64,000 nucleotides of DNA from positions 268,565-332,564 of the forward strand of contig CAZQGO010000001.1 of the NCBI GenBank assembly GCA_964593065.1. The letters are read 5' to 3'. The notes below the pieces were generated by a model. That model saw only the letters and a program-made list of their open reading frames with translations, had not been told where the DNA came from and did no database searches. A program made the position numbers and the translations under genes. Positions 1 to 64,000 of the stretch are shown here, piece by piece (position 1 is the stretch's first letter; the number at the start of each line of letters is the position of its first letter). This stretch comes from an uncultured bacterium (GTDB lineage: Bacteria; Oederibacteriota; JAAXVQ01).

Positions 1-49
1 GGCCGCCCCGCCCGTTCCCCGATCCCCGGCAGCGGAAGGAAAAAACAGC

Positions 50-652
50 ATGTCCCTGGTTCCCCGAATTTTGGAACGCTTGCTCGAAGCGTTGGGCCGC
101 CTGCCCGGCATCGGCCCGAAAACCGCCCAGCGGCTGGCTTTTTTTCTTCTGAGCCAGGAGCGGGAAGAGGTCGCAAGACTGGCGGACGCCCTGTTGGCGG
201 CCAAGGATCAAATACGGTCCTGCAGCCGTTGTTATTCCCTGACGGACCAGGACCTGTGTCCGGTCTGCCGCGACCCCCGGCGCGAACGGAGCCAGTTATG
301 CGTCGTGGAGGACCCGAAGGACGTCTTTGTTCTGGAACGTTCCGGGGAATACCACGGCCTGTACCATGTTCTCATGGGCCGGCTTTCGCCCTTGGACGGC
401 ATCGGACCGGAAAACCTCAAAATCGCCGAATTGTTGCGGCGCCTCGAGGACGGAACGATCCGGGAGGTCATTATCGCCACCAATCCGGACGTGGAGGGCG
501 AAGCCACGGCTTTGTACCTGAACAAGCTCATCCTGCCGCTTTCCATTCGTGTCACCCGCTTGGCCAGCGGTCTGCCGGCCGGCAGCGATCTGGAATACGC
601 GGACGATGTTACCTTGAGCCGCGCGCTGTGCGGACGCCGGGAAATTTCCTGA
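50..652 (+). CDS. recR: Recombination protein RecR
   Basis: 200-aa ORF with helix-hairpin-helix LPGIGPKTAQRLAF, C4 zinc finger CSRCYSLTDQDLCPVC and a Toprim-like DVEGEATA segment. The order matches full-length RecR architecture. Confidence 0.93.
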   Translation: MSLVPRILERLLEALGRLPGIGPKTAQRLAFFLLSQEREEVARLADALLAAKDQIRSCSRCYSLTDQDLCPVCRDPRRERSQLCVVEDPKDVFVLERSGEYHGLYHVLMGRLSPLDGIGPENLKIAELLRRLEDGTIREVIIATNPDVEGEATALYLNKLILPLSIRVTRLASGLPAGSDLEYADDVTLSRALCGRREIS

Positions 653-789
653 AACCAGCCAGGCAGAATCCGCGGAGCGCCAAGGGGGGTGGCCGTGTAT
701 CTCTAGTATAATCAAGAAAAAATAAGCACACGGCCCGCGCGGGCAGCGTCACCGCCGGCGGGATGTTTCGAGACCACCCTTGAAAAAAC

Positions 790-818
790 TTGAATTTTTG
801 AATCCTTTCGGTTAAAAT
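790..818 (+). promoter_or_regulatory. Candidate sigma70-type promoter of the por operon
   Basis: TTGAAT (790-795), 17-nt spacer, TAAAAT (813-818), in an AT-rich gap about 100 nt upstream of the porG ATG. Assumes E. coli-like consensus. Confidence 0.3.
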
Positions 819-920
819 TGCCTGCTCCGTATTAATCCGTTGCGCCCCCAGCTGACTCGGTACGCAACCACCCTTTCAAGATCAAGCTCTAGGCGCTGGA
901 ATGTGTCGGGGAGGAAAACG

Positions 921-1499
921 ATGAGTGAAAATATTGAAATCCGCTGGCATGGACGCGGAGGGCAGGGCGCCAAAACCGCGGCCTTGCTGCTGGCGGAAGC
1001 GGCCCTGCATGCGGGCAAGCACGTTCAGGCTTTTCCGGAATACGGACCGGAACGCATGGGCGCCCCGGTGCAATCCTTCAACCGGATCAGTGAAAGACCC
1101 ATAACCCTGCATTGCTCGGTGGCCCGTCCCAAAATCGTGGTCGTGCTCGATCCCAGCCTCATGGAGGCCGTGGACGTGACCGCCGGCCTGGATGAGGACG
1201 GCATCCTGCTGATCAATACGGCGGAGAGCCCGGCCGAAATCCGGAAACGCCTGCCGTGGAAAGGCGCCAAGCTCTACACCGTGGACGCTTCCGCCATCGC
1301 CCAGGAAACGATCCGGCGCAACGTGCCCAATACCCCCATGATGGGGGCCTTGGTCAAGGTGGCGGGCTTCATGGATTTCGAGAGCATGTTGCAGGACACG
1401 AAACAGAAGCTGGAGAAAAAATTCAAAAACCGGCCCGAGATCGTGGACGGAAACATGAGCGCGATCCGGCGTGCATACGAGGAGGTCAAAGTCCAGTGA
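921..1499 (+). CDS. porG: Pyruvate/2-oxoacid:ferredoxin oxidoreductase, gamma subunit
   Basis: ATG at 921 is preceded by GGGGAGG. The sequence IRWHGRGGQGAKTAALLLAEAA...FPEYGPERMGAP is typical of POR gamma subunits. It is the first gene of a gamma-delta-alpha-beta order. Confidence 0.88.
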   Translation: MSENIEIRWHGRGGQGAKTAALLLAEAALHAGKHVQAFPEYGPERMGAPVQSFNRISERPITLHCSVARPKIVVVLDPSLMEAVDVTAGLDEDGILLINTAESPAEIRKRLPWKGAKLYTVDASAIAQETIRRNVPNTPMMGALVKVAGFMDFESMLQDTKQKLEKKFKNRPEIVDGNMSAIRRAYEEVKVQ

Positions 1500-1792
1500 G
1501 CACGGAGATCACCAAACCCGGCTGGAAGTCTTTCCCCCACGGCAACATCCTGGAAGCCGCGACCTCCCGGCAGTTTAAGACCGGTTCGTGGGCCACGGAG
1601 ATCCCGGTGTGGCGCCCGGAAACCTGCATCCACTGCCTGGCCTGCTGGATCGCCTGCCCCGATGACTGCTGGCAGGCTCAGGACGGAAAGATTACCGCCG
1701 TGGATCTGGAATACTGCAAGGGCTGCGGCATCTGCGCCTATGAATGCCCGACCAAACCCAAATCCATCGACATGAGGCCCAAGAAAAAGTAA
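1496..1792 (+). CDS. porD: Pyruvate:ferredoxin oxidoreductase, delta (2x[4Fe-4S] ferredoxin) subunit
   Basis: GTG at 1496 overlaps the porG stop (GTGA). Two cluster motifs are present: CIHCLACWIACP and CKGCGICAYECP. Confidence 0.85.
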   Translation: MSTEITKPGWKSFPHGNILEAATSRQFKTGSWATEIPVWRPETCIHCLACWIACPDDCWQAQDGKITAVDLEYCKGCGICAYECPTKPKSIDMRPKKK

Positions 1793-1826
1793 TCCTGTTA
1801 TTTTTTGGAAAGGGGACTTCGTTCCG

Positions 1827-3089
1827 ATGTCCAAGCTAGCCCAGACGGAAAACCAGCAGGGACCCGAAACCGCGCCCGCCTCAGAGGGGAAGGGAAGCGT
1901 ATCCATGCAAAAAATCATGACTGCCAAGACCGGCAATGAGGCCATGGCGGAAGCCATGCGCCAGATCAATCCGGACGTCTGCGCCGCGTATCCCATCACG
2001 CCCGCCACGGAGATCATGCAGATTTTCGCGGGTTTCGTGAATGACGGCCTGGTGAAAACGGAATTGATCACGGTTGAGTCCGAACACAGCGCCATGTCGG
2101 CCTCCATGGGCGCGGCCGCCGGGGGCGCCCGCACCATGACCGCCACCTCCTCGCAGGGGCTGGCGCTGATGTACGAAATGCTGTACATCGCCTCCGCCTA
2201 CCGCCTGCCCATCGTCATGGCCGAGGTCAACCGGGCCCTGTCCGGCCCCATCAACATCCACTGCGACCATTCCGACACCATGGGCGGAAGGGACGCGGGC
2301 TGGATCCAGATTTTCTCGGAAAACGCCCAGGAGGCCTACGACAACCTGATCCAGGCCGTGCGCATCTCGGAACATGCCGACGTGCTCCTGCCGTCCATGG
2401 TCACGACGGACGGCTTCATCATCTCTCACGGCATGGAAAACGTGGAAATTTTTTCGGACGAGGCCGTCCGGCAATTCATTCGGGATTACCGGCCGCCCTT
2501 CACCCTGTTGAACGATCAGCATCCGATTTCGGTCGGGGCCGCCGACCTGCAGGATTTTTATTTCGAGCACAAGCGCGCCGCCGTGGAAGGCATGCGCCAG
2601 GCCAAACGCGTCATCCAGGAGGTCGGGCGCGAGTTCGGGGAAACGTTCGGCCGGTCCTACGGTTTTTTTGACACGTTGCATTTGGAGGACGCCGAGGTCG
2701 CGCTGGTCGCGCTGGGCTCCACGGCCGGAACGGCGAGGGTGGCGGTGGAAAACCTCCGGGCGCGGGGCGTGAAGGCCGGACTCCTCAAGCTGCGGGTCTT
2801 CCGTCCCTTCCCGGGCGAGGAACTGGCCCAGGCTTTACATCACGTGCCCGCCGTGGCCGTGATGGACCGTTCGGAAGCTTTTAATGCCCAGGGCGGACCT
2901 TTGGCCACCGAATTGAAATCGGCGTTTTTCGAGGCGGGTGCGCATCCCAAAATCGTCAATTTCATCTACGGCTTGGGGGGGCGGGACATCCATTTCACGG
3001 AGTTGGAACAAATCCTGGAACACACCCGGAAGGCCCCCGAACCCCGAAACCTGAACGAACGCCTCGTGTATTGGGGCGTGCGGGAATAA
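1827..3089 (+). CDS. porA: Pyruvate:ferredoxin oxidoreductase, alpha subunit
   Basis: GNEAMAEAM...AAYPITPATEI...SEHSAMSA motifs of POR alpha. An alternative start at 1905 (MQKIM) would give a more typical length of about 394 aa. Confidence 0.88.
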   Translation: MSKLAQTENQQGPETAPASEGKGSVSMQKIMTAKTGNEAMAEAMRQINPDVCAAYPITPATEIMQIFAGFVNDGLVKTELITVESEHSAMSASMGAAAGGARTMTATSSQGLALMYEMLYIASAYRLPIVMAEVNRALSGPINIHCDHSDTMGGRDAGWIQIFSENAQEAYDNLIQAVRISEHADVLLPSMVTTDGFIISHGMENVEIFSDEAVRQFIRDYRPPFTLLNDQHPISVGAADLQDFYFEHKRAAVEGMRQAKRVIQEVGREFGETFGRSYGFFDTLHLEDAEVALVALGSTAGTARVAVENLRARGVKAGLLKLRVFRPFPGEELAQALHHVPAVAVMDRSEAFNAQGGPLATELKSAFFEAGAHPKIVNFIYGLGGRDIHFTELEQILEHTRKAPEPRNLNERLVYWGVRE

Positions 3090-3115
3090 TTTCCTTAAGC
3101 TAAGGGAGATCCACC

Positions 3116-4051
3116 ATGGTCAACCTCAAACAACTGACTGCCCGTCCCAAGACGGGACTCGCCGGCGGGCACCGTGCCTGCGCGGGCTGCGGTTTTCCGC
3201 AGATCATTGAAATGATCTACGGCCAATCCCCGCATCCGGTCGTCACCAGCACGGCCACGGGCTGCATGGAAATCGCGACCACCATTTATCCCTTCACGGC
3301 CTGGCGCGGAAATTTCATGCACAGCGCCTTCGAAAATGCGGCCGCCACGGCCTCGGGTTTGGAGACCGCTTTTCGATCCCTGAAAAAGCAGGGGCGCCTG
3401 CCCGGAAGTCCGGAACTCAATTTCGTGGCCGTGGGCGGAGACGGCGGGACCTACGACATCGGGCTGCAGGCCTTGTCCGGCGCCATGGAACGCCGGCACA
3501 ACCTGCTCTATGTTTGCTACAACAACGAGGCTTACATGAATACGGGCGTGCAGCGTTCCTCGGCTACGCCCCGCGGAGGACATACCACCACCTCGCCGGC
3601 CGGCAAGGTCGTCCCGGGCAAGACCCAGTGGCCCAAGGATTTAACGGGGATCATGGCCGCCCACGACATTCCCTTCGCGGCCCAGGCCTCGGTGGGCTAC
3701 CACGTGGATCTCATGCGCAAGGCCGACAAGGCCTTTTCCATGACCGGCCCCAAGTTCATCAACGTGTATACTCCCTGCCGTCTCGGCTGGGGTTCGGACC
3801 CGGCCCGAACCATGGAAATCGCCCGCCTGGCCGTGGAGACCTGCCTGTGGCCGTTGTACGAAGTGGTCGAGGGCGACTGGAAACTTTCCCGCAGGCCCAA
3901 GGAGAAAAAACCGGTAACCGAGTATTACGGGACCCAGACTCGTTTCCGTCACCTCCTCAAGCCCGAGCACGCGGACTTGGTGGCGGAAATTCAAGCCGAG
4001 GTGGACCGTCGCTGGCACCGCCTGCTCTTGAAATGCGGCCAGGGCGACTGA
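3116..4051 (+). CDS. porB: Pyruvate:ferredoxin oxidoreductase, beta (TPP-binding) subunit
   Basis: GGGAG RBS upstream. CAGCG near the N-terminus and the GGDGGTYDIG...NNEAYMNTG TPP-binding signature. Confidence 0.9.
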   Translation: MVNLKQLTARPKTGLAGGHRACAGCGFPQIIEMIYGQSPHPVVTSTATGCMEIATTIYPFTAWRGNFMHSAFENAAATASGLETAFRSLKKQGRLPGSPELNFVAVGGDGGTYDIGLQALSGAMERRHNLLYVCYNNEAYMNTGVQRSSATPRGGHTTTSPAGKVVPGKTQWPKDLTGIMAAHDIPFAAQASVGYHVDLMRKADKAFSMTGPKFINVYTPCRLGWGSDPARTMEIARLAVETCLWPLYEVVEGDWKLSRRPKEKKPVTEYYGTQTRFRHLLKPEHADLVAEIQAEVDRRWHRLLLKCGQGD

Positions 4052-4184
4052 TCGCCGCGTTTCCGGCGGAGCACGGGCGGGCGCCGGCGTCCGCGAAACG
4101 CTGGCTGCCCCGCCGGTGACGGCAGGCGGCCTCCGCCAACCCGGATCCTGCCCTCTGCCTGCCCCCCGACATGCGGGGCAGGCC

Positions 4185-5138
4185 ATGAACCCCATGTCCA
4201 CCATTCATCCGTTTTTCCTGGAATCCCGGCAAGACTGCACCCTCTGCCCGCGGCAATGCCACGCGGACCGTGCGGGCGGGTCGCCGGGATATTGCGCCAC
4301 CGGCACCGGTTTCGAAATCGCTTCCATCTGCCTGCACCGGGGCGAAGAGCCGGTCCTGGGCGGGGAGCAGGGCGTCTGCAATATTTTTTTCACGCACTGC
4401 AACCTGCAGTGCCGGTTCTGCCAGAATGACCAAATCAGCCGCAACCACTTGAACACCGCCGGGCGTTCGCTGACTTTGGACCAGGTCGTCCAGAGGCTGG
4501 AAGTGCTGCTGAACGCCGGCGCCCGCGCCGTAGGTTTCGTTTCTCCCTCCCACGTATTGCCGCAGGTGGCGGCCATCCTGCAGGCCCTCCGCGACCGCGG
4601 CCGGCGGCCGGTCTTCATCTATAACAGCAACGGCTACGATCGGGTCGAAAGCCTGGCGGCGCTCTCGGGCCGCATCGGCGTTTACCTGCCGGACTTCAAA
4701 TACGGGGACGCACGCCTGGCCGCGGAATACTCGGACGCGCCGGATTATCCGGAAGCGGCCGCTGCGGCCCTCCGGGAGATGTTCCGGCAAAAAGGCGTGC
4801 GCCTCGAATTCGACGGCTCGGGACTGGTCACTTCGGGATTGATCGTCCGGCACCTGGTGCTTCCCGGGCAAGTGGAAAACAGCCGGCGTGTCCTGCGGTT
4901 TTTGGCCCGCGAACTCTCGCCCGAAATCCACGTTTCCCTCATGTCCCAGTACACGCCGACGCAGGCCGTGGCCGCCGACCCTGCTTTGGGCCGGTGCTTG
5001 ACCGCCGGGGAATACGGGGAAGTCTTGCGGGAAATGGAACGCTTGGGGATGGAAAACGGTTGGATGCAGGGGTTGGACAGCCAGAACCACTATCAGCCGG
5101 ATTTCCGGCGCCGCCATCCCTTCGGCGACGAAAGCTGA
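4185..5138 (+). CDS. Radical SAM protein, PflX-type activase-like
   Basis: CNLQCRFCQN is a CxxxCxxC radical-SAM cluster motif. The overall layout resembles pyruvate-formate-lyase-activase-related PflX proteins. The start is uncertain (4116, 4185 or 4194). Confidence 0.75.
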   Translation: MNPMSTIHPFFLESRQDCTLCPRQCHADRAGGSPGYCATGTGFEIASICLHRGEEPVLGGEQGVCNIFFTHCNLQCRFCQNDQISRNHLNTAGRSLTLDQVVQRLEVLLNAGARAVGFVSPSHVLPQVAAILQALRDRGRRPVFIYNSNGYDRVESLAALSGRIGVYLPDFKYGDARLAAEYSDAPDYPEAAAAALREMFRQKGVRLEFDGSGLVTSGLIVRHLVLPGQVENSRRVLRFLARELSPEIHVSLMSQYTPTQAVAADPALGRCLTAGEYGEVLREMERLGMENGWMQGLDSQNHYQPDFRRRHPFGDES

Positions 5139-5217
5139 GTTTCCGTCCGCCGGGGAGTTTAAGGTCGTCCTGTATGCGGGTAGGGGGACAAAACGGGAGC
5201 GGCGGACCCGGCGCGGG

Positions 5218-6870
5218 TCAGACCCACTGGTAGGCCTTCAAGACCGCCTGCGCGATGTTGGTCACGTGATCCCCGATTTTCTCGATGTTGCTGATGAAGT
5301 CCACAAAAACGATGCCGGCCAGGGGCTGGCAGCTTTTCCGGTTTAAGCGCATGAGATTGCTTTCTTTCAGTTGTTCATACTGGCGGTCCAGGCTGGTTTC
5401 CAAGGCCAGGACCTTCTCCGCCGCCTCCAGGTCGTTGTTTTGCAGGGCCAGGATGACGCTCTGAAACATGGTGCCGACGTTTTGCGACATGTCCCGCAGC
5501 TCCTGTACGGCATCCTCGTTCAGCTTCAGCCCCAGACGCATCATGCGTTCGGCCAATTCGGACAGATTCGTCGCATGGTCCCCGACCCGCTCCAGGTCAT
5601 TCACCGTGTGCATGAGCACCGGCAGCTGCGGCGCTTCCTCCCGCGACAGGTTCCGCTGTGACAAATCGACCAGGTATCTCGTGATCGTGGTCTGAAAATG
5701 ATCGATGGCCTGCTCCTTGCCGCTCACCAGCTGCAAGACTCTGGAGTTCTTGTCGAAAAAACCCGTCAGAACGTCCTGCACCGTGCCCTCGGCCAGGTGG
5801 GCCATGCGTACGATTTCGTTCTTGGCCTGCTGCAGCGCCAGGGAAGGCTCTTCGAGCAGGTGCGGCTCCAGGTACTGGGGACGCTGGGGATCTTCGCCCG
5901 AGCGCGCGGGCATCAGCCAGATCAGGAACCTTTCCATCTGGGACACGAGCGGCAGGAAGATCACGCACGAGTTGAACACGTTGAAAGCCGTGTGGGCCAT
6001 GGCGATATGGGCCATGATGTTGCCGGTCGTCAGGGGCCCGGGCAGCAGCCATTCGATGAACCGCGCATACCAGCCGTTGTACACGAAAATCAGGGCATAG
6101 CCCACGCCGAGGACGTTGACGATGGTATGCGACATGGCCGTGCGCTTGGCCGCCAAATTGGTTTGCAGGCTCGCCAATTGCGCGGTGATGGTCGTTCCGA
6201 TATTCTCACCGAGAATGATGGGGATGGCGGTATCGAAATTGATGAGACCCTGCCAGGCCAGGGCCTGCACCACGGCGACCGTGGCGGAAGAGGATTGCAC
6301 CAACACGGTGAAGAGCAGACCGGCCAGGGTGCCGAGGATGGGGTGCCGGGACAAGAGGAGAAACAGGTTCTTGATGCCCTCGTACTGGGCGATCGGTTCG
6401 CTGGCGTCCTTCATGATCATCAGGCCGAAAAACAGCACGCCGAAACCGAAAATAATCTCGCCGCGCTGGCGCCAGCGGGCGGCGCGGCTGAAGGACATCA
6501 TGAAGAAACCGACGCCGATGGCCGGCAGGGCGTACACTTGCACCTTGAAAATGGCCATGGAGGCGACAATCCAGGCCGTCAGGGTGGTGCCGATGTTGGC
6601 GCCCAACACGACGGCCAAGGCCTGCCTTAAGGTGATCATGCCGGCATTGACCAAACCCACGGTCATGACCGTGGTGGCGGAGCTGCTTTGAATGAGGGCG
6701 GTAATGCCGGTGCCCACCAGCAGGCCCAGGATGCGGTTGCGGGTCAGGATACTCATAAAATGCTTGATCCGCTCGCTGGCGGCGTTGCGCAGGGCCTCGG
6801 ACAGGAACTTCATGCCGAACAGGAACAGCCCGAGACCGCCGATAAAGCCGAAGAGGATTTCTAAAGCCAT
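5218..6870 (-). CDS. Na+/phosphate cotransporter (NptA family) with C-terminal PhoU-like domain
   Basis: 550 aa. The N-terminal polytopic part carries duplicated QSSSATT/QSSSATV motifs typical of Na/Pi cotransporter II-related proteins. The C-terminal helical part carries PhoU-type ERVGDH/EKIGDH motifs. Confidence 0.88.
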   Translation of the reverse strand: MALEILFGFIGGLGLFLFGMKFLSEALRNAASERIKHFMSILTRNRILGLLVGTGITALIQSSSATTVMTVGLVNAGMITLRQALAVVLGANIGTTLTAWIVASMAIFKVQVYALPAIGVGFFMMSFSRAARWRQRGEIIFGFGVLFFGLMIMKDASEPIAQYEGIKNLFLLLSRHPILGTLAGLLFTVLVQSSSATVAVVQALAWQGLINFDTAIPIILGENIGTTITAQLASLQTNLAAKRTAMSHTIVNVLGVGYALIFVYNGWYARFIEWLLPGPLTTGNIMAHIAMAHTAFNVFNSCVIFLPLVSQMERFLIWLMPARSGEDPQRPQYLEPHLLEEPSLALQQAKNEIVRMAHLAEGTVQDVLTGFFDKNSRVLQLVSGKEQAIDHFQTTITRYLVDLSQRNLSREEAPQLPVLMHTVNDLERVGDHATNLSELAERMMRLGLKLNEDAVQELRDMSQNVGTMFQSVILALQNNDLEAAEKVLALETSLDRQYEQLKESNLMRLNRKSCQPLAGIVFVDFISNIEKIGDHVTNIAQAVLKAYQWV

Positions 6871-6912
6871 GCCGCCACCAGGCCTGACGCGGGAATGCGG
6901 GGATTTTGAGCC

Positions 6913-6940
6913 ATGATACTGGAGATTGGGGAATTGTCAA
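6913..6940 (-). promoter_or_regulatory. Candidate sigma70-type promoter of the NptA-PhoU gene
   Basis: On the minus strand: TTGACA (6940-6935), 16 nt, TATCAT (6918-6913), about 45 nt upstream of the ATG at 6870. Confidence 0.4.
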
Positions 6941-6944
6941 ACTG

Positions 6945-6967
6945 AAAAATGCCGGGACGAGATCCCG
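6945..6967 (-). terminator. Weak intrinsic terminator candidate after the DUF2905 gene
   Basis: Minus-strand hairpin CGGGA-tctcg-TCCCG followed after 3 nt by TTTTT. The stem is short, so support is low. Confidence 0.3.
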
Positions 6968-7004
6968 CCCGCCACGGCGGAGGGTCCCGATGGAGCCGAG
7001 GCGG

Positions 7005-7232
7005 TTACTTGAATTTGCCCAGGAGATACAGCAACAGGGACAGCAGCAGGCTCAGCAGCAGGCCGCTGGCCAGAGGAAAATACCACCGCGCATTCCCCCG
7101 CACGATCGAGATGTCGCCGGGCAGGTGCCCGAACCAGGGGATTTTCGCGCCGAGCGCCAATGCCAGTCCGGCCAGGAACAACAACAAGCCCAGGAGCATG
7201 AGCCATCGGCCCAGAATGGGAAAGGAAGCCAC
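7005..7232 (-). CDS. Small membrane protein, DUF2905 family
   Basis: 75 aa with two hydrophobic helices flanking GHLPGDISIVRGNARWYFPL, which I recognise as the DUF2905 signature. Confidence 0.75.
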   Translation of the reverse strand: MASFPILGRWLMLLGLLLFLAGLALALGAKIPWFGHLPGDISIVRGNARWYFPLASGLLLSLLLSLLLYLLGKFK

Positions 7233-7272
7233 GGCTGTTCACCTCGGAGCCGGCCGCATGCGGCCGGCGTGT

Positions 7273-7974
7273 TCAGTCCGAGGGCGGGCAGTGCTCGCAG
7301 GTGGACAAATAATCCTCCACCCGGTGACGCACGATCTCGCCCTCGATCATATAAATGACGTCCTCGGCGATGTTGGTGGCATGGTCCGCGATGCGCTCCA
7401 AGTGGCGGGAAATGGAGAGCAAGTGAATGATGCCGTTGGTGTTCTTCGGTTCCTTGCAGATGCCCGCCTTGACCAGGTCGTACATGTTGCGGTTCATTTC
7501 ATCCACGGCGTCGTCCATGGGCAGCACTTCCCGAGCCAGGCCGGAGTCCATGTTCACCAGGGCGTCCAGGCTACGGTTGACCATGGTCTGCACCTTTCGG
7601 GCCATTTCGCCGAAATCGAAGTCGATGTCGATCTTGGGCTGGGTCGCGAGGTAAACGGAACGCTCGGCGATGTTGACGGCCAGGTCGCCGATCCGCTCCA
7701 GGTCGTTGTTGATCTTGAGCACGGCCACGATGAAGCGTAAATCCACGGCCACGGGCTGGTACAGGGCCAGGAGTTTCAGGCAGTCTTCCTCGACGTTGAT
7801 TTCCGTCTGGTCGATCTCCGGGTCCTGGCGGATCACGGCTTCCGCGAGTTTCCCGTCCCGGGTTTCGACCGAACGGACGGCATGCTGGAGATTTTCCTCG
7901 ACCAGCGTGCTCAAGGCGAGGAGTTTGCGCTTTAAAATCTCAATTTCTTTTTGCAAGTGGGAAGTCATGGGCAC
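7273..7974 (-). CDS. phoU: Phosphate signalling/transport regulator PhoU
   Basis: 233 aa with two PhoU repeats (NNDLERIGDLAVNIAE and SRHLERIADHATNIAED). Located next to pstB. Confidence 0.92.
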   Translation of the reverse strand: MPMTSHLQKEIEILKRKLLALSTLVEENLQHAVRSVETRDGKLAEAVIRQDPEIDQTEINVEEDCLKLLALYQPVAVDLRFIVAVLKINNDLERIGDLAVNIAERSVYLATQPKIDIDFDFGEMARKVQTMVNRSLDALVNMDSGLAREVLPMDDAVDEMNRNMYDLVKAGICKEPKNTNGIIHLLSISRHLERIADHATNIAEDVIYMIEGEIVRHRVEDYLSTCEHCPPSD

Positions 7975-8207
7975 CTTCTTTCGATTCTGGAAGCGCGCGC
8001 TGCGTAGTCCGGGCCGGCGGACGCGTTGGTCCAGCGCGCGCGTCCGGTGCGCCGCCGAACCTCAGCACAGGGAAAAATATCCTCCACCCGTGGCGCCGCG
8101 GAAATCCCGAGCGCGCGAGCCGTTTCCTCCGGCCAGGGTGTGGTTACAAACGGCCGTCGGCAAGCCCGCCGGCCCTATTTTACTCCGTTTGCCTCTTGCG
8201 GGGGATG

Positions 8208-8238
8208 AAAAAACCAGCCGAGGTTCAGGCCGGGCTAG
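8208..8238 (-). terminator. Weak terminator candidate after pstB
   Basis: Minus-strand CUAGCC...GGCUGG 6-bp stem (one G-U pair) followed directly by TTTTTT. The loop is 13 nt, so it is marginal. Confidence 0.3.
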
Positions 8239-8246
8239 CAATGCCG

Positions 8247-9023
8247 CTATCCAAAGCGACCCGTAATATAGTCCTCCGTGAGTTTTTCGGCGGGCGAGGT
8301 GAATATTTTGTCGGTTTTACCGAATTCGACAAGTTCTCCGAGCATCATGAACCCCGTCCAATCGGAAATCCGGGCCGCCTGCTGCATGTTGTGCGTGACG
8401 ATGATGATGGTGATTTCTTTTCGCATTTGCGCCACCAATTCCTCGATCTTGGCGGTGGAGATCGGATCCAGGGCGGAGGTCGGTTCGTCAAAAAGCAGGA
8501 CCTCCGGGTCGACCGCCAGGGCCCGGGCAATGACGAGCCTCTGCTGCTGGCCTCCGGAAAGTTCGTAGGCGCTCGTGCCCAGTTTGTCCTTGACTTCGTC
8601 CCAGAGCACGGCGTGACGCAGGGCCTGTTCGACCTTTTCCGCGAGCTCGCCGCGCTGGCGTATCCCCCTGAGCTTCAAGCCGTAGGCGACGTTCTCGAAG
8701 ATGGTCATGGGAAAAGGCGTCGGTTTCTGAAAGACCATCCCGATGCGGCTCCGGAGAGCAATGGGATCCGTTTCCTTCAGCAGAATATCGTTTCCCTGGA
8801 ACAGGATCTGGCCGGCATAACGGTTTTTCGGATACAAATCGTGCATGCGGTTGAAGCAGCGGAGGAGCGTGGTTTTTCCGCAGCCGGAGGGACCGATCAG
8901 GGCGGTCACGCCGTGGCGATGGACCGTGAAATTGATATGCTTCAGGGCCTGGACGTCCGCGTAATAGAAATCGAGGTCCCTGACCTCGAATTCGGCCGTG
9001 TCGCTCACGAATGATACCTCCAT
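8247..9023 (-). CDS. pstB: Phosphate ABC transporter ATP-binding protein PstB
   Basis: Walker [10 protein letters not shown], signature LSGGQQQR, Walker [12 protein letters not shown] and the C-terminal YITGRFG typical of PstB. An alternative GTG start at 9008 would give a GTGA overlap with the pstA stop. Confidence 0.95.
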
Positions 9024-9847
9024 TTGATGATGAGCCTTCCCGCGATGGTGAGAAGAAGGATGAAGAACGTGATTAAAAAGGAAGCGGCCCAGGCCTGGGC
9101 GTGCCAGTTGTCGTACGGTCCCATGGCATACTGGAAAATCGAAACCGTGAGCGAGGCCATCGGACCGTTCATGTCGGAGCTGAAAAAGGAATTGTTGAAG
9201 GAAGTAAAAAGCAGCGGGGCGGTTTCGCCGGCCACGCGCGCGATCGAAAGCAGGATCCCGGTCAAGATTCCCGTCGCGGCCCCGCGGTACACCACCTGGG
9301 TGATGACCTTGTAGTAAGGCGCCCCCAGGGCGAAAGCGGCTTCGCGCAGGGTCCAGGGAACCAGCAAGAGCATGTTTTCCGTGGTGCGGAGAACCACCGG
9401 GATCATGATGATCGCCAGGGCGACCGCGCCCGCCCAGCCGTTGAAATGTCCTGCCGGCCGGACCAGCACGGCGTAAATGAAGGTCCCGATCACGATGGAA
9501 GGCACGCTGACCATGATGTCCGAGAGCACGCTGATGATCCGGGAGATCATCTTGCCGTGGGCATACTCCGCCAAAAAAGTCCCTCCCAGGATCCCGACCG
9601 GAATGCCGATCAGAGTGGCGGTGAAGGTGATCAGCATCTGGCCGACAAAGGCGTTGCGCAAGCCGCCGCCGGCCACGCCGGCGGGAACCGGGTCCTGAAA
9701 AACCAAGTCCAGGGAAAGCGCGCTCAGGCCCTGGTACAAAACGTCCCCGAGGATGAACACCAGCCAAAAAAGGCCCGTCAGGGCCGCCAGGGTGCTCAGG
9801 CTCAGTGCGATGGCACCGGAGAATTTCCGCCGGGTTTCCAGGATCAT
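9005..9847 (-). CDS. pstA: Phosphate ABC transporter permease PstA
   Basis: 280 aa from MILETRRKF. Polytopic, with the EAA-type loop [19 protein letters not shown] overlap with the pstC stop. The longer ORF-track version is an upstream extension that overlaps pstC. Confidence 0.9.
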
Positions 9848-10788
9848 TTCGAGTATCTTCTTTCCGCCCGGAGCAGGAAGAGCTTGGCAACCGCCAGCGT
9901 GATGAAGCTCATGACGAACAGCACCAGGGCGAGGTAGAACAGGGAGGCCAGGTAGATGTTTTGATCCGCCTCGGTAAACTCGTTCGCCAGGGTGACGGTG
10001 ATGGTCGCGGCGGCGTCGAACAGCGAGGTGGGAATGCGGTGGTTGTTTCCCAAGACGAAGGCCACCGCCATGGTTTCTCCCAGTGCCCTCCCCAAGGACA
10101 GGACGATCCCGCCGAACACGCCCAGTTTCGCATAGGGCATGACCACGTCCCGGACGACTTCCCATTGGGTCGCGCCGAGCGCATAGGCGGATTCCTTCAC
10201 CACCGCCGGCGTGAGGTTGAAGGAATCGCGCGCGATGCTGGCGGTAAAGGGAATGAGCATGATGCTCAGGATGACGCTGGAGGTGAGGAGGTCCACGCCC
10301 AGCGGAGTACCGCTGAAAAGCAGCCCCAGCAGAGGAATTCCCCGGGTGAGGTTTTGTAGAAACGGCTCCACGACCTTGCTCATGATGGGCGAGAGCGTAA
10401 ACAAACCCCACATGCCGTAAATGATGCTGGGAATCGCCGCCAGCAATTCGATGGCCGTCCCGATGGGGCCTTTCAGGAAATTCGGCGAAACTTCGGTTAA
10501 AAAAATGGCGATGCCGAGCGCGACCGGAATCGCCATGAGCAGCGACAGGAGTGTGGTAATCAGGGTTCCGAAGATGTTCGTGAGGGCTCCGAATTGTTCC
10601 TTGACGGGGTCCCAGGCGGTGGAGAAAAGGAAATGGAAAATCCCGAAACGCTGAATCGCGGGCAGGGATTCGTAGATGAGAACCCATAAAATGCCGATGA
10701 TGAACAAAATGATGGCGAACGAGGCCAAACCCGTAAGCGAAGAAAACAATAAATCCACCGGGTCCTTTTTCGCCGTTTGAGCGGGCAT
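9844..10788 (-). CDS. pstC: Phosphate ABC transporter permease PstC
   Basis: Polytopic permease with the loop [15 protein letters not shown]. The probable start is MPAQTAKK at 10788. Confidence 0.9.
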
Positions 10789-10914
10789 GAGTCTTTTCCC
10801 CTCCGCAGGGGTGATCCACAAGTCGCGTGGTGGGCATCCGAGCGGGCTCCTACCCGCCCCGGCCGGGCCCGGCACCGGTTCGGGAGAACCTCCGCAGCGG
10901 GAGAGTCTGACGGA

Positions 10915-10959
10915 CCCAACCGGCGAATGGAGCCGTTTCGGCCCGACCCGCCGGTTGGG
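10915..10959 (-). promoter_or_regulatory. Intercistronic stem-loop between pstS and pstC
   Basis: Perfect 11-bp inverted repeat CCCAACCGGCG / CGCCGGTTGGG (10915-10925 and 10949-10959) with a 23-nt loop, inside the 186-nt pstS-pstC gap. Confidence 0.5.
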
Positions 10960-10974
10960 CTTGGCTTCCCGGTC

Positions 10975-11988
10975 TTACTGCAGGCCGTTCGCTTTCCAGT
11001 AGGCCCGAATTTTGTTTTTCAACGATTCGGGCAGCGGCACGTAGATCAGTTCCTTCGCCTTGGCGTCGCCGTTCGTAAAAGCCCAATCATAGAAGGCCGC
11101 CACCTTTTTATTGGCGTCCTTCTTTTCCTTGGCCAGCAGAATGAAGGTAGCGCCGGCTATCGGCCAGGCGTTCTTGCCCGGCGCATTGACGAGCCAGAGA
11201 TCAAAATGGTTGTCGGCGCTGAAATCAGCCGTCGCCGCGGCGTCCTCGAAGGTCTCGAAACTCGGCGCCACGAAATTGCCCGCCGCATTTTTCAAAATCA
11301 CATATGCCAGCTTGTTCTGCTCCGCATAGGCATACTCGACATAGCCGATCGAGTTCGCCGTTCTCTGGGTATAGTTCGCCACGCCTTCGTTGCCCTTGCC
11401 ACCGATTCCGACGGGCCAGGCCAGTGATTTGCCGGCACCGACTTTCGTTTTCCACTCCGGGGAGACTTCGCTGAGGTAAGTCGAGAAGATCGCCGTTGTC
11501 CCGGAACCGTCCGAACGGTGGACCACGCTGATTTCAGCACGGGGAAGCTTCACCTTGGGGTTCATGGACTGGATGGCCTTGTCGTCCCAGCGCTTGATTT
11601 CACCCAGGAAAATCCTGGCCAAAACAATGCCGTCCAGTTTCAATGCGCCCGCCTTCACCCCGGAAATATGGACCACGGGAACCACGCCTCCCATGACGGC
11701 GGGAAATTGCAGCAGCTTGTCCTTTTGAAGTTCCTCGGTGGTCAGCGGTGCATCGGACGCTCCGAAATCCACGGTCCGCGCCGTAATCTGACGGACGCCG
11801 CCGCCCGACCCGATGGACTGGTAGTTCAGTTGCATGCCCGTCGCCTGATGGTAGTCATAGGCCCAGGCGGAATAGACCGGGAAGGGAAAGGAAGCTCCCG
11901 CCCCGTTCAGGGTCTCCGCGGCCTGCGCCACAGAAACGGCGGACAACAATGCCAAAGCTGTCGTGGCTAAAAATTTAGCGAACCGCAT
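10975..11988 (-). CDS. pstS: Phosphate-binding protein PstS
   Basis: 337 aa with signal peptide MRFAKFLATTALALLSAVSVAQA. GAGASFPFPVY and RSDGSGTT motifs of PstS-type periplasmic phosphate-binding proteins. Confidence 0.93.
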   Translation of the reverse strand: MRFAKFLATTALALLSAVSVAQAAETLNGAGASFPFPVYSAWAYDYHQATGMQLNYQSIGSGGGVRQITARTVDFGASDAPLTTEELQKDKLLQFPAVMGGVVPVVHISGVKAGALKLDGIVLARIFLGEIKRWDDKAIQSMNPKVKLPRAEISVVHRSDGSGTTAIFSTYLSEVSPEWKTKVGAGKSLAWPVGIGGKGNEGVANYTQRTANSIGYVEYAYAEQNKLAYVILKNAAGNFVAPSFETFEDAAATADFSADNHFDLWLVNAPGKNAWPIAGATFILLAKEKKDANKKVAAFYDWAFTNGDAKAKELIYVPLPESLKNKIRAYWKANGLQ

Positions 11989-12023
11989 GATCGTTTTCCT
12001 CCGTTTATTTGGATGATGGATCG

Positions 12024-12056
12024 AGCATACACGATCTCATGTTAGATTCTTGTTAG
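12024..12056 (-). promoter_or_regulatory. Pho-box-like direct repeat plus -10 element upstream of pstS
   Basis: On the minus strand: CTAACAA-GAAT-CTAACAT (12056-12039), 9 nt, TATGCT (12029-12024). The 7+4+7 layout with 11-bp period and the position about 10 bp upstream of a -10 match the E. coli Pho box architecture (CTGTCAT-AAAA-CTGTCAT). Confidence 0.5.
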
Positions 12057-12173
12057 GCTTCGATGAGTTTCTCGTATGCGCATCTGTGCTTGGCTTTTTC
12101 GGGTCCGGCGGTTTCCGCCGAACCCGGTTTCGCTTGCGTTGCGCCGGGAAGACCCGGCGGTGTTTTGCGGCAC

Positions 12174-13229
12174 CTATTTGAACTTCATCACCAGGTCCGC
12201 CTGCAGCCGGTTGTACGGCAGCGGATCGGGAGTGCTGACCGCGTACCGGCTGGCGATATATGTTAAACCGACCGTGAAATTGTCCCAGGGGGCGTATTCC
12301 GCCGAGGCGATCACGCCATCCGAATCGGGCAGGGCGTTGGCGAAGTCCGAATCGCCCATCGAACCGGCCTCGGCCGCGAGCGCGCGGTAGTCCACGCTGG
12401 CCTGCCAGGTACCCTGCTTGCCGGCCTTGCCGACCCCGACCCCGGCCAGATAACCGGTATTGTCCCGGCTTTTGTCGCCGTTCAGGACGTAGGAACCGTA
12501 CACCTTGACCGGCAGATCACCGAGCTGGGTCCCGGCTTCCAGGAAGAACTCGTCCATAAGCACGTCGGTGAGCGTGAACTCGTGATACCCGCCGCCGACC
12601 TTGACCTTGATGCTGTCGATCGCGATGACGACTCCCGCCTGGAACGCGTACAGCATCTTGTCCACCGAGTTCGAGACCTCGTCGATCCAGAAGCCGCCCA
12701 GGGTCCCGAAAACCGTGAGCATGTCAGCGGCCGGGATCTCGGCGGCGACCGCCATGCCTTCCGGGGTGATGTCGCCGTCGTAGATGAGCGGCGCCTTGCC
12801 CAGAGTCACGAAGGGATTCTTGATCTTGCCGCCGGTGAGCGACAGCACGTCACCCAGCGGCGAGAGGGTGAACTGAGCCAGGTCCAGCCCGATGCCCTTG
12901 TTGTCGAAACTTCCGGTCAGGGTCTGGTTCCGGGAGTTGATCTCGCCGGGCGACGTGGCGAGTCTGACCTCAGTATCCAGCACGTCGTTGACCTTGGCCT
13001 GAAGCCCGAAGCGGAGGCGGATGCGCTGGCGGTCGCGCTGGGGCCGGCTGACCACGTCCCCGGTGACCAGGTCAACCTGGGAATCCTGGATGTTCTCGTG
13101 GCGGTAACGCAGATCCCCGGACCAACTGATGTGGTCGTACCACTCGGCCCCGGCCACCCGTGCGGCCGGGAGAACGAACGCTCCGGTCAAAACCGCGGCG
13201 AAGATGATGCGAACAATACTTTTCGGCAT
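12174..13229 (-). CDS. Outer-membrane beta-barrel porin, probably phosphate-starvation associated
   Basis: Strong AAGGAG RBS before ATG 13229. Signal peptide MPKSIVRIIFAAVLTGAFVLPAARVAGA, alternating beta-strand pattern and an aromatic C-terminus (VMKFK). Located between pstS and phoR. Confidence 0.7.
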   Translation of the reverse strand: MPKSIVRIIFAAVLTGAFVLPAARVAGAEWYDHISWSGDLRYRHENIQDSQVDLVTGDVVSRPQRDRQRIRLRFGLQAKVNDVLDTEVRLATSPGEINSRNQTLTGSFDNKGIGLDLAQFTLSPLGDVLSLTGGKIKNPFVTLGKAPLIYDGDITPEGMAVAAEIPAADMLTVFGTLGGFWIDEVSNSVDKMLYAFQAGVVIAIDSIKVKVGGGYHEFTLTDVLMDEFFLEAGTQLGDLPVKVYGSYVLNGDKSRDNTGYLAGVGVGKAGKQGTWQASVDYRALAAEAGSMGDSDFANALPDSDGVIASAEYAPWDNFTVGLTYIASRYAVSTPDPLPYNRLQADLVMKFK

Positions 13230-13450
13230 GATCGTATGACTCTCCTTCTTGGTTGATTTGATCCTCGTCGTTGAGGTCATGCATCTTCCCACTGATGCGG
13301 GAGTGGAGTGCCCCCTCCCCTTGAACTCGTATCCCGCTTTTCACCTCCCCCGCTCCGCGTAATTGATTCGCGAACGCCGAGGCCATCCTTCGATGCCCGT
13401 TTGAAACGCCGAAAGCGAAGCTGGCGTGCCTGAGCGAATCGGGCAAGAAA

Positions 13451-13490
13451 GTATCAAAAGCGGGTTAGACAGAAATGAATGGCAAGTTAG
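13451..13490 (-). promoter_or_regulatory. Tandem Pho-box-like repeats upstream of the porin gene
   Basis: On the minus strand: CTAACTT-gcca-TTCATTT-ctgt-CTAACCC-gctt-TTGATAC. That is four 7-mers on an 11-bp period, with CTAAC recurring at 22 bp. It lies immediately downstream of the phoR stop. Confidence 0.42.
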
Positions 13491-13497
13491 AAAAGGA

Positions 13498-15285
13498 TTA
13501 AATCCGACCTGGAGGGGAAGCCGGTAGCCGCAGGGAGAAGACGCTGCCGCGGCCGGGCGTGCTGTCGACGTGGACCGTGCCGCCGTGCGCGTTCAGAATG
13601 TGCTTGACGATGGACAGCCCCAGCCCGGAGCCGCCGGAGTCGCGGCTGCGGGACTTGTCCACGCGGTAGAAACGTTCGAAGAGCCGGGTCAGGTGCTCGG
13701 TCGCGATGCCCGGACCCTGGTCGGCCACGGCGAGCACGATTTCGGATTGCGAGACGGAGGCGGTCAGGCGGACTTCCCGGTCCGGCTCGCTGTACTTGAC
13801 GGCATTATCTACGAGGTTGCCAAGGGCCTGCTCGAGCAGGCGCTCGTTCATGGGCACTCGGATGCTTTCCGGGCAGTCGAGTTCGAGGCGGATGTGCTTG
13901 GCTTCGGCCGCGGAGCGGAACTGGTTGACGACCGCGAGCAGGACCGGCCGCAGGGGGCGGAGTTCCAGCGGAATTTCGCCGCGCTCCGCATCCTGCTCGA
14001 TGCGCGACAGGGTCAACAAGTCGTCGATGATGGTGTTCAGGCGCGCGGATTGCTTGGACATGATGTCCAGGAAACGCCGGGCATCCTCGGGCTTGGCCAG
14101 GGCGCCTTCCTGCAGGGTTTCCACGAAGCCCTGGATGAGCGTGACCGGGGTTTTAAGTTCGTGGGAGACGTTGGCGACGAAATCCCGCCGGACATTCTCC
14201 AGGCGCTTCAAACGCGTGACGTCATTGAGCACGATCACGGCCCCGATGCCGCGGTCCTCCATGTCCCGCAAGACCGAACCTCTCACCTGCAGGTAGCAAT
14301 CCGGTTCGCCCGGCAGCACGATGTCCTGCTCCGCGGGTTCGGCGCTCTCCAGAATATGATCCACCAAGTGTTGCAGCTGGCTGTTGCGGATCAGTTCAGG
14401 CAGCGGCCTCCCGATCCCCCGGGAGGCGTCAATCCCCAGCAGCCGCGACGCGGCGAGGTTCAACCTGAGCAGGCGGCCTTCGAGATCCACCGCCAGCACG
14501 CCTTCGGACATGCTGGCCAGGATGGCCTGCAGCTCGTGCTGCTGCCGGCCGCCGGCGCGGATGCGCTCGTCGAGTTGAGCGGCCATTTGGTTCAAACTGT
14601 CCGCCAAGGTGGCGGCCTCGGCGGAGCCCGAAACCAGCAGCTTATGCTGGAAGTCGCCGCGCGCGAAGCGTTCCGCGCCGGTTTTCATGTCCTCCAGGGG
14701 GAGGCTCAGGCGCGTGGAAACCCAGAAGCTCAAGGCTCCCGCCAGGGAAATGATGATGAGGCCGGCCACCGCGAATTGAAAATACGCATGCCGCAGGGCC
14801 GAGAAGAAGGGTGCCGCGGGAATGGCCAGGCGAAGTACGGCCGCCACCCGCCCGTCTCGGCGCAACGGAACGGCCAGGTAGATCATCCTTTTCCGCAAGG
14901 TATAGCTGAAGCGGCGGGATGTCCCCCGCCCTGCATGCAAGGCGGTGTAGACCTCCGGCCGGGTGAGATGATTATCCATCCGGAGGGGGTCCTCGTGGGA
15001 GTCCGCCGCGACCTTGCCGGTAGGCAGGATGACCGTGATCCGCGCCACGGCCCTCCGGCTCAATTCCGGGACGGCCGCTTGCAGTTCCCGGGCGTGCTCC
15101 GGGGTCAGCAATCCCTGCAACCGGGGTTCAACCAGCCGGGCCTTGCTTTCCAGGCTGGTGAGGATTTGCGACAGGGAGAAGCTGCGCAGAAAACCGGCGG
15201 CGATCCAGATCACGGCCCCCAAGGACAGGGCGGTGATCAAAAGGTAGGAGGGAAAGAGTTGCCAGCGAAGCCGTTTGCGGTGCAT
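13498..15285 (-). CDS. phoR: Phosphate regulon sensor histidine kinase (PhoR-like)
   Basis: 595 aa with two N-terminal TM segments, HAMP, a PAS-like segment, H-box SHELKTPVT, and the N and G boxes of HATPase_c (DNAVKYS, DQGPGI, GGSGLGLSIV). Confidence 0.85.
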   Translation of the reverse strand: MHRKRLRWQLFPSYLLITALSLGAVIWIAAGFLRSFSLSQILTSLESKARLVEPRLQGLLTPEHARELQAAVPELSRRAVARITVILPTGKVAADSHEDPLRMDNHLTRPEVYTALHAGRGTSRRFSYTLRKRMIYLAVPLRRDGRVAAVLRLAIPAAPFFSALRHAYFQFAVAGLIIISLAGALSFWVSTRLSLPLEDMKTGAERFARGDFQHKLLVSGSAEAATLADSLNQMAAQLDERIRAGGRQQHELQAILASMSEGVLAVDLEGRLLRLNLAASRLLGIDASRGIGRPLPELIRNSQLQHLVDHILESAEPAEQDIVLPGEPDCYLQVRGSVLRDMEDRGIGAVIVLNDVTRLKRLENVRRDFVANVSHELKTPVTLIQGFVETLQEGALAKPEDARRFLDIMSKQSARLNTIIDDLLTLSRIEQDAERGEIPLELRPLRPVLLAVVNQFRSAAEAKHIRLELDCPESIRVPMNERLLEQALGNLVDNAVKYSEPDREVRLTASVSQSEIVLAVADQGPGIATEHLTRLFERFYRVDKSRSRDSGGSGLGLSIVKHILNAHGGTVHVDSTPGRGSVFSLRLPASPPGRI

Positions 15286-15287
15286 GC

Positions 15288-15974
15288 CTACTCCTGGAAA
15301 CGGTAGCCGACGCCCCGGACGGTTTCAATGTATTTGCCGAAGCGGCCCAGCTTCTTCCGCAAGCCCACGATCTGCACGTCCACGGCCCGGTCCGTGACCG
15401 CGTACTCCTCGCCCCGGATGCCCTCCACGATCTGATAGCGGGAGAACACCCAGCCGGGCCGGCCGGCGAGCAGGAGCAGAATGCGGAATTCGGTGAAGGT
15501 AAGTTCCAGGGGCTTGCCGGCGGCCAGGACTTCGTGGCGGCCGGGGTTGATGACGAGTTCATGCGCGCGCAGCGTCGCCCCCTCCTCGGCGGCCGGCTTT
15601 TTCCGGCGGCGGAGGCTGGCCCGGATGCGCGCGATCAGGACCTTGGGGCTGAAGGGCTTGGCGATGTAATCCTCGGCTCCCAGTTCCAGGCCCGTGACCA
15701 CGTCCGTGTCCTCGCTTTTGGCGGTGAGCATGATGATGGGCACGTGTCGGGTTTTGGCGTCGTTTTTCAGTATTTTGCAGACTTCCCAGCCGTCCATGCC
15801 GGGCAGCATGAGGTCTAAAACCACGAGATCCGGAGGGTTGGCCCGGGCGGCCTTGACGGCCTTTTCCCCGGTAGCGACCGTCTGGACGGTATAGCCCTCC
15901 TTGGCCAGGTTGTAGCGGATCAACTCCAGGATGTCCGCTTCGTCCTCCACAACCAGAATTTTATGTTTAAGCAT
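15288..15974 (-). CDS. phoB: OmpR-family response regulator (PhoB-like)
   Basis: Receiver domain ILVVEDE...VVLDLMLPGMDG plus winged-helix output domain (LTFTEFRILLLLA, VDVQIVGLRKKL). ATG 15974 is preferred over GTG 16004 because of the upstream Pho-box-like site. Confidence 0.88.
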   Translation of the reverse strand: MLKHKILVVEDEADILELIRYNLAKEGYTVQTVATGEKAVKAARANPPDLVVLDLMLPGMDGWEVCKILKNDAKTRHVPIIMLTAKSEDTDVVTGLELGAEDYIAKPFSPKVLIARIRASLRRRKKPAAEEGATLRAHELVINPGRHEVLAAGKPLELTFTEFRILLLLAGRPGWVFSRYQIVEGIRGEEYAVTDRAVDVQIVGLRKKLGRFGKYIETVRGVGYRFQE

Positions 15975-16022
15975 TAGGGCCCCCACGAGTCCTGCAGTGT
16001 ACACGCTCTCATGCCGGGGTGC

Positions 16023-16040
16023 AGGTTAGAATCCGGTTAG
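16023..16040 (-). promoter_or_regulatory. Pho-box-like direct repeat upstream of phoB
   Basis: On the minus strand: CTAACCG-GATT-CTAACCT (16040-16023). It overlaps the stop codon of the DUF1499 gene. A TACACT -10 candidate lies at 16001-15996. Confidence 0.42.
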
Positions 16041-16543
16041 TTTTTCCCTTGGATTTCGTGAGTCGTACCCGGTTCCGGCCGTTGCCGCAGCCACGGCAGT
16101 TTTTGGCGTATGGCCAGCAGGCGGCGCCGGTTCACCCCGAAGTCGCCGTACCCCAAGCGCGCGGCCGAGCGGAACTGGATGAGTCCGTGCGCCTGGTCGA
16201 AATAAAATTCCCCGTCGTCGACGAAGCCCCATACGGCGCTGGTGAACTCCGCGTGCAGGTAATCGTCGCTTTCGGTCACGATCCGGGAACGCGGCAGGGA
16301 CAACAGCGCTTGCTTCAGCTCGGCCCGGGCCCGGGCGAGCGGCGGGGGATACGGCCAGGGAGGAAGAAAATGGGCCGGGTCATCGCATTGGCTGCACACG
16401 CAATTGGGGGAAGGAGGACACGGAGCCAGGCGGCCTGCGTGCAAGCCGAGCGCAGCCGGGGGGCGGCCGGCACATCCTGTCGTCACACAAAAAATCATGC
16501 CCGGCAGCAGCCACAACCAGCACGACGCAGATCGCATTTTCAT
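16037..16543 (-). CDS. DUF1499 family lipoprotein
   Basis: Lipobox VTTGC after a signal peptide. PCPPSPNCV and FVDDGEFYF...FRSAARLGYGDFGVNRRR match what I recall of DUF1499. Confidence 0.7.
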   Translation of the reverse strand: MKMRSASCWLWLLPGMIFCVTTGCAGRPPAALGLHAGRLAPCPPSPNCVCSQCDDPAHFLPPWPYPPPLARARAELKQALLSLPRSRIVTESDDYLHAEFTSAVWGFVDDGEFYFDQAHGLIQFRSAARLGYGDFGVNRRRLLAIRQKLPWLRQRPEPGTTHEIQGKN

Positions 16544-16589
16544 AAACCTCGCTGCCGGGAGCGCCCCGGAATGACGGTCCGGCTTCCGG

Positions 16590-18350
16590 CTACGGATTTC
16601 CCGGCAGCCGGTGGCCCGTCTTCAACAATTCGGTCATGATCTCCGCCGGAACCGGCGGGCTGAAAAGAAAACCCTGCATCTCGTCGCAGTGCAGGCCGGA
16701 AATGAAGGACAGCTGCCCCTCCGTTTCCACGCCTTCCGCGATGACATTCAGGTTCAGATTCTTGGCCAGGGAAGCGATGGCCGTGACCAAGGCGGCGTTG
16801 TCGGAATTGACCAGGCTGTCCCGGATGAAGGAACGGTCGATTTTCAGGGTGTCGATCGGGAAACGCTTCAGGTACATGAGCGAGGAGTACCCGGTTCCGA
16901 AGTCGTCGATGGCGATGCGGATGCCCTTCTTGTTCAACCACTTGAGGATCATATTGGTGATGTTGATGTCCTTCATGAGAATGCTTTCCGTGATCTCGAG
17001 TTCCAGGAACGTCGGCTGCAGCTCCGCTTCGGCCAGGATCTTGAGGATGGTTTCCACCAATTCCGGCTCCTGGAACTGGCGGGCGCTCAAGTTGACGGCC
17101 ATGCGCATAGCCGGCAGGCCGGCCAGCTGCCAGGCGCGGTTTTGCGCGCAGGCCGTGGCCAGCACCCATTTGCCCAAGGGCACGATCAGGCCTGTCTCCT
17201 CGGCCAGGGGGATGAATTCGATCGGGCCCAGGATGCCGAGCTCGGGATGCTGCCAGCGCACCAGGGCTTCGGCGCCGATGATTTGCCCGGTTTGCACATT
17301 GACCTGCGGCTGATAGTAGACCAAAAATTCCTCCCGCTCCAGGCCGCGGCGCAGCGCGTTTTCCAGGGCCAGGCGCTCGGAGGCCAGGGCCTGGATTTTC
17401 ACCTTGTAAAACTTGTAATTGCTGCGCCCCGCGTCCTTGGCGTCGTACAGGGCCGCATCGGCGTTTTTCAGCAGCGTCTGGGAATCGTTCGCGTCCTCGG
17501 GATACAGGCTGATCCCGAGGCTGGCGTTGATGTGCAGTTCGCGGCCGTCGCACACGAAGGGTTCCTGAAAGGCGTCCATGATGCTCTGGGCCTGAACGAT
17601 CGCTTCGCGGAAATGGGTCAGCCCGGGCAGCAACAACAGGAATTCGTCGCCGCTCATGCGGGCGATGGTGTCCTCCTTGCGCAGGCGGCCGGAGAGGCGT
17701 TCCCCGACGAGTTGAATCACCTGGTCTCCCAGGCGGTGGCCCAGGGTCTCGTTGATGACCTTGAAACGGTCCAGATCCAGGATCATGACCGCCACCATCT
17801 GCTGGTTTTGCTTGGCCCGGGCCAGGGCGCGGAGCAGGAGGTCGTTGAACAGCGTCTGGTTCGGAAGGTCCGTCAGGGCATCATGGTAGGCCATGTGCTT
17901 GAATAACTTTTCGGTTTTTTTGCGCTCGCTCAAATCCTCCAGCAAGCCGATGTAGTGTGTGATGACCCCCTCGGGATTTTTCAGGGGCGTGATCAGGGCG
18001 GACTCCCAGTACAAATCGCCGTTTTTTTTCCGGTTTTGGAATTCGCCCCGCCATTCCCGGCCCGCGGTGATGGAATTCCACAAATCCTGGTAGGCCCAGA
18101 CGGGCGTGTTCCCGGACTGCAGGAGGCTGGGCTTCCGGCCGTAGACTTCCTCGCGGGCGTACCCGGTGAGCTGGCAAAAACGCGGATTGACGTAAATGAT
18201 GCCGCCCTGTGCATCGGTGATGAGGACCGAGACCGAGCTTTGTTCCACGACCCGCGAAAAGAGGCGCAGCTGTTCGTCGCGCGCCTCCGCGGTGGCCGGG
18301 TTGGATTCGGGGGCAGAGGGAGATATTCCGGGTGCGGCGTGATCCGGCAT
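16590..18350 (-). CDS. PAS-GGDEF-EAL c-di-GMP signalling protein
   Basis: PAS domain (FSRVVEQSSVSVLITD...). GGDEF domain with variant SGDEF and an RKED I-site 5 aa upstream. EAL domain (GAEALVRW, DDFGTGYSSL, KIDRSF). Confidence 0.9.
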   Translation of the reverse strand: MPDHAAPGISPSAPESNPATAEARDEQLRLFSRVVEQSSVSVLITDAQGGIIYVNPRFCQLTGYAREEVYGRKPSLLQSGNTPVWAYQDLWNSITAGREWRGEFQNRKKNGDLYWESALITPLKNPEGVITHYIGLLEDLSERKKTEKLFKHMAYHDALTDLPNQTLFNDLLLRALARAKQNQQMVAVMILDLDRFKVINETLGHRLGDQVIQLVGERLSGRLRKEDTIARMSGDEFLLLLPGLTHFREAIVQAQSIMDAFQEPFVCDGRELHINASLGISLYPEDANDSQTLLKNADAALYDAKDAGRSNYKFYKVKIQALASERLALENALRRGLEREEFLVYYQPQVNVQTGQIIGAEALVRWQHPELGILGPIEFIPLAEETGLIVPLGKWVLATACAQNRAWQLAGLPAMRMAVNLSARQFQEPELVETILKILAEAELQPTFLELEITESILMKDINITNMILKWLNKKGIRIAIDDFGTGYSSLMYLKRFPIDTLKIDRSFIRDSLVNSDNAALVTAIASLAKNLNLNVIAEGVETEGQLSFISGLHCDEMQGFLFSPPVPAEIMTELLKTGHRLPGNP

Positions 18351-18523
18351 GTGGCCAGCCTCTCCGAAAACAAGATGCAGGGAAAGCGAAAATACGGGAA
18401 ACTAAAAAATTTATACCATGATTTGACTAAATTATATAGAATAAATCTGCCGGAACAGGGAGTTCGGGCCGCGAACTCGGCCGGGATCCGCGCCCGTTGC
18501 GGGTGGAGAGGGAGAGAAGGTCC

Positions 18524-19678
18524 ATGGAAAATCCTCACAAGCACGATTCCGGCAAGACGGGCGAAGCGGAGAAATCCGGGGCGCCGCCGGCCTCCGGCAC
18601 GAAAAGGCCCGGCGAGGAAATCAGGCCGTCTTTGGACCACGCTTCGCCGCCTTCACCGCCCCCTAGTCCCGGCCCCCCGCAGGCCGCGCCCCCGGCTCGC
18701 CTCCATGACGCCTCCACCGTCGATGAGGAGAACCAGTTGCGCATCCCGCCTCCCGCAGGAGCGGCGGACGCGCCCGCCGGACCGTCCGCCGCCGGACCGG
18801 CAGCTGCAACCCCTTCCCGGGCTGGAACCGCCAAGCCGCAGGCGAGAAGGCCCCGGACGCCTGCTCCGGGACGACCTCCGGCAATGCGGTGGCCGCGGGA
18901 CGGGGAAACGAAGACTCCGGCAGGCCCGGACGCCGTCCCGGCGCCCCGCAGACCCGCCGTCCCGGCGCCCGGCAGGGCGGCGGCTTCCAGGCCAATCGCG
19001 GATGAACAACTCAGGTTTGATATGGCTGCGCAGACCGGGCCCTCCGGCTCCCGGCCCCAGGCTGCCTCCGCGCCGCCGGGACGCTTCCGTCCGGAGGTCC
19101 CGCGCCGCGAAGCCGCGCCGCCCCTGTCCGCGGGCCCGGCAACCCGCCGCTGGCAGACGGCGGCGGCCTGGATGGCAGCGGGGCTGGTGCTGGGAATCCT
19201 GGCGGCGGTATTTTGGTTCAGCTTCGGCCCGGGGGCGACCCACCAACAGCAGGCACAGAAAGACGCTGGCGTGCAGATGACCGCCCTGCAAAAGCAAATA
19301 CAGGCTCTGGAAACCGAGGTGGAAACCAGCCGTTTGAACCTGGAAAACCTGCAAACCGGAAACCGCCGGTTAAACGACCTGTTGAACGCCTTTCGGGAAG
19401 ATTGGGACAAGGCCCCCGAAAAGCCGTCCTACATGAAAACGCCGGATGGCGTAATCCTGTATTGGACCGACAGCATGGTGTGGCGCAAGTACTACGTCTA
19501 TGAAGGCAAGGGCACTGCCGGCGCCTTGTACCGCTATTCCCGCCTCTTGAAAAGGCCTTTCATCTACCTGAAAAATCCCAAACCGGGATTTTGGCGCTAT
19601 GCGGTTTCCGCCCTGAACAAGGAAGGGAAGGAAACCGCCCAGAGCCCCGCCCTGACCCTGAGCTTTCCACTCGAATAA
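18524..19678 (+). CDS. Pro/Ala/Arg-rich membrane-anchored protein with coiled coil and FN3-like C-terminal domain
   Basis: Purine-rich RBS before ATG 18524. About 220 aa of low-complexity P/A/R-rich sequence, then one TM helix (AAWMAAGLVLGILAAVFWFSF), a coiled coil (LQKQIQALETEVETSRLNLENLQ) and a beta-rich tail (ILYWTD...YYVYEG...WRYAVSALNKEGKE). Confidence 0.55.
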   Translation: MENPHKHDSGKTGEAEKSGAPPASGTKRPGEEIRPSLDHASPPSPPPSPGPPQAAPPARLHDASTVDEENQLRIPPPAGAADAPAGPSAAGPAAATPSRAGTAKPQARRPRTPAPGRPPAMRWPRDGETKTPAGPDAVPAPRRPAVPAPGRAAASRPIADEQLRFDMAAQTGPSGSRPQAASAPPGRFRPEVPRREAAPPLSAGPATRRWQTAAAWMAAGLVLGILAAVFWFSFGPGATHQQQAQKDAGVQMTALQKQIQALETEVETSRLNLENLQTGNRRLNDLLNAFREDWDKAPEKPSYMKTPDGVILYWTDSMVWRKYYVYEGKGTAGALYRYSRLLKRPFIYLKNPKPGFWRYAVSALNKEGKETAQSPALTLSFPLE

Positions 19679-19702
19679 GGGGCTTCGCGGACCCTCCGGC
19701 CT

Positions 19703-20245
19703 ATGCGCGCACGCACGGTCAGGCAAATCACCTCGGCGGCGGTTTTGGGCGGTGCTCTCCTCGCAGGCCTGGTTTTGCTGCCCCGGCCCGGACCCGAGCG
19801 GGCCCGGGTCCTGTACGTCGTGGACGGCGACACCTTGAAGGTCGAATACCAGGGCGCGCGGGAAAGCGTCCGCCTCATCGGCATCGACGCGCCGGAGGTG
19901 CATGCCAACGCCAAGGCCCGCCGCGACGCCCGGCGCAGCCGCCGTGATTTGCGCCTCATCACGCGCCTGGGACGGGCTTCCAAGCAATTCGTCGAAAGCC
20001 GGCTGGCACGGGGTGCGGAAATCCGGTTGGAATTCGACGTCGAAAAAAGGGATCGCTACGGGCGGCTGCTCGCCTACGTGGTTCTCGCCGACGGCACCCT
20101 GTTCAATGCGGAAATCGTGCGCGCAGGCTACGCCGGCTTGATGACCATCCCCCCGAACGTTAAATACCGGGCGGCTTTGGCGGCCGCCTTTGAGTCGGCG
20201 CGCGAATCCCGCGCCGGCTTGTGGCAGGAGGATGCTTTTCCATGA
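19703..20245 (+). CDS. Thermonuclease (staphylococcal nuclease-like) family protein
   Basis: VVDGDTLKV, VRLIGIDAPE and DRYGRLLAYV motifs of the SNase fold, with an N-terminal signal/anchor. Confidence 0.85.
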   Translation: MRARTVRQITSAAVLGGALLAGLVLLPRPGPERARVLYVVDGDTLKVEYQGARESVRLIGIDAPEVHANAKARRDARRSRRDLRLITRLGRASKQFVESRLARGAEIRLEFDVEKRDRYGRLLAYVVLADGTLFNAEIVRAGYAGLMTIPPNVKYRAALAAAFESARESRAGLWQEDAFP

Positions 20246-20835
20246 CCTTGCTCGAGATTCTGGCCCATCCGGAGCCGGCCAGTTTCAATCATGCCCTGGC
20301 CGAAGAAGTCCGCGGGATCCTGCTGGCAGCGGGCCATGAGGTGATGTATCACGATCTGTACGGAGAGGATTTTCCCCCGGTGTTGCCGGGGGCGGAAATC
20401 CCGGCCGGGGCCCCCCTGGATCCGCAGGTCGCGCGCCATTGCCGGGAGCTGTCCCGCGCGGAAGGCCTGATCTTGGTGCACCCCAATTGGTGGGGCCAGC
20501 CGCCGGCGTTGTTGAAAGGCTGGGTGGATCGCGTCTTTCGCCCGGGGGTGGCGTATCGCTTCCAGCCTGGCGACGGCGGGGCGGGCGTTCCGGAGGGGCT
20601 GTTGACGGCCAGGACGGCGCTGATTTTCAACACCGGCAACACCCCGCCGGAGCGGGAACGGGAGGTTTTCGGCGATCCCCTGGAAACACTCTGGACACGG
20701 TGCATCCTGAATTTTTGCGGTGTGCGCGACGTGCGCCGCAGGTTGTTCGCCACGGTGGCCGACAGCAACCCCGAGCAAAGGCGGGCGTGGATTCGGGAGG
20801 CGCGGGACATGGCGGCCGACGCTTTCCCGGCCTGA
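20242..20835 (+). CDS. NAD(P)H dehydrogenase (quinone), flavodoxin-like fold family
   Basis: ATGA overlap with the nuclease stop. HPNWWGQPPALLKGWVDRVF is the hallmark of the Flavodoxin_2 / KefF-MdaB-like family. Confidence 0.8.
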   Translation: MTLLEILAHPEPASFNHALAEEVRGILLAAGHEVMYHDLYGEDFPPVLPGAEIPAGAPLDPQVARHCRELSRAEGLILVHPNWWGQPPALLKGWVDRVFRPGVAYRFQPGDGGAGVPEGLLTARTALIFNTGNTPPEREREVFGDPLETLWTRCILNFCGVRDVRRRLFATVADSNPEQRRAWIREARDMAADAFPA

Positions 20836-21051
20836 TTCCGCTCCGCCCGGCGCCGCAGCGCGGGCCGCAAATCCCCGGCCCGATCCGCGGCGGGCAAAAC
20901 CTCCTTGGCGGACCCGGGGAGCCCGTGGTACAATTCGCCCGATTCCCGCGCCGTTTCTACGGTGGCCCGCGCTTGGCGTCCATCCGGCCTCCGGGAACCC
21001 ATGGCGGAGGAGGGAAGACCGCGGGCGCCATGGCGCCAAGGAGGAACCAGC

Positions 21052-22776
21052 ATGTCCGAACCCCAACGCCTGATCGTCGTCGGCGGCGTGGCCGGCGGAG
21101 CGTCCGCGGCCGCCCGGGCGCGGCGCTTGTCCGAAAAGGATGAAATCATCCTGTTCGAACGGGGGCCGGAAATCTCCTATGCCAACTGCGGCCTGCCCTA
21201 CCATATCGGCGGCGTCATCCCGGAGCGCCGCCGCCTGCTGGTGCAGACGGCGGAGGGCATGCGCAGGCGCTTCCGCATCGACGTCCGCGTGCAGACCGAA
21301 ATCCTCCGCATCGACCGCCAGGCCAAAACCGTCCTGGCCCGGGAGGCCGCCACCGGCCGCGAGTACACGGAACGGTATGACCGCCTGATCCTCAGCCCGG
21401 GGGCGGACCCGGTTCGCCCTCCCCTCGCGGGCATCGATTCGGAAAAAATATTCACCCTGCGGACCCTGGCCGACATGGACCGCATCCTGGGGGCCTTGGG
21501 CCATCCGCCGGAGGCAAAAGTTGTGATCGTGGGCGGGGGGTACATCGGCCTGGAAATGGCGGAAGCCCTGCGTCGCCGGCAGGCTTCAGTCGTGCTGGTG
21601 GAGATGGAGCCGCAGGTCATGAGTTCGCTCGACCCGGAGATGACGACGGCCATCCATGAACAGCTGGCCCTGCACGGCGTGGAACTGAAGCTGCGGACGC
21701 GCGTGACGGGCTTTGCGGAGAACGGGGGCGGCTTGGCTGTTCAAATGGAGTCCGGCGGGACCCTGGAATGCGATTTTGCGCTGCTGGCCATGGGCGTCAA
21801 ACCGGACGTCGGACTGGCGCGCGCGGCCGGTCTGGAATTAGGGCCGCTCGGGGGCATCCGGGTGGATGCGCACCTGCGTTCCAGCGATCCGGACATCTGG
21901 GCGGTGGGCGATGCGGCGGAGACCGAGGACTGGGTCACCGGCCGGCCGGCGCTGGTCCCGCTGGCGGGTCCGGCCAACCGCCAGGGCCGGCTGGCGGCGG
22001 ACAATGCCGCGGGCCGGGACCAGGCCTACCGCCGCACCCAGGGGACGGCGATCTGTAAAATCTTCGATGTAACGGCGGGCAGCACGGGCGTGAACGAGAA
22101 AAGCCTGAAGAAGGCGGGAACGCCCTACGAAAAAATTTACGTGCATCCCGCGGATCATGCCACGTATTATCCGGGGGCCCATGCGCTGCGTCTCAAGTTG
22201 TTGTTCGATCCGCAGCAGGGCCGCCTGCTCGGCGCCCAGGCCGTGGGCCGGGCCGGCGTGGACAAGCGCCTGGACGTTTTAGCCGTGGCCTTAAGGGCCC
22301 GGATGACGGTCTTCGACCTGGAAAACCTGGAGCTGGCCTATGCGCCGCCCTACGGTTCGGCCAAGGACGCGGTGAATTATGCCGGGTTCGTGGCCGCCAA
22401 CGTACTGCGGGGCGATGTCCGCATCTGCCACGTGGAGGACGTCCTGCGGCGGGGACCGGACACCCTCCTGCTGGACGTGAGGTCGCGGGCGGAGGTCAAG
22501 CAAGCGCCGGTTCCCGGCGCGGTCAACATCCCCATCGACCACCTGCGCGGGCGCCTGGAGGAACTGCCCCGGGACCGGGACATCCAGGTGATCTGCCACG
22601 TCGGCATGCGCGCCTACCTGGCCTGCCGGATTCTCAGCCAGCACGGGTTTTCCTGCTGCAACGTGAGCGGCGGGTTCCGAACCTACCAGGACGTGGCCGG
22701 AATCATGGCCCCGCGGGAAGAGACGGAACAGGAAGCGCTCGAGGATACGGGGGAAAAACAGGTCGTGCCCGAATGA
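21052..22776 (+). CDS. CoA-disulfide reductase / NADH oxidase family flavoprotein with C-terminal rhodanese domain
   Basis: AGGAGG RBS. FAD motif VVGGVAGGASAA, redox cysteine SYANCGLPY, second dinucleotide motif IVGGGYIGLE, and a C-terminal rhodanese with CHVGMRA. Confidence 0.88.
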   Translation: MSEPQRLIVVGGVAGGASAAARARRLSEKDEIILFERGPEISYANCGLPYHIGGVIPERRRLLVQTAEGMRRRFRIDVRVQTEILRIDRQAKTVLAREAATGREYTERYDRLILSPGADPVRPPLAGIDSEKIFTLRTLADMDRILGALGHPPEAKVVIVGGGYIGLEMAEALRRRQASVVLVEMEPQVMSSLDPEMTTAIHEQLALHGVELKLRTRVTGFAENGGGLAVQMESGGTLECDFALLAMGVKPDVGLARAAGLELGPLGGIRVDAHLRSSDPDIWAVGDAAETEDWVTGRPALVPLAGPANRQGRLAADNAAGRDQAYRRTQGTAICKIFDVTAGSTGVNEKSLKKAGTPYEKIYVHPADHATYYPGAHALRLKLLFDPQQGRLLGAQAVGRAGVDKRLDVLAVALRARMTVFDLENLELAYAPPYGSAKDAVNYAGFVAANVLRGDVRICHVEDVLRRGPDTLLLDVRSRAEVKQAPVPGAVNIPIDHLRGRLEELPRDRDIQVICHVGMRAYLACRILSQHGFSCCNVSGGFRTYQDVAGIMAPREETEQEALEDTGEKQVVPE

Positions 22777-22816
22777 GCCTTTCCGCGGGGAAATCCGGCG
22801 GGTCAGGAGAGGGAGC

Positions 22817-23404
22817 ATGAAAAAATCATTGGGAGCCAGGCCGCTCGTTGTCCCCGCGCCGGTGTTCATCATCGGCACCTATGACAAGCAGGACAGGCCC
22901 AATGCCATGTGCGTCGCCTGGGGAGGGATCTGCTGCTCGCGCCCGCCCTGCGTCGCCATTTCCGTGCGGCCGGCGACGCACACTCACGGCAACTTGCTGG
23001 AGCACAAGGCCTTTACCCTGAACATCCCCTCCCGCGGCCAGCTGAAGGAATCGGATTATTTTGGAATCGCCTCGGGCAAACAGGAAAACAAGTTCGCCGC
23101 CACGGGCTTGACGCCGGTAAAAAGCGACCGGGTCCATGCCCCGTACGTCCGGGAGTTTCCGCTGGTCTTGGAATGCCAAGTCATCCTGAATCTGCAGATC
23201 GGGTCCCATACCCAATTCGTGGGCGAAATCGCGGACGTGAAAGCGGAGGCGGAGGTGCTGGATGACAAGGAGAGGGTGGACTTGGCCAAGGTGGACCCCC
23301 TGATTTTTTCTCCGGATCAGCATGCGTATTACACCGCGGGGCCGTGGCTGGCCGAGGCCTTCCGCGTGGGCCTGGAGCTCAAGCATCCCGGGGGCCGGTC
23401 CTGA
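22817..23404 (+). CDS. Flavin reductase-like (FMN-binding split-barrel) protein
   Basis: PVFIIGTYD...PNAMCVAWGG...VAISVRPATHTHGNL resembles the flavin reductase-like domain family. Confidence 0.75.
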   Translation: MKKSLGARPLVVPAPVFIIGTYDKQDRPNAMCVAWGGICCSRPPCVAISVRPATHTHGNLLEHKAFTLNIPSRGQLKESDYFGIASGKQENKFAATGLTPVKSDRVHAPYVREFPLVLECQVILNLQIGSHTQFVGEIADVKAEAEVLDDKERVDLAKVDPLIFSPDQHAYYTAGPWLAEAFRVGLELKHPGGRS

Positions 23405-23442
23405 CTCTTCTGCAAGCCGGAGACCTGCCCAGGAGGAAGATC

Positions 23443-24570
23443 ATGTGGCACAAGGGTGTGGGAGCGGCGGTGGTCCTGCTTCTTTTGGCCCGGGCGGGCG
23501 GAGGCCAGACCCCGACGCCCGTGGTGGATCCGGGGAGGGACAAAGCGGAACAGATCATCGCGGCGTACAACCGGATCCTGAAGCAGGACCCGGCGGACGT
23601 GGAGGCGTACAACCGCCGGGGCGTGGCGTACACCAATTTGGGAAAATACGAACAAGCGGTCGCGGATTTTTCCATGGCCATCGAACTCAATCCCGGGGAC
23701 GACAAGGCCTATAACAACCGCGGGTTCGCCTTCGCGGCCTGGGGCCGGCCCGGACGGGCCGTGGTGGATTACACCCGCTACCTGGACCAGAACCCCAAAG
23801 ACGCGGCCGCTTGGTACAATCTCGCGACCGCCCGCGCCGCTTTGGGCGATGACGCCCAGGCCTGGGAGGATTTCAACCGCGTCATTGCCCTGCAGCCTAA
23901 AAATCCCAAGGCTTATTTCAACCGGGGCGTGGCCGCGGCCGCCTTGAACCGGCTGGACGACGCGATCCGGGATTTCACGCGGGCGCTGCAGTTGAATCCG
24001 CAGGACACCCATGCGCTGAACAACCGCGGGCTGGCCTTCGGCGCACAGGGCAAGTACGATCAAGCCATCGCCGATTTCACGCGCGCCCTGGAAATCGACC
24101 CCGGGGACACGGGCGCCTATCTCAACCGCGGAACGACCTACAGCCGGAAACGCGCCCCCGCCGCGGCCCTGGCGGATTTTAACGCCATTTTGACCCGGGA
24201 GCCCCGCAATGCGTACGCGCTTCTCAGCCGCGGCATCATCTTCTCCGAACAGGGGGACAGCGACCTGGCCCTCGCCGATTTCAACCAGGCCATCCGCTTT
24301 GCGCCGCACCTGGCCAGCGCCTATTACAACCGCGGCCTGGATTTCAAGGGCCGGCACGCCATACCGGAAGCCGTCCGGGATCTGAAAAAAGCCATCGACC
24401 TGGATCCGAAATTCGCGGAAGCCTACTTTAATTTGGCCTTGATTTACGAAGAAGAAGGACGGCGCTCCGACGCGCGCGAAAAATACCGGCAGTATCTGGA
24501 AAACGCCCCGGCCCAGCAAGCCCCCAGCATCCGCAAGGCGCAGGAAAAAATCCGCGAACTCGAAAAATAA
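23443..24570 (+). CDS. TPR-repeat protein (secreted or periplasmic)
   Basis: AGGAGG RBS and a signal-like N-terminus. About 9 consecutive 34-aa TPR units with recurring AxxDFxxAIxLxPxxxxAYxNRG. Confidence 0.88.
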   Translation: MWHKGVGAAVVLLLLARAGGGQTPTPVVDPGRDKAEQIIAAYNRILKQDPADVEAYNRRGVAYTNLGKYEQAVADFSMAIELNPGDDKAYNNRGFAFAAWGRPGRAVVDYTRYLDQNPKDAAAWYNLATARAALGDDAQAWEDFNRVIALQPKNPKAYFNRGVAAAALNRLDDAIRDFTRALQLNPQDTHALNNRGLAFGAQGKYDQAIADFTRALEIDPGDTGAYLNRGTTYSRKRAPAAALADFNAILTREPRNAYALLSRGIIFSEQGDSDLALADFNQAIRFAPHLASAYYNRGLDFKGRHAIPEAVRDLKKAIDLDPKFAEAYFNLALIYEEEGRRSDAREKYRQYLENAPAQQAPSIRKAQEKIRELEK

Positions 24571-24602
24571 CCCCGTGTCCGCCCCTGAACCGGGCCTGTG
24601 GG

Positions 24603-27098
24603 CTAGGGAATGATGACCAGCTTGAAGGTCTGCCGCAGGGAATCCAGTTGCAGGGCGAGCAGGTACGTGCCCGGGGCCAGGTTTTGGCCGAAGCGGTTCT
24701 GGCAGTCCCAAGGCAGGCGGTAGTTGCCCGCGTTCTGGTGTTCGTGCACCAGCGAGAGGACGCGCCGGCCCCGCAGGTCGAAAACCTCGAGCTTGACCAG
24801 GCCGCTCTTGGGCAGGGAGTAAACCACGGTCGCCCGGCCTCCGCGCTGAATGGGGTTGGGGTAGGCGTGGCCGCCCAGCTTCTCCGGCACGATGGAATTC
24901 AAGGCCAGGTCCTGGCGCAGCGCCGTGTTGGCCGGCAGGGTCACGGAGACCTCGCCGCGGGTGTAGTTGTTCAGCGGGTCCTCGGCCGCCAGCAGATAGG
25001 GCGAGGCGGAAGGCGCCGGCACCAGCAGCGCAAAGTCCCCGGCCTGGCTGTCCACGGCTCCCGCCGCGGCTCCGTCCGGCGCGGTGAGCGTCAGATGGAT
25101 GCCCGACAGCAGCTGCCCGCTCCCCTGGTCGCTGACTTGGCCGTACACGCCGGGCTGGAAATCCACCGACGGATGGTCGTTCAACGCCACGCCCAGCACG
25201 GTTACGGCCAGGGAGCGCGTGCCGGACTGAGCGGCGGTCATGTCGATTTGATAATCTCCCGTCTGCCCGGCCACCGGGGCGAAGGTGGCGGGATCCAGGG
25301 TGACCGTGCCGCCCGACACCGAAAACAGGAAGTCAGTCGCTTGCAGGCCGGTCACCGGCGCATCCGCCTGGTCCCGGATTTGCATCAAGACCCGGGACGG
25401 ATGCTGGCCGGAAGCCAGCACGGGCGAGGTGGCCGTGACCCGGCTCGCCGCCCGGTCCGGCGGGTTGGTCCATTGCAGGGCGGTGGTGCCGGGGTCGGCC
25501 CGGCCGCCCTGGGCGCTGGGCTGGTTCGAGTACCAATTCTCCCATTCCACCACGCGGAACAAGTAGGCCTGGCCGTCGTTCAGCGTCAGGTCGCGCCGGA
25601 CCTGCACGGAGAAGCTGACGGGCGCGGTCGTGTCGGCCGCCTGCACGTAGTACAGACCCTGGGTGGAGGTGCCGTGCAGGGGGACGGGACCGTTGGCGGA
25701 AATCTGTCCGTGGGAATCCACCTGGGTGGGCAGGTCGCCGTCCTGCAGGAAAAGGTACAGGTTGTAATCCGGGGGATAATAGGAAGGGTGGCTCACGCTG
25801 TCCAGCAACTCGACCTGCACCGTGATCGCCTGGCCGGGGGCGGCCCGCATCGCCTGGGGCGTCAGACCCACGTGGTGGAAGGACATGCCCGGGCTTTCCA
25901 TCGTTTCCACGCAGCCGATGTCGGCGATTCCCTGCGGGCGGGGCTGTTGAAAATAGTCGTACGCGGGGGCGCTGTGGCCCAGGAAGCTCATGCTGCCGTG
26001 CGCCCAATTCTTGCCCGTCGTGTCCGGACGGGGCTCGAACGGATAGGGGAACGCGACGGCGTAACTTAAACTTTGACCCCATAGGTCCTGCCCCGTGTAT
26101 TCCTGCCACAGTTTCTGGTGGGGTATCGCGATGAGGGCTCCATTGCCCCCGGGACCCGAAAGCTCCGCGAAGGTCCGGCCCTGGCCTCCGATCAGATTGT
26201 CGCTGCTGCGCCAGCTCGGCTGGGGATCGGAGGGCAGGACCTGGGGATCGTCGCGCCGGGGGGCATAGTCGGTCTTGATTTCTGCCCCGGCGCCTCCCGG
26301 GGTGCCGTTGCCGGAAACGAGGTTGTTGAAGAGCACGGTTCCGGCGCAGGACGACTGCAGGTCCAGGCCGTATTGGTTGCCCGTGATCGCGTTGTTCACC
26401 AGCACGCAGTCCACGGCATTGGCCACGGTTGCGCCCGTCGTGTTGTCCTTGAGCCAGGAGTTCTGGATCCAGCTGTTGGAGCACTTGTCCAGAAGTACGC
26501 CCGTGCCGGTGTGGCTGACCACGCAGCTGTCCACGACCACGTTGCTGCTGGGGGTGGAAACCACGATGCCGTCCCACAGGTGGCTCTGGGCCCAGACCTC
26601 GCACTCGCGCCAGGTCACGCCCGTGCAGTTTTCCACGCGCAGCATGCGCTGGAAAGTGGCGCCGGCCGGTGGGCCGATGAACACCAGGCTCCGGAAACCG
26701 ACGCTCCGCATGTTCTGCAGCAGGACGCTGGAGCTCTGGTTGGCCGTGGCCAGGATTCTCACGGGGCCGCCGTAGCTGAAAATGCCCCCCGCCTCATCGC
26801 CCTGGAATTCCACCGAGCCTACGGAGGTGAAATTACTCAGCACCAGCGTGTCCGAGAGGTAATCACCTGCCGCGATATACACCTGGCAATTGTCCGTCTG
26901 GCCCGACTGGTCGGCTGCCGCCAGGGCCTGCACCGCCCGGGTCACGCTGCCGAAGGCCGTGTTGGGAGTCAGCCCGTCGCTGCCGTCGAACCCGTGCGTG
27001 GAAACATAATAGGTGGTGGGGGCGGGGGTCGCGGCCCAGAGCAGGCCCGGAAGCGCCAGGAAGAAGATCCCGATCAAACCCAGGCTGGAAAATTTCAC
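24603..27098 (-). CDS. Secreted right-handed beta-helix protein with Ig-like/CarboxypepD_reg-like domains and a T9SS-type (FlgD-Ig-like) C-terminal domain
   Basis: Signal peptide ending LLWA. Parallel beta-helix repeats (NSWIQNSWLKDN, CVLVNNAITGN, TVLFNNLVSGN). C-terminal approximately 85 aa YPNPIQRGGRATVVYSL...LEVFDLRGRRV...GNYRLPWD...APGTYLLAL matches the Por/T9SS sorting-domain pattern. Confidence 0.78.
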   Translation of the reverse strand: MKFSSLGLIGIFFLALPGLLWAATPAPTTYYVSTHGFDGSDGLTPNTAFGSVTRAVQALAAADQSGQTDNCQVYIAAGDYLSDTLVLSNFTSVGSVEFQGDEAGGIFSYGGPVRILATANQSSSVLLQNMRSVGFRSLVFIGPPAGATFQRMLRVENCTGVTWRECEVWAQSHLWDGIVVSTPSSNVVVDSCVVSHTGTGVLLDKCSNSWIQNSWLKDNTTGATVANAVDCVLVNNAITGNQYGLDLQSSCAGTVLFNNLVSGNGTPGGAGAEIKTDYAPRRDDPQVLPSDPQPSWRSSDNLIGGQGRTFAELSGPGGNGALIAIPHQKLWQEYTGQDLWGQSLSYAVAFPYPFEPRPDTTGKNWAHGSMSFLGHSAPAYDYFQQPRPQGIADIGCVETMESPGMSFHHVGLTPQAMRAAPGQAITVQVELLDSVSHPSYYPPDYNLYLFLQDGDLPTQVDSHGQISANGPVPLHGTSTQGLYYVQAADTTAPVSFSVQVRRDLTLNDGQAYLFRVVEWENWYSNQPSAQGGRADPGTTALQWTNPPDRAASRVTATSPVLASGQHPSRVLMQIRDQADAPVTGLQATDFLFSVSGGTVTLDPATFAPVAGQTGDYQIDMTAAQSGTRSLAVTVLGVALNDHPSVDFQPGVYGQVSDQGSGQLLSGIHLTLTAPDGAAAGAVDSQAGDFALLVPAPSASPYLLAAEDPLNNYTRGEVSVTLPANTALRQDLALNSIVPEKLGGHAYPNPIQRGGRATVVYSLPKSGLVKLEVFDLRGRRVLSLVHEHQNAGNYRLPWDCQNRFGQNLAPGTYLLALQLDSLRQTFKLVIIP

Positions 27099-27184
27099 GG
27101 CTCACCTCGCGTGGCAGGATTCGGGCGCGCACCCCTGCGTTGCGCGCCTCGGGCGGCAGGAGGCCCGGCCCGGCGTTCGGGAAG

Positions 27185-28075
27185 TTACCTCCCCAGGAGC
27201 CTTTTTAAATTCGGCAATTGCTCCTGGGCCGCGGCCCGCCCGGCCTCGATCAGCTCTTTTTTGCGGCTGAAATCCGTAATGCCCACGTTGCCGACATCCG
27301 GCTCGATGAGCACATCGAAGCGGTCGCGGTTCAGGCGCACGATTTCCTCGCTCATGATATCGATGGATTCGAGCACGACGCTCAGGATGTTGGGGGCGCC
27401 GTTGGAAAAATCGGGCTGGCGTTTGGAGACATTCACGCCGATGACGATCTCCGCGCCCAAATCCCGCGCGATTTTCGGCGACAGATTGCCCAGCACGCCC
27501 CCGTCCACCAGCAGCTGGTTGCCGTGGGGAACCGGCGGAAAGACTCCGGGCACCGAAGTGCTGGCCCGGATCGCGTCCCGAATCGGGCCGCTCTGGAAAA
27601 CCACGGGCTGGCCGGTGTTCAGATCCGCCGCCACCACGGCCAGGGGGATTTTCAAATCCTCCAGGTAGCGGGCCGTGATGTTATGATCCACGTAGGCCTT
27701 GATGGCTTCGCCCTTGGCCAGGCTTTCGCGGAGATTGAAAACGCTGTAATCGAAGATCTCCTTCTTGTCGATCTGGAAAGACTTCCATTCCAGGGTGAAG
27801 GAATTCGCGCTGTCCGCGTACATGGCGCCGATCAGGCTCCCCACGCTGACGCCCACGATGAGATCGATGGGAATCTTGGCGTTCTCCAGTTCCCGGATGA
27901 CGCCGACATGGGCGAAGCCCCGTGCGCCGCCTCCGCCCAGGACCAGCGCGACTTTTTTAGGTTGCGCGTTTTGCGGCGCCGTGGCGCAGCCGCCTGAGAA
28001 TACCGCGAACGCCAAGACGGCGGCGCCCCACACCAGAATGGTCCATCCGTGCCGACGTTGGACATGCCTGAACAT
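27185..28075 (-). CDS. Patatin-like phospholipase
   Basis: Oxyanion motif GGGGARG, nucleophile GVSVGS and catalytic DGG (VDGGV), with an N-terminal TM/lipoprotein-like segment. Confidence 0.88.
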   Translation of the reverse strand: MFRHVQRRHGWTILVWGAAVLAFAVFSGGCATAPQNAQPKKVALVLGGGGARGFAHVGVIRELENAKIPIDLIVGVSVGSLIGAMYADSANSFTLEWKSFQIDKKEIFDYSVFNLRESLAKGEAIKAYVDHNITARYLEDLKIPLAVVAADLNTGQPVVFQSGPIRDAIRASTSVPGVFPPVPHGNQLLVDGGVLGNLSPKIARDLGAEIVIGVNVSKRQPDFSNGAPNILSVVLESIDIMSEEIVRLNRDRFDVLIEPDVGNVGITDFSRKKELIEAGRAAAQEQLPNLKRLLGR

Positions 28076-28296
28076 GCAGCCCGCTCCCTGATTTGGACTG
28101 GAAACGGTCCCATCTTACCAAATTTCGGCGGGCAAGCCTACTAAAACGACATTCCGCCCGGCCGCGAAACAGCGGTTTGGCAATGGAAAGCCGAGCATGC
28201 ATATTGATTTTCTTTCGAAAAACAGGGAAAATATACGGCGGGTGCCCTGCAGGCGACTGACCCTCATCCTCTGCCGCACCAGGAAAGGCGGTCCGT

Positions 28297-28671
28297 ATGC
28301 TGAAAGAGAGACGACGCGGGACCAGAATTCAACCCACTTTCCGTGTCCGCACCGAAGTGCTGCAGGAGAAGGGCAATATCCACATGGCGGTTTTTGCGGA
28401 CATCGTAAACCTTTCCGAGAACGGGATCTGCCTGCAGTCTCCCCTGAAACTGAATTTGCGGGATAAAATCGTCATCTTCCTGCCCCGGCTGGACCAGGAA
28501 CTGCCTTTCGTCATTCATGGTGCGGTCATCTGGGTCAAACCGGTCGGCCCGTATATGTTCAAATACGGCGTCAAATTCTCCGGGGTCAGAAAAACCGACG
28601 AAAAGAAGGTGCACACGGAACTGAAGGACATCATGACCTCGTATTTTTCCCAGAAATCCATGGAACTCTGA
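28297..28671 (+). CDS. PilZ domain protein
   Basis: RRGTRIQ (RxxxR) and DIVNLSENGICL (D/NxSxxG) c-di-GMP-binding motifs. Confidence 0.8.
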   Translation: MLKERRRGTRIQPTFRVRTEVLQEKGNIHMAVFADIVNLSENGICLQSPLKLNLRDKIVIFLPRLDQELPFVIHGAVIWVKPVGPYMFKYGVKFSGVRKTDEKKVHTELKDIMTSYFSQKSMEL

Positions 28672-28875
28672 GTCCTCCCCGCATCCTCCGGAAGCGGCCC
28701 GGGGTTCCGCAACCGCCGCTCCCCGCCGAGTTGCACGCCATCCCGCGAGCTTACGGTTCGTGAAAATCCCCGGAGCGGGACCGGTGCGCGCCGGCCCCGA
28801 AAAGACCTGTTGCATTTTGGATGGGCCGGTAGGAAAATGTCGCCGGACCAGATCGCGGCAAAGGGGATGTGCTGG

Positions 28876-29336
28876 ATGCGACGAATCGGGGGCCTTTTCC
28901 TCACGGCATTTTTGACCGCGCCGGTGTGGGCGGCCGTGCCGGCGAAAGGGGTCATCTACCCGGGCGCCAAGCTGGACAAGGCCGAGACCCTAAAACACGC
29001 GCACCTCAAGGCCAAAGCCGGTGACCTGACCCGGAGGTTGATGGGCAGCGTCCGGATCTACACCACCCAGGACAGCTTCCAGAAAGTCTACCGTTATGAC
29101 CGGCGGCTGTTCCCGGAAACCGACCTCAATTTGAAAAAAACCGGCGCCGGCTCCCTTCCGGGCAGATCCTGAATGACGCCTATTTCTGCCTGGATGGCGC
29201 AAAATCCATCAGCCAGTCGAAACACTGGTTGAAACTCCAGCGTCCCTGGAGCGGCGCCGTGAAATTCAATAAACGCATGGAGCCCGATTATTCCGACATC
29301 CGGGACCGGACGGTCATCGGCCTTGTGGAGAGGTGA
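28876..29336 (+). pseudogene. Secreted hypothetical protein interrupted by an apparent 1-nt frameshift near 29160
   Basis: Signal peptide MRRIGGLFLTAFLTAPVWA. Frame 1 stops at 29170-29172, but the -1 frame continues with protein-like, GC3-rich codons (QILNDAYFCLDGAKSISQSKHWLKLQRPWSGAVKFNKRMEPDYSDIRDRTVIGLVER) to a stop at 29334-29336. Confidence 0.4.
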
Positions 29337-29471
29337 TTTCTTCACACCGGGGCCGGACCGGGTGAGGGCCCTGACGCGAGCCCGCTGCGCGGGGCTCCCG
29401 GCGCTTCCGGAATCGTTCCGGGCGGCGGAGAACCCGGAAGCCTCTGAAAGGATCATGCGGGGGAGGGAAAA

Positions 29472-29705
29472 ATGAATTGGCGCATCGTGTCCATACTCAT
29501 GGGATTGGCGGCCTTGAGCGCCGTGCTGATTGCCAGCTACTTCAGGGGGAAATTCTGGGCGGTCATTATTCTGCTGCTGGCCGCGGGCATCGCCTTCATG
29601 GGCTGGGTGTTGTCCCAACGCAGGTTTCTGCTGGCTTCCATCATGGCCTTCCTGCTGGGGGTGCTGGTGGTCCTGATCCTGTTGGTGCTGTTTGGCGTCC
29701 TTTAG
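29472..29705 (+). CDS. Small membrane protein (3 predicted TM helices)
   Basis: 77 aa, almost entirely hydrophobic helices separated by RGKF and SQRRF. GGGAGGGA RBS-like sequence upstream. Confidence 0.45.
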   Translation: MNWRIVSILMGLAALSAVLIASYFRGKFWAVIILLLAAGIAFMGWVLSQRRFLLASIMAFLLGVLVVLILLVLFGVL

Positions 29706-29742
29706 GCCGGACCGGCACGGACGGTCCTCGGCGGAGGGAACC

Positions 29743-30552
29743 ATGAAAATCCCGGGAATGGCGGTAATGCTGGTGCTGCTGGCTGGCGGGCAAACGCACG
29801 GAGAAATCATCACCCAGGAAATCCTCTATCAGCAGGGCGGCACGCGCTTGGCCGGCCTGCTGGCCTATGACGACGCCCGGACCGGACCGCGTCCAGGCCT
29901 GCTCGTGGCTCCCGACTGGATGGGCCCGTCGGAATTCACCACCGAACGCGCCCGGCGCTTGGCCGCGCTGGGATACGCCGTCCTGGTGCTGGACATGTAC
30001 GGGCCGGACGCACGACCGCATGACGCGCAGGCAGCGCGGCGGATTTCGGAACGCTTCAAATCGGACCGGGCGCTGACGCGCGCGCGGGCGGCCGCCGCCC
30101 TCGAGGTTCTGCGCGCCCGGCCGACGGTGGATCCGCGCCGCCTGGCGGCTATGGGATATTGCTTCGGCGGCATGGTGGTGCTGGAACTGGCCCGCAGCGG
30201 CGCCGGCCTGGCCGGAGTCGCGAGCTTTCACGGCGAGCTTGACACGCCCGAACCCGGGGATGCGAAAAACATCCGCGGCAAGGTCTTGATCCTGCACGGA
30301 GCCGACGATCCGCGCGTGCCGCCGGAACAAGTGGCGGCGTTCGAACGGGAAATGCGGGCGGCCCGGGTGGATTGGCAAATGAACGTCTACGGCAACGCGG
30401 TGCATTCCTTCACGAATCCCCGGGCCGGCAGCGACCCTGCCCGCGGCTCGGCCTACAACGCCGAAGCGGACCGCCGCTCCTGGCAGGCCCTGCGGGATTT
30501 CCTGGCCGAACTCTTTCCCGAACGGCCGGCGGCGGAAACGGCCGTTCCGTAA
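29743..30552 (+). CDS. Dienelactone hydrolase family protein
   Basis: Signal peptide, then the DLH fold with nucleophile motif GYCFGG and a later HGADD and H (NAVHSF). Confidence 0.85.
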   Translation: MKIPGMAVMLVLLAGGQTHGEIITQEILYQQGGTRLAGLLAYDDARTGPRPGLLVAPDWMGPSEFTTERARRLAALGYAVLVLDMYGPDARPHDAQAARRISERFKSDRALTRARAAAALEVLRARPTVDPRRLAAMGYCFGGMVVLELARSGAGLAGVASFHGELDTPEPGDAKNIRGKVLILHGADDPRVPPEQVAAFEREMRAARVDWQMNVYGNAVHSFTNPRAGSDPARGSAYNAEADRRSWQALRDFLAELFPERPAAETAVP

Positions 30553-30604
30553 ACGGCGGCCGTCCGGCCCGGCTTGCGCTGCCGGGGCGAGGCAGGAGGC
30601 GGCA

Positions 30605-31567
30605 ATGCAGGCCATTCAGGCACGGCAATACGGCGGACCCGACGTCATGCGGCGGCTGGAGCTGCCCGATCCCGCCCCCGGGGCCGGGCAGGCGGTGGTG
30701 CGCGTGCGCGCCGCCGGCGTCAATCCCGTGGACACGCTCATGCTTGCCGGAACGCAGGGTTATGCGCCCCGGCTGCCATTCACGCCGGGTCTGGACGCGG
30801 CCGGAGTGGTGGAAGCCGTGGGCTCCGGGGTGGAAGGCCTGGCGCCGGGTGAACGGGTCTACCTCTCCGGCTCCTTAAGCGGAACCTATGCCGAGCGCGT
30901 CCTCTGCCAGGCGGGGCAGCTGCATCCCCTGCCCGAGTCCTGTTCTTTTTCCCAGGGCGCGGCCCTGGGGGTGCCTTACGCCGCCGCCTACCGCGCCCTG
31001 TTCCAGAGAGGCCGCGCCCGGCCCGGTGAGACGGTTTTAATCCACGGCGCCACCGGCGGCGTGGGTCTGGCGGCCTTGCAGTGGGCCGCGGCCTCCGGGC
31101 TGGAGGTGCTGGGCACGGCCGGATTCCCGGAAGGGTTGGAGCTGGTCCGGGCGCAGGGCGCGCGCCGGGCCTTCGATCATTTCGATCCGGAACACTTGCA
31201 GCAAGTTCTGGAGTTCACCCGCGGGCGGGGCGTGGATGTGATTCTGGAGATGGCGGCGCACGTCCATCTGGGCCGAGATTTGTCCGTTATGGCGCCCGGC
31301 GGCAGGATCGTGGTCATCGGCAGCCGGGGACCCGTGGAAGTCAACCCGCGGGACCTCATGACCCGCGAGGGCCAAATCCTGGGCTTGTTGGTGTTCAATG
31401 CCTCGGAGCGGGACCGCGCGGAAATTCACGCTGCCCTGGGGGCGGGACTGAATCACGGAACGCTTCAACCCGTGGTCCGCCTGGAATTGCCCCTGGAAGA
31501 TGCGCCCAGGGCCCACTTGGCCTTGGCGGACCAGCACGCCTACGGCAAAGTCATCCTGGTTCCCTAA
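30605..31567 (+). CDS. NADPH:quinone oxidoreductase (zeta-crystallin / MDR family)
   Basis: GVNPVD, PFTPGLDAAGVV and the Rossmann motif HGATGGVGLAA. Confidence 0.88.
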   Translation: MQAIQARQYGGPDVMRRLELPDPAPGAGQAVVRVRAAGVNPVDTLMLAGTQGYAPRLPFTPGLDAAGVVEAVGSGVEGLAPGERVYLSGSLSGTYAERVLCQAGQLHPLPESCSFSQGAALGVPYAAAYRALFQRGRARPGETVLIHGATGGVGLAALQWAAASGLEVLGTAGFPEGLELVRAQGARRAFDHFDPEHLQQVLEFTRGRGVDVILEMAAHVHLGRDLSVMAPGGRIVVIGSRGPVEVNPRDLMTREGQILGLLVFNASERDRAEIHAALGAGLNHGTLQPVVRLELPLEDAPRAHLALADQHAYGKVILVP

Positions 31568-31687
31568 TGACGTCCCGCCTGTGTGGCCGGTACACGAGCC
31601 GGTCCCCGTTCTTCGTCGGTCACTGCCAGGGGAAAAATGGAATTTGAGGCAAGTCCACGTTGACAGGAACCCGGGAATCAGGTAGGA

Positions 31688-31710
31688 TAATTATACATTA
31701 AGTATAATTA
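31688..31710. promoter_or_regulatory. Perfect 9-bp inverted repeat (candidate TetR operator) overlapping a TATAAT box
   Basis: TAATTATAC-attaa-GTATAATTA. The right arm contains TATAAT (31703-31708), 30 nt upstream of the tetR ATG. Confidence 0.55.
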
Positions 31711-31738
31711 CACAAAATGACCAAGGCGGGCGGTAACC

Positions 31739-32449
31739 ATGACTCGTCCGGCCGGCTTAGCCGACCAAAAACTCATTCGCGCCGCATTGGAACTGATTCC
31801 GGAGACGGGATTTTCCGGATTGAAGCTGCGCCGGGTCGCAGACCGGGCCGGCGTCAACCTGGGAATGTTCCATTATCATTTCAAAGATAAAGACGATTTT
31901 TTAAAGCGGGTCGCGGCGGAATTTTACGAGGTGTTTTATACCCGGTTCTCGCTGGGCATCGCCACCAGTTCCAATCCCCTGGCCCAGCTGCGCAAGGCCT
32001 TGACCACGGTGGGCCGGTTTGCCCGGGACCACCGGAAACTGCTGCTGGCCCTGGGCCGGGATATCCAGGATCAGCACGCGTTCACGGTCCGGTTGATCCA
32101 GGACTACGTCAACCGTCACGCCAGTGTCATCGTCGGTTTGGTCATGAAATGTCAGGCCGCCGGCTTGATCGCGGATTATCCGGTTCCGACGGTCATTTCT
32201 TTTCTCATGGGCGCCTTGGCGGCGCCGTCCCTGCTGATGGCCCTGGCCGAAAAGGCCAGGCTTTCGCAACCCTACGAAACCTTGAAAAAGTCCGTTGCCC
32301 CGTATCTGTTGTCCGAAGCAGCCGTGGAGCAAAGGCTGGAATTGGCGCTGCGCGCGCTCGAGCCGGAGCGCCCCGGCCGGGAGCCGGAGAAAATGCCGCC
32401 CGCTCCGCGCAGGGGCGGCGGCGCGAAACCAACCAGGAGGCATCCATGA
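31739..32449 (+). CDS. TetR/AcrR family transcriptional regulator
   Basis: N-terminal HTH (GFSGLKLRRVADRAGVNLGMFHYHF). First gene of the efflux operon; its stop overlaps the next start. Confidence 0.88.
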   Translation: MTRPAGLADQKLIRAALELIPETGFSGLKLRRVADRAGVNLGMFHYHFKDKDDFLKRVAAEFYEVFYTRFSLGIATSSNPLAQLRKALTTVGRFARDHRKLLLALGRDIQDQHAFTVRLIQDYVNRHASVIVGLVMKCQAAGLIADYPVPTVISFLMGALAAPSLLMALAEKARLSQPYETLKKSVAPYLLSEAAVEQRLELALRALEPERPGREPEKMPPAPRRGGGAKPTRRHP

Positions 32450-33837
32450 AACCCCTGATCGTACTCGCCGGCCTGCTCGGCTTGACCGCCGGCGCAGCTT
32501 GGGCCCAGGTGCCGGAACTCTACCTGACCCTGGACCAAGCCGAGCAGCAAACGCTGGAGACCTCGCCGCAATTGCAGGGTAAGGTCTTGGAACTGGAAGC
32601 CGCCAAGGCCCGTGCCGATAGTTACTACGGCTTGTTATGGCCGCGCTTGAGCCTGGAAGCCGCCTGGCGGTATGTCACCGAGGTTCCCAGCATCCAACTG
32701 CCCGGTCCGAGCGCGCCGGAGATCGCCCTGGGCGATCATGTCAGTTATTCGGTCGGACCCATGATTTCCTGGAATATCTGGGACTCGGGGGGCTCGTATT
32801 ACGCCTGGCAGGCCGTCCAGGCTGGCTTGCGCGCCCAGGAACAGGAGCTGGAGGGCCTGCGCCGGGAACTGCGCCTGCGCGTGCGCCTGGCGTATTTCCA
32901 GACCCAGCTGGCCGCCAGCCAGGTCGGCCTGCTCGCGGACGCACTGCAACTCGCGCTGGCCCAGTACCGGGACATCCGGGCGCAGCTGCGCGCCGGCGCC
33001 TCCAGCCGCATCGACGCCTTGTCCTCCCACCAGGATGTGTTGAACGACCTGCGGCAGCTGCGCCGGGCGCGCAATGATTTGGGGGCGGCGGCTCACGATT
33101 TGCTGGGTCTGACGGGTTCGGGCCTGGACCTCGACCTGTCCCTGCCGGTCGGCGCCGATTTGGTGGGCCGTTTGCCGGAGCAGGCCGAACCTCCGACCGT
33201 GGCGATCCGCATGGATCCGCTGCCGGAGTCCCTCCGGCGCCTGGAGGGCGCAGCCTCGGCGGAACTCGACCCGGACTACCCGCGGGTGCGCCAGTTTCTG
33301 GAGCTCGCCGCATCGGCCCGCCAGGCGGCCGCGGGCTTAAGCGCCGGGCATTGGCCGCAAATTCAAATCTACGGCAAGACCAGCCTGGATTACCCCAACG
33401 GGCCGGTGCTCGAGACCATTCATCAGAACACGGCCGGCGTCAACGCCAGCTGGTCCCTATGGGAAGGAGGCCGCGTCGTGAATCAAGTGTCCGTGCAGGA
33501 ACGCACGGCCCTCGCCAGCGAGCAGTACGGCGCGCAAGCCCAGCGGGACCTGATCCAGACTTGGCAGAAGACGCGGGACCGTCTGGGCCAGCTCCGCGCC
33601 GAGCAGGACCTCAACGGACAGGCCGTGGCCGAAACCGACGAACTGGCCGGTCTGGTGTATGCAGCCTACCGCGCCGGGCGTGCGAACTACCTGGAAGTCC
33701 AAAGCGCGAATTACCGGGCCTTGAGCGCGAAAGTCCAGCAGGCGCTGACCCAGGCCCAGATGCTGATCCAGCTGGCCACGCTCGACAGCCTATCCGAGCC
33801 GCAGCAAAATGACGAGGCAGGGGGTCGGGGGCGGTGA
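32446..33837 (+). CDS. TolC-family outer membrane efflux protein
   Basis: Signal peptide MKPLIVLAGLLGLTAGAAWA. Two OEP repeats with long coiled-coil segments. Confidence 0.85.
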   Translation: MKPLIVLAGLLGLTAGAAWAQVPELYLTLDQAEQQTLETSPQLQGKVLELEAAKARADSYYGLLWPRLSLEAAWRYVTEVPSIQLPGPSAPEIALGDHVSYSVGPMISWNIWDSGGSYYAWQAVQAGLRAQEQELEGLRRELRLRVRLAYFQTQLAASQVGLLADALQLALAQYRDIRAQLRAGASSRIDALSSHQDVLNDLRQLRRARNDLGAAAHDLLGLTGSGLDLDLSLPVGADLVGRLPEQAEPPTVAIRMDPLPESLRRLEGAASAELDPDYPRVRQFLELAASARQAAAGLSAGHWPQIQIYGKTSLDYPNGPVLETIHQNTAGVNASWSLWEGGRVVNQVSVQERTALASEQYGAQAQRDLIQTWQKTRDRLGQLRAEQDLNGQAVAETDELAGLVYAAYRAGRANYLEVQSANYRALSAKVQQALTQAQMLIQLATLDSLSEPQQNDEAGGRGR

Positions 33838-33900
33838 GGCCACCGACTGAAACAGGCAGGAAAGCAGGACGCATCGGCGCAGGCCCCTTCGGAGCCTGGG

Positions 33901-34045
33901 GTGGTCAGGGGAAGGCTCCCCGGACTCCGTGCGGGGGGTGACCACGAGCCGAAGAGACCTATTTCCGCTTTCGGCGAGAGCCAGAGGGGAAGCCTCCCCT
34001 CTGGAGAACGCAGCGAAAGCGTCAGGGGAACCTGGGGTTCCCCTG
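33901..34045 (+). repeat. Structured intergenic leader with three related GGGGA/TCCCC hairpins
   Basis: H1 is GGGGA-AGGC-TCCCC (33908-33921), nested in GTGGTCA...TGACCAC (33901-33945). H3 is CCAGAGGGGA-AGCC-TCCCCTCTGG (33981-34004). H5 is CAGGGGAAC-CTGGG-GTTCCCCTG (34023-34045). A further stem is GCCGAAG...CTTTCGGC (33948-33975). Confidence 0.6.
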
Positions 34046-34073
34046 AAAGTTCCTTGACGGGGGAGACCCAGCC

Positions 34074-34808
34074 ATGAAAGACAAAAAGAAGATCATCATT
34101 CCCGTTATCCTGGTGCTGGCCGCGGCGGCGGTCGTGTGGTGGCTCGTGCGCCCGAAACCTTTTTACTATGCCGGCACGATCGAAGCCACGGAAGTCACGC
34201 TCTCCGCCCGCGTGGCTTCGGTCATCGCCAGCCTGCCGGTGCAGGAAGGCGACCCGGTGCTGGCCGGCCAGACGCTCATGACCTTGGCGGGGGAAGACCT
34301 GCGGCTGGCCGCGGACCTGGCGGAAAAGGAATTCCGGCGGGGGCAGAAACTCCTGGCCAACGGCTCGATCACCCAGGCGGCCTTCGATCAGATGAAATTC
34401 AAACGCGACCAGGCGTCTCTGATGCTGTCCTGGTGCACCATTGACTCGCCGGTGACCGGCACGGTCCTGAACCGCTACCGCGAGCCCGGGGAAATGGTGG
34501 CGCCGGGCACGACCTTGTTCACCTTGGCAGACCTCTCCGAGGTCTGGGCCTACATCTACGTCGAGCAGCCCCGGCTGGCCGCTCTGACCCTGGGACAGAT
34601 CGTGGAGGGAAGCCTGCCGGAAATGCCGGACCGGGCTTTCATGGGCAAAATCGTCTTTCTGCGCCCGGAAGCGGAATTCACCCCCAAAAACGTGCAAACC
34701 CGGAGCGAACGCACGCGCTTAGTGTACGGAGTGAAAATCTCCTTCCCCAACCCGGACAAGATCCTGAAACCCGGCATGACGATCGAAGTGCGGCTGCCGG
34801 AAAAGTAG
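34074..34808 (+). CDS. HlyD-family periplasmic adaptor (YbhG-like)
   Basis: N-terminal TM, then lipoyl-like and beta-barrel segments (GTIEATEV...LPVQEGDPV...IDSPVTGTV...GMTIEV). Confidence 0.85.
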   Translation: MKDKKKIIIPVILVLAAAAVVWWLVRPKPFYYAGTIEATEVTLSARVASVIASLPVQEGDPVLAGQTLMTLAGEDLRLAADLAEKEFRRGQKLLANGSITQAAFDQMKFKRDQASLMLSWCTIDSPVTGTVLNRYREPGEMVAPGTTLFTLADLSEVWAYIYVEQPRLAALTLGQIVEGSLPEMPDRAFMGKIVFLRPEAEFTPKNVQTRSERTRLVYGVKISFPNPDKILKPGMTIEVRLPEK

Positions 34809-34872
34809 TCCGCCGCCGGATCCGGCGACGCGGAAGGTCCAAGTACGCGGGGAGAACAGGAGAACCGGGACC

Positions 34873-35607
34873 ATGTCCTTGATCGGCATTGAGGTGCAAA
34901 ACGTGCGCAAGCGCCTGGGAGCGGTCCAGGCGCTGGACGGGATCCGCACGCGTTTCGAACCGGCCTTGTTGCACGGCATCATCGGGCCGGATGGAGCCGG
35001 GAAAACCACCCTGCTGCGCACCCTGATCGGCCTGCTGCATCCGGACGCCGGGCAGGTGGTGTATCTGGCCGACGACCGCCCCGTGTCTTTTGGAGCCGTG
35101 CGCCCCCAATTCGCCTACATGCCCCAGCAGCAAAGCCTTTATCCCGACCTGTCCGTGGGGGAACACTTGGATTTTTTCCGCGACCTGTACTTGATTCCGC
35201 GGAAAGTCTACGAGCCCAGGCGGGCCGAACTGCTGCACTTGACGCGCCTGGAGGCTTTTCAGGACCGCCCGGCCGGCAAGCTTTCGGGCGGCATGTATAA
35301 GAAACTGGGTTTGATGTGCGCCTTGCTGCAGTCCCCGACGGTGGTCCTGCTGGACGAGCCGACCAACGGCGTGGACCCGATCAGCCGCCGCGAATTCTGG
35401 GATCTGCTCTACCGCCTGGTGCGCCAGCAAATCCTGGTGATTCTTTCCACCGCCTACATGGACGAAGCCGAGCGCTGCAGCCGGGTGCATGCCCTGGACA
35501 ACGGGCGGGTCCTGGCCGCGGGCGAACCGCGGAGCCTCCTGCGCGAGGCCCGGGCCGGCAATTTCGAGGAATTGTTCCGCAAACGATCGGAGGCGGGCCG
35601 GCCATGA
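34873..35607 (+). CDS. ABC transporter ATP-binding protein (first half of a split YbhF-like pair)
   Basis: Walker A GPDGAGKTT, signature LSGGMYKK and Walker B VVLLDEPT. Confidence 0.9.
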   Translation: MSLIGIEVQNVRKRLGAVQALDGIRTRFEPALLHGIIGPDGAGKTTLLRTLIGLLHPDAGQVVYLADDRPVSFGAVRPQFAYMPQQQSLYPDLSVGEHLDFFRDLYLIPRKVYEPRRAELLHLTRLEAFQDRPAGKLSGGMYKKLGLMCALLQSPTVVLLDEPTNGVDPISRREFWDLLYRLVRQQILVILSTAYMDEAERCSRVHALDNGRVLAAGEPRSLLREARAGNFEELFRKRSEAGRP

Positions 35608-36533
35608 AGCAGACGCCCTGGGCGGTCCAGGTCAGGGATCTCAGCGTGCGCTTCGGCAATTTCACGGCCGTGGACCATATTTCCTTTGCGGTCCGGCGGG
35701 GGGAAATCTTCGGCTTTCTCGGCGCCAACGGCGCGGGCAAGACCACGACCATCCGCGTGTTGTGCGGGTTGCTGGTCCCCAGTTCGGGCCAGGTCTGCAT
35801 TTCGGACCTGGACTGCACCGCCGACGCCCGCGCGGTCAAGGCCAAGGTGGGCTACATGTCCCAACGCTTCACCCTCTACAACGATCTGACCGTGGAGGAG
35901 AACCTGGCGTTCGCGGCCAGCCTGCGCAAGCTTTCCGAGGAGACGATCCGCCGCCGCACCCGGGAGCTCTTCTCGTTCGTGGATTTCACCTTTCCGGTCA
36001 CAACCCGCGTGGCGGACCTGCCCGGGGGCATCAAGCAACAGCTGGCGCTGGCCGCCGCCCTGCTCCATGACCCGGAAATCGTCTTTTTGGACGAACCCAC
36101 GGCCGGCGTGGCGCCTGCGGTGCGGGCGCGCTTCTGGGAACTCATCCGCAAACTGGCGCAGGCCGGCAAGACCCTGTTCGTGACCACCCACTACCTGGAC
36201 GAGGCCGAAAACTGCGAGCGCATCGCCTTGATGCGCGAGGGCCGGATCATCGCGCTCGACAGCCCCGCCCGCTTGAAGGCCGCCACCTTCCGCGAGCCGC
36301 TGCTGGAGATCGAGCCGAAACTGGGCGCCCCGCGCACATGGGTGGAGAACCTGCAACTGGATCCGAAGGTCGCCCGCCTCCAGCCCTACGGACGGCGGTA
36401 CCACGTCCTGATCCTGGATCCCAAGGCGTGGCGGAAGATCGCGGCCCGCATGCCCAAGACGTTCAAGCTGCGGACCATTTCACCCTCCTTGGAGGACGTG
36501 TTCATCCGGCTGGTGGAAGGGGAGCGGGCATGA
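35604..36533 (+). CDS. ABC transporter ATP-binding protein (second half of a split YbhF-like pair)
   Basis: ATGA overlap with the previous gene. Walker A GANGAGKTT, signature LPGGIKQQ and Walker B IVFLDEPT. Confidence 0.9.
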   Translation: MKQTPWAVQVRDLSVRFGNFTAVDHISFAVRRGEIFGFLGANGAGKTTTIRVLCGLLVPSSGQVCISDLDCTADARAVKAKVGYMSQRFTLYNDLTVEENLAFAASLRKLSEETIRRRTRELFSFVDFTFPVTTRVADLPGGIKQQLALAAALLHDPEIVFLDEPTAGVAPAVRARFWELIRKLAQAGKTLFVTTHYLDEAENCERIALMREGRIIALDSPARLKAATFREPLLEIEPKLGAPRTWVENLQLDPKVARLQPYGRRYHVLILDPKAWRKIAARMPKTFKLRTISPSLEDVFIRLVEGERA

Positions 36534-37651
36534 CGGGCGGATTTTATCTCAGCCGGGCCGCCTCCATGGCGCGCAAGGAAATCCGGCACATCCTCCGCGA
36601 CCCCTTCACCCTGGCCTGGGCCGTGGGTCTGCCCATCGTGATGATGCTGTTCTTCGGCTATGCCATCGACTTCAACGTGCGCGAGGTGCGTCTCGTGGCC
36701 GCCGACCGCGACCATACCCGGGCCTCCCGGGAACTGCTCTCGCTGTTCGGCAGTTCGCGCTTTTTCCGCGTCCAACCCCTGGAGGCGGGACGCTCGGCGC
36801 CCGCGGATCTGGTTCAGGAAAAGACCAAGGGGGTCTTGATCGTCGAGCCGGGGTTTGGCCGCGACCTGGGCGCGGGCCGGCCGGTTCAGGTCCAATTGCT
36901 TTTGGACGGCGCGGATAATTCCACCACCGGTCTCATCGTCTCCTACTTCGCGGGCATCCAGCAGCTGGCCTGGAAACGCCTGGCCCTCGCAGTGCCGCGC
37001 GCGCCCGTGGCCTTGGTCACGCGCTATCTGTTCAATCCCGAACTCAACAGCCACTGGTTCGTGGTGCCGGGCCTGGCCGTGGTGGTCATGGGCATCCTGT
37101 CCATCATTCTCACCGCGCTGACCGTGGCGCGGGAATGGGAGACCGGGTCCATGGAACTGCTGTTGTCCACGCCGGTGCGGCCTCTGGAAATCATCCTGGG
37201 CAAACTGGCCCCCTATCTCGGCCTGGTCTTCGCCACCGTGGTCTTCATCTATCTGATGGCCCGCCTGCAGTTCGGCGTGCCGTTCCGCGGCAGCCACCTG
37301 ACGTACCTGGTCGGCGTGATCCTCTTTTTAACCCTATGCCTGGCCCAGGGTCTATTGATCTCCGTCCTGACCCGCCAGCAGACCGTGGCCGTCCAGGTGT
37401 CCTTCATCTCGGGCTTGCTGCCGACCCTGCTCCTGTCCGGGTTCATTTTCCCGATCGAGAGCATGCCGGGCTTCTTCCAGGGGCTCACCTTCATCCTGCC
37501 GCCGCGCTGGTTCGTGACCGTGAGCCGGGGCCTGTTCCTCAAGGGCGCCGGCCTGGCTGAACTCGCCCTGCCCCTGGGCATGCTAACGCTGTTAAACCTG
37601 CTCATGGTGGGGGCCTCCCTCAGGGCCTTCAAGCGGGACGTGGAGCCATGA
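36530..37651 (+). CDS. ABC-2 type transporter permease (YbhS/YbhR-like)
   Basis: ATGA overlap with the previous gene. ARKEIRHILRDPFTL N-terminus, a large extracytoplasmic loop, then 5 C-terminal TM helices. Confidence 0.88.
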   Translation: MTGGFYLSRAASMARKEIRHILRDPFTLAWAVGLPIVMMLFFGYAIDFNVREVRLVAADRDHTRASRELLSLFGSSRFFRVQPLEAGRSAPADLVQEKTKGVLIVEPGFGRDLGAGRPVQVQLLLDGADNSTTGLIVSYFAGIQQLAWKRLALAVPRAPVALVTRYLFNPELNSHWFVVPGLAVVVMGILSIILTALTVAREWETGSMELLLSTPVRPLEIILGKLAPYLGLVFATVVFIYLMARLQFGVPFRGSHLTYLVGVILFLTLCLAQGLLISVLTRQQTVAVQVSFISGLLPTLLLSGFIFPIESMPGFFQGLTFILPPRWFVTVSRGLFLKGAGLAELALPLGMLTLLNLLMVGASLRAFKRDVEP

Positions 37652-38748
37652 ATCCGACCCTGCTGGGATTCGTGCGCAAGGAATTCATCCAGACCCTGCG
37701 CGATCCGCGCATGCGCGTGCTCATCTTCCTGGCGCCGATCCTGCAACTGCTGCTTTTCGGCTACGCGATTTCGACCGAAGTGCGCAACATCCGCCTGGCG
37801 GCCCAATACGCGCCCCAAGACGTCCTGGCGCGCCGGCTCGAGGAACGGGCCCTGCGTTCGGGCTGGTTTCTTCCCGCCGCCGTACGCGGCGGCGATCCCT
37901 TTGCATGGATCCAGGCCGGCCAGGCCGACGCCGTGTTCATCGCCCCGGCGCGGGGCCTCACCCAGGACGTGCAGCGCGGCGGCGCCCGGGTCCAGGTGCT
38001 GGTGGATGCCACCAACGTGCTGCGGGCCCGCGCGGTGGAACGGTACCTGCAGGCCGTACTCCAGGAGGTCCTGGCCGAGGCCTTCCCGGGAGCGCAAACC
38101 GCACCACCCATCGCCTTCGACGTCCGCATGCTCTACAACCCCGCCATGGATACCGCCTTCTTCCTCGTGCCGGGCGTCATGGTCATGCTGCTGTGCATCA
38201 TCACCGTGCTGTTGACGAGCATGTCCTTAGTGCGGGAAAAGGAACTGGGCACATTCGAGACCCTGATCTCGGCGCCCGTGAAGAACTGGGAGATCCTCCT
38301 GGGCAAGACCCTGCCGTTCATGCTCCTGAGCATGGTCGTGGTGCACCTGATCCTGTTGGCGGCCATCGTGATCTTCGGACTGCCCATGCGGGGCGCCTAT
38401 TGGAAATTCCTGCTGGCGGCCTTTCTCTTCGTCTGCACCACGGTCTCCGTGGGCACGCTCATCTCGACCATCGCCAGGCGGCAGCAACAGGCCATGATGG
38501 CCACCTTCCTGTTTCTCTTTCCGGCCATCATGCTGTCGGGCATGATGTTCCCGATCGAGAACATGCCCGAGGGGCTCATTCTGGTGGCCTATTTGAATCC
38601 CTTGAAATACATGCTGACCCTGCTCCGCAACATTCTGCTGAAAGGCGGGGACGATTGGGTGTTCTGGACGAACCTGGCGGCCCTGTTTTTAATCGCTTTG
38701 GTGGCCGTGGGAGCCAGTTTCAACCGTTTCCGCCAAACCCTCAATTAA
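37648..38748 (+). CDS. ABC-2 type transporter permease (YbhS/YbhR-like)
   Basis: ATGA overlap with the previous gene. VRKEFIQTLRDPRM N-terminus; paralogue of the preceding permease. Confidence 0.88.
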   Translation: MNPTLLGFVRKEFIQTLRDPRMRVLIFLAPILQLLLFGYAISTEVRNIRLAAQYAPQDVLARRLEERALRSGWFLPAAVRGGDPFAWIQAGQADAVFIAPARGLTQDVQRGGARVQVLVDATNVLRARAVERYLQAVLQEVLAEAFPGAQTAPPIAFDVRMLYNPAMDTAFFLVPGVMVMLLCIITVLLTSMSLVREKELGTFETLISAPVKNWEILLGKTLPFMLLSMVVVHLILLAAIVIFGLPMRGAYWKFLLAAFLFVCTTVSVGTLISTIARRQQQAMMATFLFLFPAIMLSGMMFPIENMPEGLILVAYLNPLKYMLTLLRNILLKGGDDWVFWTNLAALFLIALVAVGASFNRFRQTLN

Positions 38749-38875
38749 TTACCGTAAAAACAAGCCGAAAAGAGAAGCGCCCGGACAAAATAAACCGCCC
38801 GTAATGTCGCAAAAACCGACGTCCAGCCGGCTAGTATTAATAATTATTGGAAATAATAGCATTACGGTTTTCTGG

Positions 38876-38884
38876 TGATATACT
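38876..38884 (+). promoter_or_regulatory. Extended -10 promoter candidate for the giant ORF
   Basis: TGaTATACT in the visibly AT-rich 174-nt gap, 39 nt upstream of ATG 38923. I found no good -35. Confidence 0.3.
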
Positions 38885-38922
38885 GTAAATAGAGTAAAGA
38901 CGCCCGGGATAATCATTCAACT

Positions 38923-41900
38923 ATGCCGCGAACCTGTACGAAAAACATCCGCAGCCCAAGGAATATCAGGAATTCGCTACTGCGCGCCCGCCGGCGTCAC
39001 GCCGGTTTTGCGCTGTGGACGAAATGCCTTTCCCTGCTTCTCTCCCTCAGTTTCATTTTTCCCTATCTCACCTGGGCGTTTGAACCGGAAAATTTTCCGA
39101 ATCCGCCCGCGGCGGAATTTACCCCCCCGCATAAACCCATCACCATTCCTTCCGAGTACGGGATCATCACCCAGTCGTTCCGGGGCGGAGACCGCCGGGT
39201 GGTGGTGATCCAGGATTTGCATTGCAACTTTGAAGTTCAGATGAACATTGCCGGCATCCTGGATCATTTGGCGGACACCCAGGGGCTCCGGCTGGTCGGC
39301 ATCGAAGGGGCGAGCCAACCCCTCAATGTCAGCAAGCTCGGGAGCTTCCCCGTGCCCGAGGTCAAACGGCAGGTCGGCCGGTATCTGGTTCGGCGGGGAG
39401 AAATCGGGGGCCCGGAATACTATGCCGCCACCGGGCGGCATCCCATCCGGGTCAAAGGCATCGAGACCCGGAAACTTTACCAGCAGAGCCTGGCCGAAGT
39501 GCGGAGCTTTTTGAACCCGGAGAACCAGGGGATCTGCTACGACTTGCGCGAGGCGTATGAGGAACTTAAAGGCCGCTGGTACACGCCGGCCTTGGGATCC
39601 TTGGATCAACTGCAGTCCCGGTACCGCCAGGGCCAACTGGGGCTGCGCGCGTACGTCCTGGCGCTGCAGCGGGAGGCCCGAAAATTCGGCGCCGAACTTG
39701 CGGACGCGCCGGAGATGCAGGCCATCCTGCAGGGGGCGCAGGCGAACCTTCCGCCCTCCGGCGACCGGGAAAAGCTGGACAGCGAACTGGACGCATGGGT
39801 GGCCGCCCTGCGGGAAACGCTGTATACGCGGGAGGAGCAGCGGTCCCTGGACCTCTACCTGGGCCGTCTGGACGTGCTGGAAAAACTCATGCATATTTCC
39901 GCCAGTCCCGCGGAAGTATCCGCTTTCTGCGCGCACCGCCCGGACTATGCCGCGACGGCGTTTTTGCAGGGCCTGCGGCAATTGTCACCCGCCGGGACGG
40001 AGGCCCAGGACCTGGAACCGGAAATCCTCCAGCTGGATGCCTGCCTGGAACGTGTCGCGGATTTCTACCGCTTGGCCGACGAGCGCAGCGGGCAGTGCGC
40101 CGCCAATCTGCTGGACCGCATGCGCCGGGACGGGGCCGACTTGGCCGTCCTGGTCGCGGGCGGTTTTCACGCGGCAGGCATTCAAAAGACCTTGGAAAAT
40201 GCGGGGGTCTCATATCTGGGCGTGCAGCCGCGCGTGACCGACTTCGAAACCGATTCCCCCTACTTCCAGTTGCTGCAGAACCGAGTGACACCTTTGGAAA
40301 AGCTTCTGACCGCGCGGCAGAACCTGCTGGCCATCCCGGTAAGCAGCGTGGAGGTCAGGGAAGACGCCGGCACGCAAGACACAGCCGCCGCCATTCTGAA
40401 TGAAGACAACCTGGAACAGCTTGCCGGGACGCAGGACCGGCAGACCTTGCAGCGCTACCGTGCGCATCTGAATTTCATCCAGGTTCTGCTGAACGGCTGT
40501 CTCGTCGACTGGCTGGCCGGACAAGGGGCCGGCGCCCGCCTGTTCCTGAAATATTTTTCCCTGAAACAAGACTACCCTGCGGATTATTCCGGATTGGAAT
40601 TCAATGCGGCCAAAGCGACCTCGGAAACCTTGAAACAACTGGCCGCGGGCCAGCCCGCCGTCCTGCAGCTGGCGGACGCGGGCGTGCCGTTCACCCTGGT
40701 ATTGTCCCCGGCCGCGGATTCCGGGCGGGAAGCGGCGGCTCTCGCGAGCATGCCTTTGGAGGACGGCCGGAAGCTGTGGGTCATGAACCCGGCACAGGTC
40801 GAGGCCTACCGGCGGCAATGGCAGGCCGCGTCCGGCCCGGGCCGGCTGCTGCGTGAGGTAACGGTGCGCATGCCCCGCAGCCTGGCTGTGGTTTTCGCCG
40901 TGCACCTGCTGGGAAGACTGGCCCTCGCCGGGCTTGCCTTGCAGGCCCGTGGCCGGAGCATTTGGGCCGGGCTGAAAACCGCCGGCCCAGGGGCGGCCTG
41001 GGCAGGGCTGGCCAATACGGTGGTCAATTTCCTGACGGTTTCGGGCCTTGCTCTCCGGTTGGCCCGGCTCTGGCCGACGCCGGGACGGGCTCCGTCGCTT
41101 TCGGGCGGGGCGCGCAAGCCGCTGATGGAACCGCACCGGCCGCTCAGGTCCTCCGAATCCGCGGCCCTGCTGCGGCTGGCGCGGTCCCGCCCCTGGCCGG
41201 CCGTGGAAAACAAGCAGATCAATTTGCCCGGCGGGCAGCCGCTCACCCTGCCTTCCTACCGGCTGGTGGCCTATACCGCCACGGGCAGGGACGATCCCAT
41301 GGATTTGCTGCTGGCACGGAAAGGCAACGCCTATCATCTCCGGGATCCGCAAAGCGGGGAACAATTCATTTTCGTGAACCAGGCCGCCATGGACCGCGAG
41401 GAGGCCGTCGAACACGAGGAGTTCGACCTGTTCTGGACCGTGCGGCTGGAGGCGGAAGCCTCTTCGCCCGAAGGCCTGCGCCTGCCCGCCGGGTTCGACA
41501 TCCAGCGCGCCGCCCATACCCTGGCCTGGGGCCTGCAGATCGCCCTGCGCGGCTGGACCCGTGTGGGCCAGAGCGCTTTTCTACGCCATGAGCTGTTTTT
41601 CCTGGGCGAAAGCGACCTGCGGAGCCTGGCGCGCGAGAACCGCCGGCCCCATGCTCAACTCCGCGAGAGATATCTCACGCCCCTGCTGCCGCCCCAGACC
41701 CTGCAAACGATCGCGGATTTCGAAACCTCCATCCGGGACGCCTACGCGGCCAACGATCCGCGCGATTTGCGGAATTACCGGCAGGTGAGGAAAATTCTCG
41801 CCCAGGGCATCCGGGGGGAAATCCGCGCCATGCTGCGGGGAGAGCGCGAGGAGTATGCAGCCGACTATTTTCTCGAAGCCATGCCTTTCCTGGCCTTGGA

Positions 41901-44900
41901 CGACGGCGAGGAGGTCATCACCCTGCACCGGCTGGCCGACGAGCTCTACCCGGAAATCCTGGCCCAATTCAAGACGGATTTTGCCAAAGCCGCGAAAAAG
42001 CTGGCCAGGGCCGAGTACGGCCAGGCCGTGGTTGCCGATCTCCCGACCTCAGAACAGCTGTTTGCCTTATTGCAGGTGCGGAACGAATACCAGTTCGTGC
42101 TGATCCAGGGCGCAGCCGGCAGGTTCCTGCTCATCTGCAAGGGCACGGGCGAACTGCCCGACGCCCTCGTCGAACTGACCGGCGCCGGAGCCGTGGTCCC
42201 CGAGGTCTTCGGTCTGCTGCCGCTCGGACCCTATCTTGAGGCCGTGGGTCACTCCCACCCCAGAGCCGCCGGCCCCAGCCCGCGGGACCAGGACAATCAG
42301 CAGAGCCTCAGCGAGACGCTGCGGGACATGGACCTGGATCCTTCCCGGGTGGGAAGATTCGTGGTCCGGATCGATCCCAGGCTGGGGCATTGGTGGTTGT
42401 GGCGTTTTGACGCCGATACCGGGGCTTATGTCCGGCATGAGGGCCAGGCGGAAGTGCGGGAGCAGCTGGCGGACCTGGGGTTCATTCAGCGGCCCTTGGC
42501 ACCGGCCGGCGACGACCGCGAGGGCGTCATCGGCGCCATGCTGGAAGGGCATCGCGGGCTCTATGCGGAGATGGTCGAGCGGGTGGGGAAGATTGCGGCG
42601 CGGCGCGGATGGGGCGGAATATTCTCGGGCCTGGAACGGGCGCGCACGCCGCAAGACCGGCAGGCCATTGACCGGGCCCTGGCCCGGCTGCGCCAGGCCG
42701 GATTGCCGGAAGAACGAATTGAACGCATGCGGGCCAGGGTTTTCCCGGTAACTGTGGCCGAGAGCAAGCTCGGCCGGGAAGGCAGCCGTTTGGGCGGGCT
42801 GATCGTGCGCCATGCGGGGGAATATCACGTACTCTTCCCGCGGGAGCGGCTGCTCAACCCGGACCCGGAGGTCCTGGGCGACCTGCTGCACGAGCTGGTC
42901 GAGATCGAGCTGCTGGAAAACGGCTTCACCCTGGCGGAAGCGCATTGGCAGGCCCTGCGCCTGCGCCGGCTGTGGCTCGAGGGCGGGGAAGCCCCGGGGC
43001 CCGCGGTGGCCCAGGCCTGGGAGGAACTGCGGAATCCGTACCGCTGGGGTCAGTTCGAACTTGCGTTTCCCGGAATCCTGCGGGGCATCCTCGACGGGCG
43101 CAATGTATCCTCCCGCACAAACTTGGCGACCCTGCCCGAGGACCGGCTGGCAGGGATCCGCCGCGAATTCCTGGCCGCGCTGCATGCGGCCGGCTGGCAC
43201 GCCCCGCCCGAAGTGCAGGAACGTTACGAAAACATCGTGCATCATCTCCTGACCGCCGCCCAGCTCCGCCAGTTGACCCAGGCCCTGGGACCGGTCACCG
43301 AAAGAGACCTGGCCTGGGTGCTGCAGCGGCTCCATACCTTCGCGGTCCGGTTGGATGAATTCGGCGTGCAGCCGGAGGTGGCGGTCCAACTGCGGCTGCT
43401 GGACCTGTTGAACCAGCTGCCCTTCAGTGAAGCCCAGCGGGTTCAGCTGCTCGCCACGCACGGCCTGGCCGGGCCGCAGTGGGACGGAGCCGTCCCCGAT
43501 GCCGCGGTGACGCAAGCATTGCGCGCCGGGAAACTGGACGAGGCGTGGGAACGGGTCTTCGGGCAGTCACGCCCGATCGCCGAGGCCCTGCCTTTCCTCA
43601 AGGCGCTGGTCGAGTTCTTCCGGGTCTCTTTGTCCAGGATGGAAAATAACTACTTCATCAACCTCCTGCTTGATTTTCAGAATACCACCGGCAGGCCATT
43701 GGAACGGGGGACCGCGGACGAGCGGCGGCGGGCGGCGGGCGAACTGACCCGCAACACCGTGGACGGCCTGTGGATCGCGCTCGAAGTCGGGCATTACCTG
43801 GCCGACCGGGGCATCCGCATGGAGCGGTTCCTGGCGCGCGGGTTCGACGGCATCGTGTTCGAGGGCAGACTGCGCGGGCGGCCGGTCGTGATCAAAATCA
43901 ACCTGCCGCAAAACGGCCTGAAGCCGCGGGAGCTGCTGGAAAACATCAACCACGTCATGTCGGCCACGGACGGGCGGCCCGATTTTGTCCAGAACCAGGA
44001 GCTCCTCCTCATTCGCACGGTGCGGGACCAGGAGATCGTGATCGAAGTCAACGCCAGGGTGCCGGGTATTCCCCTGTGGCGGCTGCTCCACCATCCCGAA
44101 GCCTATGGCGTCGGCGCGGCCGCGGTGCTGGACCACCTCCGCCAATTCCTGGACATGCACGCCTTCCTGGCGCGGCACGGCCTGGTCAACCGCGACGCTC
44201 AGAATCTGAACAATATCGTGACCCGGCCCGACGGCCGGGACCAATTCGTCGATTTCGGAAATATCCGGCCGCGACAGCCGGGCGAAGAGACCTGGGAGCG
44301 CCGCCAGGTTCTTCTGGCCATGATCAAGATCCTCACCGGCCAGGCCATCCGGCTGGCGGAGAGCCAGGAGGGGGATCAGGGGACGGACATCGGCCGCGAG
44401 CAGTACATCGCCCTTTTCCTGAAAAGGTTCGGAGAACAGCATCGCGAACTGGCCGCGGAGATTTTCACCCTGTGGGCGGACGCCTGGGAAAATCCGGAAA
44501 AGCCCTGGGAAGAACTGAGCCAGAGCCTCGGGGAGCTCTCCGGCCGCCTGGGCGAATCCGAACGCCTGGCCAGCGGAATCGTCGGAGCCGCGCTGGTGGA
44601 GGGCGGAGGCCCGGCTGCGCCCCTCGGCCTTGCGGCTGCGGAGAGCACGCGCGGATTGAGAGCAACGGCGGAAACGCGGCCGACCGCTGCGCCGCTTCCC
44701 GGCGATGAATCCCTGGCCGGCGGGATCGGCATACCGGGCGCAAAGCTTCCCCGGAACATTCTTGCCCGCCAGGCTGCGGTTGCGGCTTTGGGCTACGGGG
44801 CTTTGGCCGCCGGACTGGCAGGCGTACTGGCGGCCTTGGGGGTGGGCGATCCGCAGGCCAATCTGGCGGTCGTGGCCTCCGTGGCGGGCTTCTTGAGCGG

Positions 44901-47900
44901 CCGGGCCGCGCTCGCCGGGCTCGCCGAATGGTTCATCAAGGGCCGGGTCCTGCGGAACGGCCCCGGCTTGATTTACGTGACGGACGGCCGCCTCGTCATC
45001 GACCGGCGTGTGCAGGTAACCTCCTTCCCGCGCCGGGTCCTCGCCTATACTGCCGGTTACATCTGCCTGGGTTTGCTCGCGGTCAGCAGTCTCGTGCATG
45101 AATTCTTCCACTATTTCCTGCCCTCGGAAACGGCCGTGTACGGCCTGGAAGCCCTGACCGTGATGACGGTCGCGGGCTTCTTCCTCAACGCGCTGTGGAT
45201 CACGGCCGCGGGCGCGCTGGCGGTGGGCGCGGTTCTCCTGGTGCGGGTGGGCAGGGAAATCAGAGCCGCCATGGCCGGCACTGCCTCTCTGGCCGCCGCG
45301 CCGGAGACAGCGGAAACCGATACCGAAACAAACGCCGCTACACCGGCTTCCTTCCTCCTTGAAGCCATGGGGCTTGGCCGGGTCGACCAGATTCCAGGTG
45401 CCACCCGCTTGCCGTTGTCCGCAGCCGACGAGTCGGTTTTCGCCACGGCGGGCTTGCAAGTGGCAAGGATCCGTCTCGATCAACAACCCTCGAGCGCTGT
45501 GCTTCCGGAAGGCGTCGAGATCCTGCGAAGAGAGTTGCTGATCCGCGGTCAGCAAACTAGTGTATTCGATCTGCTCTTGTCTTCCGATGGCGCGCGAATC
45601 CTGGCGGCATTTCCGGCCGGAGATGGGAAACAATCGGCTCCGCCAAGTGCAAAAACCGGGTGGGACTACGTGGACTTTACACCCTACTATCTGTCCCTCC
45701 CGAATCCGGCAGGCCGAGCGGCCGAAGAAGCCTGGAAAAATTTCGGGTTTGAATGGGAACGGACGCAAGCATTGGTTCAAGCTTACAAGAACGTTCGGTT
45801 CGGCCCTGCGGCCGCGCGCCTGGTCCATGCCATCAATCCCCGGGAGTCTTACGTATCCGTTGCGGTCTCGCGCTTGACCGGTAAAGTTACCGTGCGGCCT
45901 CTCTATATTAAAATGGGCTCTCTGCCCAGGCCCCGGCCCTGGACGCGGCAATTGCTGGTACCGGTTTTCCCGACGGTCTACACGTTCAACCGCTTTCTGG
46001 GCCCGGACCGTAATTTCTATGCCAAAGTATATGCTTATCTTAAAGCCGGTACGCCCGTAACGGTTTTAGGTTCGGGGTCGGGCGTGGATACGGGCCTTGC
46101 TTGCCTGAAAAGCGGGCGGCCGGTCGTCAGCTACGATGCAAATTCACTCGCCCGCGCAAACGTATCGGCCATGGCAGCTTTAAACGGCCTTGACGTCAAG
46201 GTCACGGACCAAAGACCCAGGAACCCGATAGGGCTGGTGGTCTGGAATATGCCGGCGTACACACCTCGCGGGCTGTTCGCCGACAAAACCCAGAAACAAT
46301 TAAAAGATATCTGGGACCGGGATATCGGCGGCGAAATCCTAAGGGACTTCGCGCGCTACTTGGCTGCGAATCGTGTTCCCGCGCTGATTTGGAATGAGTC
46401 CGTCCATCAGGCTGAAATTGCGGAGATCGTCCGGGCGGAAGGTTTGACCCTCCGCACCCTGGGCCGCAACGTCTTCCTGCTCGAGCCCGGCGCGCGGGAA
46501 CGGGCGCCGGACATGATTCCCGCAAATGCGGCCCCGAATGGCGCCGCACTGATCCGAGATTTCGCCCTGCCGACCGATGCGTTCCAGGGAATCCGGCCGG
46601 AACGCTTAGAGGCCCTGGCACCTCTGCTGCAGGCCCGGCTGGAAGAGAGCCGCGCACCGGCGGAGGAGTTCCCGTCAATCCTCGCCGAGACCTCCCTCTT
46701 TCTGGACCGGGCCGAATCCGCGCGGGCGCGGATGCTGGCTGGAGAAGCCCTCACCGCCGACGATCTCGCCGCCCGGCTAGCGATCGAACCGGCCGAGGCC
46801 GCACAAATCCTGGATTACCTTGGCGGCTGGGATGCCGAACTCACCTATTTGAAGGGCATCCATCCCTCGCAGGGCGGGAAAACTTACTTCCACCCCCTGG
46901 TGGCTCCGGAGGCCGTCTTCCTGACGCTGGTAATCGTGCTTGCGGCGGCGACGGGATTCACCGCCGGCTGGATGTTCGGCGCACTGTTCCTGGCCGGCGG
47001 TTTCTTGTCCGTGCTGCTCAGCTCGCCTTGGCTCCAGCGCCATCCGAAACTTCGAAAAATCGCGACAGGGCTCTCCGGCGGTATTCAAATCCTCGCCGGT
47101 GGTTTGCTCTACGTTACCTTCAATCCCGCGGGCTTATCCGCAACCGGTCTCGCGGTTTTGTTCATGCCCCTGTTGTTATCCCGGCCGATCCATGAACTGG
47201 GGCATTACGTGATCGGCAAATTCTCCGGATTGAAGACCCTGGAGTATTCGCTCTTCCGGGTGAAGATTGACCCCCGTGAATTGCAACGCTTGCACCTGCT
47301 TCCCAAAATCGCCTTCCTGAGCGCCGGCATCCTGGCGGCCGGTCTGGCCGGAATTTTACTCATCGCCTTGGGCTCGGTATTCCACCTGGCAATCATTTCG
47401 GTTTTCGGGATCCTGCTCACGGGCCTCGCACTGTTGGATTTCCTGCCCGCTTATCGTGGTGCGCTACCCTTGGATGGCTTGCGAATCTATGATGCCCTGG
47501 CTTCCGCCTTGGCCGAGTACGCGACGCAGCGGTTTCTCCTGCCCCTGCGCGAACGCCGGCAGAACCGGCGCCAGCCGCGCGGACCGTCGCCGGAAATCAG
47601 GACCCAGGCCGTTTTCCCGCTGCTCGAGTCCCTGCAGTTGACGGATCCGAAGCGCATTCCCGGTGCAAAATTCCTGGATGCCCCCCCTGTGCGGGGCCTT
47701 GATGTAAAACGCCTGGAACTGCCGCCCCTGGCCGATCCCAACCAGCCGCCCACGGGCGCGGATTACCTGCAGTGCCAGCTGGCCGACCCCACGAAGGGAG
47801 CAGTGAGGGTTTTCGATCTGCTCTATGATTCCCGCGGGCATTTGCAGGCGGTTTTTCCGGTTTTGCCGGAAACCCTGGGTCCGGGCCGGGCAGAACCGGT

Positions 47901-50900
47901 CACGGAAAAAATGATCCTGGACCACCGCCTGCGCTATCTGGATTTGTCGCCGTACTGGCTGCAAGTCCCGCCGCTGGGCGCCTCCGGGGCGCAAGCCCGC
48001 TGGCGGGCCGCGGCGCGTGCACAGAATCGGGCCCGGCGCGCCATTGAGGCCTACAAACAGGCGCGTTTTCCCGGGGATCTGGCCGAGCGTCTGGAAACAG
48101 TTCCCAGGGACTTTCCCGAGCTCGATCTCGGCTTTGGCGAAGAAACGAGGATAGTGGAGGAGGAGCTGCCGGACATCGATTTCCTGGTGGCCCGGGTGGA
48201 GCGGAATACCGGCGCGGTGCAGGTGAAGGGATATGCGCTCCGGCAGCTGGCGGCCGCCGACCTGAAACCGGAGCCGGGCTATGACTACGTGATAGCGCCT
48301 CTTTACCCTTCGGTATATTTTCCGCAGCTGGCGGCCGAACAGCCCTATTATCAGGGCATCAGCCAAGAGCTTGATTTGCAGCCCGGGCAGAGGGTGCTGG
48401 TGGCGGGTCCCGGTACCGGTCTGGATGTCTGGCTCGCCTGGAGGCAAACGAAGAACAAGGTGTATGTGGTGGGCCTGAATCCCATGGAAATCGCCAACAC
48501 CCGCGCCTTTGCCGCCGCCGCGGGTTTTGAGGTGGAGGCCGTGGTGGGGGACAATATCGTCACGGCCGATGGCCTTCCGCGTTTTGCAGAGCCTTTCGAC
48601 CGCGTACTGTACAATACGCCTTTCCTGGCTCTCGGGGAAGAGGAACAGCCGACCTATTATGAATTTTTGGAAGACCGTTGGGATGGAGATTACGGCGGCG
48701 GCATGCTCCGCCGATTCGCCCGGGGCCTGCTCGAGGTTCTGAAACCTGGCGGCCAGGCCTGGATCTGGCGGAGCGTCAAACATCACCTGCAGGAATCCAC
48801 GGCTTGCTTGAAAACCGCCGGACGAACCCTGGACCCGGCCGTCCTGCGCGAGGGGCCGGACCTGCTGGAGGTGGAGGAAAAGGCCCAGGGGGTCTGCCGG
48901 GTCACGCGTCCGGGAGCGGACGTAGTGGATCCCAGGCCGGTGCTCGCCGGGCTGCTGCACGCGGCCCATGTGCGTTACGACCTGGCGGTTCGAAAAGTGG
49001 TCAATGCCTCCCAGGAACCGAAGACGGGTCTTTACGGAGGCGCCGGAGCCGATCTTGCCAATTTCCTGTTGTCGACCAACGCCCGCATCGGTTATTTCGT
49101 GGCCCGGTATGCAGGCTTGGATGTCTCGGATCTGGAGCGGCTGGCGGATTACCGGGGAAAAGTGAATCCGGACTATGCCCGGGAAAAATTCCGGAAAGGT
49201 TTTGCCTCCACAGCCGATGTGACGGCCAAGGAAGACATTCTGGCGGCTTTGGCGTTCGAGCTGGAGGCCCTGGGCGTTGATTTGGACCAGGTCCGCGCGG
49301 ACGATGATGCCGGGCATCCCCGCATTCGTTTTGAATGGGCTTACCCGGGAGCCGGGCCTGAAACTTACGCCGTGACCTTCCTGGACGGAGACATCACATC
49401 GCTGGGCGCATTGGATGAATCGGGCCGGCTGCCCGCAGGGTGTCCGCAGAAACTGGTGGACGTACTCGACGGGAAATTTGATATCTACTACCAAAGGGCG
49501 GGAGGCCAAATGGCCTCCGGATACGCGCAACCGCACAATTATATTCATTCCCTCTATGCCGCGTTGAGTCCCGGAGGCCATATGATTACGGATGATTATG
49601 CGCTGACCGGGCCACGCCGAAATCGGGTTATGGATTTCGGGGCTCAATTCCCGCTGGCTCTCGCGGAAGTCGGGCTTCCGCGAGCCGGGGACTTGGCGGA
49701 GGACATCCTGCGGGTACGAATCTCCCTGGCCGGCGTGCCGGAAAGTCTGCGGTCGTTGTTTTACACCACCGAGAAATCCGCGCCGGAAAATTACTACGGC
49801 TGGCATGTGCGCATCCGGCAGAAACCCGGCGCGACGCCTGCCGCATCCGAGCCCGGGCCGGCCGGCCGACGTGGCGCCAGACCGGCCGCGGCCCCCGAGG
49901 GACCACGGCCGCTGCCTGGAACCCAGGGGCCGCCCGCGGAGGCAAGGGTCGCCCAGGCCGGCCTGCGGGCACTGTTCCACGGCGGGGCTTTCCTGGTTCT
50001 GCCCGGCTTGGCGGCGCTCCTCGATCATGCCGGCGGTCTGGCCGCCGCCTGGGTCCGCCTTCTGACCGGCCGGCGGCCCGTGTCCGGCCGTCTCAGCCTG
50101 ACGCCGCCACCGCAAACCAGGCATCCCGGACCGGGAGTCGCTCGGGCCATCGCGCTCGTAACCCTGTGGGCTCTATCTCCGGGTGCGGTGTACGCCCAGG
50201 GACCGGGAGGAGATGCTTCCGTCCCTGAAAGATTCCTTGCGGTTCTGGCCGCGTCGCTAGCCTTCCTATCGATCCTTGCTTTGCCCTTTGTTTTCATGGC
50301 ATTGAAAGAGCGCAAGGTCAAGGCCGACTTGCTGGCCATAGAGCAAGGCGCGGCCCGGGGTGATTTCCTGCCTGCGGTCAAGGCGCTCGGCCAAAAGAAC
50401 GAAACCATCAGGGGGCGCGCCAGGGAAGTGGTGGCCGGGGCCGGGGTTCGGGCGTTGCCTGCCATGCATGAAATGTTGGCCACGAGGGAAAGGAGAATAA
50501 TCCAAACGGATGCTTTCTGGGATAGTTTCGGACGGGTCGCGGATCAGAGCTCCATTCCCCTGCTCGAGAATGCTTACGACGAGATGACTATATCGGCCCG
50601 GCGGCGATTCATCGATGACTACGAGATTAGTCAAATATGCAGGCTTCTGCACCGTCCGTGGCCGGTACACGAGTTTGAGCTGGCGGGCCGCCCGTATACG
50701 GAAGCGGACTATCACCAGGATGAGCGCCGGTTGTCGCAGTTGGAAAAACGCTTACAGGCGACTCCAGAGCAGATCGGTACTACGGTGGGGGATAAACCCC
50801 ATGTGGATCAAGGCGGATTCCGGACGTACAAAACGGTCTGGGAATCGAATCCGGAATATCCTGCGGTCCTGCGGTCAATCCGTGATTTGCAAAATCGGAT

Positions 50901-53616
50901 GCACGCGTTTCGCATCGAGCTTCCAAAACTGGCAGAAATCCATGCGATGGGCGCAAGACGCACAGTATTGCCGCGCATCGGTCTGAAGGCCCTCTATCTC
51001 GCGGAAATGGCGAGAACGGGATTGCCGGTCCCGGACGGATTCGTGATCCCCCCGGATGTGGATGTGAATGAGCCGCGTGACGGCCAGGCGATCCTGCAAG
51101 CGGCGGCTGCCTTCTTCGCGCGGCATGAGACCTTGATTGTGCGCAGCAGTCCCGAGATCTCCATGCCGGGAATGCTGGAAACCATCGGAAATATCACCAC
51201 CGAGCAGGAGCTCGTGCAAGCCATCCGACAGGTGCGGTTATCCTGGAGCAAACCCGAGGTTGTAGAGTACCGGAAACAGCAAGGACTGCCGATGTACATG
51301 GACCTGCCGGTGATTGTACAGAAGATGGCCGCGGGCGACAAAAATCAACTCTCGGGCAGTGGGGTGTTCTTCACACGCGATCCCGTGAACGGCTCGGCCA
51401 CTCCGGTTTTACGATTCGCGGTGCAGGCCAAGGGCGAAGCGGTGGTCGGCCGGGCCCCGCAAGCGCCTTTATCACAGTTCCCGGAAAGGTTCGCCTGGGC
51501 ATTCGACCGACTTCGGTCCGCGGGCGGACAATTGGAGCGCACGTTCCGCGAAGCCGTGGAGATGGAGTTCGTCATCGAAAACGGCGAACTGTGGATCGTG
51601 CAAGCCAGGCCGGCTGCCATGTCCGCCAACGCCCGGCTTCAGTCCGCTTTGGAAATGAGCGTGGAAGGGCTGGTTGAACCAGCCACACTGGCTGCGGCCG
51701 TGGGCAACGCGATGTATCAGCCCCTGTACCGCGTCGCTCCGAACGCCGAACTGCTGGAACTCGGACGGGGCCTCGGATCCGCACCCGGCGCGGTTCGGGG
51801 CACGGTCGTGACCAGTCTGGCGCAAGCCGAGCAGGCGAGGCGGGAAGGCAAGAAGTGTATCCTCGCGGCGTGGAATCATCCCGAACAAATCCCAAGAGCG
51901 CTTTTGGACGGCATGGTCGTGGGTGTGGTGACAGCAAACGGTCACGAGGCGCTGCACGACAGCGTCCTGGCGCGCTCTCTCGGTATTCCCGTCGTGGATC
52001 AAGTGCGCGGGGGGGAACAGCGGCTGAAACCCGGGACCGAGGTCATCCTGGACGGCACTACGGGCAGGATCTTTGCGGCTCCGGCCGGACCCAATCCGTT
52101 CCTTCTGGACAGTTTCGTGGAGGTAGCTGGCACCCGATTCAGCATCCGGCAGGAACAAAACCTGAACAGGGAACGATATGCAGGACGGAAGGATTATCGT
52201 CCGCTGATCCGGGAACATGCGGCCCTGACGGAGAAATATCTGGTCCGCAGCGAAGGATTTGGAACTCTGGAGATCCTGAAGTTGAGCATTCAAGCCCATG
52301 CGGCGCACGAGCGGATACGCGACTTGGGTAGCCAAGGCCGTAAATACCGGTCACCAGAACGCATCGCAAAAGATATCTCGGCGGCTTATTCCCCTGCGGT
52401 TAAGGCGGCACTGGAAAAGAGGCGCGCCGGATTGCCACCCTTGGGATCCGATGGAAGTCCCGAGTCTGCTGGCGGCGTCCTGCCTTTTGTCAAAGCCCGG
52501 TGGGTGAACCGGGGCAACCCGGACGAAGCCGTGCGGGCCCAGCGCGCGGCGGCCTACGACACCCGCACGGCCTGGTGGCTGGAGAACGGACTTTTGTATG
52601 GCGTGGCGGCTGTGCCGGTGCTGATCGGCATTCTGGGCTTCGGGCTGCCAGCCCTGGCCACGGCCGGGGCGGGCTACGTGCTGGTCTGGGCCCTGTTCGC
52701 GCCTTTGCACTACCTGCGCACCCGGGCCGGCCGTGCGCCGCCGGCCAACCTCCGTGCGGCGTGGGTGATTGCGGGTATCAATTTGGCCTTTGCCCCCGCC
52801 CTGCTTCTAGCGCCCGGATTCCTGCCGGCCATCGTGGGGGCATCCTTGGTCACGCACTGGGGGGTAAACCACTGGCTCGGATCGTCGCGGGCCGATTTTG
52901 GACTTGATTCGGCGCTGCTTCAAACCGGAGTACGCGCGGTGCTCGGCAGAGGTGCCTCCCTGGCCCTGCCCGGCTCAGCGGCGCTGCTTGACAATGCCGG
53001 CGGTGTGGCGTCCGCAATGATCCGGCTGGTGGCCGGAGCTCGGCCCGTGTCCGGCCGTCTCACACTGACGCTTCCAGCGCAAACCTCGCATCCCGGACCG
53101 GGAGTTGCGCTGGCCGTTGCGGTCGGGAGAGCGACCGGAGCCACGCGCCTAGGCGTTCTGAGCCGGCAATGGGCCCTCGGCCGCCAGCCGGAAGCCTACC
53201 TCGCGGCCTGGGGCCGGGCCGCGCAGTACCGCTCCGCGCTGGGCCGCGAGCTGCAAAACGAGAACAGCCAGGTGAGACGCCTGATCCGGCGCGGCGCGGG
53301 GAACGACCTCCGCCAAATGCAGCGGCAACTGCTGACCACGCTGGCGGATATGCTCAGGCAGGAGCCGCCCAGCGAGGAATTGCTGGCCGAAACCCTGGAC
53401 TTCATGCAGGCCTTGGCTCCCATGGCGACGATGACAGCCGGAAGCCTGGGCAACAAAGCCATTCGCCTGCCCCGCTTGCTGTTCGCGCCCGAAATGAGAA
53501 GGGAATTGCGGTTCTGGCTGGACTATTTCCGGAATTTCCCGGACCTCCGGTTGCGGGAGAGACGCGAACTGTCCCCAAGACGCCGAGCCCCGCGCACGGT
53601 CGGCCGCTCGGCCTAA
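38923..53616 (+). CDS. Giant (4,897 aa) multi-pass membrane, multi-enzyme mosaic protein of unknown function
   Basis: A single stop-free frame of 14,694 nt with protein-like composition throughout. Multiple independent catalytic-type motifs are listed as sub-features below. An in-frame stop 33 nt upstream (38890) fixes ATG 38923 as the first ATG. Confidence 0.85.
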   Translation: MPRTCTKNIRSPRNIRNSLLRARRRHAGFALWTKCLSLLLSLSFIFPYLTWAFEPENFPNPPAAEFTPPHKPITIPSEYGIITQSFRGGDRRVVVIQDLHCNFEVQMNIAGILDHLADTQGLRLVGIEGASQPLNVSKLGSFPVPEVKRQVGRYLVRRGEIGGPEYYAATGRHPIRVKGIETRKLYQQSLAEVRSFLNPENQGICYDLREAYEELKGRWYTPALGSLDQLQSRYRQGQLGLRAYVLALQREARKFGAELADAPEMQAILQGAQANLPPSGDREKLDSELDAWVAALRETLYTREEQRSLDLYLGRLDVLEKLMHISASPAEVSAFCAHRPDYAATAFLQGLRQLSPAGTEAQDLEPEILQLDACLERVADFYRLADERSGQCAANLLDRMRRDGADLAVLVAGGFHAAGIQKTLENAGVSYLGVQPRVTDFETDSPYFQLLQNRVTPLEKLLTARQNLLAIPVSSVEVREDAGTQDTAAAILNEDNLEQLAGTQDRQTLQRYRAHLNFIQVLLNGCLVDWLAGQGAGARLFLKYFSLKQDYPADYSGLEFNAAKATSETLKQLAAGQPAVLQLADAGVPFTLVLSPAADSGREAAALASMPLEDGRKLWVMNPAQVEAYRRQWQAASGPGRLLREVTVRMPRSLAVVFAVHLLGRLALAGLALQARGRSIWAGLKTAGPGAAWAGLANTVVNFLTVSGLALRLARLWPTPGRAPSLSGGARKPLMEPHRPLRSSESAALLRLARSRPWPAVENKQINLPGGQPLTLPSYRLVAYTATGRDDPMDLLLARKGNAYHLRDPQSGEQFIFVNQAAMDREEAVEHEEFDLFWTVRLEAEASSPEGLRLPAGFDIQRAAHTLAWGLQIALRGWTRVGQSAFLRHELFFLGESDLRSLARENRRPHAQLRERYLTPLLPPQTLQTIADFETSIRDAYAANDPRDLRNYRQVRKILAQGIRGEIRAMLRGEREEYAADYFLEAMPFLALDDGEEVITLHRLADELYPEILAQFKTDFAKAAKKLARAEYGQAVVADLPTSEQLFALLQVRNEYQFVLIQGAAGRFLLICKGTGELPDALVELTGAGAVVPEVFGLLPLGPYLEAVGHSHPRAAGPSPRDQDNQQSLSETLRDMDLDPSRVGRFVVRIDPRLGHWWLWRFDADTGAYVRHEGQAEVREQLADLGFIQRPLAPAGDDREGVIGAMLEGHRGLYAEMVERVGKIAARRGWGGIFSGLERARTPQDRQAIDRALARLRQAGLPEERIERMRARVFPVTVAESKLGREGSRLGGLIVRHAGEYHVLFPRERLLNPDPEVLGDLLHELVEIELLENGFTLAEAHWQALRLRRLWLEGGEAPGPAVAQAWEELRNPYRWGQFELAFPGILRGILDGRNVSSRTNLATLPEDRLAGIRREFLAALHAAGWHAPPEVQERYENIVHHLLTAAQLRQLTQALGPVTERDLAWVLQRLHTFAVRLDEFGVQPEVAVQLRLLDLLNQLPFSEAQRVQLLATHGLAGPQWDGAVPDAAVTQALRAGKLDEAWERVFGQSRPIAEALPFLKALVEFFRVSLSRMENNYFINLLLDFQNTTGRPLERGTADERRRAAGELTRNTVDGLWIALEVGHYLADRGIRMERFLARGFDGIVFEGRLRGRPVVIKINLPQNGLKPRELLENINHVMSATDGRPDFVQNQELLLIRTVRDQEIVIEVNARVPGIPLWRLLHHPEAYGVGAAAVLDHLRQFLDMHAFLARHGLVNRDAQNLNNIVTRPDGRDQFVDFGNIRPRQPGEETWERRQVLLAMIKILTGQAIRLAESQEGDQGTDIGREQYIALFLKRFGEQHRELAAEIFTLWADAWENPEKPWEELSQSLGELSGRLGESERLASGIVGAALVEGGGPAAPLGLAAAESTRGLRATAETRPTAAPLPGDESLAGGIGIPGAKLPRNILARQAAVAALGYGALAAGLAGVLAALGVGDPQANLAVVASVAGFLSGRAALAGLAEWFIKGRVLRNGPGLIYVTDGRLVIDRRVQVTSFPRRVLAYTAGYICLGLLAVSSLVHEFFHYFLPSETAVYGLEALTVMTVAGFFLNALWITAAGALAVGAVLLVRVGREIRAAMAGTASLAAAPETAETDTETNAATPASFLLEAMGLGRVDQIPGATRLPLSAADESVFATAGLQVARIRLDQQPSSAVLPEGVEILRRELLIRGQQTSVFDLLLSSDGARILAAFPAGDGKQSAPPSAKTGWDYVDFTPYYLSLPNPAGRAAEEAWKNFGFEWERTQALVQAYKNVRFGPAAARLVHAINPRESYVSVAVSRLTGKVTVRPLYIKMGSLPRPRPWTRQLLVPVFPTVYTFNRFLGPDRNFYAKVYAYLKAGTPVTVLGSGSGVDTGLACLKSGRPVVSYDANSLARANVSAMAALNGLDVKVTDQRPRNPIGLVVWNMPAYTPRGLFADKTQKQLKDIWDRDIGGEILRDFARYLAANRVPALIWNESVHQAEIAEIVRAEGLTLRTLGRNVFLLEPGARERAPDMIPANAAPNGAALIRDFALPTDAFQGIRPERLEALAPLLQARLEESRAPAEEFPSILAETSLFLDRAESARARMLAGEALTADDLAARLAIEPAEAAQILDYLGGWDAELTYLKGIHPSQGGKTYFHPLVAPEAVFLTLVIVLAAATGFTAGWMFGALFLAGGFLSVLLSSPWLQRHPKLRKIATGLSGGIQILAGGLLYVTFNPAGLSATGLAVLFMPLLLSRPIHELGHYVIGKFSGLKTLEYSLFRVKIDPRELQRLHLLPKIAFLSAGILAAGLAGILLIALGSVFHLAIISVFGILLTGLALLDFLPAYRGALPLDGLRIYDALASALAEYATQRFLLPLRERRQNRRQPRGPSPEIRTQAVFPLLESLQLTDPKRIPGAKFLDAPPVRGLDVKRLELPPLADPNQPPTGADYLQCQLADPTKGAVRVFDLLYDSRGHLQAVFPVLPETLGPGRAEPVTEKMILDHRLRYLDLSPYWLQVPPLGASGAQARWRAAARAQNRARRAIEAYKQARFPGDLAERLETVPRDFPELDLGFGEETRIVEEELPDIDFLVARVERNTGAVQVKGYALRQLAAADLKPEPGYDYVIAPLYPSVYFPQLAAEQPYYQGISQELDLQPGQRVLVAGPGTGLDVWLAWRQTKNKVYVVGLNPMEIANTRAFAAAAGFEVEAVVGDNIVTADGLPRFAEPFDRVLYNTPFLALGEEEQPTYYEFLEDRWDGDYGGGMLRRFARGLLEVLKPGGQAWIWRSVKHHLQESTACLKTAGRTLDPAVLREGPDLLEVEEKAQGVCRVTRPGADVVDPRPVLAGLLHAAHVRYDLAVRKVVNASQEPKTGLYGGAGADLANFLLSTNARIGYFVARYAGLDVSDLERLADYRGKVNPDYAREKFRKGFASTADVTAKEDILAALAFELEALGVDLDQVRADDDAGHPRIRFEWAYPGAGPETYAVTFLDGDITSLGALDESGRLPAGCPQKLVDVLDGKFDIYYQRAGGQMASGYAQPHNYIHSLYAALSPGGHMITDDYALTGPRRNRVMDFGAQFPLALAEVGLPRAGDLAEDILRVRISLAGVPESLRSLFYTTEKSAPENYYGWHVRIRQKPGATPAASEPGPAGRRGARPAAAPEGPRPLPGTQGPPAEARVAQAGLRALFHGGAFLVLPGLAALLDHAGGLAAAWVRLLTGRRPVSGRLSLTPPPQTRHPGPGVARAIALVTLWALSPGAVYAQGPGGDASVPERFLAVLAASLAFLSILALPFVFMALKERKVKADLLAIEQGAARGDFLPAVKALGQKNETIRGRAREVVAGAGVRALPAMHEMLATRERRIIQTDAFWDSFGRVADQSSIPLLENAYDEMTISARRRFIDDYEISQICRLLHRPWPVHEFELAGRPYTEADYHQDERRLSQLEKRLQATPEQIGTTVGDKPHVDQGGFRTYKTVWESNPEYPAVLRSIRDLQNRMHAFRIELPKLAEIHAMGARRTVLPRIGLKALYLAEMARTGLPVPDGFVIPPDVDVNEPRDGQAILQAAAAFFARHETLIVRSSPEISMPGMLETIGNITTEQELVQAIRQVRLSWSKPEVVEYRKQQGLPMYMDLPVIVQKMAAGDKNQLSGSGVFFTRDPVNGSATPVLRFAVQAKGEAVVGRAPQAPLSQFPERFAWAFDRLRSAGGQLERTFREAVEMEFVIENGELWIVQARPAAMSANARLQSALEMSVEGLVEPATLAAAVGNAMYQPLYRVAPNAELLELGRGLGSAPGAVRGTVVTSLAQAEQARREGKKCILAAWNHPEQIPRALLDGMVVGVVTANGHEALHDSVLARSLGIPVVDQVRGGEQRLKPGTEVILDGTTGRIFAAPAGPNPFLLDSFVEVAGTRFSIRQEQNLNRERYAGRKDYRPLIREHAALTEKYLVRSEGFGTLEILKLSIQAHAAHERIRDLGSQGRKYRSPERIAKDISAAYSPAVKAALEKRRAGLPPLGSDGSPESAGGVLPFVKARWVNRGNPDEAVRAQRAAAYDTRTAWWLENGLLYGVAAVPVLIGILGFGLPALATAGAGYVLVWALFAPLHYLRTRAGRAPPANLRAAWVIAGINLAFAPALLLAPGFLPAIVGASLVTHWGVNHWLGSSRADFGLDSALLQTGVRAVLGRGASLALPGSAALLDNAGGVASAMIRLVAGARPVSGRLTLTLPAQTSHPGPGVALAVAVGRATGATRLGVLSRQWALGRQPEAYLAAWGRAAQYRSALGRELQNENSQVRRLIRRGAGNDLRQMQRQLLTTLADMLRQEPPSEELLAETLDFMQALAPMATMTAGSLGNKAIRLPRLLFAPEMRRELRFWLDYFRNFPDLRLRERRELSPRRRAPRTVGRSA
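39007..39081 (+). other. Giant ORF: N-terminal signal-anchor / TM helix
   Basis: FALWTKCLSLLLSLSFIFPYLTWAF preceded by an Arg-rich segment (LLRARRRH). Confidence 0.6.
39175..40243 (+). other. Giant ORF: TraB/ChaN/Tiki-superfamily-like domain
   Basis: RRVVVIQDLHCNFEVQMNIAGILDHL...LVGIEGAS near the start and DLAVLVAGGFHAAGI near the end. These resemble the paired (GE/D)xH....H and GxxH motifs of the ChaN/TraB/erythromycin-esterase (Tiki) fold. Confidence 0.4.
40880..41075 (+). other. Giant ORF: hydrophobic segment (probably 2 TM helices)
   Basis: LAVVFAVHLLGRLALAGLAL ... WAGLANTVVNFLTVSGLALRLARLW. Confidence 0.4.
42080..42420 (+). other. Giant ORF: JAB/MPN-like metalloprotease motif region
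   Basis: AVGHSHPRAAGPSPRD (His1110, His1112) resembles the JAMM signature HxHx7Sx2D as seen in RadC/prokaryotic JAB (HNHPSGxxxPSxxD), but is one residue shorter between H and S. Confidence 0.3.
43812..44400 (+). other. Giant ORF: protein-kinase-like domain
   Basis: Gly-rich loop LARGFDGIVFEG and VVIK (Lys1658). Catalytic loop HGLVNRDAQNLNN (Asp1758, with Asn at +5). DFG (Asp1777). The order and spacing fit the eukaryotic-like/atypical kinase fold, with HRD changed to NRD. Confidence 0.6.
44755..45255 (+). other. Giant ORF: TM block 1 with membrane-embedded HEFFH motif (degenerate M50-like)
   Basis: Several hydrophobic helices. HEFFH (His2059-His2063) sits inside one of them. I found no downstream xxPLDG motif. 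Confidence 0.45.
45950..46490 (+). other. Giant ORF: HemK/PrmC-like class I SAM methyltransferase domain 1
   Basis: Motif I VTVLGSGSGVDTG and motif IV VVWNMPAY (Asn2442), an NPPY variant. DIGGEILRDF matches the family's dGG.dGl segment. Confidence 0.7.
46885..47510 (+). other. Giant ORF: TM block 2, site-2-protease (peptidase M50)-like domain
   Basis: HELGH (His2757-His2761) lies in a TM helix. A downstream LLDFLPAYRGALPLDG (Asp2851) matches the S2P pair HExxH plus (N/D)xxPxxxLDG. Confidence 0.65.
48291..48775 (+). other. Giant ORF: HemK/PrmC-like class I SAM methyltransferase domain 2
   Basis: Motif I VLVAGPGTGLD and motif IV VLYNTPFL (Asn3231), then DGDYGGGMLRRF and LKPGGQAWIW. It is parallel to domain 1, including the preceding PxVY(F)P segment. 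Confidence 0.7.
48990..49620 (+). other. Giant ORF: third Rossmann/methyltransferase-like segment (weak)
   Basis: LYGGAGADLANF (Gly-rich), FLDGDI, FDIYYQRAGG and LSPGGHMITDDY loosely follow the class I MTase motif order. Confidence 0.3.
49960..50150 (+). repeat. Giant ORF: intragenic direct repeat, copy R1
   Basis: Encodes GLRALFHGGAFLVLPGLAALLDHAGGLAAAWVRLLTGRRPVSGRLSLTPPPQTRHPGPGVARAIA. It shares identical nucleotide blocks with R2: a 22-nt block (50074-50095 = 53041-53062) and an 18-nt block (50121-50138 = 53088-53105). Confidence 0.9.
50320..50600 (+). other. Giant ORF: HEAT/PBS-lyase-like helical repeats (weak)
   Basis: AVKALGQKNETIRGRAREVVAGAGVRALPAMHEML...SSIPLLENAYDE resembles short HEAT-like repeats. 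Confidence 0.3.
50965..51615 (+). other. Giant ORF: pyruvate-phosphate-dikinase-type ATP-grasp (PPDK_N-like) nucleotide-binding domain
   Basis: LYLAEMARTGLPVPDGFVI, IVRSSPEISMPGMLETIGN, RLSWSKPEVVEYRK, SGSGVFFTRDPVNG, KGEAVVGR and VEMEFVIENGELWIVQARPA parallel the conserved blocks of PPDK/PEP synthase N-terminal domains. The helical insert subdomain seems to be missing. Confidence 0.8.
51760..52090 (+). other. Giant ORF: PEP-utilising-enzyme mobile (phosphohistidine swivel) domain
   Basis: GSAPGAVRGTVV...KKCILAAWNHPEQIPRALLDGMVVGVVTANGHEALHDSVLARSLGIPVV...VILDGTTGRIF. His4345 aligns with the catalytic His of GGxTSHAAxxAR. Confidence 0.7.
52560..52880 (+). other. Giant ORF: C-terminal TM cluster
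   Basis: AWWLENGLLYGVAAVPVLIGILGFGLPALATAGAGYVLVWALFAPL ... AAWVIAGINLAFAPALLLAPGFLPAIVGASLV. Confidence 0.5.
52927..53117 (+). repeat. Giant ORF: intragenic direct repeat, copy R2
   Basis: Encodes GVRAVLGRGASLALPGSAALLDNAGGVASAMIRLVAGARPVSGRLTLTLPAQTSHPGPGVALAVA. 43 of 65 residues are identical to R1 by hand alignment. The offset is exactly 2,967 nt (989 codons). Confidence 0.9.
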
Positions 53617-53721
53617 TCCGAGGCGCCAAGAGAGAGAAAATTGTATATAATATGTAAACGGCGGAATCAGGCGGCACCAGCGCCTCCGGTTCCGACTTCC
53701 AGTATTGGCGAGGGTCATTCC

Positions 53722-54513
53722 ATGCCCGCTCAGGGGACGGAAAGGGAAGCAGCGCTGATCTTGCAGGCTGCCGACCTGCTGCGCAGGAGCCGGCATATTC
53801 TCTTTATCACCGGGGCCGGACTTTCCGCGGATTCCGGGCTGCCGACCTACCGGGGAATCGGCGGCCTGTATGAACAGGAAGCCGCCGAGGAGGGCCTCCC
53901 CATCGAGGAAGCGCTGTCCGGGCACATGCTCCAGGCCCGGCCGGAAATTTCGTGGAAATACCTGTTGCAGATGGAGCAGGCTTGCCGGGGAGCCGCCTGC
54001 AACCGCGGGCACGAGGTCATCGCCCTCATCGAAAAGGAGCGCGAACGCGTCTGGGTACTCACGCAGAACATCGACGGATTTCACCAGGCCGCGGGTTCCC
54101 AACAAGTGATCGACATTCACGGCGACATCCACGATCTGCAGTGCACCCGCTGCGATTTTCGGAAACGGGTGCCGGACTTTGAAGATTGGGTCTCCCTCCC
54201 GCCTGCCTGCCCGGCCTGCGGAGCAGTCTTGCGGCCCCGGGTCGTGCTTTTCGGAGAACGGCTTCCCGAGGACAAGGTCGACACCCTCCAGGCCGAACTG
54301 TCCCGGGGGTTCGACCTGATTTTTACCATCGGCACGACCAGCGTCCTTCCTTATATTGCCTGGCCGGTATTGACCGCCAAGCGGCTGGGGATCCCGACCG
54401 TGGAGATCAATCCCGGAACCTCCGCGGTTTCCGGGGCGGTGGACCTCCGCCTTCCCCTGGGCGCGGCCTGGGCCCTGGATGCCGTCTGGAAAGCCAGCCA
54501 TGGAAAAAATTAG
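53722..54513 (+). CDS. cobB: NAD-dependent protein deacylase, Sir2/CobB family
   Basis: [22 protein letters not shown] (catalytic His) and Zn ribbon CTRCDF...CPACG. About 263 aa, the canonical short sirtuin size. Confidence 0.9.
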
Positions 54514-55231
54514 GCTGTCCAAGCTCATGGCGCACCGGGGCCTGTGTTCCCGCCGCGAGGCGGATGCGTTCATCGAGCAGGGGTTGGTCTATGTGGACGG
54601 AGAACGCGTGTCCACCCTGGGCACGAAGGTGGATCCGCAGCAGGAGATCCGGCTGGCCGACCGGGGCGCGTCGCGGCAGGAACAAAAGATCACCATCCTG
54701 CTGAACAAGCCCGTAGGCTTCGTTTCCGGGCAGCCTGAAAAAAATTATCCGGCGGCCCTGTCCCTGCTCGTGCCGGCCAACCGCTTTCCCCGAGACCGGA
54801 ATCCCCTGCGCTTCCGGCCTGCCCACCTGCAGGGCCTGGCGCCCGCCGGCCGCCTGGACATCGATTCCGAAGGCCTGCTGGTTTTCACCCAGGACGGGCG
54901 AGTGGCGCGCAGGCTGATCGGCCCGGACTCGGCGGTCGAGAAGGAATACTTGGTCCGCACGGCGGGAACGGTGACCGCCTCCATTTTGGGCCGTCTCGCT
55001 CACGGACTGTCCCTGGACGGGAAGCCGCTGAAACCAGCGCGCGTGGCGCGCTTGAACGAGGCCCAGCTGCAATTTGTATTGACGGAAGGGCGCAAGCGCC
55101 AGATCCGGCGCATGTGCGAACTGGCGGGCCTGAAGGTCCTGACCCTGAAACGCGTGCGCATCGGGGAGGTGCGCCTGGAAAACCTGCCCTCTGGGCTGTG
55201 GCGTTATTTACGGCCGGAGGAAAAATTCTGA
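54500..55231 (+). CDS. Pseudouridine synthase, RsuA/RluB/E/F family
   Basis: S4 domain ([34 protein letters not shown]), catalytic [14 protein letters not shown] and KRQIRRM. It overlaps the cobB end by 14 nt. Confidence 0.9.
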
Positions 55232-55245
55232 AAGCGAGCGGAGGG

Positions 55246-56136
55246 TCACCCCAGGAAATAGCCTAGGGCGAGCAGCAGGTCGGTTCCCAGCACCACGCCG
55301 ACATTGGCGGCCAAGGCGGGAAGCATCCGTTCCCACTCGGAGCCATGTTGCCAGGCGGTCCGGGCGGACCGGTAGGCCAGGGGCAGGGTCAAAAACGCCA
55401 GCAGCACCGTGGCCGGCAACCGGCCCAGGACCACGCCTAGGCCCAGGAGAGCATAACTGCCGGCCAGGGCCGCCGTGTACACCCGGGCCGCGTTCCTCCA
55501 CCCCAGGAGAATGACGAGATGTGCCCGTCCCCCGCGGCGGTCCGCCTCGGCGTCCGGGAACTCGTTGAGCAACAGCAGCAGGGAGGTCAGGATTCCGGGA
55601 GTGAGCGACAGCCATACCACGGAGCCGGTCAAGGTTCGGGCCTGGACATAGTAAGTGCCCAGAACGACGAAGGTTCCCAGGCAGAGGCCGGCCATCAGTT
55701 CTCCCAGGCCCCAGCGGGCCAGGTGGGTGGTATAAAACAGGATGACCAGGCCGCCGGCCAGCATGAACGCCAGTACCGGCCAGCCCGCCACCCAGGCCAA
55801 ATACAGTCCCGAAAAGAAGGCGCCGAGCAGGGCTGCGAACGCAGCCACCCGCACGGCACGGGGCGTGGTCGCGCCCTGCTGGAGATTGCCGCTGCCCCCC
55901 GAGAAGGGCGTGCGGCGGGTATGGAGATCGATGCCCGTGCGATGGTCCGACAGCTCGTTGAAGAGGTTGACCGCCACGTGCGCCAGTACGATGCCGAGCA
56001 TGGCCAGGCCGAACCGGAGCTGCATGAAGGTTCCGTCCCGGTAAGCCGCCGCTCCTCCGATCAAAACCAGGAACACCGACAGGAGTAAAAAGGGGGCGCG
56101 GATCTGGGCTGCCCAGACTTGCAACCCTTTGGGCAT
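55246..56136 (-). CDS. UbiA-family prenyltransferase (MenA-like)
   Basis: GGAGG RBS. Polytopic, with first Asp-rich motif NLFNELSDHRTGID and second NEFPDAEADRRGG. Confidence 0.82.
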   Translation of the reverse strand: MPKGLQVWAAQIRAPFLLLSVFLVLIGGAAAYRDGTFMQLRFGLAMLGIVLAHVAVNLFNELSDHRTGIDLHTRRTPFSGGSGNLQQGATTPRAVRVAAFAALLGAFFSGLYLAWVAGWPVLAFMLAGGLVILFYTTHLARWGLGELMAGLCLGTFVVLGTYYVQARTLTGSVVWLSLTPGILTSLLLLLNEFPDAEADRRGGRAHLVILLGWRNAARVYTAALAGSYALLGLGVVLGRLPATVLLAFLTLPLAYRSARTAWQHGSEWERMLPALAANVGVVLGTDLLLALGYFLG

Positions 56137-56157
56137 TCTGGCCTCCGTTTCGGCCCC

Positions 56158-56179
56158 GGCCGGCGGTTCGCCGCCGGCC
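56158..56179 (-). promoter_or_regulatory. GC-rich hairpin in the 5' leader of the UbiA-family gene
   Basis: GGCCGGCGG-ttcg-CCGCCGGCC, a perfect 9-bp stem with a tetraloop, 22 nt upstream of the start and just upstream of the GGAGG RBS. Confidence 0.5.
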
Positions 56180-56292
56180 GAAACCCGTGGTCGTTGCAGA
56201 CAAAACGCACTTTCAATTGCTCAATATGTATATTATGATACCGCATAAAGCAAGCAAAGAAATTCCAGACTGAAAAAGCGGCGGGAGCCCTC

Positions 56293-56874
56293 ATGAGGAT
56301 TCAGGCAGCCAGGTTCATACTCGTCCTGCTGATGCCCTTAGCGATGTTTTGGTTCCGGGGGGGGATCGCCCGGGCGGAGGAATCCCCGGTCCCGGCGGCG
56401 GCTGCCGCGGAGGGCGGGACCGCCACGGCCGCCGTCGCCGCGCCGGTTTCCCCCACGGCTTCCGCGGGCCTGGAAGAGACGCCCGCCCCCGAGCCGACGG
56501 CCGGCGACATCAGCGTGATCGTCACCGGACTGCGCAGCGAGCGCGGCGTGGTCCGGGTTTCGCTGTATGCCTCGCCCGAGGGTTTTCCCAACGACGCGAC
56601 CAAATCCCTGGTGTCCCTGCAGGCGGGAATCGTGGGCGGCCAGGCCCGGGTGGTATTTCGGGGCGTGGAACCCGGGACCTACGCCGTCAGCGTGTTGCAC
56701 GATGAGAACAACAACCGGAAGCTGGATACCAATTTTCTCGGCATGCCCACGGAAGGCGTAGGTTCCACCAACCGCGCCCAGGGCCGCTTGGGACCTCCGC
56801 GCTACGAAGATTCCACCTTTGAACACGGAAATCAAAATACTCATCTCAAACTCTCCGTAACGTATCTCTTCTAA
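56293..56874 (+). CDS. DUF2141 family secreted protein
   Basis: Signal peptide. The sequence ISVIVTGLRSERGVVRVSLY...FPND...HDENNNRKLDTNFLGMPTEGVGSTN matches my recollection of DUF2141. Confidence 0.7.
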   Translation: MRIQAARFILVLLMPLAMFWFRGGIARAEESPVPAAAAAEGGTATAAVAAPVSPTASAGLEETPAPEPTAGDISVIVTGLRSERGVVRVSLYASPEGFPNDATKSLVSLQAGIVGGQARVVFRGVEPGTYAVSVLHDENNNRKLDTNFLGMPTEGVGSTNRAQGRLGPPRYEDSTFEHGNQNTHLKLSVTYLF

Positions 56875-56911
56875 CCCGGATGCGTTCCGCCCCGACCGCA
56901 GGGCTCCGTCC

Positions 56912-56947
56912 CGCGGCACAGGGGATACTTTCCGCGCGTTTTGTTTT
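56912..56947 (+). terminator. Intrinsic terminator candidate after the DUF2141 gene
   Basis: CGCGG-15 nt loop-CCGCG followed by CGTTTTGTTTT. The stem is short. Confidence 0.35.
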
Positions 56948-57082
56948 CCATCCTTGCCAAACCCAAACAGGTCGCGCAGCAACAGCGAACCGATCCCAAA
57001 GCGCCTGGGGCCTTACCGGTTCAAAGCCAGCCCGAAAAGAGGCGGGAATACTCGGCCCTTCCCCGGCCCAAACTGAGAAGGG

Positions 57083-58606
57083 TCAAATTTGCAGATTCTT
57101 GGAAATGTAGGGAATCCGGTGCTTTTTGGATATCAAGTTGGCGGTGATGCGTCCGGATTCGTAGATGGTGGGCAGGCCGCTGCCGGGGTGGGTCCCGCCG
57201 CCTACCAAGTAGCAGTGGCCGAGTTCCTCGAAGACATTGTGAGGACGGTAATACAGCATCTGGGTCAGCTTGTGCGAGAGATTGAAGGTCGCTCCGTAAA
57301 AAATCCCATAATCGCGCTCCCAATGCTCGGGAGTGATGATGCGTTCCTGCTCGATGTGCCGTTCGATATCCTGCATGGGGGTCCTGCGGGCGATGGTTTT
57401 CAGCATCAGATCGCGGAACCGGTCCTGCTCCCGGGACCAGTCAATGCCGCTGGACTGGTTGGGAACGGGCACGAGCACGTAAACTGCCGACTTCCCGGGA
57501 GGCGCCAGGGTGGAGTCGGTCACGCTGGCGTTCCGGATGTAGAAGGAGTTGTCCTCGGACAGATGTTTGGTTTTAAAGATGTTTTCCACGTTCTTCCGGT
57601 AATCGTCCGCAAAGACGATGGTATGGTGCCCGAGGGAAGGATACAGGGTATCGAGGCCCAAATAAAGCATGAAGGTCGAACAGGAATAGTCGCGCCGCTT
57701 CAGGCTTTCGCGGCTCCAGGTCCGCAGGACGCCGTCCGGGACCAGGGTGGACATGGCGTGGGCGAAATCGGCGTTGAGGATCACCTCGTCCGCGTGCACC
57801 TTTTCGCCCGATGGCAATTCCACGCCCCGGACGCTGCGGCCTTCCAGCCACAATTGCTTGACGGGCGTGCCCAGTTCGATGCGGCCCCCGTGTTCCCGGA
57901 TCACGTCCGCCATGCGCTCGGAGATGACGCTTAAACCGCCGGTCACGTGGTAAACGCCATATGCGTGCTCGATGTAGGATAAAAGGCCGAAGGCACCCGG
58001 ACAATCCCAGGGAGACATGCCGAGGTATTTGGCCTGGAAGGTGAAGGCCAACCGGGCCTTTTCCGGGCCGAAATAGTCTCCCAGCACGTGGATGAGCGAC
58101 CGCCCGAGCGACAGGTGGGGCAGGGCCCGGCGGAACTCCTTGGAGAAAAACTGGCCCACCGAGGAGTAGTCTTTCTGCAGGCAGGGGTACATCATGTCGA
58201 AGCGCCGCTTTTCCACGCGATAGTACTTGTCCAGCCCCTCGCCCGTACCGGGGAAAACCCTTTCCAGCTCGCTCCGCATGGTCTCCCGGTCCGTGGTCGG
58301 ATTCAGGTCCCGGTCGGAAAAGCGGAGATGGTACATGGGTTCCAGGCGCGTGAATTTCAGGTAATCCCCGCTGCGCCGCCGCGATTCCTCGAACACTTCG
58401 TCCAGGATATCCTTGAGCATCAGGAAGGTCGGACCGGTATCGAAGACGAAATCGCCGAGACGGAGGGCCGCGTTGCGGCCGCCGACCGCGGCGGCTTTTT
58501 CGAAAAGGGTGACTTTGAAACCGCGGCTGGACAGCAGCATGCCGGCGGTCAGGCCCCCCGGCCCCGCGCCAATGATGACAATATGCTTGGATTTACCGGA
58601 AGCCAT
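57083..58606 (-). CDS. Phytoene desaturase (CrtI) family FAD-dependent oxidoreductase
   Basis: GGAAGGA RBS before ATG 58606. FAD motif IIGAGPGGLTAG and C-terminal GGGTHPGSGLP typical of the CrtI/CrtD family. Confidence 0.85.
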   Translation of the reverse strand: MASGKSKHIVIIGAGPGGLTAGMLLSSRGFKVTLFEKAAAVGGRNAALRLGDFVFDTGPTFLMLKDILDEVFEESRRRSGDYLKFTRLEPMYHLRFSDRDLNPTTDRETMRSELERVFPGTGEGLDKYYRVEKRRFDMMYPCLQKDYSSVGQFFSKEFRRALPHLSLGRSLIHVLGDYFGPEKARLAFTFQAKYLGMSPWDCPGAFGLLSYIEHAYGVYHVTGGLSVISERMADVIREHGGRIELGTPVKQLWLEGRSVRGVELPSGEKVHADEVILNADFAHAMSTLVPDGVLRTWSRESLKRRDYSCSTFMLYLGLDTLYPSLGHHTIVFADDYRKNVENIFKTKHLSEDNSFYIRNASVTDSTLAPPGKSAVYVLVPVPNQSSGIDWSREQDRFRDLMLKTIARRTPMQDIERHIEQERIITPEHWERDYGIFYGATFNLSHKLTQMLYYRPHNVFEELGHCYLVGGGTHPGSGLPTIYESGRITANLISKKHRIPYISKNLQI

Positions 58607-58853
58607 CGCGAACCATCCTTCCTGACAGGATCGTACGGCTGGGAACACGATGAAATTTATTCATGCTACCCATTTTTGGTTCATAAATCAAGCAGGGATT
58701 CGTTCCGGCCGTTCCGCAGGGTCCGACGGGGAAGGTGAAAATTAGCCAAAATTGAATTTCCAAATATCCGGGATGTTGTTATACTTTTCGACTCCGAAAG
58801 AAATCTGTTCTTCCGACCCCGGAGGAACGCCTTCATTTCAGGAGGTGTCCCAC

Positions 58854-60437
58854 ATGCGAAAGTCCCTGCTGTTCCTGGGCGGGTTGATGATCCTCGCCAC
58901 AGGCCCGGCCGCCGCCGGGAGGGCCTGGGCCCAGACCCAGACCCAGACGGATTACAGCGCCTACGAGCAGCTGCCCTGCAGCCAGTTTATTTCCGAAACC
59001 CTGACCCGGGATCCCGGGTTCAATCAGGCCTTACAGACGTATCTGCAGGCCAAATATGCGCGCGTGTCCGCCCGGGCCATGGCGGCCTGGACTCTGGGCG
59101 CCAGCGCCGGTGTGGTTCATTCCGAATCCACCAGCGGCATTTCCTTCGAACCCGAGACCGTGGACGTGCGCACCTACGAGCTCAGCGTGCAGAAGTTGTT
59201 TTTGGAGACGGGGTCCAGGCTGACCCTGTCGCACGCCAACTCGCTGTCGCGCCTGGCCTACGCCGCGAGCGAACCCTACGTCCTGGACCTGGGGCCGGGG
59301 ATGGCGCCGCTCGTGCTGGATTTCGGGGGCCTGGCCGACACCTCGCCCGAGACCAGCACGCCGAACATCGCCGTGTCCCTGGTTCAACCCCTGATCAGGA
59401 ATGCTTTCGGCTTGGCGGACCGCTTTCCCCTGCAGGCCGCATCCTTGCAGACCGAGGCGGCCGAACTGGACGCGCAGGAAGCCTGGGAGAACCGCATCGC
59501 CGAACTGTACAATGCATACTTCAGCTGGGCGGCCGCCTATGAAAACGTCCGAGCCTTCCAGGAAATCGTTATGGACCTGCAGCGCCTGCTGGACCAGGTG
59601 GAACGCAAGGTTCAGGCCGGCGTGGCCGAGCGGACCGACCTGTTGCGCACCCAGGAAAACATCCTGCAGACCCGCAGCCAACTGATCCAAGCCGAAGGCA
59701 ATTTCAAGAACGAGACCGTCCGCATCGCCTACCTGCGTGCAGGCCGGGACGTCGCTCCCGGGGACATACCGCGGGTGCGTCCCATCCTGGAGAGCGGCCT
59801 GCAGCCGGACCCGGCGGATGCCGAGGCCCCGGAGGCAGAACGCGTGGATCGCTTGCGCCTGTTGCGGAAACTGGACCTGCTGCACCGGCAATTGGAAGAC
59901 CGGATCGCCGTGGCGGAGAATTCACGCTTGCCCTCCCTGGACCTGGTCGGCAATCTAACCTGGAAAGGGCGCGCGGACGATGCGGGCGGCGGCTATGGGG
60001 AGATCAACAGAAAAGACTACAGCGTCTTGCTCCAGGCCCAGTATCCCTTGGGCGCCGAACAGGGAAGAGGCGAAACCGGGCAGGCGCAGGCCGGCCTGGC
60101 GGAGCTCGAGCGCTCCCGGGAAGCCACCCGGCGCGATTTGACGCTGAGCCTGGTCCAGATGGAGGAAAGCCTGCGGAACCTGCGGGACGTGCTGGCCTTG
60201 AACCGGGAACAGGAGGCCAGCGCCGCGGAAAAACTCCAACTGGACGAGCGCAATTACCGCATCGGCCGGCTCGACACCTTTTACCTCATCGATTCCACCA
60301 ACAACCTGACCCAAGCGCGCCTGCAGCGCATCCAGACCCAGATCCAGCTGCAGCGCATGCTGGTGGCCTACCGGTCCTTGGCCGACCAATTGCTGGCCCG
60401 GTTTCCGGAAGTGGTCCAGGCGTTGCAGGGCGAATAG
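58854..60437 (+). CDS. TolC-family outer membrane efflux protein
   Basis: AGGAGG RBS, signal peptide MRKSLLFLGGLMILATGPAAA and two OEP-type repeats. Confidence 0.82.
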   Translation: MRKSLLFLGGLMILATGPAAAGRAWAQTQTQTDYSAYEQLPCSQFISETLTRDPGFNQALQTYLQAKYARVSARAMAAWTLGASAGVVHSESTSGISFEPETVDVRTYELSVQKLFLETGSRLTLSHANSLSRLAYAASEPYVLDLGPGMAPLVLDFGGLADTSPETSTPNIAVSLVQPLIRNAFGLADRFPLQAASLQTEAAELDAQEAWENRIAELYNAYFSWAAAYENVRAFQEIVMDLQRLLDQVERKVQAGVAERTDLLRTQENILQTRSQLIQAEGNFKNETVRIAYLRAGRDVAPGDIPRVRPILESGLQPDPADAEAPEAERVDRLRLLRKLDLLHRQLEDRIAVAENSRLPSLDLVGNLTWKGRADDAGGGYGEINRKDYSVLLQAQYPLGAEQGRGETGQAQAGLAELERSREATRRDLTLSLVQMEESLRNLRDVLALNREQEASAAEKLQLDERNYRIGRLDTFYLIDSTNNLTQARLQRIQTQIQLQRMLVAYRSLADQLLARFPEVVQALQGE

Positions 60438-60446
60438 GAGGGCCGG

Positions 60447-63400
60447 GTGAACATCCTCAACTATTTCATCGGCAAGACCAAGCTGGTCAACATGCTGACC
60501 ATCGCCATCCTGATCCTGGGCCTGATCTCGGTCCAGAAGATCAAACGCGAAGCCTTCCCCAAAGTGGATTTCGACATCGTGTTCGTCGTGACGATTTACC
60601 CCGGGGCGGCGCCCGAGGACGTGGAATTAAACGTCACCCTGCCCTTGGAGGAGCAGATCCGCGGCGTGGCCGGCATCGACAAGGTGGAATCCGTGAGCCG
60701 GGAAGGCTATTCGAGCGTGCAGGTGACCCTCGACCCGGACATCCTCGACAAGGAAAAAGTCAAGCAGGACATCCAGAAGGCCGTGGACCGGGTCATCGAC
60801 CTCCCCTCGGAGGTGGAGAATCGGCCGGTGATCTGGGAATTGAAAACCGACAACTTCGGCATCATCCAGGTGGCCTTGTCCTCGGACCGGTTGAGCGAAC
60901 AGGAGGTAAGGCGTTTCGGCCGCGAGCTCAAGAAAAAGCTCGAGGGCCTGCCCGCGGTGGCGCGGGTTGAAACCCTGGGGTTTCGGCAACGGGAAATCCA
61001 GATTCTGGTGGACCTGGCCAAACTGCCCATGAATTACCTGTCCTTGAGCGACATCGTAAGGCTGATCAGTTCCCGCAACGTGCGGATCCCCGCCGGAACC
61101 GTGCGCGGGCAGGCCGAGGCCAAAAGCGTGGTCACCGAAGCCAAATTCCGCACTCTCGAGGACGTGCGCAACATGATTCTCCGCACCAATTTCGAGGGCC
61201 AGCGCGTCCAGGTCAAGGACATCGGCCGGGTGGAGGACACCTTCGAGGAGTACCGGGACCTCATTAAAATGAACGGGGCTCTGGGCGTGACCCTCGAAGT
61301 CATCAAGAAAACCAACGCGGACGGGCTCCGGACCGTCGACCAGGTCAAGGAGGCTGTGGAGTCCTTCCGCCGGAAGGCGGGAGACGATCTCCAGATGAAT
61401 TACGTCATGGACACTTCCCGCGCCACCCGCAGCATCCTGCGCATTGTCTCCACCAATGCCTTGCTGGGCATGATCCTGGTCGTGGCCACGCTCCTGCTGT
61501 TTCTGAATTTCCGGACGGCGCTCTGGACCGCGGTCGGGATTCCGCTGTCTCTGGGCCTCACGTTGTTCATCATGGTGCTGACCGACGTGTCTTTGAGCGC
61601 CAACTCCCTGCTGGGCATGGTGATCGTCCTGGGTATGCTGGTGGACGACGCCATCGTGGTGGCCGAGAGCATTTACCGCTACCGCCTCCAGGGCTACTCA
61701 CCCCTGGAGGCGGCCCGGGAGGGCCTGCGGGTCGTGGCCGCGCCCGTGCTGGTGACCGTGGTGACCACCATCCTGGCCTTTGCACCCTTGTTCCTGCTTC
61801 CGGGCATCCCGGGAAAATTTGTGCTGTCCATTCCGCTGGTCATCACCTTTGCCCTCTTGGCCAGCCTGTTTGAGTGCTATTTTATTCTCCCGAATCACCT
61901 GACCAGCCACGTGCAGAAAAAGCCGGGGAACCCGGACCAAGGCCTGCGGGAAAAACGCTGGTTTCCACCCCTCAAGGAAAAATACCTGCGCCTGCTCAGC
62001 GTCGCCCTCCATCACCGCGTGATCCTGATCAGCATCTTCGTGGTTCTTTTTCTCGGCTCGTTGGCCTTCGCCTTCACCCGGATGAAATTCGTGCTTTTCC
62101 CCCAGCAGTCCATCGAGCAAACCGTGTGCTATATCGAGGCGGAGCGGGAAACTTCCCTGGCCAAGATGGACGCCCTCACGCGCCGCCTCGAAACCGTATT
62201 GCGCCGACAGCCCCGGGGCGCCCTCTCCTCCTTTACCACCCAGATCGCCCGGGGACGTTATCAAATCCCGGACAATGAAAACGTGGCCACCCTGACCCTG
62301 AATTTTCCGCCCGCTGCCCAGCAAACCTACGACCCGCACCGGGTCAATGCGGCCCTGCAGGCGGAAATCGCGAAGATTCCGGAGTTCATCAAGGTGCGGT
62401 TCGAAAACCAGCAGAGCGGCCCGCCGGTCGGCGGCGACGTGGAGATCAAAATCATCGGCAACGACAACCGCCAGCGCGCGGAGATCGTGGAGCGGACCAA
62501 GGCCTGGCTGCAGGCCATCCCCGGCGTGACCGACCTGGAAAGCTCGGACAAGGCCGGAAAGCCTGAATACGCCCTGGAGTTCGATTTCGAGAAATTGGCG
62601 CGGTACGGCCTGAACGCCCTGGACGTGGGGCTGACCGTCCGCACCGCCCTGGAGGGCAGCGTGGTGAGCCGGACGTACACGCCGGACGAGCGCATCGACT
62701 ACCGCGTCATCCTGCAACCGCAGTACCGCCGCAGCCTGGACACCATCCGGAAATTGTACGTCACCAACCAGCAGCAAAACCTGGTTCCCATCACCCAGGT
62801 GGTGTCCCTGAAGGAAAAAACCACCATCGCCAAGATCGATCATTTGAACGGCGACCGGGTCACGACCCTAATCGCCAATTTGGATAAAAAGCGCGTCACG
62901 CCCATCGAGGTCAGCGCCAAGATCAACCGTTACCTGCCCGAAATGCTCGGCCGATATCCCGGCTTCCGGTATGAACTCGGGGGCGAAGCCAAGGAAAGCC
63001 AGAAATTTTTCGCCGAAATCAGTCTGGCATTTCTCTTCGCCCTGCTGGCAATCTACTTCATCCTGTCGCTATTATTCAACTCCCTGCTGCAGCCTTTCCT
63101 GGTCATGATCGCCATTCCTTTCGGCATCGTGGGCGTAATCTGGACCTTCTATTTCCACGGCCTGGAATTCTCCTTCCTGACGCTGATCGGCGTGGTGGGG
63201 TTGTCCGGCGTGGTCGTCAATGATTCGCTGGTCATGGTGGATTACATCAACCACCTCATCCGGGAAAAGGGATGCAAGTCCTTCGAGGATTACATCGGGG
63301 CCGTGGTCGAGGGCGCCGGCACGCGCCTGCGGCCGATCATCCTGACCTCGGTTACGACCATCGCGGGCGTCATGCCGACGGCCTACGGCCTGGGGGGATA

Positions 63401-63623
63401 CGTGGAGTCCATCGCGCCCATGGTCCTGGCCATCGGCTGGGGCATCCTGTTCGCCTCCACCCTGACCCTGTTCCTGCTGCCCGGGTTGTACCTGCTGGAG
63501 GTGCAGTTTGAAATGAAAATATCCCGCTGGTTCCCCTGGATGCCCCTGAAAACGCAGTGCGACCTGCCGGTGGCGCAGATCGCACGGAACAAGGCGTCGC
63601 GGGCGCGGAAAAACCCGGCTTGA
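60447..63623 (+). CDS. RND efflux transporter (AcrB/AcrD/AcrF family)
   Basis: GTG start 9 nt after the OMF stop. 1,058 aa with 12-TM/2-large-loop RND architecture (IYPGAAPEDVE, GMLVDDAIVV, GVVVNDSLVMVD). Confidence 0.92.
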   Translation: MNILNYFIGKTKLVNMLTIAILILGLISVQKIKREAFPKVDFDIVFVVTIYPGAAPEDVELNVTLPLEEQIRGVAGIDKVESVSREGYSSVQVTLDPDILDKEKVKQDIQKAVDRVIDLPSEVENRPVIWELKTDNFGIIQVALSSDRLSEQEVRRFGRELKKKLEGLPAVARVETLGFRQREIQILVDLAKLPMNYLSLSDIVRLISSRNVRIPAGTVRGQAEAKSVVTEAKFRTLEDVRNMILRTNFEGQRVQVKDIGRVEDTFEEYRDLIKMNGALGVTLEVIKKTNADGLRTVDQVKEAVESFRRKAGDDLQMNYVMDTSRATRSILRIVSTNALLGMILVVATLLLFLNFRTALWTAVGIPLSLGLTLFIMVLTDVSLSANSLLGMVIVLGMLVDDAIVVAESIYRYRLQGYSPLEAAREGLRVVAAPVLVTVVTTILAFAPLFLLPGIPGKFVLSIPLVITFALLASLFECYFILPNHLTSHVQKKPGNPDQGLREKRWFPPLKEKYLRLLSVALHHRVILISIFVVLFLGSLAFAFTRMKFVLFPQQSIEQTVCYIEAERETSLAKMDALTRRLETVLRRQPRGALSSFTTQIARGRYQIPDNENVATLTLNFPPAAQQTYDPHRVNAALQAEIAKIPEFIKVRFENQQSGPPVGGDVEIKIIGNDNRQRAEIVERTKAWLQAIPGVTDLESSDKAGKPEYALEFDFEKLARYGLNALDVGLTVRTALEGSVVSRTYTPDERIDYRVILQPQYRRSLDTIRKLYVTNQQQNLVPITQVVSLKEKTTIAKIDHLNGDRVTTLIANLDKKRVTPIEVSAKINRYLPEMLGRYPGFRYELGGEAKESQKFFAEISLAFLFALLAIYFILSLLFNSLLQPFLVMIAIPFGIVGVIWTFYFHGLEFSFLTLIGVVGLSGVVVNDSLVMVDYINHLIREKGCKSFEDYIGAVVEGAGTRLRPIILTSVTTIAGVMPTAYGLGGYVESIAPMVLAIGWGILFASTLTLFLLPGLYLLEVQFEMKISRWFPWMPLKTQCDLPVAQIARNKASRARKNPA

Positions 63624-63677
63624 GGCTCCGGAGCTTCAGGCAGCCCGACGGGCGTAATCCGCGGCGGCGGGCGCCGG

Positions 63678-64000
63678 CTAGCGCCGCAGCCGCTTGCCCA
63701 GGAGGACGACCAGGTAGGCCAGCGCCGCGACCAGGATGATGGTGGGACCGCTCGGCAGGTTGTGGACGTAACTGATGCCCAGGCCGAGAGTGACGAAGAG
63801 CGCGCAAAACACGATGGCTAAAGCCACCATGTGCCAGATGCGCCGCGAGAAGTGCTCGGCGACGGCTGCCGGCAGCGTCAGCAGGGCGATCACCATGACG
63901 ATGCCCACCACCCGCACCATGAGCACCACGGTCAAGGCGGTCAGCAGCAACAGCAGCAGGTAAAACGCTTCCACCCGGACGCCCCGCAAGCGGGCGAATT
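63678..64000 (-). CDS. Metal ABC transporter permease, ABC-3 (ZnuB/MntB-like) family, C-terminal part (gene runs off the window)
   Basis: TALTVVLMVRVVGIVMVIALLTLPAA...GPTIILVAALAYLVVLL matches the C-terminal helices of ABC-3 permeases. The ORF is open to the window edge. Confidence 0.75.
   Translation of the reverse strand, partial: FARLRGVRVEAFYLLLLLLTALTVVLMVRVVGIVMVIALLTLPAAVAEHFSRRIWHMVALAIVFCALFVTLGLGISYVHNLPSGPTIILVAALAYLVVLLGKRLRR

Follow-up and report, generated by a model that had tools for sequence, protein, structure and literature searches.

A 4,897-residue membrane-threaded enzyme mosaic from a lineage-restricted family of giant modular proteins with an Ere/Tiki-like head

The window (the whole stretch of DNA analyzed here, 64,000 nucleotides) includes, at 38923..53616, a genuine single gene whose 4,897-residue product belongs to a lineage-restricted, highly paralogous and previously undescribed family of giant modular proteins. 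What all members have in common, and what sets the family apart, is an N-terminal signal anchor followed by an Ere/Tiki-like head, behind which each paralogue carries its own string of enzyme cassettes, ending in some cases in a conserved tail. In the giant protein, this string consists of two HExxE modules, a JAMM-like motif, a Hanks-type kinase, three class-I methyltransferase modules and a PPDK-type module, with polytopic membrane cassettes between them. The first-pass annotation of this DNA, which described a membrane-threaded mosaic of unrelated enzyme domains within one ORF, is supported by these results, and the motifs QDLH/GGFH, HSHP..SPRD, VVIK/NRD/DFG, HEFFH and HELGH..LPLDG were all found at the positions given for them. 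The features of the gene are as follows.

38923..53616, forward strand: whole gene, ATG start, 4,897 codons and stop, encoding 4,897 aa
39019..39081, forward strand: N-terminal signal anchor, aa 33-53, preceded by a strongly basic N-terminus (hydropathy, K/R counts)
39100..40362, forward strand: family-defining head, aa 60-480, predicted hydrolase fold of the Ere/ChaN/Tiki/TraB superfamily, interrupted by a large helical insert
40885..40941, forward strand: second membrane helix, aa 655-673, at which the periplasmic loop is predicted to end (hydropathy)
41125..41802, forward strand: module M1, aa ~735-960, conserved HExxE..W and AAHxLAW motifs
42040..42312, forward strand: JAB/JAMM-like motif region, H1110-x-H1112-x6-S1119-x2-D1122 (motif only)
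42490..43272, forward strand: module M2, aa ~1190-1450, conserved LLHExvEiE...eAH motif (15-sequence alignment)
43765..44427, forward strand: Hanks-type protein-kinase-like domain, aa 1615-1835, K1658, D1758, N1764 and D1777 (DFG)
44773..45249, forward strand: membrane cassette A, ~4 helices, HEFFH at aa 2059-2063 (motif only)
45301..46554, forward strand: linker domain and methyltransferase A, motif I VLGSGSGVD, motif IV NMPA, shared with relative P0013
46897..47502, forward strand: membrane cassette B, ~6 helices, site-2-protease-like, H2757-E-L-G-H2761 and L-D2851-G
47575..48912, forward strand: linker domain and methyltransferase B, HemK2/Mtq2-like, motif I VAGPGTGLD, motif IV NTPF
48985..49824, forward strand: third Rossmann-type segment, weakly TylF/NovP-like methyltransferase, shared with relative P0121
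49939..50157, forward strand: repeat R copy 1, 73 aa, 60% amino acid and 72% nucleotide identity to copy 2
50134..50292, forward strand: hydrophobic hairpin, aa 3738-3790 (hydropathy)
51019..52122, forward strand: PPDK-type ATP-grasp and phospho-His swivel domain, candidate catalytic His H4345
52465..52887, forward strand: membrane cassette C, aa 4515-4655, invariant GG, Y4545, E4554, H4596, H4645 and N4649
52906..53124, forward strand: repeat R copy 2 (internal BLAST)
53167..53544, forward strand: conserved C-terminal tail domain, aa 4749-4874, present in 7 relatives, at or near the ORF C-terminus in each

Because a stop codon is expected with a probability of 0.028 per codon at the base composition of the window, 4,897 consecutive stop-free codons would arise by chance with a probability of ~1e-60. 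The order GC3 > GC1 > GC2 holds in each 200-codon block of the ORF, a coding signature similar to that of the neighboring genes, with a slight drop in GC3 over the second half. No tandem repeats were detected in the protein by a repeat search, and its internal similarity is confined to one diverged duplication (aa 2127-2544 versus aa 2885-3327, ~30% identity, internal BLAST E-values down to 4e-10) and the 73-aa repeat R, for which no occurrence was found beyond the giant protein. The long, non-repetitive open frame noted at first pass is thus borne out. It is extremely improbable that the ORF is an artefact, whether a chimeric assembly, ordinary genes joined by hidden frameshifts or a non-expressed relic. 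Such an origin would be compatible with the singleton status of the protein (the identical NCBI entry comes from a single contig of 416,687 bp), with the failure to find a close orthologue of the same architecture and with the lower GC3 of the second half, but is at odds with the negligible chance of such an open frame and its uniform codon-position bias, with the dozens of relatives in several assemblies that are as long or longer, with the presence of the family head at the N-terminus and the family tail at the C-terminus of the same ORF, and with the intact catalytic residues in several cassettes. Support for the correctness of the assembly is indirect; one relative, P0001, is found unbroken in each of two independent assemblies. 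A non-ribosomal peptide or polyketide megasynthase and a repetitive adhesin were ruled out: Pfam and NCBIfam searches of the giant ORF yielded no condensation, adenylation, carrier, KS or adhesin domains, and there are no Ig- or cadherin-type tandem repeats, as already noticed at first pass.

Hydropathy analysis predicts about 20 membrane helices, and the first-pass count of at least four hydrophobic clusters is confirmed at aa 35-53, 655-673, 1953-2109, 2659-2837, 3738-3790 and 4557-4630. The counts of lysine and arginine residues in the flanks fit the positive-inside pattern for the anchor, cassette A and cassette B. The anchor is closed by the family motif FPYLTWAF-E, which is conserved in 70 family sequences 40-46 aa upstream of QDLH. 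In most close relatives, the next hydrophobic segment follows ~100-260 aa past the head; a few have it at a far greater distance or lack it. The anchor and the post-head transmembrane segment are thus a feature of most, but not all, of the close subfamily. Among distant relatives, some start with a seemingly cleavable signal peptide or a lipobox and contain no other membrane segment, which fits poorly with a cytoplasmic location of their enzyme domains.

The head had been described at first pass as a TraB/ChaN/Tiki-like domain, an assignment now backed by the predicted fold and by invariant catalytic residues, although no curated model matched: searches of Pfam and NCBIfam (TraB, ChaN, Erythro_esterase) as well as PDB sequence and profile searches with the head gave no match. 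The AF2 model of the head (pLDDT 84.6) retrieved, with Foldseek, Ere-family structures as the top five matches, including EreC (6xcs) and Bcr135 (3b55/2rad), at probabilities of 0.99 to 0.60, with ChaN and HopBA1 further down the list. The E-value for the top structures is only 4.5e-3 and the TM-score only ~0.25, because a helical insert of ~190 aa splits the fold. In alignment A1 (22 sequences), D98, H100, Q106, E128, R388, G414-G415 (A1 G354/G355) and H416 are invariant, and the spacing between H100 and E128 is 28, the same as between H85 and E113 of Bcr135. The putative catalytic set, D98-x-H100, E128 and H416, corresponds to the 2His/2Glu logic of the Ere/Tiki-type superfamily (PMC6254334), with Asp instead of Glu as the first acidic residue. 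Judging from the structural model, the head represents a branch of the Ere/Tiki/TraB hydrolase superfamily with an intact His/Glu/His set.

Most of the regions that follow are invisible to single-sequence profile searches. When 13 segments of the giant protein were run individually against Pfam, no match was obtained for the head, M1, the JAB-like region, M2, the kinase region, cassettes A and C, the helical region or the tail. Module M1 occurs 24 times in other giant proteins, with three copies in P0072 alone, and is modeled by AF2 with pLDDT mostly around 90 or higher (blocks 69-97) over aa ~745-945. It thus appears to be a confidently predicted fold with no PDB counterpart: neither Foldseek nor PDB-profile searches yielded a match, nor did Pfam in stand-alone relatives, and because M1 lacks a structural match, a protease-like label for it is unsupported. 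The JAB-like motif reported at first pass is present and is retained in the sole homologue found, P0122 (29% identity), but the region has no PDB or Pfam match, and the MPN fold was not recovered in an AF2 model of such low confidence (pLDDT mostly below 55, block means 28-64); HSHPx6S..D is one residue short of what we take to be the canonical spacing, E...HxHx7Sx2D. Module M2 precedes the kinase module in relatives that have both, as indicated by co-linear matches. The kinase-like domain recognized at first pass is substantiated by a profile of alignment A3, which matched 1,242 kinases in the PDB with a best E-value of 1.8e-9 (PknB/PknA type). K1658 and D1777 are invariant in A3, N1764 is conserved in at least 90% of the sequences, and D1758, also present in the giant protein, is the majority residue of its column.

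The first two membrane cassettes each precede a methyltransferase. The HEFFH motif of cassette A indeed lies in a hydrophobic cluster, as had been claimed, but the cassette has no Pfam match, and no homologue was found among the sampled relatives. Cassette B, earlier called S2P/M50-like, has as its best match in the whole PDB the S2P of M. jannaschii (3b4r, E 0.026), with HELGH (2757-2761) and PLDG (2849-2852) aligned co-linearly; the scores are weak (E 1.8 against Pfam M50), and no PDZ or CBS domain was detected in the giant protein by Pfam. The methyltransferase A module is a diverged duplicate of the methyltransferase B module (internal BLAST, 30%; pairwise alignment). Methyltransferase B matches NCBIfam TIGR00537 (1.1e-9; 38 bits, under the cutoff of 87), N6AMT1/HemK2 in the PDB (E 0.003) and the mad2 methyltransferase of PADLOC (3.5e-10), which shows a similarity to HemK2/Mtq2 that falls short of equivalog membership. 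Both copies have the SAM motif I (GxGxG) and variants of motif IV, (D/N)PP(Y/F), namely NTPF and NMPA; the two HemK-like methyltransferases proposed at first pass are retained. The third Rossmann-like segment can be assigned, weakly, as TylF/NovP-like (Pfam TylF E 0.002; NovP in the PDB E 0.17) and is 31% identical to P0121 over 280 aa, whereas the HEAT-like region proposed to follow it was not established.

The ATP-grasp and phospho-His swivel domain was correctly recognized at first pass: Pfam PPDK_N matches at 1e-27 and PEP-utilizers at 4e-9, with H4345 as the candidate catalytic residue, and the module is 44% identical to its counterpart in P0001. The NCBIfam models for PPDK, PEP synthase and RPH match only partially (N-terminal and central model positions), with scores far under the equivalog cutoffs. 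The PEP/pyruvate TIM barrel (PEP-utilizers_C) is absent from the Pfam output for the module, and because it lacks this domain, the module is neither a PPDK nor a PEP synthase. Cassette C is found in 19 instances in relatives, often two per protein (alignment A5), with no PDB-profile match and, in 14 members, no Pfam match. Its E4554, FxxxH4596 and H4645xxxN4649 resemble what we take to be the EExxxR, FxxxH and HxxxN motifs of CPBP/Rce1 proteins; an assignment as a CPBP/Rce1 intramembrane protease was considered and rejected for lack of PDB-profile or Pfam support.

Members of the family range from 1,100 to 7,272 aa and come from FCPU426, Firestonebacteria, Goldiibacteriota and related MAGs. 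With alignment A2, which is narrower than A1, 143 genomic relatives were collected in about a dozen MAGs, many of them in ORFs longer than 3,800 aa. One MAG has at least 17 loci (up to about 18 copies), often in tandem, and its ORFs start at roughly 1,800 aa and extend beyond 3,800 aa. The Pfam content is diverse, and 64 relatives share only the head with the giant protein. The first-pass generalization that nearly every piece modifies or cleaves proteins is not established: nucleic acids, small molecules or glucans are also substrates of HemK2-type methyltransferases and of dikinases of the PPDK/rifampicin-phosphotransferase type, and among the domains of the paralogues are sugar-phosphate enzymes, HAD, NUDIX, radical SAM, SecA-like and Lon-like ones; further cargo includes FBP aldolase, SIS, aldose epimerase, UDPGP and methyltransferases. 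Signaling-type cargo is also present, namely Pkinase, HATPase_c, Response_reg, HTH_8 and LMW phosphatase, and one protein is named a sigma-70 factor. The E/H/H/N membrane module (cassette C), M1, the M2-kinase modules and the C-terminal tail are shared between paralogues, and cassettes recur at differing positions in different proteins. A search with aa 1901-3700 gave no homologue and one with the A1 profile matched a single protein, the word prefilter being swamped in both cases; a metagenome scan with the M2-kinase region gave no close relative. No model or description of the family was found in Pfam, NCBIfam or the literature on giant proteins of these phyla and on Tiki-headed families.

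A gene for a canonical, sirtuin-type Sir2 deacylase starts 24 bp downstream of the giant ORF. Upstream are genes for a transporter with ABC-2-type permeases, an ABC ATPase and an OEP protein; given these permeases, the transporter is probably not a T1SS. Among 78 family loci, no conserved neighbor (immunity, chaperone or secretion gene) was detected. An anti-phage defense system was considered and rejected: the PADLOC result is a methyltransferase-level match (mad2), and the adjacent canonical sirtuin is unmatched.

We tentatively favor, at somewhat less than an even chance, a joint reading that includes a periplasmic head, membrane-tethered cytoplasmic enzyme cassettes and probable processing by built-in protease cassettes. 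The basic N-terminus and the anchor would place the head in the periplasm. TraB/PrgY and Tiki proteins also display this domain outside the membrane, beside transmembrane helices. The helix at aa 655-673 would bring the chain back into the cytoplasm and, with even numbers of helices per membrane cassette, a parity less certain in the C-terminal third, the ATP- and SAM-dependent cassettes would all be tethered on the cytoplasmic face. The protein might then be a membrane-tethered enzyme array or a polyprotein; the latter, raised as an alternative at first pass, is the mechanism that we favor. At the weakest step, its own protease-type cassettes could cut the chain in cis or in a regulated manner, releasing or activating the cytoplasmic cassettes. 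The candidate cutters would be the Tiki-like periplasmic head, the S2P-like HELGH..LDG cassette, the E/H/H/N cassette and, less certainly, the HExxE and JAMM-like modules. None of the other sampled paralogues was found to carry the S2P-like cassette, so that self-processing by S2P is not a family-wide rule. A broader proposition is possible but more doubtful, namely that a few candidate phyla (FCPU426, Firestonebacteria, Goldiibacteriota and relatives) maintain at least a dozen shuffled Tiki-headed genes per genome, encoding polyproteins that are cut by their own periplasmic and intramembrane proteases such that cytoplasmic enzymes are released or activated. If so, this would be a bacterial polyprotein or regulated intramembrane proteolysis strategy with no described precedent.

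The same layout could belong to a transmembrane receptor or signaling platform, in which the Tiki/Ere-like head would sense or process an extracellular ligand and the cytoplasmic cassettes would be the outputs. On this view, the many paralogues would be comparable to the sensor kinases that have expanded in particular lineages. The transmembrane-ectodomain-transmembrane arrangement kept in most of the close subfamily, the signaling-type cargo of relatives and the Hanks kinase of the giant protein all point in this direction. We nevertheless consider this unlikely: with its invariant catalytic residues, the head looks more like an enzyme than like a domain for binding, a large share of the cargo is non-signaling (FBP aldolase, SIS, aldose epimerase, UDPGP, radical SAM, SecA-like, Lon-like), and HAMP, PAS and GAF domains were not detected by Pfam in the giant protein. 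A dedicated post-translational-modification megaenzyme, the kind of enzyme suggested at first pass, that acts uncut on one substrate or pathway, for example on a peptide that is phosphorylated, methylated, trimmed and exported, would account for the kinase, HemK2-like methyltransferases, protease-type motifs and phosphotransfer module in one chain and for the adjacent Sir2 gene and ABC-2/OEP exporter; Tiki/TraB peptidases and methyltransferases accompany some RiPP systems. Yet the family has no conserved neighbors, searches revealed neither a precursor peptide nor an enzyme of RiPP type, and the wholesale variation of cargo between paralogues is unfit for one pathway. Since the giant protein is one member of a large, cassette-shuffled paralogous family, a single-pathway megaenzyme becomes less probable, and we regard it as very unlikely.

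It is also quite unlikely that the protein is an exported multi-effector toxin comparable to MARTX, with hydrophobic cassettes that enter a target membrane and internal proteases that free the enzyme cassettes. Like typical polymorphic effectors, the family has variable cassettes between conserved termini, numerous paralogues and tandem arrays, and the Tiki fold is found in the MARTX effector RRSP, PMT and HopBA1. Furthermore, the distant relatives with a signal peptide or lipobox and no other transmembrane segment still contain domains of a cytoplasmic type, such as Response_reg, methyltransferases and LMWPc. Against export, the K/R pattern at cassettes A and B is in keeping with a protein that stays in the inner membrane, a polytopic S2P-like enzyme is implausible as secreted cargo, and much of the family cargo is housekeeping-like. 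There are no RTX repeats or CPD domain, the upstream transporter is probably not a T1SS, and none of the 78 loci revealed a conserved immunity, chaperone or secretion neighbor.

If the favored interpretation, a tethered and self-processed chain, is correct, it would represent a new organization of bacterial enzymes, with cassettes strung along the membrane behind an exported hydrolase head and perhaps processed in the manner of a polyprotein. It would also reveal a large unannotated family in poorly known phyla, with the greater part of the sequence escaping Pfam and NCBIfam. Should the mechanism prove wrong, the existence of the family, the expansion of its paralogues and the shuffling of cassettes would still be new observations that call for explanation. 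Several components lend themselves to direct tests: the new Tiki/Ere hydrolase branch, the divergent Hanks-kinase super-module, the invariant E/H/H/N membrane cassette, M1 with no structural relative, and the S2P-like cassette embedded in its own potential substrate.

Among known systems, very long ORFs and membrane anchors in uncultivated bacteria are also features of the giant proteins of Omnitrophota and other candidate phyla (bioRxiv 10.1101/2023.11.21.568195); by its title, that preprint deals with cell wall degradation by predatory bacteria, whereas the ORF described here is an enzyme mosaic, and a search of the preprint for the terms Firestonebacteria, FCPU426, Goldbacteria, erythromycin esterase and TraB gave no match. 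MARTX and modular polymorphic toxins share with the giant protein the size, conserved termini, swappable enzyme cassettes and internal protease-type modules, and MARTX includes a Tiki-fold domain, RRSP. In contrast to MARTX, the giant protein lacks RTX or glycine-rich repeats, CPD, immunity genes, conserved neighbors and, probably, T1SS genes, and has ~20 predicted membrane helices with a positive-inside pattern. The PPDK-type module resembles PPDK, PEP synthase, rifampicin phosphotransferase and glucan-water dikinase in the combination of PPDK_N with a PEP-utilizers mobile domain containing the conserved His, and differs from PPDK and PEP synthase in having no TIM barrel. Cassette B is similar to site-2 proteases (M50) of regulated intramembrane proteolysis in the presence of HExxH and LDG in adjacent membrane helices, but is part of a giant multi-enzyme chain whereas S2P is a separate protease. 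Finally, the head shares with the TIKI/TraB-PrgY/ChaN/erythromycin-esterase superfamily the predicted core fold, D-x-H100 in place of E-x-H, E128 and the distal G-G-x-H416, and is distinguished from it by the absence of a sequence-level match and by the more than 4,000 residues of other modules that follow.

The giant gene, a single ORF (ATG 38923 to stop 53616, forward strand; 4,897 aa), encodes a member of a paralogous family with shuffled cassettes, which is the key new finding of the present analysis. The family is defined by an exported-type N-terminal head in which the hydrolase active site is intact, and the gene itself is real. Given the base composition of the window, the stop probability per random codon is 0.028, and an open frame of this length is expected by chance with a probability of ~1e-60. 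In all 200-codon blocks of the giant-gene frame, GC3 exceeds GC1, which in turn exceeds GC2, a pattern like that in the adjoining genes, and Tandem Repeats Finder detected no tandem repeats in the gene. Thus, the long, single, non-repetitive ORF described in the first-pass annotation is confirmed; the lack of NRPS/PKS motifs and of Ig/cadherin-type repeats, also claimed there, is borne out by Pfam and NCBIfam searches, which detected no NRPS/PKS, RTX, Ig or cadherin domain. The long antisense ORFs within the gene, up to 886 aa (e.g., 47464-50124, reverse strand), are not genes but shadow ORFs of the kind that usually accompanies high-GC coding DNA.

The GC3 of the giant gene drops from ~0.80 (aa 1-2000) to 0.61-0.75 (aa 2200-4600), which hints at differing histories of the two halves, for example, through cassette acquisition. 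Within the protein, the only internal similarities are an old duplication (aa 2127-2544 versus 2885-3327, ~30% identity) and a 73-aa repeat (aa 3673-3745, encoded at 49939-50157, versus aa 4662-4734, encoded at 52906-53124; 60% aa and 72% nt identity). The first copy of the repeat ends in a hydrophobic hairpin (aa 3738-3790), and the second copy comes after membrane cassette C. None of the other sampled sequences yielded the repeat, and it may thus have arisen by intragenic duplication fairly recently.

A homologue search with aa 1-1900 as the query retrieved 64 proteins of 1,100-3,300 aa whose similarity to the giant protein is confined to aa ~30-475. Their precomputed Pfam content is strikingly diverse, including HAD, PPDK_N with or without the full PPDK set, aldose epimerase, GH130, SIS, class-II FBP aldolase, FBPase, UDPGP, radical SAM, several methyltransferase types, NUDIX, LOG, Pkinase, ABC1, M48, LMW phosphatase, Response_reg, SecA-like plus HTH_8, and Lon-like AAA+; about half of the 64 contain no Pfam domain whatever. 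An exhaustive HMMER search with aa 690-1889 added 66 further relatives; the head is present in 14 of the 67 listed proteins (query counted), and head carriers reach 7,272 aa. A genome scan with one genome per species yielded 143 relatives, and the 78 loci kept come from ~12 MAGs assigned to candidate division FCPU426, Candidatus Firestonebacteria, Candidatus Goldiibacteriota or "uncultured bacterium", with 17 loci in the FCPU426 MAG DAOWGI01 and 8-10 in each of several other MAGs (counted from the 78-locus table). The head of the giant protein is 48% identical to its best relative from the FCPU426/Goldiibacteriota/Firestonebacteria group, in which high-GC members exist, and the products of two genes near the giant gene have counterparts in MAGs of this group at 48-59% identity. 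The source organism of the window is thus probably related to this group.

Complete family ORFs at the loci encode 1,100-3,700 aa, and ~22 ORFs of more than 3,780 aa run beyond the 10-kb flank. Seven loci contain two tandem copies of the family gene, and in some others the C-terminal tail of a family gene lying upstream comes first. Tandem arrays, with two, three or more giant ORFs arranged head to tail, were observed at L011/L021 (JAUVAV010000026.1) and L020/L026 (CBDUZI010000001.1), with further arrays at L043, L050, L054 and L073; at L001, L002 and L027, the preceding ORF ends in the family C-terminal tail domain. No recurrent neighbour gene family was found beside the giants in the 78 loci, and Pfam, NCBIfam and literature searches revealed no curated model or paper describing the family.

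The head (aa 60-480), annotated in the first pass as a TraB/ChaN/Tiki-like domain, had no match in Pfam, NCBIfam or PDB sequence and profile searches; support for this assignment comes from fold and active site. Across 22 aligned homologues, D98, H100, Q106, E128, R388, G414-G415 (alignment positions G354/G355) and H416 are invariant, and the AlphaFold model built from this alignment has a pLDDT of 84.6 and a pTM of 0.82. The five best Foldseek matches in the PDB are to the erythromycin esterase EreC and Bcr135, with ChaN and HopBA1 lower in the list. All four are listed as members of the TIKI superfamily, which has a catalytic 2His/2Glu set including the His-Glu pair H85/E113 in Bcr135 (PMC6254334); the H100-to-E128 spacing in the head is the same, 28 residues. 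The Foldseek scores are weak (E 4.5e-3, TM-score 0.25) because a ~190-aa helical insert splits the fold. On fold and active site, the head is a new, divergent branch of the superfamily. Ten K/R residues lie ahead of the anchor helix that precedes it (aa 35-53) and none among the 15 residues that follow, which predicts an outside location for the head. The helix terminates in FPYLTWAF[E/D] in 70 family sequences, 40-46 residues before the catalytic QDLH. The sequence conservation of the anchor (39019-39090; ..ISLL..TF.FPYLTWAF[E/D]P) is unusual for a plain signal anchor, and the anchor may serve as a dedicated signal for sorting or cleavage.

The kinase, methyltransferase and phosphotransfer cassettes are real. 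The kinase-like region gave marginal matches in single-sequence searches; a profile of 16 sequences matched 1,242 protein kinases in the PDB (best 1.8e-9, bacterial PknB/PknA types), with K1658 and the DFG aspartate D1777 invariant and N1764 nearly so, which confirms a divergent Hanks-type kinase. The two HemK-like methyltransferases of the first-pass annotation are supported as HemK2-like class-I enzymes by matches of methyltransferase B to NCBIfam HemK2/MTQ2 (1.1e-9, below cutoff) and PDB N6AMT1/HemK2 (0.003). Methyltransferase A is a duplicate of B (30-32% identity), and both contain motif I, an N-x-P variant of motif IV (NMPA/NTPF) and a WDxDxGG..LRxFAR block. A third Rossmann segment shows weak TylF/NovP-type matches and is 31% identical over 280 aa to the giant relative P0121. 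The HEAT-like region of the first-pass annotation is a putative one. The proposed PPDK-type ATP-grasp and swivel domains are recovered by PPDK_N (1e-27) and PEP-utilizers (4e-9), with H4345 as the candidate catalytic histidine. There is no PEP/pyruvate barrel, and the scores fall far short of every NCBIfam equivalog cutoff; thus, true PPDK was rejected in favour of an ATP-dependent phospho-His transfer module.

The modules of the giant protein recur in other members, at differing positions; these include the PPDK module, the linker-methyltransferase module and the following:

aa ~735-960 (41125-41802): M1, motif HExxE..W...AAHxLAW; 24 instances, three in one protein
aa 1290-1345: M2, motif LLHExvEiE...eAH; directly before the kinase module in relatives having both (~690-aa super-module)
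aa 4515-4655: membrane cassette C; 19 instances, frequently two in the same protein; invariant residues GG, Y4545, E4554, H4596, H4645 and N4649
aa 4749-4874: C-terminal tail; in seven relatives, always at or near the ORF C-terminus

M1 is modelled by AlphaFold with pLDDT mostly ~90 or higher over aa ~745-945 and has no match in Foldseek or PDB-profile searches, nor in Pfam searches of the relatives; M1, with its conserved HExxE...AAH motif, may thus represent a new fold. The motif pattern of M2 is similar, and the two may be homologous. The membrane cassettes contain conserved polar residues. For cassette B (aa 2640-2890), the best match in the whole PDB is the Methanocaldococcus jannaschii site-2 protease (3b4r, E 0.026), with HELGH and PLDG aligned over 122 residues, and Pfam M50 gives E 1.8, which weakly supports the S2P/M50-like assignment of the HELGH..LPLDG region. 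The HEFFH motif is present in cassette A, for which a homologue search found none. Cassette C resembles the E/FxxxH/HxxxN motifs of CPBP/Rce1 proteases; this assignment failed PDB-profile and Pfam tests and was therefore not adopted. The JAB-like motif H1110-x-H1112-x6-S1119-x2-D1122 is kept in the only detectable homologue, P0122 (29% identity); the region has no PDB or Pfam match and is modelled with low confidence (pLDDT mostly <55, block means 28-64).

Hydrophobic helices cluster at aa 35-53, 655-673, 1953-2109, 2659-2837, 3738-3790 and 4557-4630. Most members of the close subfamily have their next hydrophobic segment ~100-260 aa after the head (here, aa 655-673), and a few have it at a much greater distance or lack it. 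The K/R counts around cassettes A (four helices) and B (six helices) obey the positive-inside rule, by which the kinase and the methyltransferases would be cytoplasmic. Several distant relatives (P0038, P0040, P0045, P0051, P0056 and P0063) have cleavable-looking signal peptides or a lipobox with no later membrane segment, and carry Response_reg, methyltransferase or LMW-phosphatase domains.

The genomic context is the ordinary chromosome of a Gram-negative anaerobe, with genes for 2-oxoacid:ferredoxin oxidoreductase, Na/Pi-PhoU, a PhoR-like histidine kinase and a GGDEF-EAL protein, and the following features:

24603-27098 (-): probable surface protein of 831 aa (NosD/beta-helix, Invasin_D3 and FlgD-Ig-like domains)
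32149-38748 (+): exporter cluster, OEP (TolC-like)/ABC ATPase/two ABC-2 permeases, directly upstream of the giant gene
53641-54513 (+): canonical Sir2-family deacylase (PF02146, 1.9e-39), starting 24 bp past the giant-gene stop
54479-55231 (+): S4/RluA-type pseudouridine synthase, overlapping the Sir2 gene
further downstream: OEP/AcrB pump

An AT-richer gap of 174 bp separates the exporter cluster from the giant gene. The Sir2 gene has no PADLOC match and is thus not a defence-type Sir2; it is not kept at other family loci. The window contains no tRNAs and no second copy of the head domain.

We tentatively favour, at slightly less than even chances, a tethered enzyme array or self-cut membrane polyprotein. 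The head would reside in the periplasm and the enzyme cassettes would be tethered to the cytoplasmic face of the membrane, in a chain cut by its own protease-type cassettes; the candidate cutters are the head, the S2P-like and the E/H/H/N cassettes, and perhaps the JAMM-like and HExxE modules. Cleavage would release or activate the cassettes; this processing step is the more doubtful part. A receptor or signalling platform is unlikely.

The exported-looking distant relatives are the main observation unexplained by the polyprotein model: the entire proteins may be exported, at odds with any cytoplasmic role for their cargo. An exported MARTX-like multi-effector protein could accommodate them and is quite unlikely; membership of the giant protein in MARTX/RTX, NRPS/PKS or adhesins was rejected (no such domains, no repeats), as was membership in PADLOC defence systems. 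The first-pass annotation had suggested a membrane-bound megaenzyme for post-translational modification or a polyprotein; the megaenzyme, serving a single pathway, is distinctly improbable alongside cargo that ranges from GH130 to SecA-like domains. An artefact is hardly credible. The identical protein in the public collection is a singleton from one NCBI contig (416,687 bp). The relative P0001 (2,954 aa; 40% identity in the head, 44% in the PPDK module, tail common to both) was recovered intact from two independent assemblies, where it lies among housekeeping genes that include one for a normal 910-aa PPDK.

The individual folds are known, whereas the architecture and the family are new; everything said here on function is predicted. 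Modular toxins are the nearest analogy through their conserved ends and swapped cassettes, together with regulated intramembrane proteolysis and the TraB/PrgY-type ecto-hydrolases.

Follow-up and report, generated by a model that had tools for sequence, protein, structure and literature searches.

The 64,000-nucleotide stretch of DNA analyzed here (the window), which comes from an uncultured bacterium, contains a single open frame, identified from the ORF list and its translation, that encodes a 4,897-aa protein identical to protein P0001 of the representative library (Table 1). This giant protein is a multi-pass membrane protein with many enzyme-like domains, PPDK_N and PEP-utilizers domains being present together with transmembrane clusters. 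Hydropathy placed the hydrophobic clusters at aa 28-53, 655-673, 1951-2109, 2659-2814, 3772-3790, and 4553-4640, and the head domain at the N terminus is common to 14 other long proteins. The G+C content of the window is 60-68%, and the opposite strand carries many long spurious ORFs, so the frame might be an artifact of fused genes or of GC-rich open sequence, in which case the domain fusion would not exist as a protein. This possibility seems exceedingly remote, however: homologs in other long proteins match the head, both modules described below, a third domain, and part of the C terminus in the same order, and the frame contains strong PPDK domains as well as regions whose folds were predicted with confidence. 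Related loci are likewise open for >6.5 kb.

Table 1. Features of the giant ORF (nucleotide positions within the window)
Feature	Position (nt)	Strand	Residues (aa)	Remarks
Giant ORF	38923..53616	+	4,897 in total	Single open frame; contains all features below
Membrane block 1	44761..45258	+	~1947-2112	Four to five hydrophobic helices (hydropathy)
Module 1 N-domain	45301..45957	+	~2127-2345	Aligns with module 2 N-domain
Module 1 HemK2-like methyltransferase	45958..46557	+	~2346-2545	Aligns with module 2 and the family
Soluble linker	46558..46896	+	~113 residues	Separates module 1 from membrane block 2
Membrane block 2, divergent M50/site-2-protease-like domain	46897..47502	+	~2659-2860	Carries HELGH and LPLDG
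Module 2 N-domain	47575..48294	+	2885-3124	Predicted mixed alpha/beta, with a 26-residue helix
Module 2 HemK2/N6AMT1-like class I methyltransferase	48295..48912	+	3125-3330	Carries GPGTG and YNTPF

The sequence-only reading of this locus had described a tandem duplication of two consecutive ~1,000-aa segments, each with a membrane HExxH protease, a spacer, and a HemK-like methyltransferase in the same order. All of the motifs that it quoted were found where it had placed them, in frame 1 of the ORF. The segments themselves are parts of the single 4,897-aa protein, neither two genes nor units of that size, and their two membrane blocks are not detectably related to each other. When aa 1945-2560 were compared with aa 2600-3330 by BLASTP, a significant alignment was obtained that was restricted to aa ~2127-2545 and ~2885-3330 (27% identity over 465 columns, E = 5e-21). 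Chunked self-BLAST of the giant protein recovered the same pair, as did phmmer (module 1 versus module 2, E = 6e-17), and all four of the proposed parallels between the spacers lie inside the alignment, where they correspond to conserved motifs of a larger family. No alignment was obtained between the two hydrophobic blocks, so the demonstrable repeat unit is a ~400-residue module consisting of an N-terminal domain (N-domain) and a methyltransferase, without the protease.

Module 2 is far nearer to the two modules of another giant protein, P0002 (328 and 305 bits), than it is to module 1, which ranks 137th of 185 among the module 2 matches and whose own best matches lie in other proteins (up to 113 bits). 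Given this ranking and that no DNA-level repeat was found for the modules, the two copies are old, diverged paralogs rather than the products of a recent tandem duplication, as had been proposed.

An exhaustive phmmer search of the representative library with aa 2640-3330 matched 174 cluster representatives at E ≤ 1e-3, of which 128 also passed E ≤ 1e-10 and 50 passed E ≤ 1e-30. With few exceptions, the matches cover query positions ~250-650, i.e., the N-domain plus the methyltransferase, and the best 150 of the 174 proteins contain 161 module instances. Some members have a single module, mostly preceded by a signal peptide, whereas others have tandem arrays of 2 to 5 or modules scattered within long multi-pass membrane proteins; tandem copies are found in P0002 (two), P0003 (four to five), P0004 (four), P0005 (two), and P0006 (two). 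It is the N-domain plus methyltransferase module that evolves as a unit, and the family that it defines is widespread; we could not find an earlier description of this family.

The region previously regarded as a spacer is instead a conserved N-domain of ~235 aa that is the constant companion of the methyltransferase and is predicted to fold and pack onto it. Its copy in module 1 contains LLEAMGL..IPGA, FDLLL, AAFP, DFTPYYLSLP, and AYKNVRF, all of which are motifs of the family. The AlphaFold2 model of the module 2 N-domain, built from 20 sequences, was confident (pLDDT of 85.9, pTM of 0.85), and so was that of the whole of module 2 (pLDDT of 87.2, pTM of 0.88). A Foldseek search with the N-domain model found no PDB neighbor at E ≤ 0.001 (best E = 2.3, TM-score ≤0.2), and the predicted fold thus appears to be unrecognized. 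The bacterial enzymes PrmC (HemK) and PrmA also join an N-terminal recognition domain to a class I methyltransferase, and both PrmC (2B3T) and PrmA were among the Foldseek matches of the module, with 220-300 columns aligned. However, the N-domain has no detectable structural similarity to PrmC, PrmA, or any PDB entry, and the module deviates from PrmA by an RMSD of 12-14 Å, so the domain arrangement is different.

The C-terminal part of each copy was confirmed as a HemK-type class I methyltransferase, with the best sequence and structure match being HemK2/MTQ2/N6AMT1 (KMT9), the eukaryotic and archaeal glutamine-N5/lysine methyltransferase of the same class I Rossmann fold. With the family profile, N6AMT1/HemK2 was the top PDB match (E = 8e-7), N-x-P aligning with NPPY and WDGD with the AWAGG loop, and the module 2 model gave target-normalised Foldseek TM-scores of 0.67-0.71 for KMT9/N6AMT1, compared with 0.51 for PrmC. 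The glycine loop of motif I, the strand-2 sequence xINPxxxAxxxxxA, the motif III Asp, the motif IV Asn-x-Pro, and a W/A-x-G-G/D loop follow in the same order in both. Single-sequence searches supported the assignment in part: module 2 matched PDB N6AMT1 by phmmer (E = 1e-3) and the NCBIfam HemK2/MTQ2 model TIGR00537 (E = 1e-9), albeit at 38 bits against a curated cut-off of 87, while the module 1 methyltransferase searched alone matched nothing in PDB or Pfam. The module further differs from HemK2 in its fused N-domain, which HemK2 lacks, in having no known TRM112-type partner, in missing the curated family cut-offs, and in the signal peptides carried by many of its members.

The active-site motifs also depart from those of HemK2. 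Motif IV is N-x-P, with Met or Thr in the middle position, rather than NPPY. In module 1, the methyltransferase begins at FPTVY and contains GSGSG at aa 2383 (nt 46069-46083) and WNMPAY at aa 2441-2446 (nt 46243-46260; NMPAY from aa 2442), followed by WDRD, RDFA, and IWN; it is without the family motif III (DNI). Module 2 contains GPGTG at aa 3162 (nt 48406-48420), GDNIV as motif III, and YNTPF at aa 3230-3234 (nt 48610-48624; NTPF from aa 3231), followed by WDGDYGG. The end of strand 2, where an acidic residue usually binds the ribose of S-adenosylmethionine (SAM), has Gly in 97 of the 161 instances, module 2 included. One or both domains could accordingly be catalytically dead and serve as scaffold or binding modules of the giant protein, a reading to which the absence of motif III and of an independent methyltransferase match in module 1 would add. 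We consider this unlikely, because the same deviations form the consensus of the family and are conserved across the 161 instances, which favors a functional though unusual site. Across the 161 instances in the best 150 of the 174 relatives, the three GxGxG glycines are kept in 140, 152, and 153, the motif III Asp in 133, the Asn and Pro of N-x-P in 136 and 146, respectively, and the first Asp of WDGD in 143. Module 1, moreover, retains GSGSG, the strand-2 end Asp, and WNMP.

Although each module is directly preceded by a polytopic block, the two blocks are of different standing. Block 2 contains HELGH at aa 2757-2761 (nt 47191-47205) and DFLPAYRGALPLDG, which ends at aa 2852 with LPLDG and supplies D2851 (nt 47473-47475) as a candidate third zinc ligand. 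As in M50 proteases (MjS2P [3B4R], RseP, and SpoIVFB), HExxH lies in a transmembrane helix; a loop comes next, and of the two helices after it the second carries [N/D]-x-x-P-x(n)-D-G. A three-sequence profile of block 2, P0126, and P0137 matched MjS2P of M. jannaschii (3B4R) with E = 3.9e-6 over 138 positions, HExxH and DG being in register, and RseP with E = 0.06. Pfam Peptidase_M50 was touched by all three sequences (best E = 1e-4), but block 2 alone did not reach the cut-off (E = 0.68; 9.7 bits versus 27.2). Block 2 is thus very divergent; it has Asp instead of the usual Asn of NxxPxxxxDG, has no PDZ or CBS domain, and, unlike stand-alone M50 enzymes, sits midway in a 4,897-aa protein. It is best described as a divergent M50/site-2-protease (S2P)-like intramembrane domain and is a separate mobile piece outside the repeat.

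Block 1, in contrast, showed no Pfam match even at E ≤ 10, no homolog among the 150 listed of the 174 relatives, and no third zinc ligand; the evidence for a protease is its HEFFH motif itself (aa 2059-2063, nt 45097-45111, by motif scan), and the block appears to be unrelated to block 2. The idea of two membrane HExxH proteases, the first of them degenerate, therefore survives for block 2 alone. The version in which the whole triplet of protease, spacer, and methyltransferase was duplicated and the first protease then decayed, losing its third ligand, draws on the HExxH in a hydrophobic helix before each module, on the similar local context of the two motifs (S-x-x-[VI]-H-E-x-x-H-Y), and on the rarity of HExxH by chance (~0.004 per 191-aa block and 0.09 in the whole protein). 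We nevertheless regard it as quite improbable. The blocks showed no significant similarity: by phmmer, a single Ala/Gly/Leu helix matched on composition (E = 0.4), and hhalign of the block 2 profile against block 1 returned 15 columns around HExxH at 1.4% probability. The duplicated unit thus does not demonstrably include a membrane block. Modules 1 and 2 are not mutual nearest relatives, P0003 and P0006 repeat modules without an intervening membrane block, and of the giant protein's three HExxH motifs, one is probably incidental, as it lies inside the PEP-utilizers domain and overlaps the phosphohistidine motif expected there.

Nor does the fusion of protease and methyltransferase, proposed as an unusual arrangement, behave as a conserved unit: in the best 150 of the 174 relatives, an S2P-like block directly precedes a module in P0001 only. 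The closest relative, P0002, carries two modules and no S2P block, while the S2P-block relatives P0126 and P0137 carry no methyltransferase. The ~113-aa linker had no relatives among the 150 listed proteins either. More canonical M50 motifs are present elsewhere in the sequences of P0017 and P0018, two long proteins that bear the module.

We assigned the topology of the giant protein by hand. After the DG helix comes the sequence RERRQNRRQPR, without an additional helix, and the LDG motif of RseP is located where its helix reaches the cytoplasm. The head-bearing relatives show the order signal peptide, head domain, one hydrophobic helix, Arg-rich sequence, module. From this Arg-rich charge distribution and the S2P analogy, we infer that both modules of the giant protein are on the cytoplasmic side. 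However, of the 28 short family members (≤900 aa) with an N-domain, at least 18 begin with a Sec-type signal peptide, several with AxA-type cleavage sites, and so do the tandem-module proteins P0003 and P0006. Most stand-alone members would thereby have their module outside the cytoplasm, in a location not expected to contain SAM, which is difficult to reconcile with a conventional cytoplasmic methyltransferase. The modules might then be exported or surface exposed and act in catalysis or binding, perhaps after delivery into another cell that provides SAM, with the membrane blocks serving as internal export signals. Two papers on Omnitrophota giant proteins report that the majority of enzyme domains have a predicted extracellular location and that a signal peptide together with transmembrane helices is present in 39% of long proteins (10.1101/2023.11.21.568195, 10.64898/2026.06.07.730766), although some of these extracellular predictions are regarded as unlikely in the 2023 paper itself (10.1101/2023.11.21.568195). 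We view an extracytoplasmic role as a minority possibility that deserves some weight, given that charge distribution and the S2P analogy would place the modules in the cytoplasm and that the SAM-binding motifs, for a cytoplasmic cofactor, are strongly conserved.

Taken together, these data are best explained, with a probability of roughly 60%, by two old paralogous two-domain modules in a mosaic, membrane-anchored multi-enzyme giant protein, in which the methyltransferases are cytoplasmic and the S2P-like domain is separate. Each module would face the cytoplasm, bind SAM via the conserved GxGxG, motif III Asp, and N-x-P, and N-methylate the nitrogen of an amide or amine, most probably in a protein side chain, as HemK2 and PrmC do, and the N-domain would recognize the substrate. 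The S2P-like domain would cleave a transmembrane helix near the cytoplasmic face, perhaps in a partner or in the giant protein itself (self-cleavage being pure inference), and neighboring domains could thereby be released or regulated.

With its PPDK_N and PEP-utilizers domains and transmembrane clusters, the host protein resembles the membrane-anchored multi-enzyme giants of Omnitrophota. In these "Archaeovorin"-type proteins, transmembrane clusters alternate with divergent enzyme domains, which include PPDK_N, kinases, and methyltransferases, and most of the sequence is unannotated (10.1101/2023.11.21.568195, 10.64898/2026.06.07.730766), as it is in the giant protein. The passages of these papers that were searched describe neither an N-domain plus HemK2-like module nor an S2P-like domain, and the terms "metalloprotease" and "M50" are absent from them. 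In contrast to the Omnitrophota giants, no SecA-like domain was found in the giant protein, which is also far shorter (4.9 kaa versus 10-147 kaa). The host appears to belong to a different candidate phylum, FCPU426 or a relative: an FCPU426 metagenome-assembled genome (MAG) encodes a module inside an ORF that is open for >7 kb, and a pyruvate:ferredoxin oxidoreductase subunit encoded in the window is 77% identical to that of FCPU426 MAGs.

The sequence-only reading had placed at nucleotides 44755-48775 a tandem duplication of a three-part unit, in which a membrane HExxH protease is followed by a soluble spacer and a methyltransferase. This interval lies wholly within one ORF (38923-53616, + strand) encoding a giant protein of 4,897 aa, to which one entry of the 50%-identity representative library, P0001, is identical, and every motif quoted in that reading was found in its place by translation and motif scanning. 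When aa 1945-2560 were compared with aa 2600-3330 by BLASTP, the alignment (E = 5e-21, 27% identity, 465 columns) paired aa ~2127-2545 (module 1) with aa ~2885-3330 (module 2), that is, the spacer and the methyltransferase. A chunked self-comparison of the giant protein recovered the same pair, and phmmer matched module 2 to module 1 at E = 6e-17. In contrast, the hydrophobic stretches ahead of the modules (blocks 1 and 2) were unalignable, giving just a compositional match over one Ala/Gly/Leu-rich helix (E = 0.4) and, in a profile-profile comparison, 15 columns around HExxH with a probability of 1.4%. Since the membrane blocks do not align, the demonstrable repeat comprises the spacer and the methyltransferase rather than all three parts.

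A nucleotide-level repeat of the modules was looked for in the giant gene, and none was found. Module 2 scored 328 and 305 bits against the two modules of the library protein P0002, and module 1 ranked 137th of the 185 entries in the list of module 2 matches; the best matches of module 1 itself were P0064, P0005, P0007, and P0002, at 100 to 113 bits. The score ranking and the absent DNA repeat rule out a recent tandem duplication; by these sequence comparisons, modules 1 and 2 are old paralogues within a multi-copy family.

The size of this family became apparent when all 1.84 billion representatives were searched exhaustively by phmmer, with aa 2640-3330 as the query: 174 proteins were detected with E ≤ 1e-3, 50 of them with E ≤ 1e-30. 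Nearly all 174 matches covered query positions ~250 to 650, i.e., the spacer and methyltransferase together, and re-mapping of the best 150 of the 174 proteins yielded 161 module instances. A sizeable family, of which 128 clusters (50% identity) reach E ≤ 1e-10, is thereby exposed; in profile searches, its module has no match above the curated threshold of any Pfam or NCBIfam model. The exhaustive search was essential, since a word-indexed homologue search returned no match for module 2 and block 2, no match for the S2P-block profile, and three proteins only for the family profile. The module occurs alone in proteins of ~440 to 530 aa, in tandem arrays (two copies in P0005 and P0006, four to five in P0003), and embedded in proteins of 1,500 to 7,800 aa (two copies in P0002, four in P0004). 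Conserved motifs run through both halves of a 20-sequence module alignment (LLxALxL, FDLLY, AVFP, YFDLSPYY..P, FPTVY, and GPGSGxD, as well as NPLExAN, DNI, WNMP, WDGDxGG, RF, and WN). A genome-collection scan came up empty when module 2 was the sole query, and a scan with a 5-sequence alignment found three loci, which lie in MAGs of FCPU426, Elusimicrobia, and "Planctomycetia". Given that the module frame was open over the entire 6.5 to 7.2 kb fetched at each locus, these modules likewise lie in very long ORFs. At the FCPU426 locus (JAFGIQ010000127.1), a soluble "LPRFMQRLILLHELAH" segment and a pair of TM helices lie ahead of the module.

The methyltransferase half of the module most closely resembles HemK2. 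The NCBIfam HemK2/MTQ2 model TIGR00537 matched aa 3149-3300 with E = 1e-9 and 38.2 bits, relative to a cutoff of 87, and Pfam Methyltransf_25 reached 14.8 to 19.5 bits on the giant protein, relative to a threshold of 27. Searches of the PDB matched N6AMT1/HemK2 at E = 1e-3 with the module 2 sequence and at E = 8e-7 with the family profile. AlphaFold2 modelled the whole of module 2 from the 20-sequence alignment as a single compact body (pLDDT 87.2, pTM 0.88), and a Foldseek comparison of this model with the PDB gave 1,032 matches with E ≤ 0.001, all 50 of those listed being class I methyltransferase folds; the predicted structure thus has the Rossmann fold of class I SAM methyltransferases. 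KMT9/N6AMT1 gave the top target-normalized TM-scores (0.67 to 0.71), whereas PrmC scored 0.51.

Motif I (GxGxG) is present as GSGSG at aa 2383 in copy 1 and GPGTG at aa 3162 in copy 2, and its glycines are kept in 140, 152, and 153 of the 161 instances. Similarly retained are the motif III Asp (133/161), the Asn (136/161) and Pro (146/161) of N-x-P, and the first Asp of WDGD (143/161), while the position that closes strand 2 varies (97 Gly, 48 Asp, and 9 Glu among the 161 instances). Such strong conservation of cofactor and catalytic motifs argues for working enzymes. In contrast to HemK proteins, however, all module instances lack the NPPY of motif IV: copy 1 has NMPAY, copy 2 has NTPF, and the family consensus is W-N-M-P, so that just the Asn and one Pro are retained. 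In the profile alignment, N6AMT1 NPPY aligns with W-N-M-P, and its A-W-A-G-G loop aligns with the family W-D-G-D-x-G-G. Copy 1 has lost motif III, with GSGSG, the strand 2 Asp, and WNMPAY retained; on its own, it had no match in Pfam, TIGR00537, or PDB sequence searches, and it is assigned as a methyltransferase because it is homologous to the family.

What had been read as a spacer is instead predicted to be a folded domain of ~235 residues (the N-domain). Modelled alone, it reached a pLDDT of 85.9 and a pTM of 0.85, and its secondary structure was unchanged from that in the full module. Foldseek found nothing in the PDB at E ≤ 0.001 for this model (best E = 2.3, TM-scores ≤ 0.2), and Pfam and PDB sequence searches gave no match. 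The family thus pairs a confidently modelled N-terminal domain that lacks a known structural relative with a predicted HemK2-like catalytic domain bearing an altered motif IV. PrmC and PrmA bear N-terminal substrate-binding domains, and we infer by analogy that the N-domain may recognize the substrate. Since this domain is added and relatives carry signal peptides, it is doubtful that the substrate is the GGQ glutamine of a release factor, the residue that HemK-type enzymes methylate, in the case of HemK2 together with its partner TRM112.

The proposed resemblance of the second membrane block to site-2 proteases (S2Ps) drew support from a profile comparison. A profile of block 2 and its relatives P0126 and P0137 significantly matched, over 138 positions, the M. 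jannaschii S2P (3B4R; E = 3.9e-6), the next match being RseP (E = 0.06). In this alignment, the HELGH of M. jannaschii S2P pairs with that of block 2 (aa 2757, where a hydrophobic helix ends), and its PMDGG pairs with the DG of DFLPAYRGALPLDG, which ends at aa 2852. A third-zinc-ligand motif (NxxPxxxxDG/LDG) is found in block 2 but not in block 1; the Asn usual in the M50 motif is Asp in block 2 and Asn in P0126 and P0137. Pfam Peptidase_M50 touched all three members of the profile (best E = 1e-4), scoring 9.7 bits (E = 0.68) on the giant-protein block relative to a gathering cutoff of 27.2. In our assessment, block 2 is M50-like but divergent, with a predicted zinc site.

Block 1 had no Pfam match at E ≤ 10, and no homologue of it was found among the best 150 of the 174 proteins. 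Pure chance is an unlikely source of its HEFFH, since random expectation for HExxH is 0.09 over the full length of the giant protein and about 0.004 over a stretch as long as block 1. However, of the three HExxH motifs in the giant protein, one lies within the PEP-utilizers domain; this HEALH (aa 4341) overlaps the expected phosphohistidine motif of that domain and is probably incidental rather than a zinc site. In P0012, P0002, and P0036, a short "LPR...HExxH" segment lies ahead of modules; the idea that it is related to block 1 was dropped, as the P0012 and P0002 segments match each other just at E = 0.2 and block 1 matches none of the three.

The protease and methyltransferase had been read as a fused unit, yet relatives carry either part without the other. 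The closest relative, P0002, bears two modules (43 to 46% identity) but no S2P-like block, whereas P0126 and P0137 have the S2P-like block beside other domains, without a methyltransferase. In P0017 and P0018, a more canonical M50 motif lies 600 to 2,000 residues from the module, and among the best 150 of the 174 relatives, only the giant protein has an S2P-like block immediately ahead of a module. Of the module instances, 116 extend to the beginning of the N-domain; in 38 of these, a hydrophobic segment lies ≤200 residues upstream, and 5 of the 38 also have HExxH. By this distribution of domains among sequences, the pairing is not a unit, and the sequence-only reading of a duplicated protease-methyltransferase fusion holds just in part.

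With these assignments, a previously unannotated stretch of giant protein is resolved into defined parts (see the table), in a very long ORF whose TM segments alternate with divergent enzyme domains: six hydrophobic clusters, two or three methyltransferase-like domains, the S2P-like domain, and the PPDK_N/PEP-utilizers pair. Pfam searches with ten slices of the protein gave almost no matches. The architecture matches that of the membrane-anchored multi-enzyme long proteins of Omnitrophota, in which, according to two papers, numerous TM helices are interspersed with PPDK_N, kinase, and methyltransferase domains and embedded peptidases are proposed to cut the giant proteins (bioRxiv 10.1101/2023.11.21.568195 and 10.64898/2026.06.07.730766); at 4,897 aa, however, the protein falls below the 10,000-aa threshold given there. 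Neither the giant-protein context nor either of the enzyme superfamilies is new. The module, which did not come up in term searches of the same two papers, is distinguished by its new N-domain, its HemK2-like domain with an N-M-P motif, its frequent signal peptides, and its tandem arrays. It may help to explain the role of enzyme-studded giant membrane proteins in Omnitrophota, FCPU426, and Elusimicrobia, and the embedded S2P-like domain is a concrete candidate for giant-protein processing.

Features of the giant protein and the genes upstream of it
Feature	Residues (aa)	Window positions	Observations
Efflux/secretion genes		32149-38748	Outer-membrane efflux protein, HlyD-type adaptor, ABC ATPase, two ABC-2 permeases; same strand, upstream
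Head domain	~29-600	39007-40722	~570 aa, after a signal-peptide-like start; IQDLHCNxEVQ, GIEGA, VAGGFH
Possible protein-kinase-like region	~1560-1860	43600-44500	VVIKINLP, HGLVNRDAQNLNNI, VDFG
Block 1	~1947-2112		HEFFH (aa 2059) in hydrophobic stretch; nothing else aligns
Block 2 (S2P-like)	~2659-2860		Relatives P0126 and P0137, domain E = 7e-18 and 4e-15 (among best 150 of 174 proteins)
Third methyltransferase-like domain, distinct in type	~3335-3670	48925-49930	Weakly similar to TylF/NovP, E = 0.004-0.06
PPDK_N (ATP-grasp) and PEP-utilizers (phosphohistidine swivel)	~4050-4385	51070-52080	Pfam E = 1e-27 and 4e-9
Second internal repeat	3673-3745 and 4662-4734	49939-50157 and 52906-53124	~73 residues

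The head domain is common to 14 other long proteins, all of them module bearing, and had neither a Pfam match nor, for aa 60-492, a PDB sequence match; its shortest bearers (~1,500 aa) consist of the head, one TM helix, the module, and a C-terminal TM block. The kinase-like region matched the archaeal kinase TkArkI weakly (E = 0.024) in the PDB. The third methyltransferase-like domain, which matched NovP there (E = 0.06), occurs twice in P0002 (E = 1e-74 to 1e-83), and the PPDK_N/PEP-utilizers pair is embedded without a PEP/pyruvate-binding domain. At the protein level, the copies of the second internal repeat are 60 to 65% identical (E = 5e-21), and their DNA is 75% identical across 201 nt; by sequence, this repeat is much younger than that of the modules. 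Each copy adjoins a TM cluster, with the motif G.RA..GA.L.LPG.AALLD.AGG.A.A..RL..G.RPVSGRL.LT.P.QT.HPGPGVA.

Taken together, the data establish that the giant protein contains a pair of paralogous modules, each of two domains, in which the fold is HemK2-like and the cofactor motifs are conserved, along with a single S2P-like domain. In head-bearing relatives, a signal peptide, the head, one hydrophobic helix, and an Arg-rich sequence precede the module, and in the giant protein RERRQNRRQPR follows the DG helix, after which there are no more helices. The corresponding helix end of RseP is cytoplasmic. Given this analogy and the Arg-rich sequence after the helix both here and in relatives, the modules of the giant protein may face the cytoplasm. 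Each would use SAM to N-methylate a substrate bound by its N-domain, most likely at a protein side chain, and the S2P-like domain would cleave a TM helix, possibly one of the giant protein's own. If the modules are ordinary cytoplasmic protein methyltransferases, their identification is a useful annotation but no surprise.

The signal peptides of relatives fit poorly with such a cytoplasmic SAM-dependent enzyme. Sec-type signal peptides begin most stand-alone members (among them P0016, P0027, P0043, P0053, P0056, P0058, P0064, P0068, P0080, P0085, P0099, and P0106), several with AxA-like cleavage sites, as well as the tandem proteins P0003 and P0006, implying export of a SAM-dependent methyltransferase fold. 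Since stand-alone and tandem members start in this way, the N-domain and HemK2-like unit could constitute an undescribed enzyme family at or beyond the envelope. The Sec-exported forms would then be extracytoplasmic or cell-to-cell-delivered N-methyltransferases of uncultured, possibly predatory or episymbiotic lineages, and the embedded S2P-like domain would cut the giant polyprotein in the membrane, freeing its modules. We consider this reading as a whole improbable, with a probability of roughly 15%. Should the signal peptides hold, the family would challenge the expectation that SAM-dependent methyltransferases are confined to the cytoplasm.

The genes around the giant gene are of common bacterial types. 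The upstream efflux/secretion gene set, which might conceivably export the giant protein, is complete and ends 175 nt ahead of the giant gene; among the genes downstream are ones for a Sir2 family protein and a pseudouridine synthase. The DNA probably comes from an uncultured member of the FCPU426 group, given that a pyruvate:ferredoxin oxidoreductase subunit encoded in the window is 77% identical to that of candidate division FCPU426 MAGs and 76% identical to that of a Candidatus Firestonebacteria MAG.

Follow-up and report, generated by a model that had tools for sequence, protein, structure and literature searches.

The window analysed here (the whole 64-kb stretch of DNA) contains a giant ORF at 38923..53616 (+ strand, 14.7 kb; ORF list and translation), whose 4,897-aa product is a multi-pass membrane multidomain protein with a cassette of the pyruvate phosphate dikinase (PPDK) type. 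This ORF is a genuine coding sequence, because a GC1/GC2/GC3 coding signature runs along its entire length in the coding-frame GC analysis, the probability of finding no stop by chance is ~1e-60, and an independent metagenome contig (L003) shows 99.9% identity over 51804-56202. The protein, encoded on a 416,687-bp NCBI contig, forms a singleton 90% cluster. Its features are:

39010..40335, + strand: conserved N-terminal domain, common to other cassette-bearing giants (aa 30-471; BLASTP, alignment A4)
49954..50157, + strand: R1, the upstream member of a pair of 68-aa direct repeats (aa 3678-3745; self-BLAST, DNA alignment)
50236..50301, + strand: transmembrane helix, then K/R-rich KERKVK (aa 3772-3793; hydropathy 2.48)
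50320..50892, + strand: helical region preceding the cassette (aa 3800-3990)
50965..51657, + strand: PPDK-type ATP-grasp nucleotide-binding domain, without insert (aa 4015-4245; PPDK_N, PDB alignment to 1dik/2r82, AF2, Foldseek)
51658..52092, + strand: linker and phosphohistidine swivel domain (aa 4246-4390; PEP-utilizers, Foldseek)
51955..51957, + strand: His4345 codon, predicted phospho-acceptor, in the loop TANGHEALHDSVLAR (aligned with the GGMTSH His of PPDKs in the PDB)
52093..52386, + strand: clade-specific post-swivel extension (aa 4391-4488, ~100 aa; HMMER match ends, alignments, AF2)
52306..52308, + strand: His4462 codon (invariant column H71 of A6, H451 of A2)
52579..52839, + strand: cluster of 3-4 transmembrane helices, closing the cassette-bearing loop (aa 4553-4639; hydropathy scan)
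52921..53124, + strand: R2, downstream copy of the 68-aa direct repeat (aa 4667-4734; self-BLAST, DNA alignment)

R1 and R2 share 65% amino acid identity (self-BLAST, E 7e-21) and bracket the cassette-bearing loop. The helix at aa 3772-3793, with flanking K/R counts of 1 vs 5, would be the N-terminal boundary of this loop, predicted to be cytoplasmic by the positive-inside rule; an R-rich segment lies directly upstream of the C-terminal helix cluster. The helical region at aa 3800-3990 gave no significant Pfam match in the giant, and is possibly HEAT-like by analogy with relatives P0139, P0140, P0141 and P0310, in which Pfam HEAT_2 immediately precedes the cassette.

The cassette retains the ATP-binding and phosphate-carrying halves of PPDK

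Positions 50965-52090 lie in frame within the giant ORF (50965 corresponds to codon 4015), and every PPDK/PEP synthase motif read in the initial annotation was found in frame at its coordinates (SMPGMLET, SWSKPEVVEYR, SGSGVFFTRDP, GEAVVG, MEFVIENGELWIVQAR and ALHDSVLAR). The similarity to PPDK is far above chance. The HMM searches proposed there scored well above cut-offs for both PPDK_N (108.6 bits against a cut-off of 27, E 5e-31) and PEP-utilizers (39.3 bits against 23.1, E 5e-10), phmmer against the PDB retrieved the C. symbiosum PPDK (E 4e-34), and Foldseek with the AlphaFold model (pLDDT of the AF2 models, 81.6 and 85.2) gave C. symbiosum PPDK 1kbl/1dik as best matches (E 5e-30, TMq 0.75). 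The linker/swivel region aligns with PPDK residues ~380-469 in the PDB alignment, and the swivel matches the PPDK phosphoryl-carrier domain 2fm4 in Foldseek.

PPDK residues K22, R92, G101, E323, Q335, R337 and H455 are all kept in the PDB alignment, as K4022, R4074, G4083, E4215, Q4227, R4229 and H4345, and D321 is conservatively replaced by E. The ATP-grasp domain, with K4022, R4074, G4083, E4213, E4215, Q4227 and R4229, has invariant columns in alignments A1 and A2. His4345, correctly numbered beforehand as the catalytic His of ALHDSVLAR, is the counterpart of C. symbiosum PPDK His455 and VadK His422, and is invariant in A1 (47 sequences) and A2 (11 sequences). The cassette is a real and apparently active copy of these two halves of PPDK.

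The helical insert and the PEP/pyruvate barrel are absent

The deletion of the helical insert (~85 residues) from the nucleotide-binding domain, already suspected, is borne out by three measures: the PDB alignment pairs query 139 with chain 116 and resumes at query 136/chain 202; a canonical PPDK of 899 aa, used as tblastn query, aligns only over its residues 13-131 and 200-518; and the SMPG-to-SW spacing is 27 residues, whereas canonical PPDKs have ~113-120. PF02896 (barrel) gave no match in the whole giant protein, nor in aa 4391-4897 at E<=5, and tblastn for barrel sequence across the 64-kb window yielded only noise (E>2), which confirms that the barrel is absent from both. The initial reading of an ATP-grasp plus swivel cassette without barrel is thus supported. 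That reading had placed a helical/TM region directly after the swivel; the lack of a barrel there holds, but the extension comes first and the TM cluster does not start until aa 4553.

A conserved extension marks a separate clade

The post-swivel extension, standing where PPDK has its PEP/pyruvate barrel, is a conserved part of the cassette. HMMER matches of clade members extend to query 766-793 (aa 4465-4492), and AF2 with A2 folds it into three short strands and four helices (block pLDDT mostly 67-88), with neither a Pfam nor a PDB sequence match. His4462 is invariant in 16/16 aligned extensions (AHAAHE in the giant, AHVIHQ in relatives). Neither this extension with its invariant His nor the fact that the loop, GHEALHD, has lost the canonical T-S-H motif had been noticed initially.

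As a new observation, the cassette falls in a separate clade with three marks: the absence of the helical insert, a His loop GH(E/D)ALH(E/D)SVLAR in contrast to the canonical GGxTSHAAVVAR, and the ~100-residue extension with H4462. Most of its members are multidomain proteins 1,000-4,000 aa long, including one from an Omnitrophota MAG, and two are stand-alone genes; the cassette is found repeatedly in further bacterial proteins of very great length. The N-terminal domain is shared with three full-length relatives, P0167 (BLASTP 36-38% identity, E 4e-86), P0143 and P0156, and has neither a Pfam match nor a meaningful PDB match. The initial annotation also missed this clade in long and giant proteins, as well as a previous listing of PPDK_N domains in Omnitrophota giant proteins, interpreted there as pyruvate/PEP converters.

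Putative function

As the pyruvate-binding half of PPDK is missing, the cassette probably passes ATP-derived phosphate to a non-pyruvate acceptor, which may be a protein or a small molecule. In the most likely mechanism, H4345 would undergo ATP-dependent autophosphorylation and then pass the phosphate to this acceptor. Barrel-less ATP-grasp and swivel enzymes with other substrates, invoked as precedents in the initial annotation, do exist: RPH (PMC4844700) and HpeHI (PMC12167813) are relatives with different acceptors, and the nearest characterised analogue is VadK of M. tuberculosis, which derives from PPDK, lacks the barrel and undergoes autophosphorylation on His (PMC13400623).

The giant gene and the position of the cassette

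The region in which the initial annotation had recognized domains of pyruvate-phosphate dikinase (PPDK), window positions 50965-52090, lies in frame inside a single very long gene, and translation recovered all the motif strings that it had quoted, with the His of ALHDSVLAR as residue 4345 of the product. The gene and the part of it considered here are as follows:

38923-53616, + strand: open reading frame of 14.7 kb encoding the giant protein (4,897 aa)
50965-52386, + strand: part encoding the cassette (aa 4015-4488), which comprises an ATP-grasp, a swivel domain with His4345 and a post-swivel extension with His4462

Because its coding signature (GC1/GC2/GC3 of 0.70/0.47/0.75) is kept along the whole length, and because the chance of finding 4,897 stop-free codons at its base composition is about 1e-60, this open reading frame is not a chance one. 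The GC content is 64.1% for the giant gene, 61.4% for the cassette and 63.3% for the window, whereas the loci of three relatives have 46-49%. The sole match in a search of metagenome contigs was a 4.4-kb contig (L003) from an independent assembly of the same organism, which, at 99.9% identity, covers the gene from within the swivel domain to its end and continues into the genes beyond. The matching GC, the continuous frame signature and this independent contig across the junction between the swivel domain and the downstream genes rule out both a recent horizontal acquisition and an assembly chimera.

A hydropathy scan revealed a signal anchor at the N-terminal end of the giant protein and several transmembrane (TM) clusters beyond it. 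A TM helix lies before the cassette (aa 3772-3793) and a TM cluster after it (aa 4553-4639), and the loop of about 760 residues between them has K/R-rich juxtamembrane flanks on the cassette side at both ends. From the positive-inside rule and the need of the domain for ATP, the loop that carries the cassette is probably cytoplasmic, as far as TM calls from a crude hydropathy scan can indicate.

The cassette has the fold and the active-site residues of PPDK

The domain identity read from the sequence was borne out by Pfam, in which the cassette matched PPDK_N (PF01326) with an E-value of 5e-31 (108.6 bits, cut-off 27) and PEP-utilizers with 5e-10 (39.3 bits, cut-off 23.1); no other Pfam family gave a significant match in this part of the giant protein. 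Among solved structures the best relative was the PPDK of Clostridium symbiosum (E 4e-34); next came PPDKs of plants and trypanosomes, PEP synthases and rifampin phosphotransferase (RPH). An AlphaFold2 model of aa 3990-4439, built with 46 homologues, reached a pLDDT of 81.6 and a pTM of 0.82, and Foldseek paired it with PPDK (1kbl/1dik; E 5e-30, TMq 0.75). A second model of aa 4012-4492, built with the closest relatives described below, gave values of 85.2 and 0.83, respectively. The modeled fold is that of PPDK, with the His domain docked as in 1kbl/1dik.

Alignment with PPDK showed that the ATP-binding residues are kept and that the catalytic His corresponds to H4345, the residue that had been singled out from the sequence.

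Correspondence of active-site residues between PPDK and the giant protein (PDB alignment)
PPDK	Giant protein
K22	K4022
R92	R4074
G101	G4083
D321	E4213
E323	E4215
Q335	Q4227
R337	R4229
H455 (catalytic)	H4345

An alignment of 47 diverse homologues (A1) has 35 invariant columns, all of which are kept in the giant protein, including R(VRS), SMPGM, E-F, Q-x-R and the catalytic His. Its departures from the consensus are the replacement of GGKG by GLKA and of GEDVV by GEAVV, a 5-residue insertion in the swivel domain, and the substitution of the near-universal loop GGxTSHAAVVAR by NGHEALHDSVLAR. In this loop of the giant protein (N-G-H-E-A-L-H-D-S-V-L-A-R) H4345 is aligned, and four columns conserved at 90% or more are altered (G352, S355, A357 and A358 in the numbering of A1), a change that could modify or even abolish phosphotransfer.

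The altered loop holds a second conserved His four residues before the phospho-acceptor His, in the string H-E-A-L-H (window 51943-51957, aa 4341-4345). A reading of this string as the HExxH motif of zincins is unlikely, since the Glu is replaced by Asp in two relatives (P0140 and P0141, with HDALH); the residues precede a helix in the model.

Two parts of PPDK are missing

The initial annotation had proposed that the helical insert of the nucleotide-binding domain is deleted and that no PEP/pyruvate TIM barrel follows the swivel domain, and both statements held. The insert, of about 85 residues (about 112-198 in PPDK), is lacking: in the PDB alignment chain residue 116 is followed directly by 202, tblastn of a canonical 899-aa PPDK against the window aligns its residues 13-131 and 200-518 and nothing else, and the spacing between the SMPG and SW motifs is 27 aa compared to about 113-120 in canonical PPDKs. 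The insert is possibly involved in phosphate handling by PPDK, in which case its loss would count against activity of the cassette. With respect to the barrel, its Pfam family (PF02896) had no match in the whole giant protein and none in aa 4391-4897 at E<=5, a PDB search with the same C-terminal part yielded no meaningful match, and tblastn of a barrel sequence against the 64-kb window produced only noise with E>2. Neither was PF02896 found in any of the members scanned of the clade described in the next section. The cassette alone is unable to make PEP. The observation is confirmed, and the cautious interpretation put forward with it, that phosphate from ATP could be delivered to a protein or small-molecule acceptor, is supported.

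The cassette belongs to a separate clade with a conserved post-swivel extension

An exhaustive HMMER search with aa 3700-4897 recovered 5,157 proteins at E<=1e-3, headed by a sharply set-off group (E 1e-74 to 1e-51, 34-40% identity) whose matches span from about aa 4017 to 4465-4492, some 100 residues past the swivel domain. Three traits characterize this clade. The insert is absent, with an SMPG-to-SW spacing of 26-28 aa (27 in the giant protein, 26-27 in relatives P0137-P0147). The His loop follows the pattern G-H-[ED]-A-L-H-[ED]-[SA]-[VI]-L-A-[RK], represented by GHEALHDSVLAR in the giant protein and found in 11/11 best matches, while lower matches carry GGxTSHAAVVAR. Finally, the swivel domain is followed by an extension of about 100 aa, predicted to form three short strands and four helices, in which one His (H4462 in the giant protein, motif AHxxH) is invariant in the 11-sequence clade alignment (A2) and in 16/16 sequences of the alignment of extensions (A6). 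Within the clade, whose members are 27-38% identical to the query, R4074, E4215, R4229, H4345 and H4462 do not vary, and K4022 and Q4227 hardly do; the invariance of the catalytic residues at such low identity argues for purifying selection on catalysis. A midpoint-rooted neighbor-joining (NJ) tree of 189 cassette sequences, drawn without bootstrap values, separated the giant protein, in a clade of 12-14 members, from all of the 175 PPDK-like sequences that are canonical or short.

The extension has no Pfam family and no PDB sequence match, and a Pfam scan of the 16 extensions one by one returned only scattered noise. Its identification as an Hpt domain was not supported, as hhalign gave a probability of 0.1% against one Hpt sequence and there was no profile similarity. 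With neither a match to a known domain nor a likeness to Hpt, any role of the extension as a phosphate acceptor is a conjecture.

A scan of genome contigs with aa 3700-4897 found no relatives, and a search with A2 found no clade members, its output being dominated by canonical PPDK loci because the degenerate pattern QE[IV]EF... is common to both. In word-index protein searches, A2 retrieved canonical PPDKs only and the A3 query nothing. The taxonomic spread of the clade is therefore judged from about 17 HMMER representatives and a few organism names.

Members of the clade and the giant-protein family

Most members of the clade are long multidomain proteins or fragments of such proteins.

Clade members, their length and context
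Protein	Length	Remarks
P0138	1,662 aa	labeled Candidatus Omnitrophota; fills its whole contig
P0140	1,516 aa
P0141	1,643 aa
P0143	3,462 aa
P0147	3,945 aa	adjoins a 15,268-aa ORF
P0156	3,964 aa
P0167	2,815 aa

Other Pfam domains vary from member to member (M20/M28 peptidase, metallophosphoesterase, GNAT, APH kinase, PGM/PMM, alpha-amylase, NUDIX and HD) and include HEAT repeats directly upstream of the cassette; the swivel domain has only one constant neighbor, the extension. Two members are encoded by complete stand-alone genes, P0144 (663 aa, L087:352-2343) and P0146 (760 aa, L089:8001-10283), which indicates that the cassette with its extension is an autonomous unit.

The gene for P0146 is located directly downstream, on the same strand, of one encoding a CHASE3-GAF-HisKA-HATPase-REC-REC-Hpt hybrid kinase, with PHO4/PhoU genes nearby. 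P0147 (PGM/PMM, cassette and alpha-amylase) is encoded between the 15,268-aa ORF and an ORF of 2,458 aa, in a cluster of giant genes (L086:1-23838).

The giant protein also shares its N-terminal domain (aa 30-471, window 39010-40335) with the three full-length relatives P0167, P0143 and P0156, with 36-38% identity to P0167 (E 4e-86). This domain has the invariant motifs IQD-H, E-G, G-x-E and GGFH, which may resemble those of the Tiki/ChaN/TraB type, and it has no Pfam and no meaningful PDB match. Together with the cassette, the shared domain marks these giant proteins as a family, whose head is common and whose middle varies.

Comparison with known systems

[quoted passage not shown] The cassette resembles VadK and the barrel-less "PPDK" proteins of NF004531/PRK05878 in its combination of a PPDK-derived ATP-grasp with a phosphohistidine swivel domain and no barrel, and NF004531 is its best-scoring NCBIfam model (165.3 bits for the whole protein and 176.8 bits for a 533-aa segment, with a cut-off of 456). 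However, proteins of the VadK type are soluble, stand alone and measure about 490-530 aa, whereas the cassette is located inside a membrane protein of 4,897 aa. The barrel-less homologues of VadK size that were sampled (about 420-520 aa) have the canonical GGxTSHAAVV loop, and most of them at least part of the insert, whereas the cassette has the GHEALHD loop, the extension with its invariant His and a place in a separate NJ clade. By this comparison, the cassette would work most like VadK, yet it is not a member of the VadK family.

With the PPDK of C. symbiosum (1dik/1kbl; TIGR01828) the cassette shares the order of ATP-grasp and swivel domain, the ATP/Mg ligands and the catalytic His, but it is devoid of the insert (about residues 117-201) and of the TIM barrel, has A-L in place of T453-S454, and scores 150-162 bits with TIGR01828 (EC 2.7.9.1), compared to an equivalog cut-off of 843.45. 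RPH and HpeHI also combine an ATP-grasp with a phospho-His swivel domain, and phosphorylate a non-pyruvate acceptor via pyrophosphoryl- and phospho-His (PMC4844700, PMC12167813). Both can be recognized by sequence and by fold, but they are much more distant from the cassette (Foldseek E 1e-13, about 11-15% identity), RPH has a large rifampin-binding domain between the ATP-grasp and the C-terminal swivel domain that the cassette lacks, and the score with the RPH model NF041857 is 34-47 bits for a cut-off of 999. The cassette thus falls short of the curated cut-offs and of the full set of defining features of PPDK, PRK05878/VadK and RPH.

The presence of PPDK_N in giant proteins is already known. 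It is among the 20 commonest domains of the "Archaeovorin" giant proteins of Omnitrophota, which exceed 30,000 aa and are encoded by genes of more than 90 kb, and the published reading is that of a kinase converting pyruvate and PEP (West-Roberts et al., 10.1101/2023.11.21.568195). Like the giant protein, Archaeovorins are very long, multi-pass membrane, multi-enzyme proteins, for which HEAT repeats, glycosyltransferases, glycoside hydrolases, methyltransferases, peptidase-like parts, NUDIX and PPDK_N have been reported; the giant protein carries PPDK_N, weak methyltransferase matches, membrane HExxH motifs and many TM segments, and Pfam detected in it no glycosyltransferase, glycoside hydrolase, NUDIX or significant HEAT domain. 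It differs from the Archaeovorin type in its size (4,897 aa, gene of 14.7 kb), its 63% GC and the demonstrated absence of the barrel from the cassette. Among its closest relatives, the link to Omnitrophota is provided by P0138, annotated as Candidatus Omnitrophota. A 2026 preprint on long proteins of Omnitrophota does not discuss PPDK_N domains, and the literature searched did not contain an architecture without barrel and insert, the alteration of the His loop, the extension conserved in the clade, the stand-alone members or the shared N-terminal domain.

Since the clade members scanned have no pyruvate-binding barrel, the pyruvate/PEP reading is removed for the clade, the Archaeovorin domains having been compared by description only. 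Instead, the cassette points to an ATP-driven phosphohistidine module with its own His loop and an extension with an invariant His. It would correct the published functional reading and, on a predicted activity, offer a tractable biochemical entry to giant bacterial proteins, as a soluble fragment of about 480 residues with two predicted key histidines gives a handle on proteins that are otherwise opaque. The finding with VadK that a PPDK can evolve into a His-autophosphorylating kinase would then also hold for a second lineage, independent of the first and different in structure.

Proposed mechanism and alternative explanations

The chemistry established for PPDK, PEP synthase, RPH and HpeHI begins in the ATP-grasp site, with an attack of the swivel His on the beta-phosphate of ATP; Pi or water removes the terminal phosphate of the pyrophosphoryl-His so formed, after which the phospho-His domain moves to a second site and delivers the phosphate there (PMC4844700, PMC12167813). 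We favor, with a probability of about 0.55, a functional three-part phosphotransfer cassette derived from PPDK, in which H4345 is autophosphorylated by ATP and the phosphate is transferred to an acceptor other than pyruvate. Because all the nucleotide-site residues and the His are kept under evident selection, ATP-dependent autophosphorylation of H4345 is the most likely activity predicted for the cassette. MgATP would be bound by the ATP-grasp through K4022, R4074, E4215, Q4227 and R4229, and His4345 would attack its beta-phosphate with release of AMP and formation of pyrophosphoryl-His, from which water or Pi would take off the gamma-phosphate to leave phospho-His4345. The swivel domain would then depart from the ATP site and pass the phosphoryl group to the non-pyruvate acceptor or, alternatively, the phospho-state itself might be the switch, as proposed for VadK. 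As the most constant neighbor of the swivel domain across the clade, the extension with His4462 would be the best candidate for a docking or acceptor site, and the variable enzyme domains of the giant protein would be less likely direct partners.

A possible, though doubtful, alternative is that the cassette belongs to a dikinase of the RPH, HpeHI or glucan-water-dikinase type, in which phospho-His4345 phosphorylates a hydroxyl of a metabolite, a lipid or a polysaccharide, for which the extension or a different domain of the giant protein would provide the binding site. RPH and HpeHI reuse ATP-grasp and swivel units with substrate domains other than the barrel, RPH appears among the matches of both the sequence and the fold searches, an insert-less ATP-grasp is closer to the water-dikinase branch than to PPDK, and several relatives combine the cassette with domains that could fit such a role (PGM/PMM and alpha-amylase in P0147, NUDIX/HD or metallophosphoesterase in other members). 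However, these partners differ in every relative, which leaves as the sole constant candidate for a substrate domain an extension of only about 100 residues with no detectable likeness to the RIF-binding domain or to a carbohydrate-binding module, and the swivel domain directly after the ATP-grasp is the order of PPDK and not that of RPH, whose model gives 34-47 bits for a cut-off of 999. It is unlikely that the cassette is a catalytically dead scaffold or conformational module, a PPDK-derived fold kept for structure or protein contacts and devoid of phosphotransfer, even if the change from GG-x-T-S-H-A-A to G-H-E-A-L-H-D-S and from GEDVV to GEAVV, scores far under all NCBIfam equivalog cut-offs, and the highly divergent domains reported for giant proteins (10.1101/2023.11.21.568195) would fit such a fate. 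Although the clade shares only 27-38% identity with the query, it shows no or almost no variation at the known ATP/Mg ligands and the catalytic His, which is not what neutral drift of a dead domain would produce, and the altered His loop is itself strictly conserved in the 11/11 best matches, as expected of a selected variant and not of decay.

We regard as highly improbable that the cassette is part of a true PPDK or PEP synthase with its barrel supplied in trans by another gene, as assumed for the giant proteins of Omnitrophota. PPDK provides the best family and structure matches, West-Roberts et al. describe such domains as interconverting pyruvate and PEP, and split dikinases such as HpeHI exist, but PF02896 is missing from the giant protein, the 64-kb window and the clade members scanned, another conserved domain, the extension, occupies the position of the barrel, and the T-S-H motif has been lost. 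A more specific scheme, to which we assign a low probability, is a self-contained, AMP-forming His-to-His phosphorelay, in which the phosphate would pass from ATP to pyrophosphorylated His4345, from there to His4462 on the extension, and on to enzymatic domains or response regulators; the four-helix extension may in this case be an Hpt-like carrier of a new fold family. The hints in its favor are circumstantial: the invariance of H4462, the conserved extra His4341 and the position of P0146 right after a hybrid His kinase that includes Hpt. The lack of profile similarity between the extension and Hpt speaks against it. If true, the relay would constitute an ATP-driven signaling or energizing module unrelated to the GHKL histidine kinases, and would explain the recurrence of "PPDK domains" in giant proteins of the Omnitrophota type.

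Other features of the giant protein and its genomic surroundings

Most of the giant protein had no match when ten segments of it were compared with Pfam at E<=5, and searches of the PDB by sequence or profile gave no meaningful match to the N-terminal domain, to the last 507 aa or to the extension. The following features were observed within the gene:

~43990-44300, + strand: protein-kinase-like stretch (aa ~1690-1790), VVIKI ... HGLVNRDAQNLNN ... FVDFG
45097-45111, + strand: HExxH motif at aa 2059, inside a hydrophobic TM-rich stretch
47191-47205, + strand: HExxH motif at aa 2757, inside a hydrophobic TM-rich stretch
49954-50157 and 52921-53124, + strand: direct repeat of 204 bp (68 aa), 65% aa identity, exact runs of about 20 nt

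The PDB matches of aa 1251-1950 were marginal and kinase-like (E 0.16-0.24), and in the relative P0143 a significant Pfam match to APH occupies a position comparable to that of the kinase-like stretch. Each of the two membrane HExxH motifs is followed by one copy of a duplicated methyltransferase module of about 420 aa (aa 2127-2544 and aa 2885-3327); the copies are 26-29% identical to each other, with NMPA/NTPF (NPPY-like) motifs and weak similarity to HemK2/N6AMT1. The motif-module pairs look like a repeated unit of a putative membrane zincin-like element and an N-methyltransferase. A third methyltransferase trace in the giant protein is TylF-like. The 68-aa repeat pair brackets the TM-loop-TM segment that holds the cassette, and could stem from duplication of a membrane element or mark the borders of a module that was inserted.

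No neighbor of the giant gene suggests a substrate, and the neighbors of its relatives differ. The surroundings of the gene in the window include:

24603-27098, - strand: 831-aa protein with NosD/right-handed beta-helix, invasin-D3 and C-terminal FlgD-Ig-like domains
32149-38748, + strand: exporter operon (OEP-HlyD-ABC ATPase-ABC2-ABC2), upstream of the giant gene and ending 175 bp before its start
53641-54513: canonical sirtuin Sir2 (PF02146, E 2e-39), beginning 25 bp past the stop of the giant gene

Further downstream are genes for a pseudouridine synthase and a member of the UbiA family. The 831-aa beta-helix protein, which adjoins a patatin-like phospholipase, is probably secreted or exposed on the cell surface.
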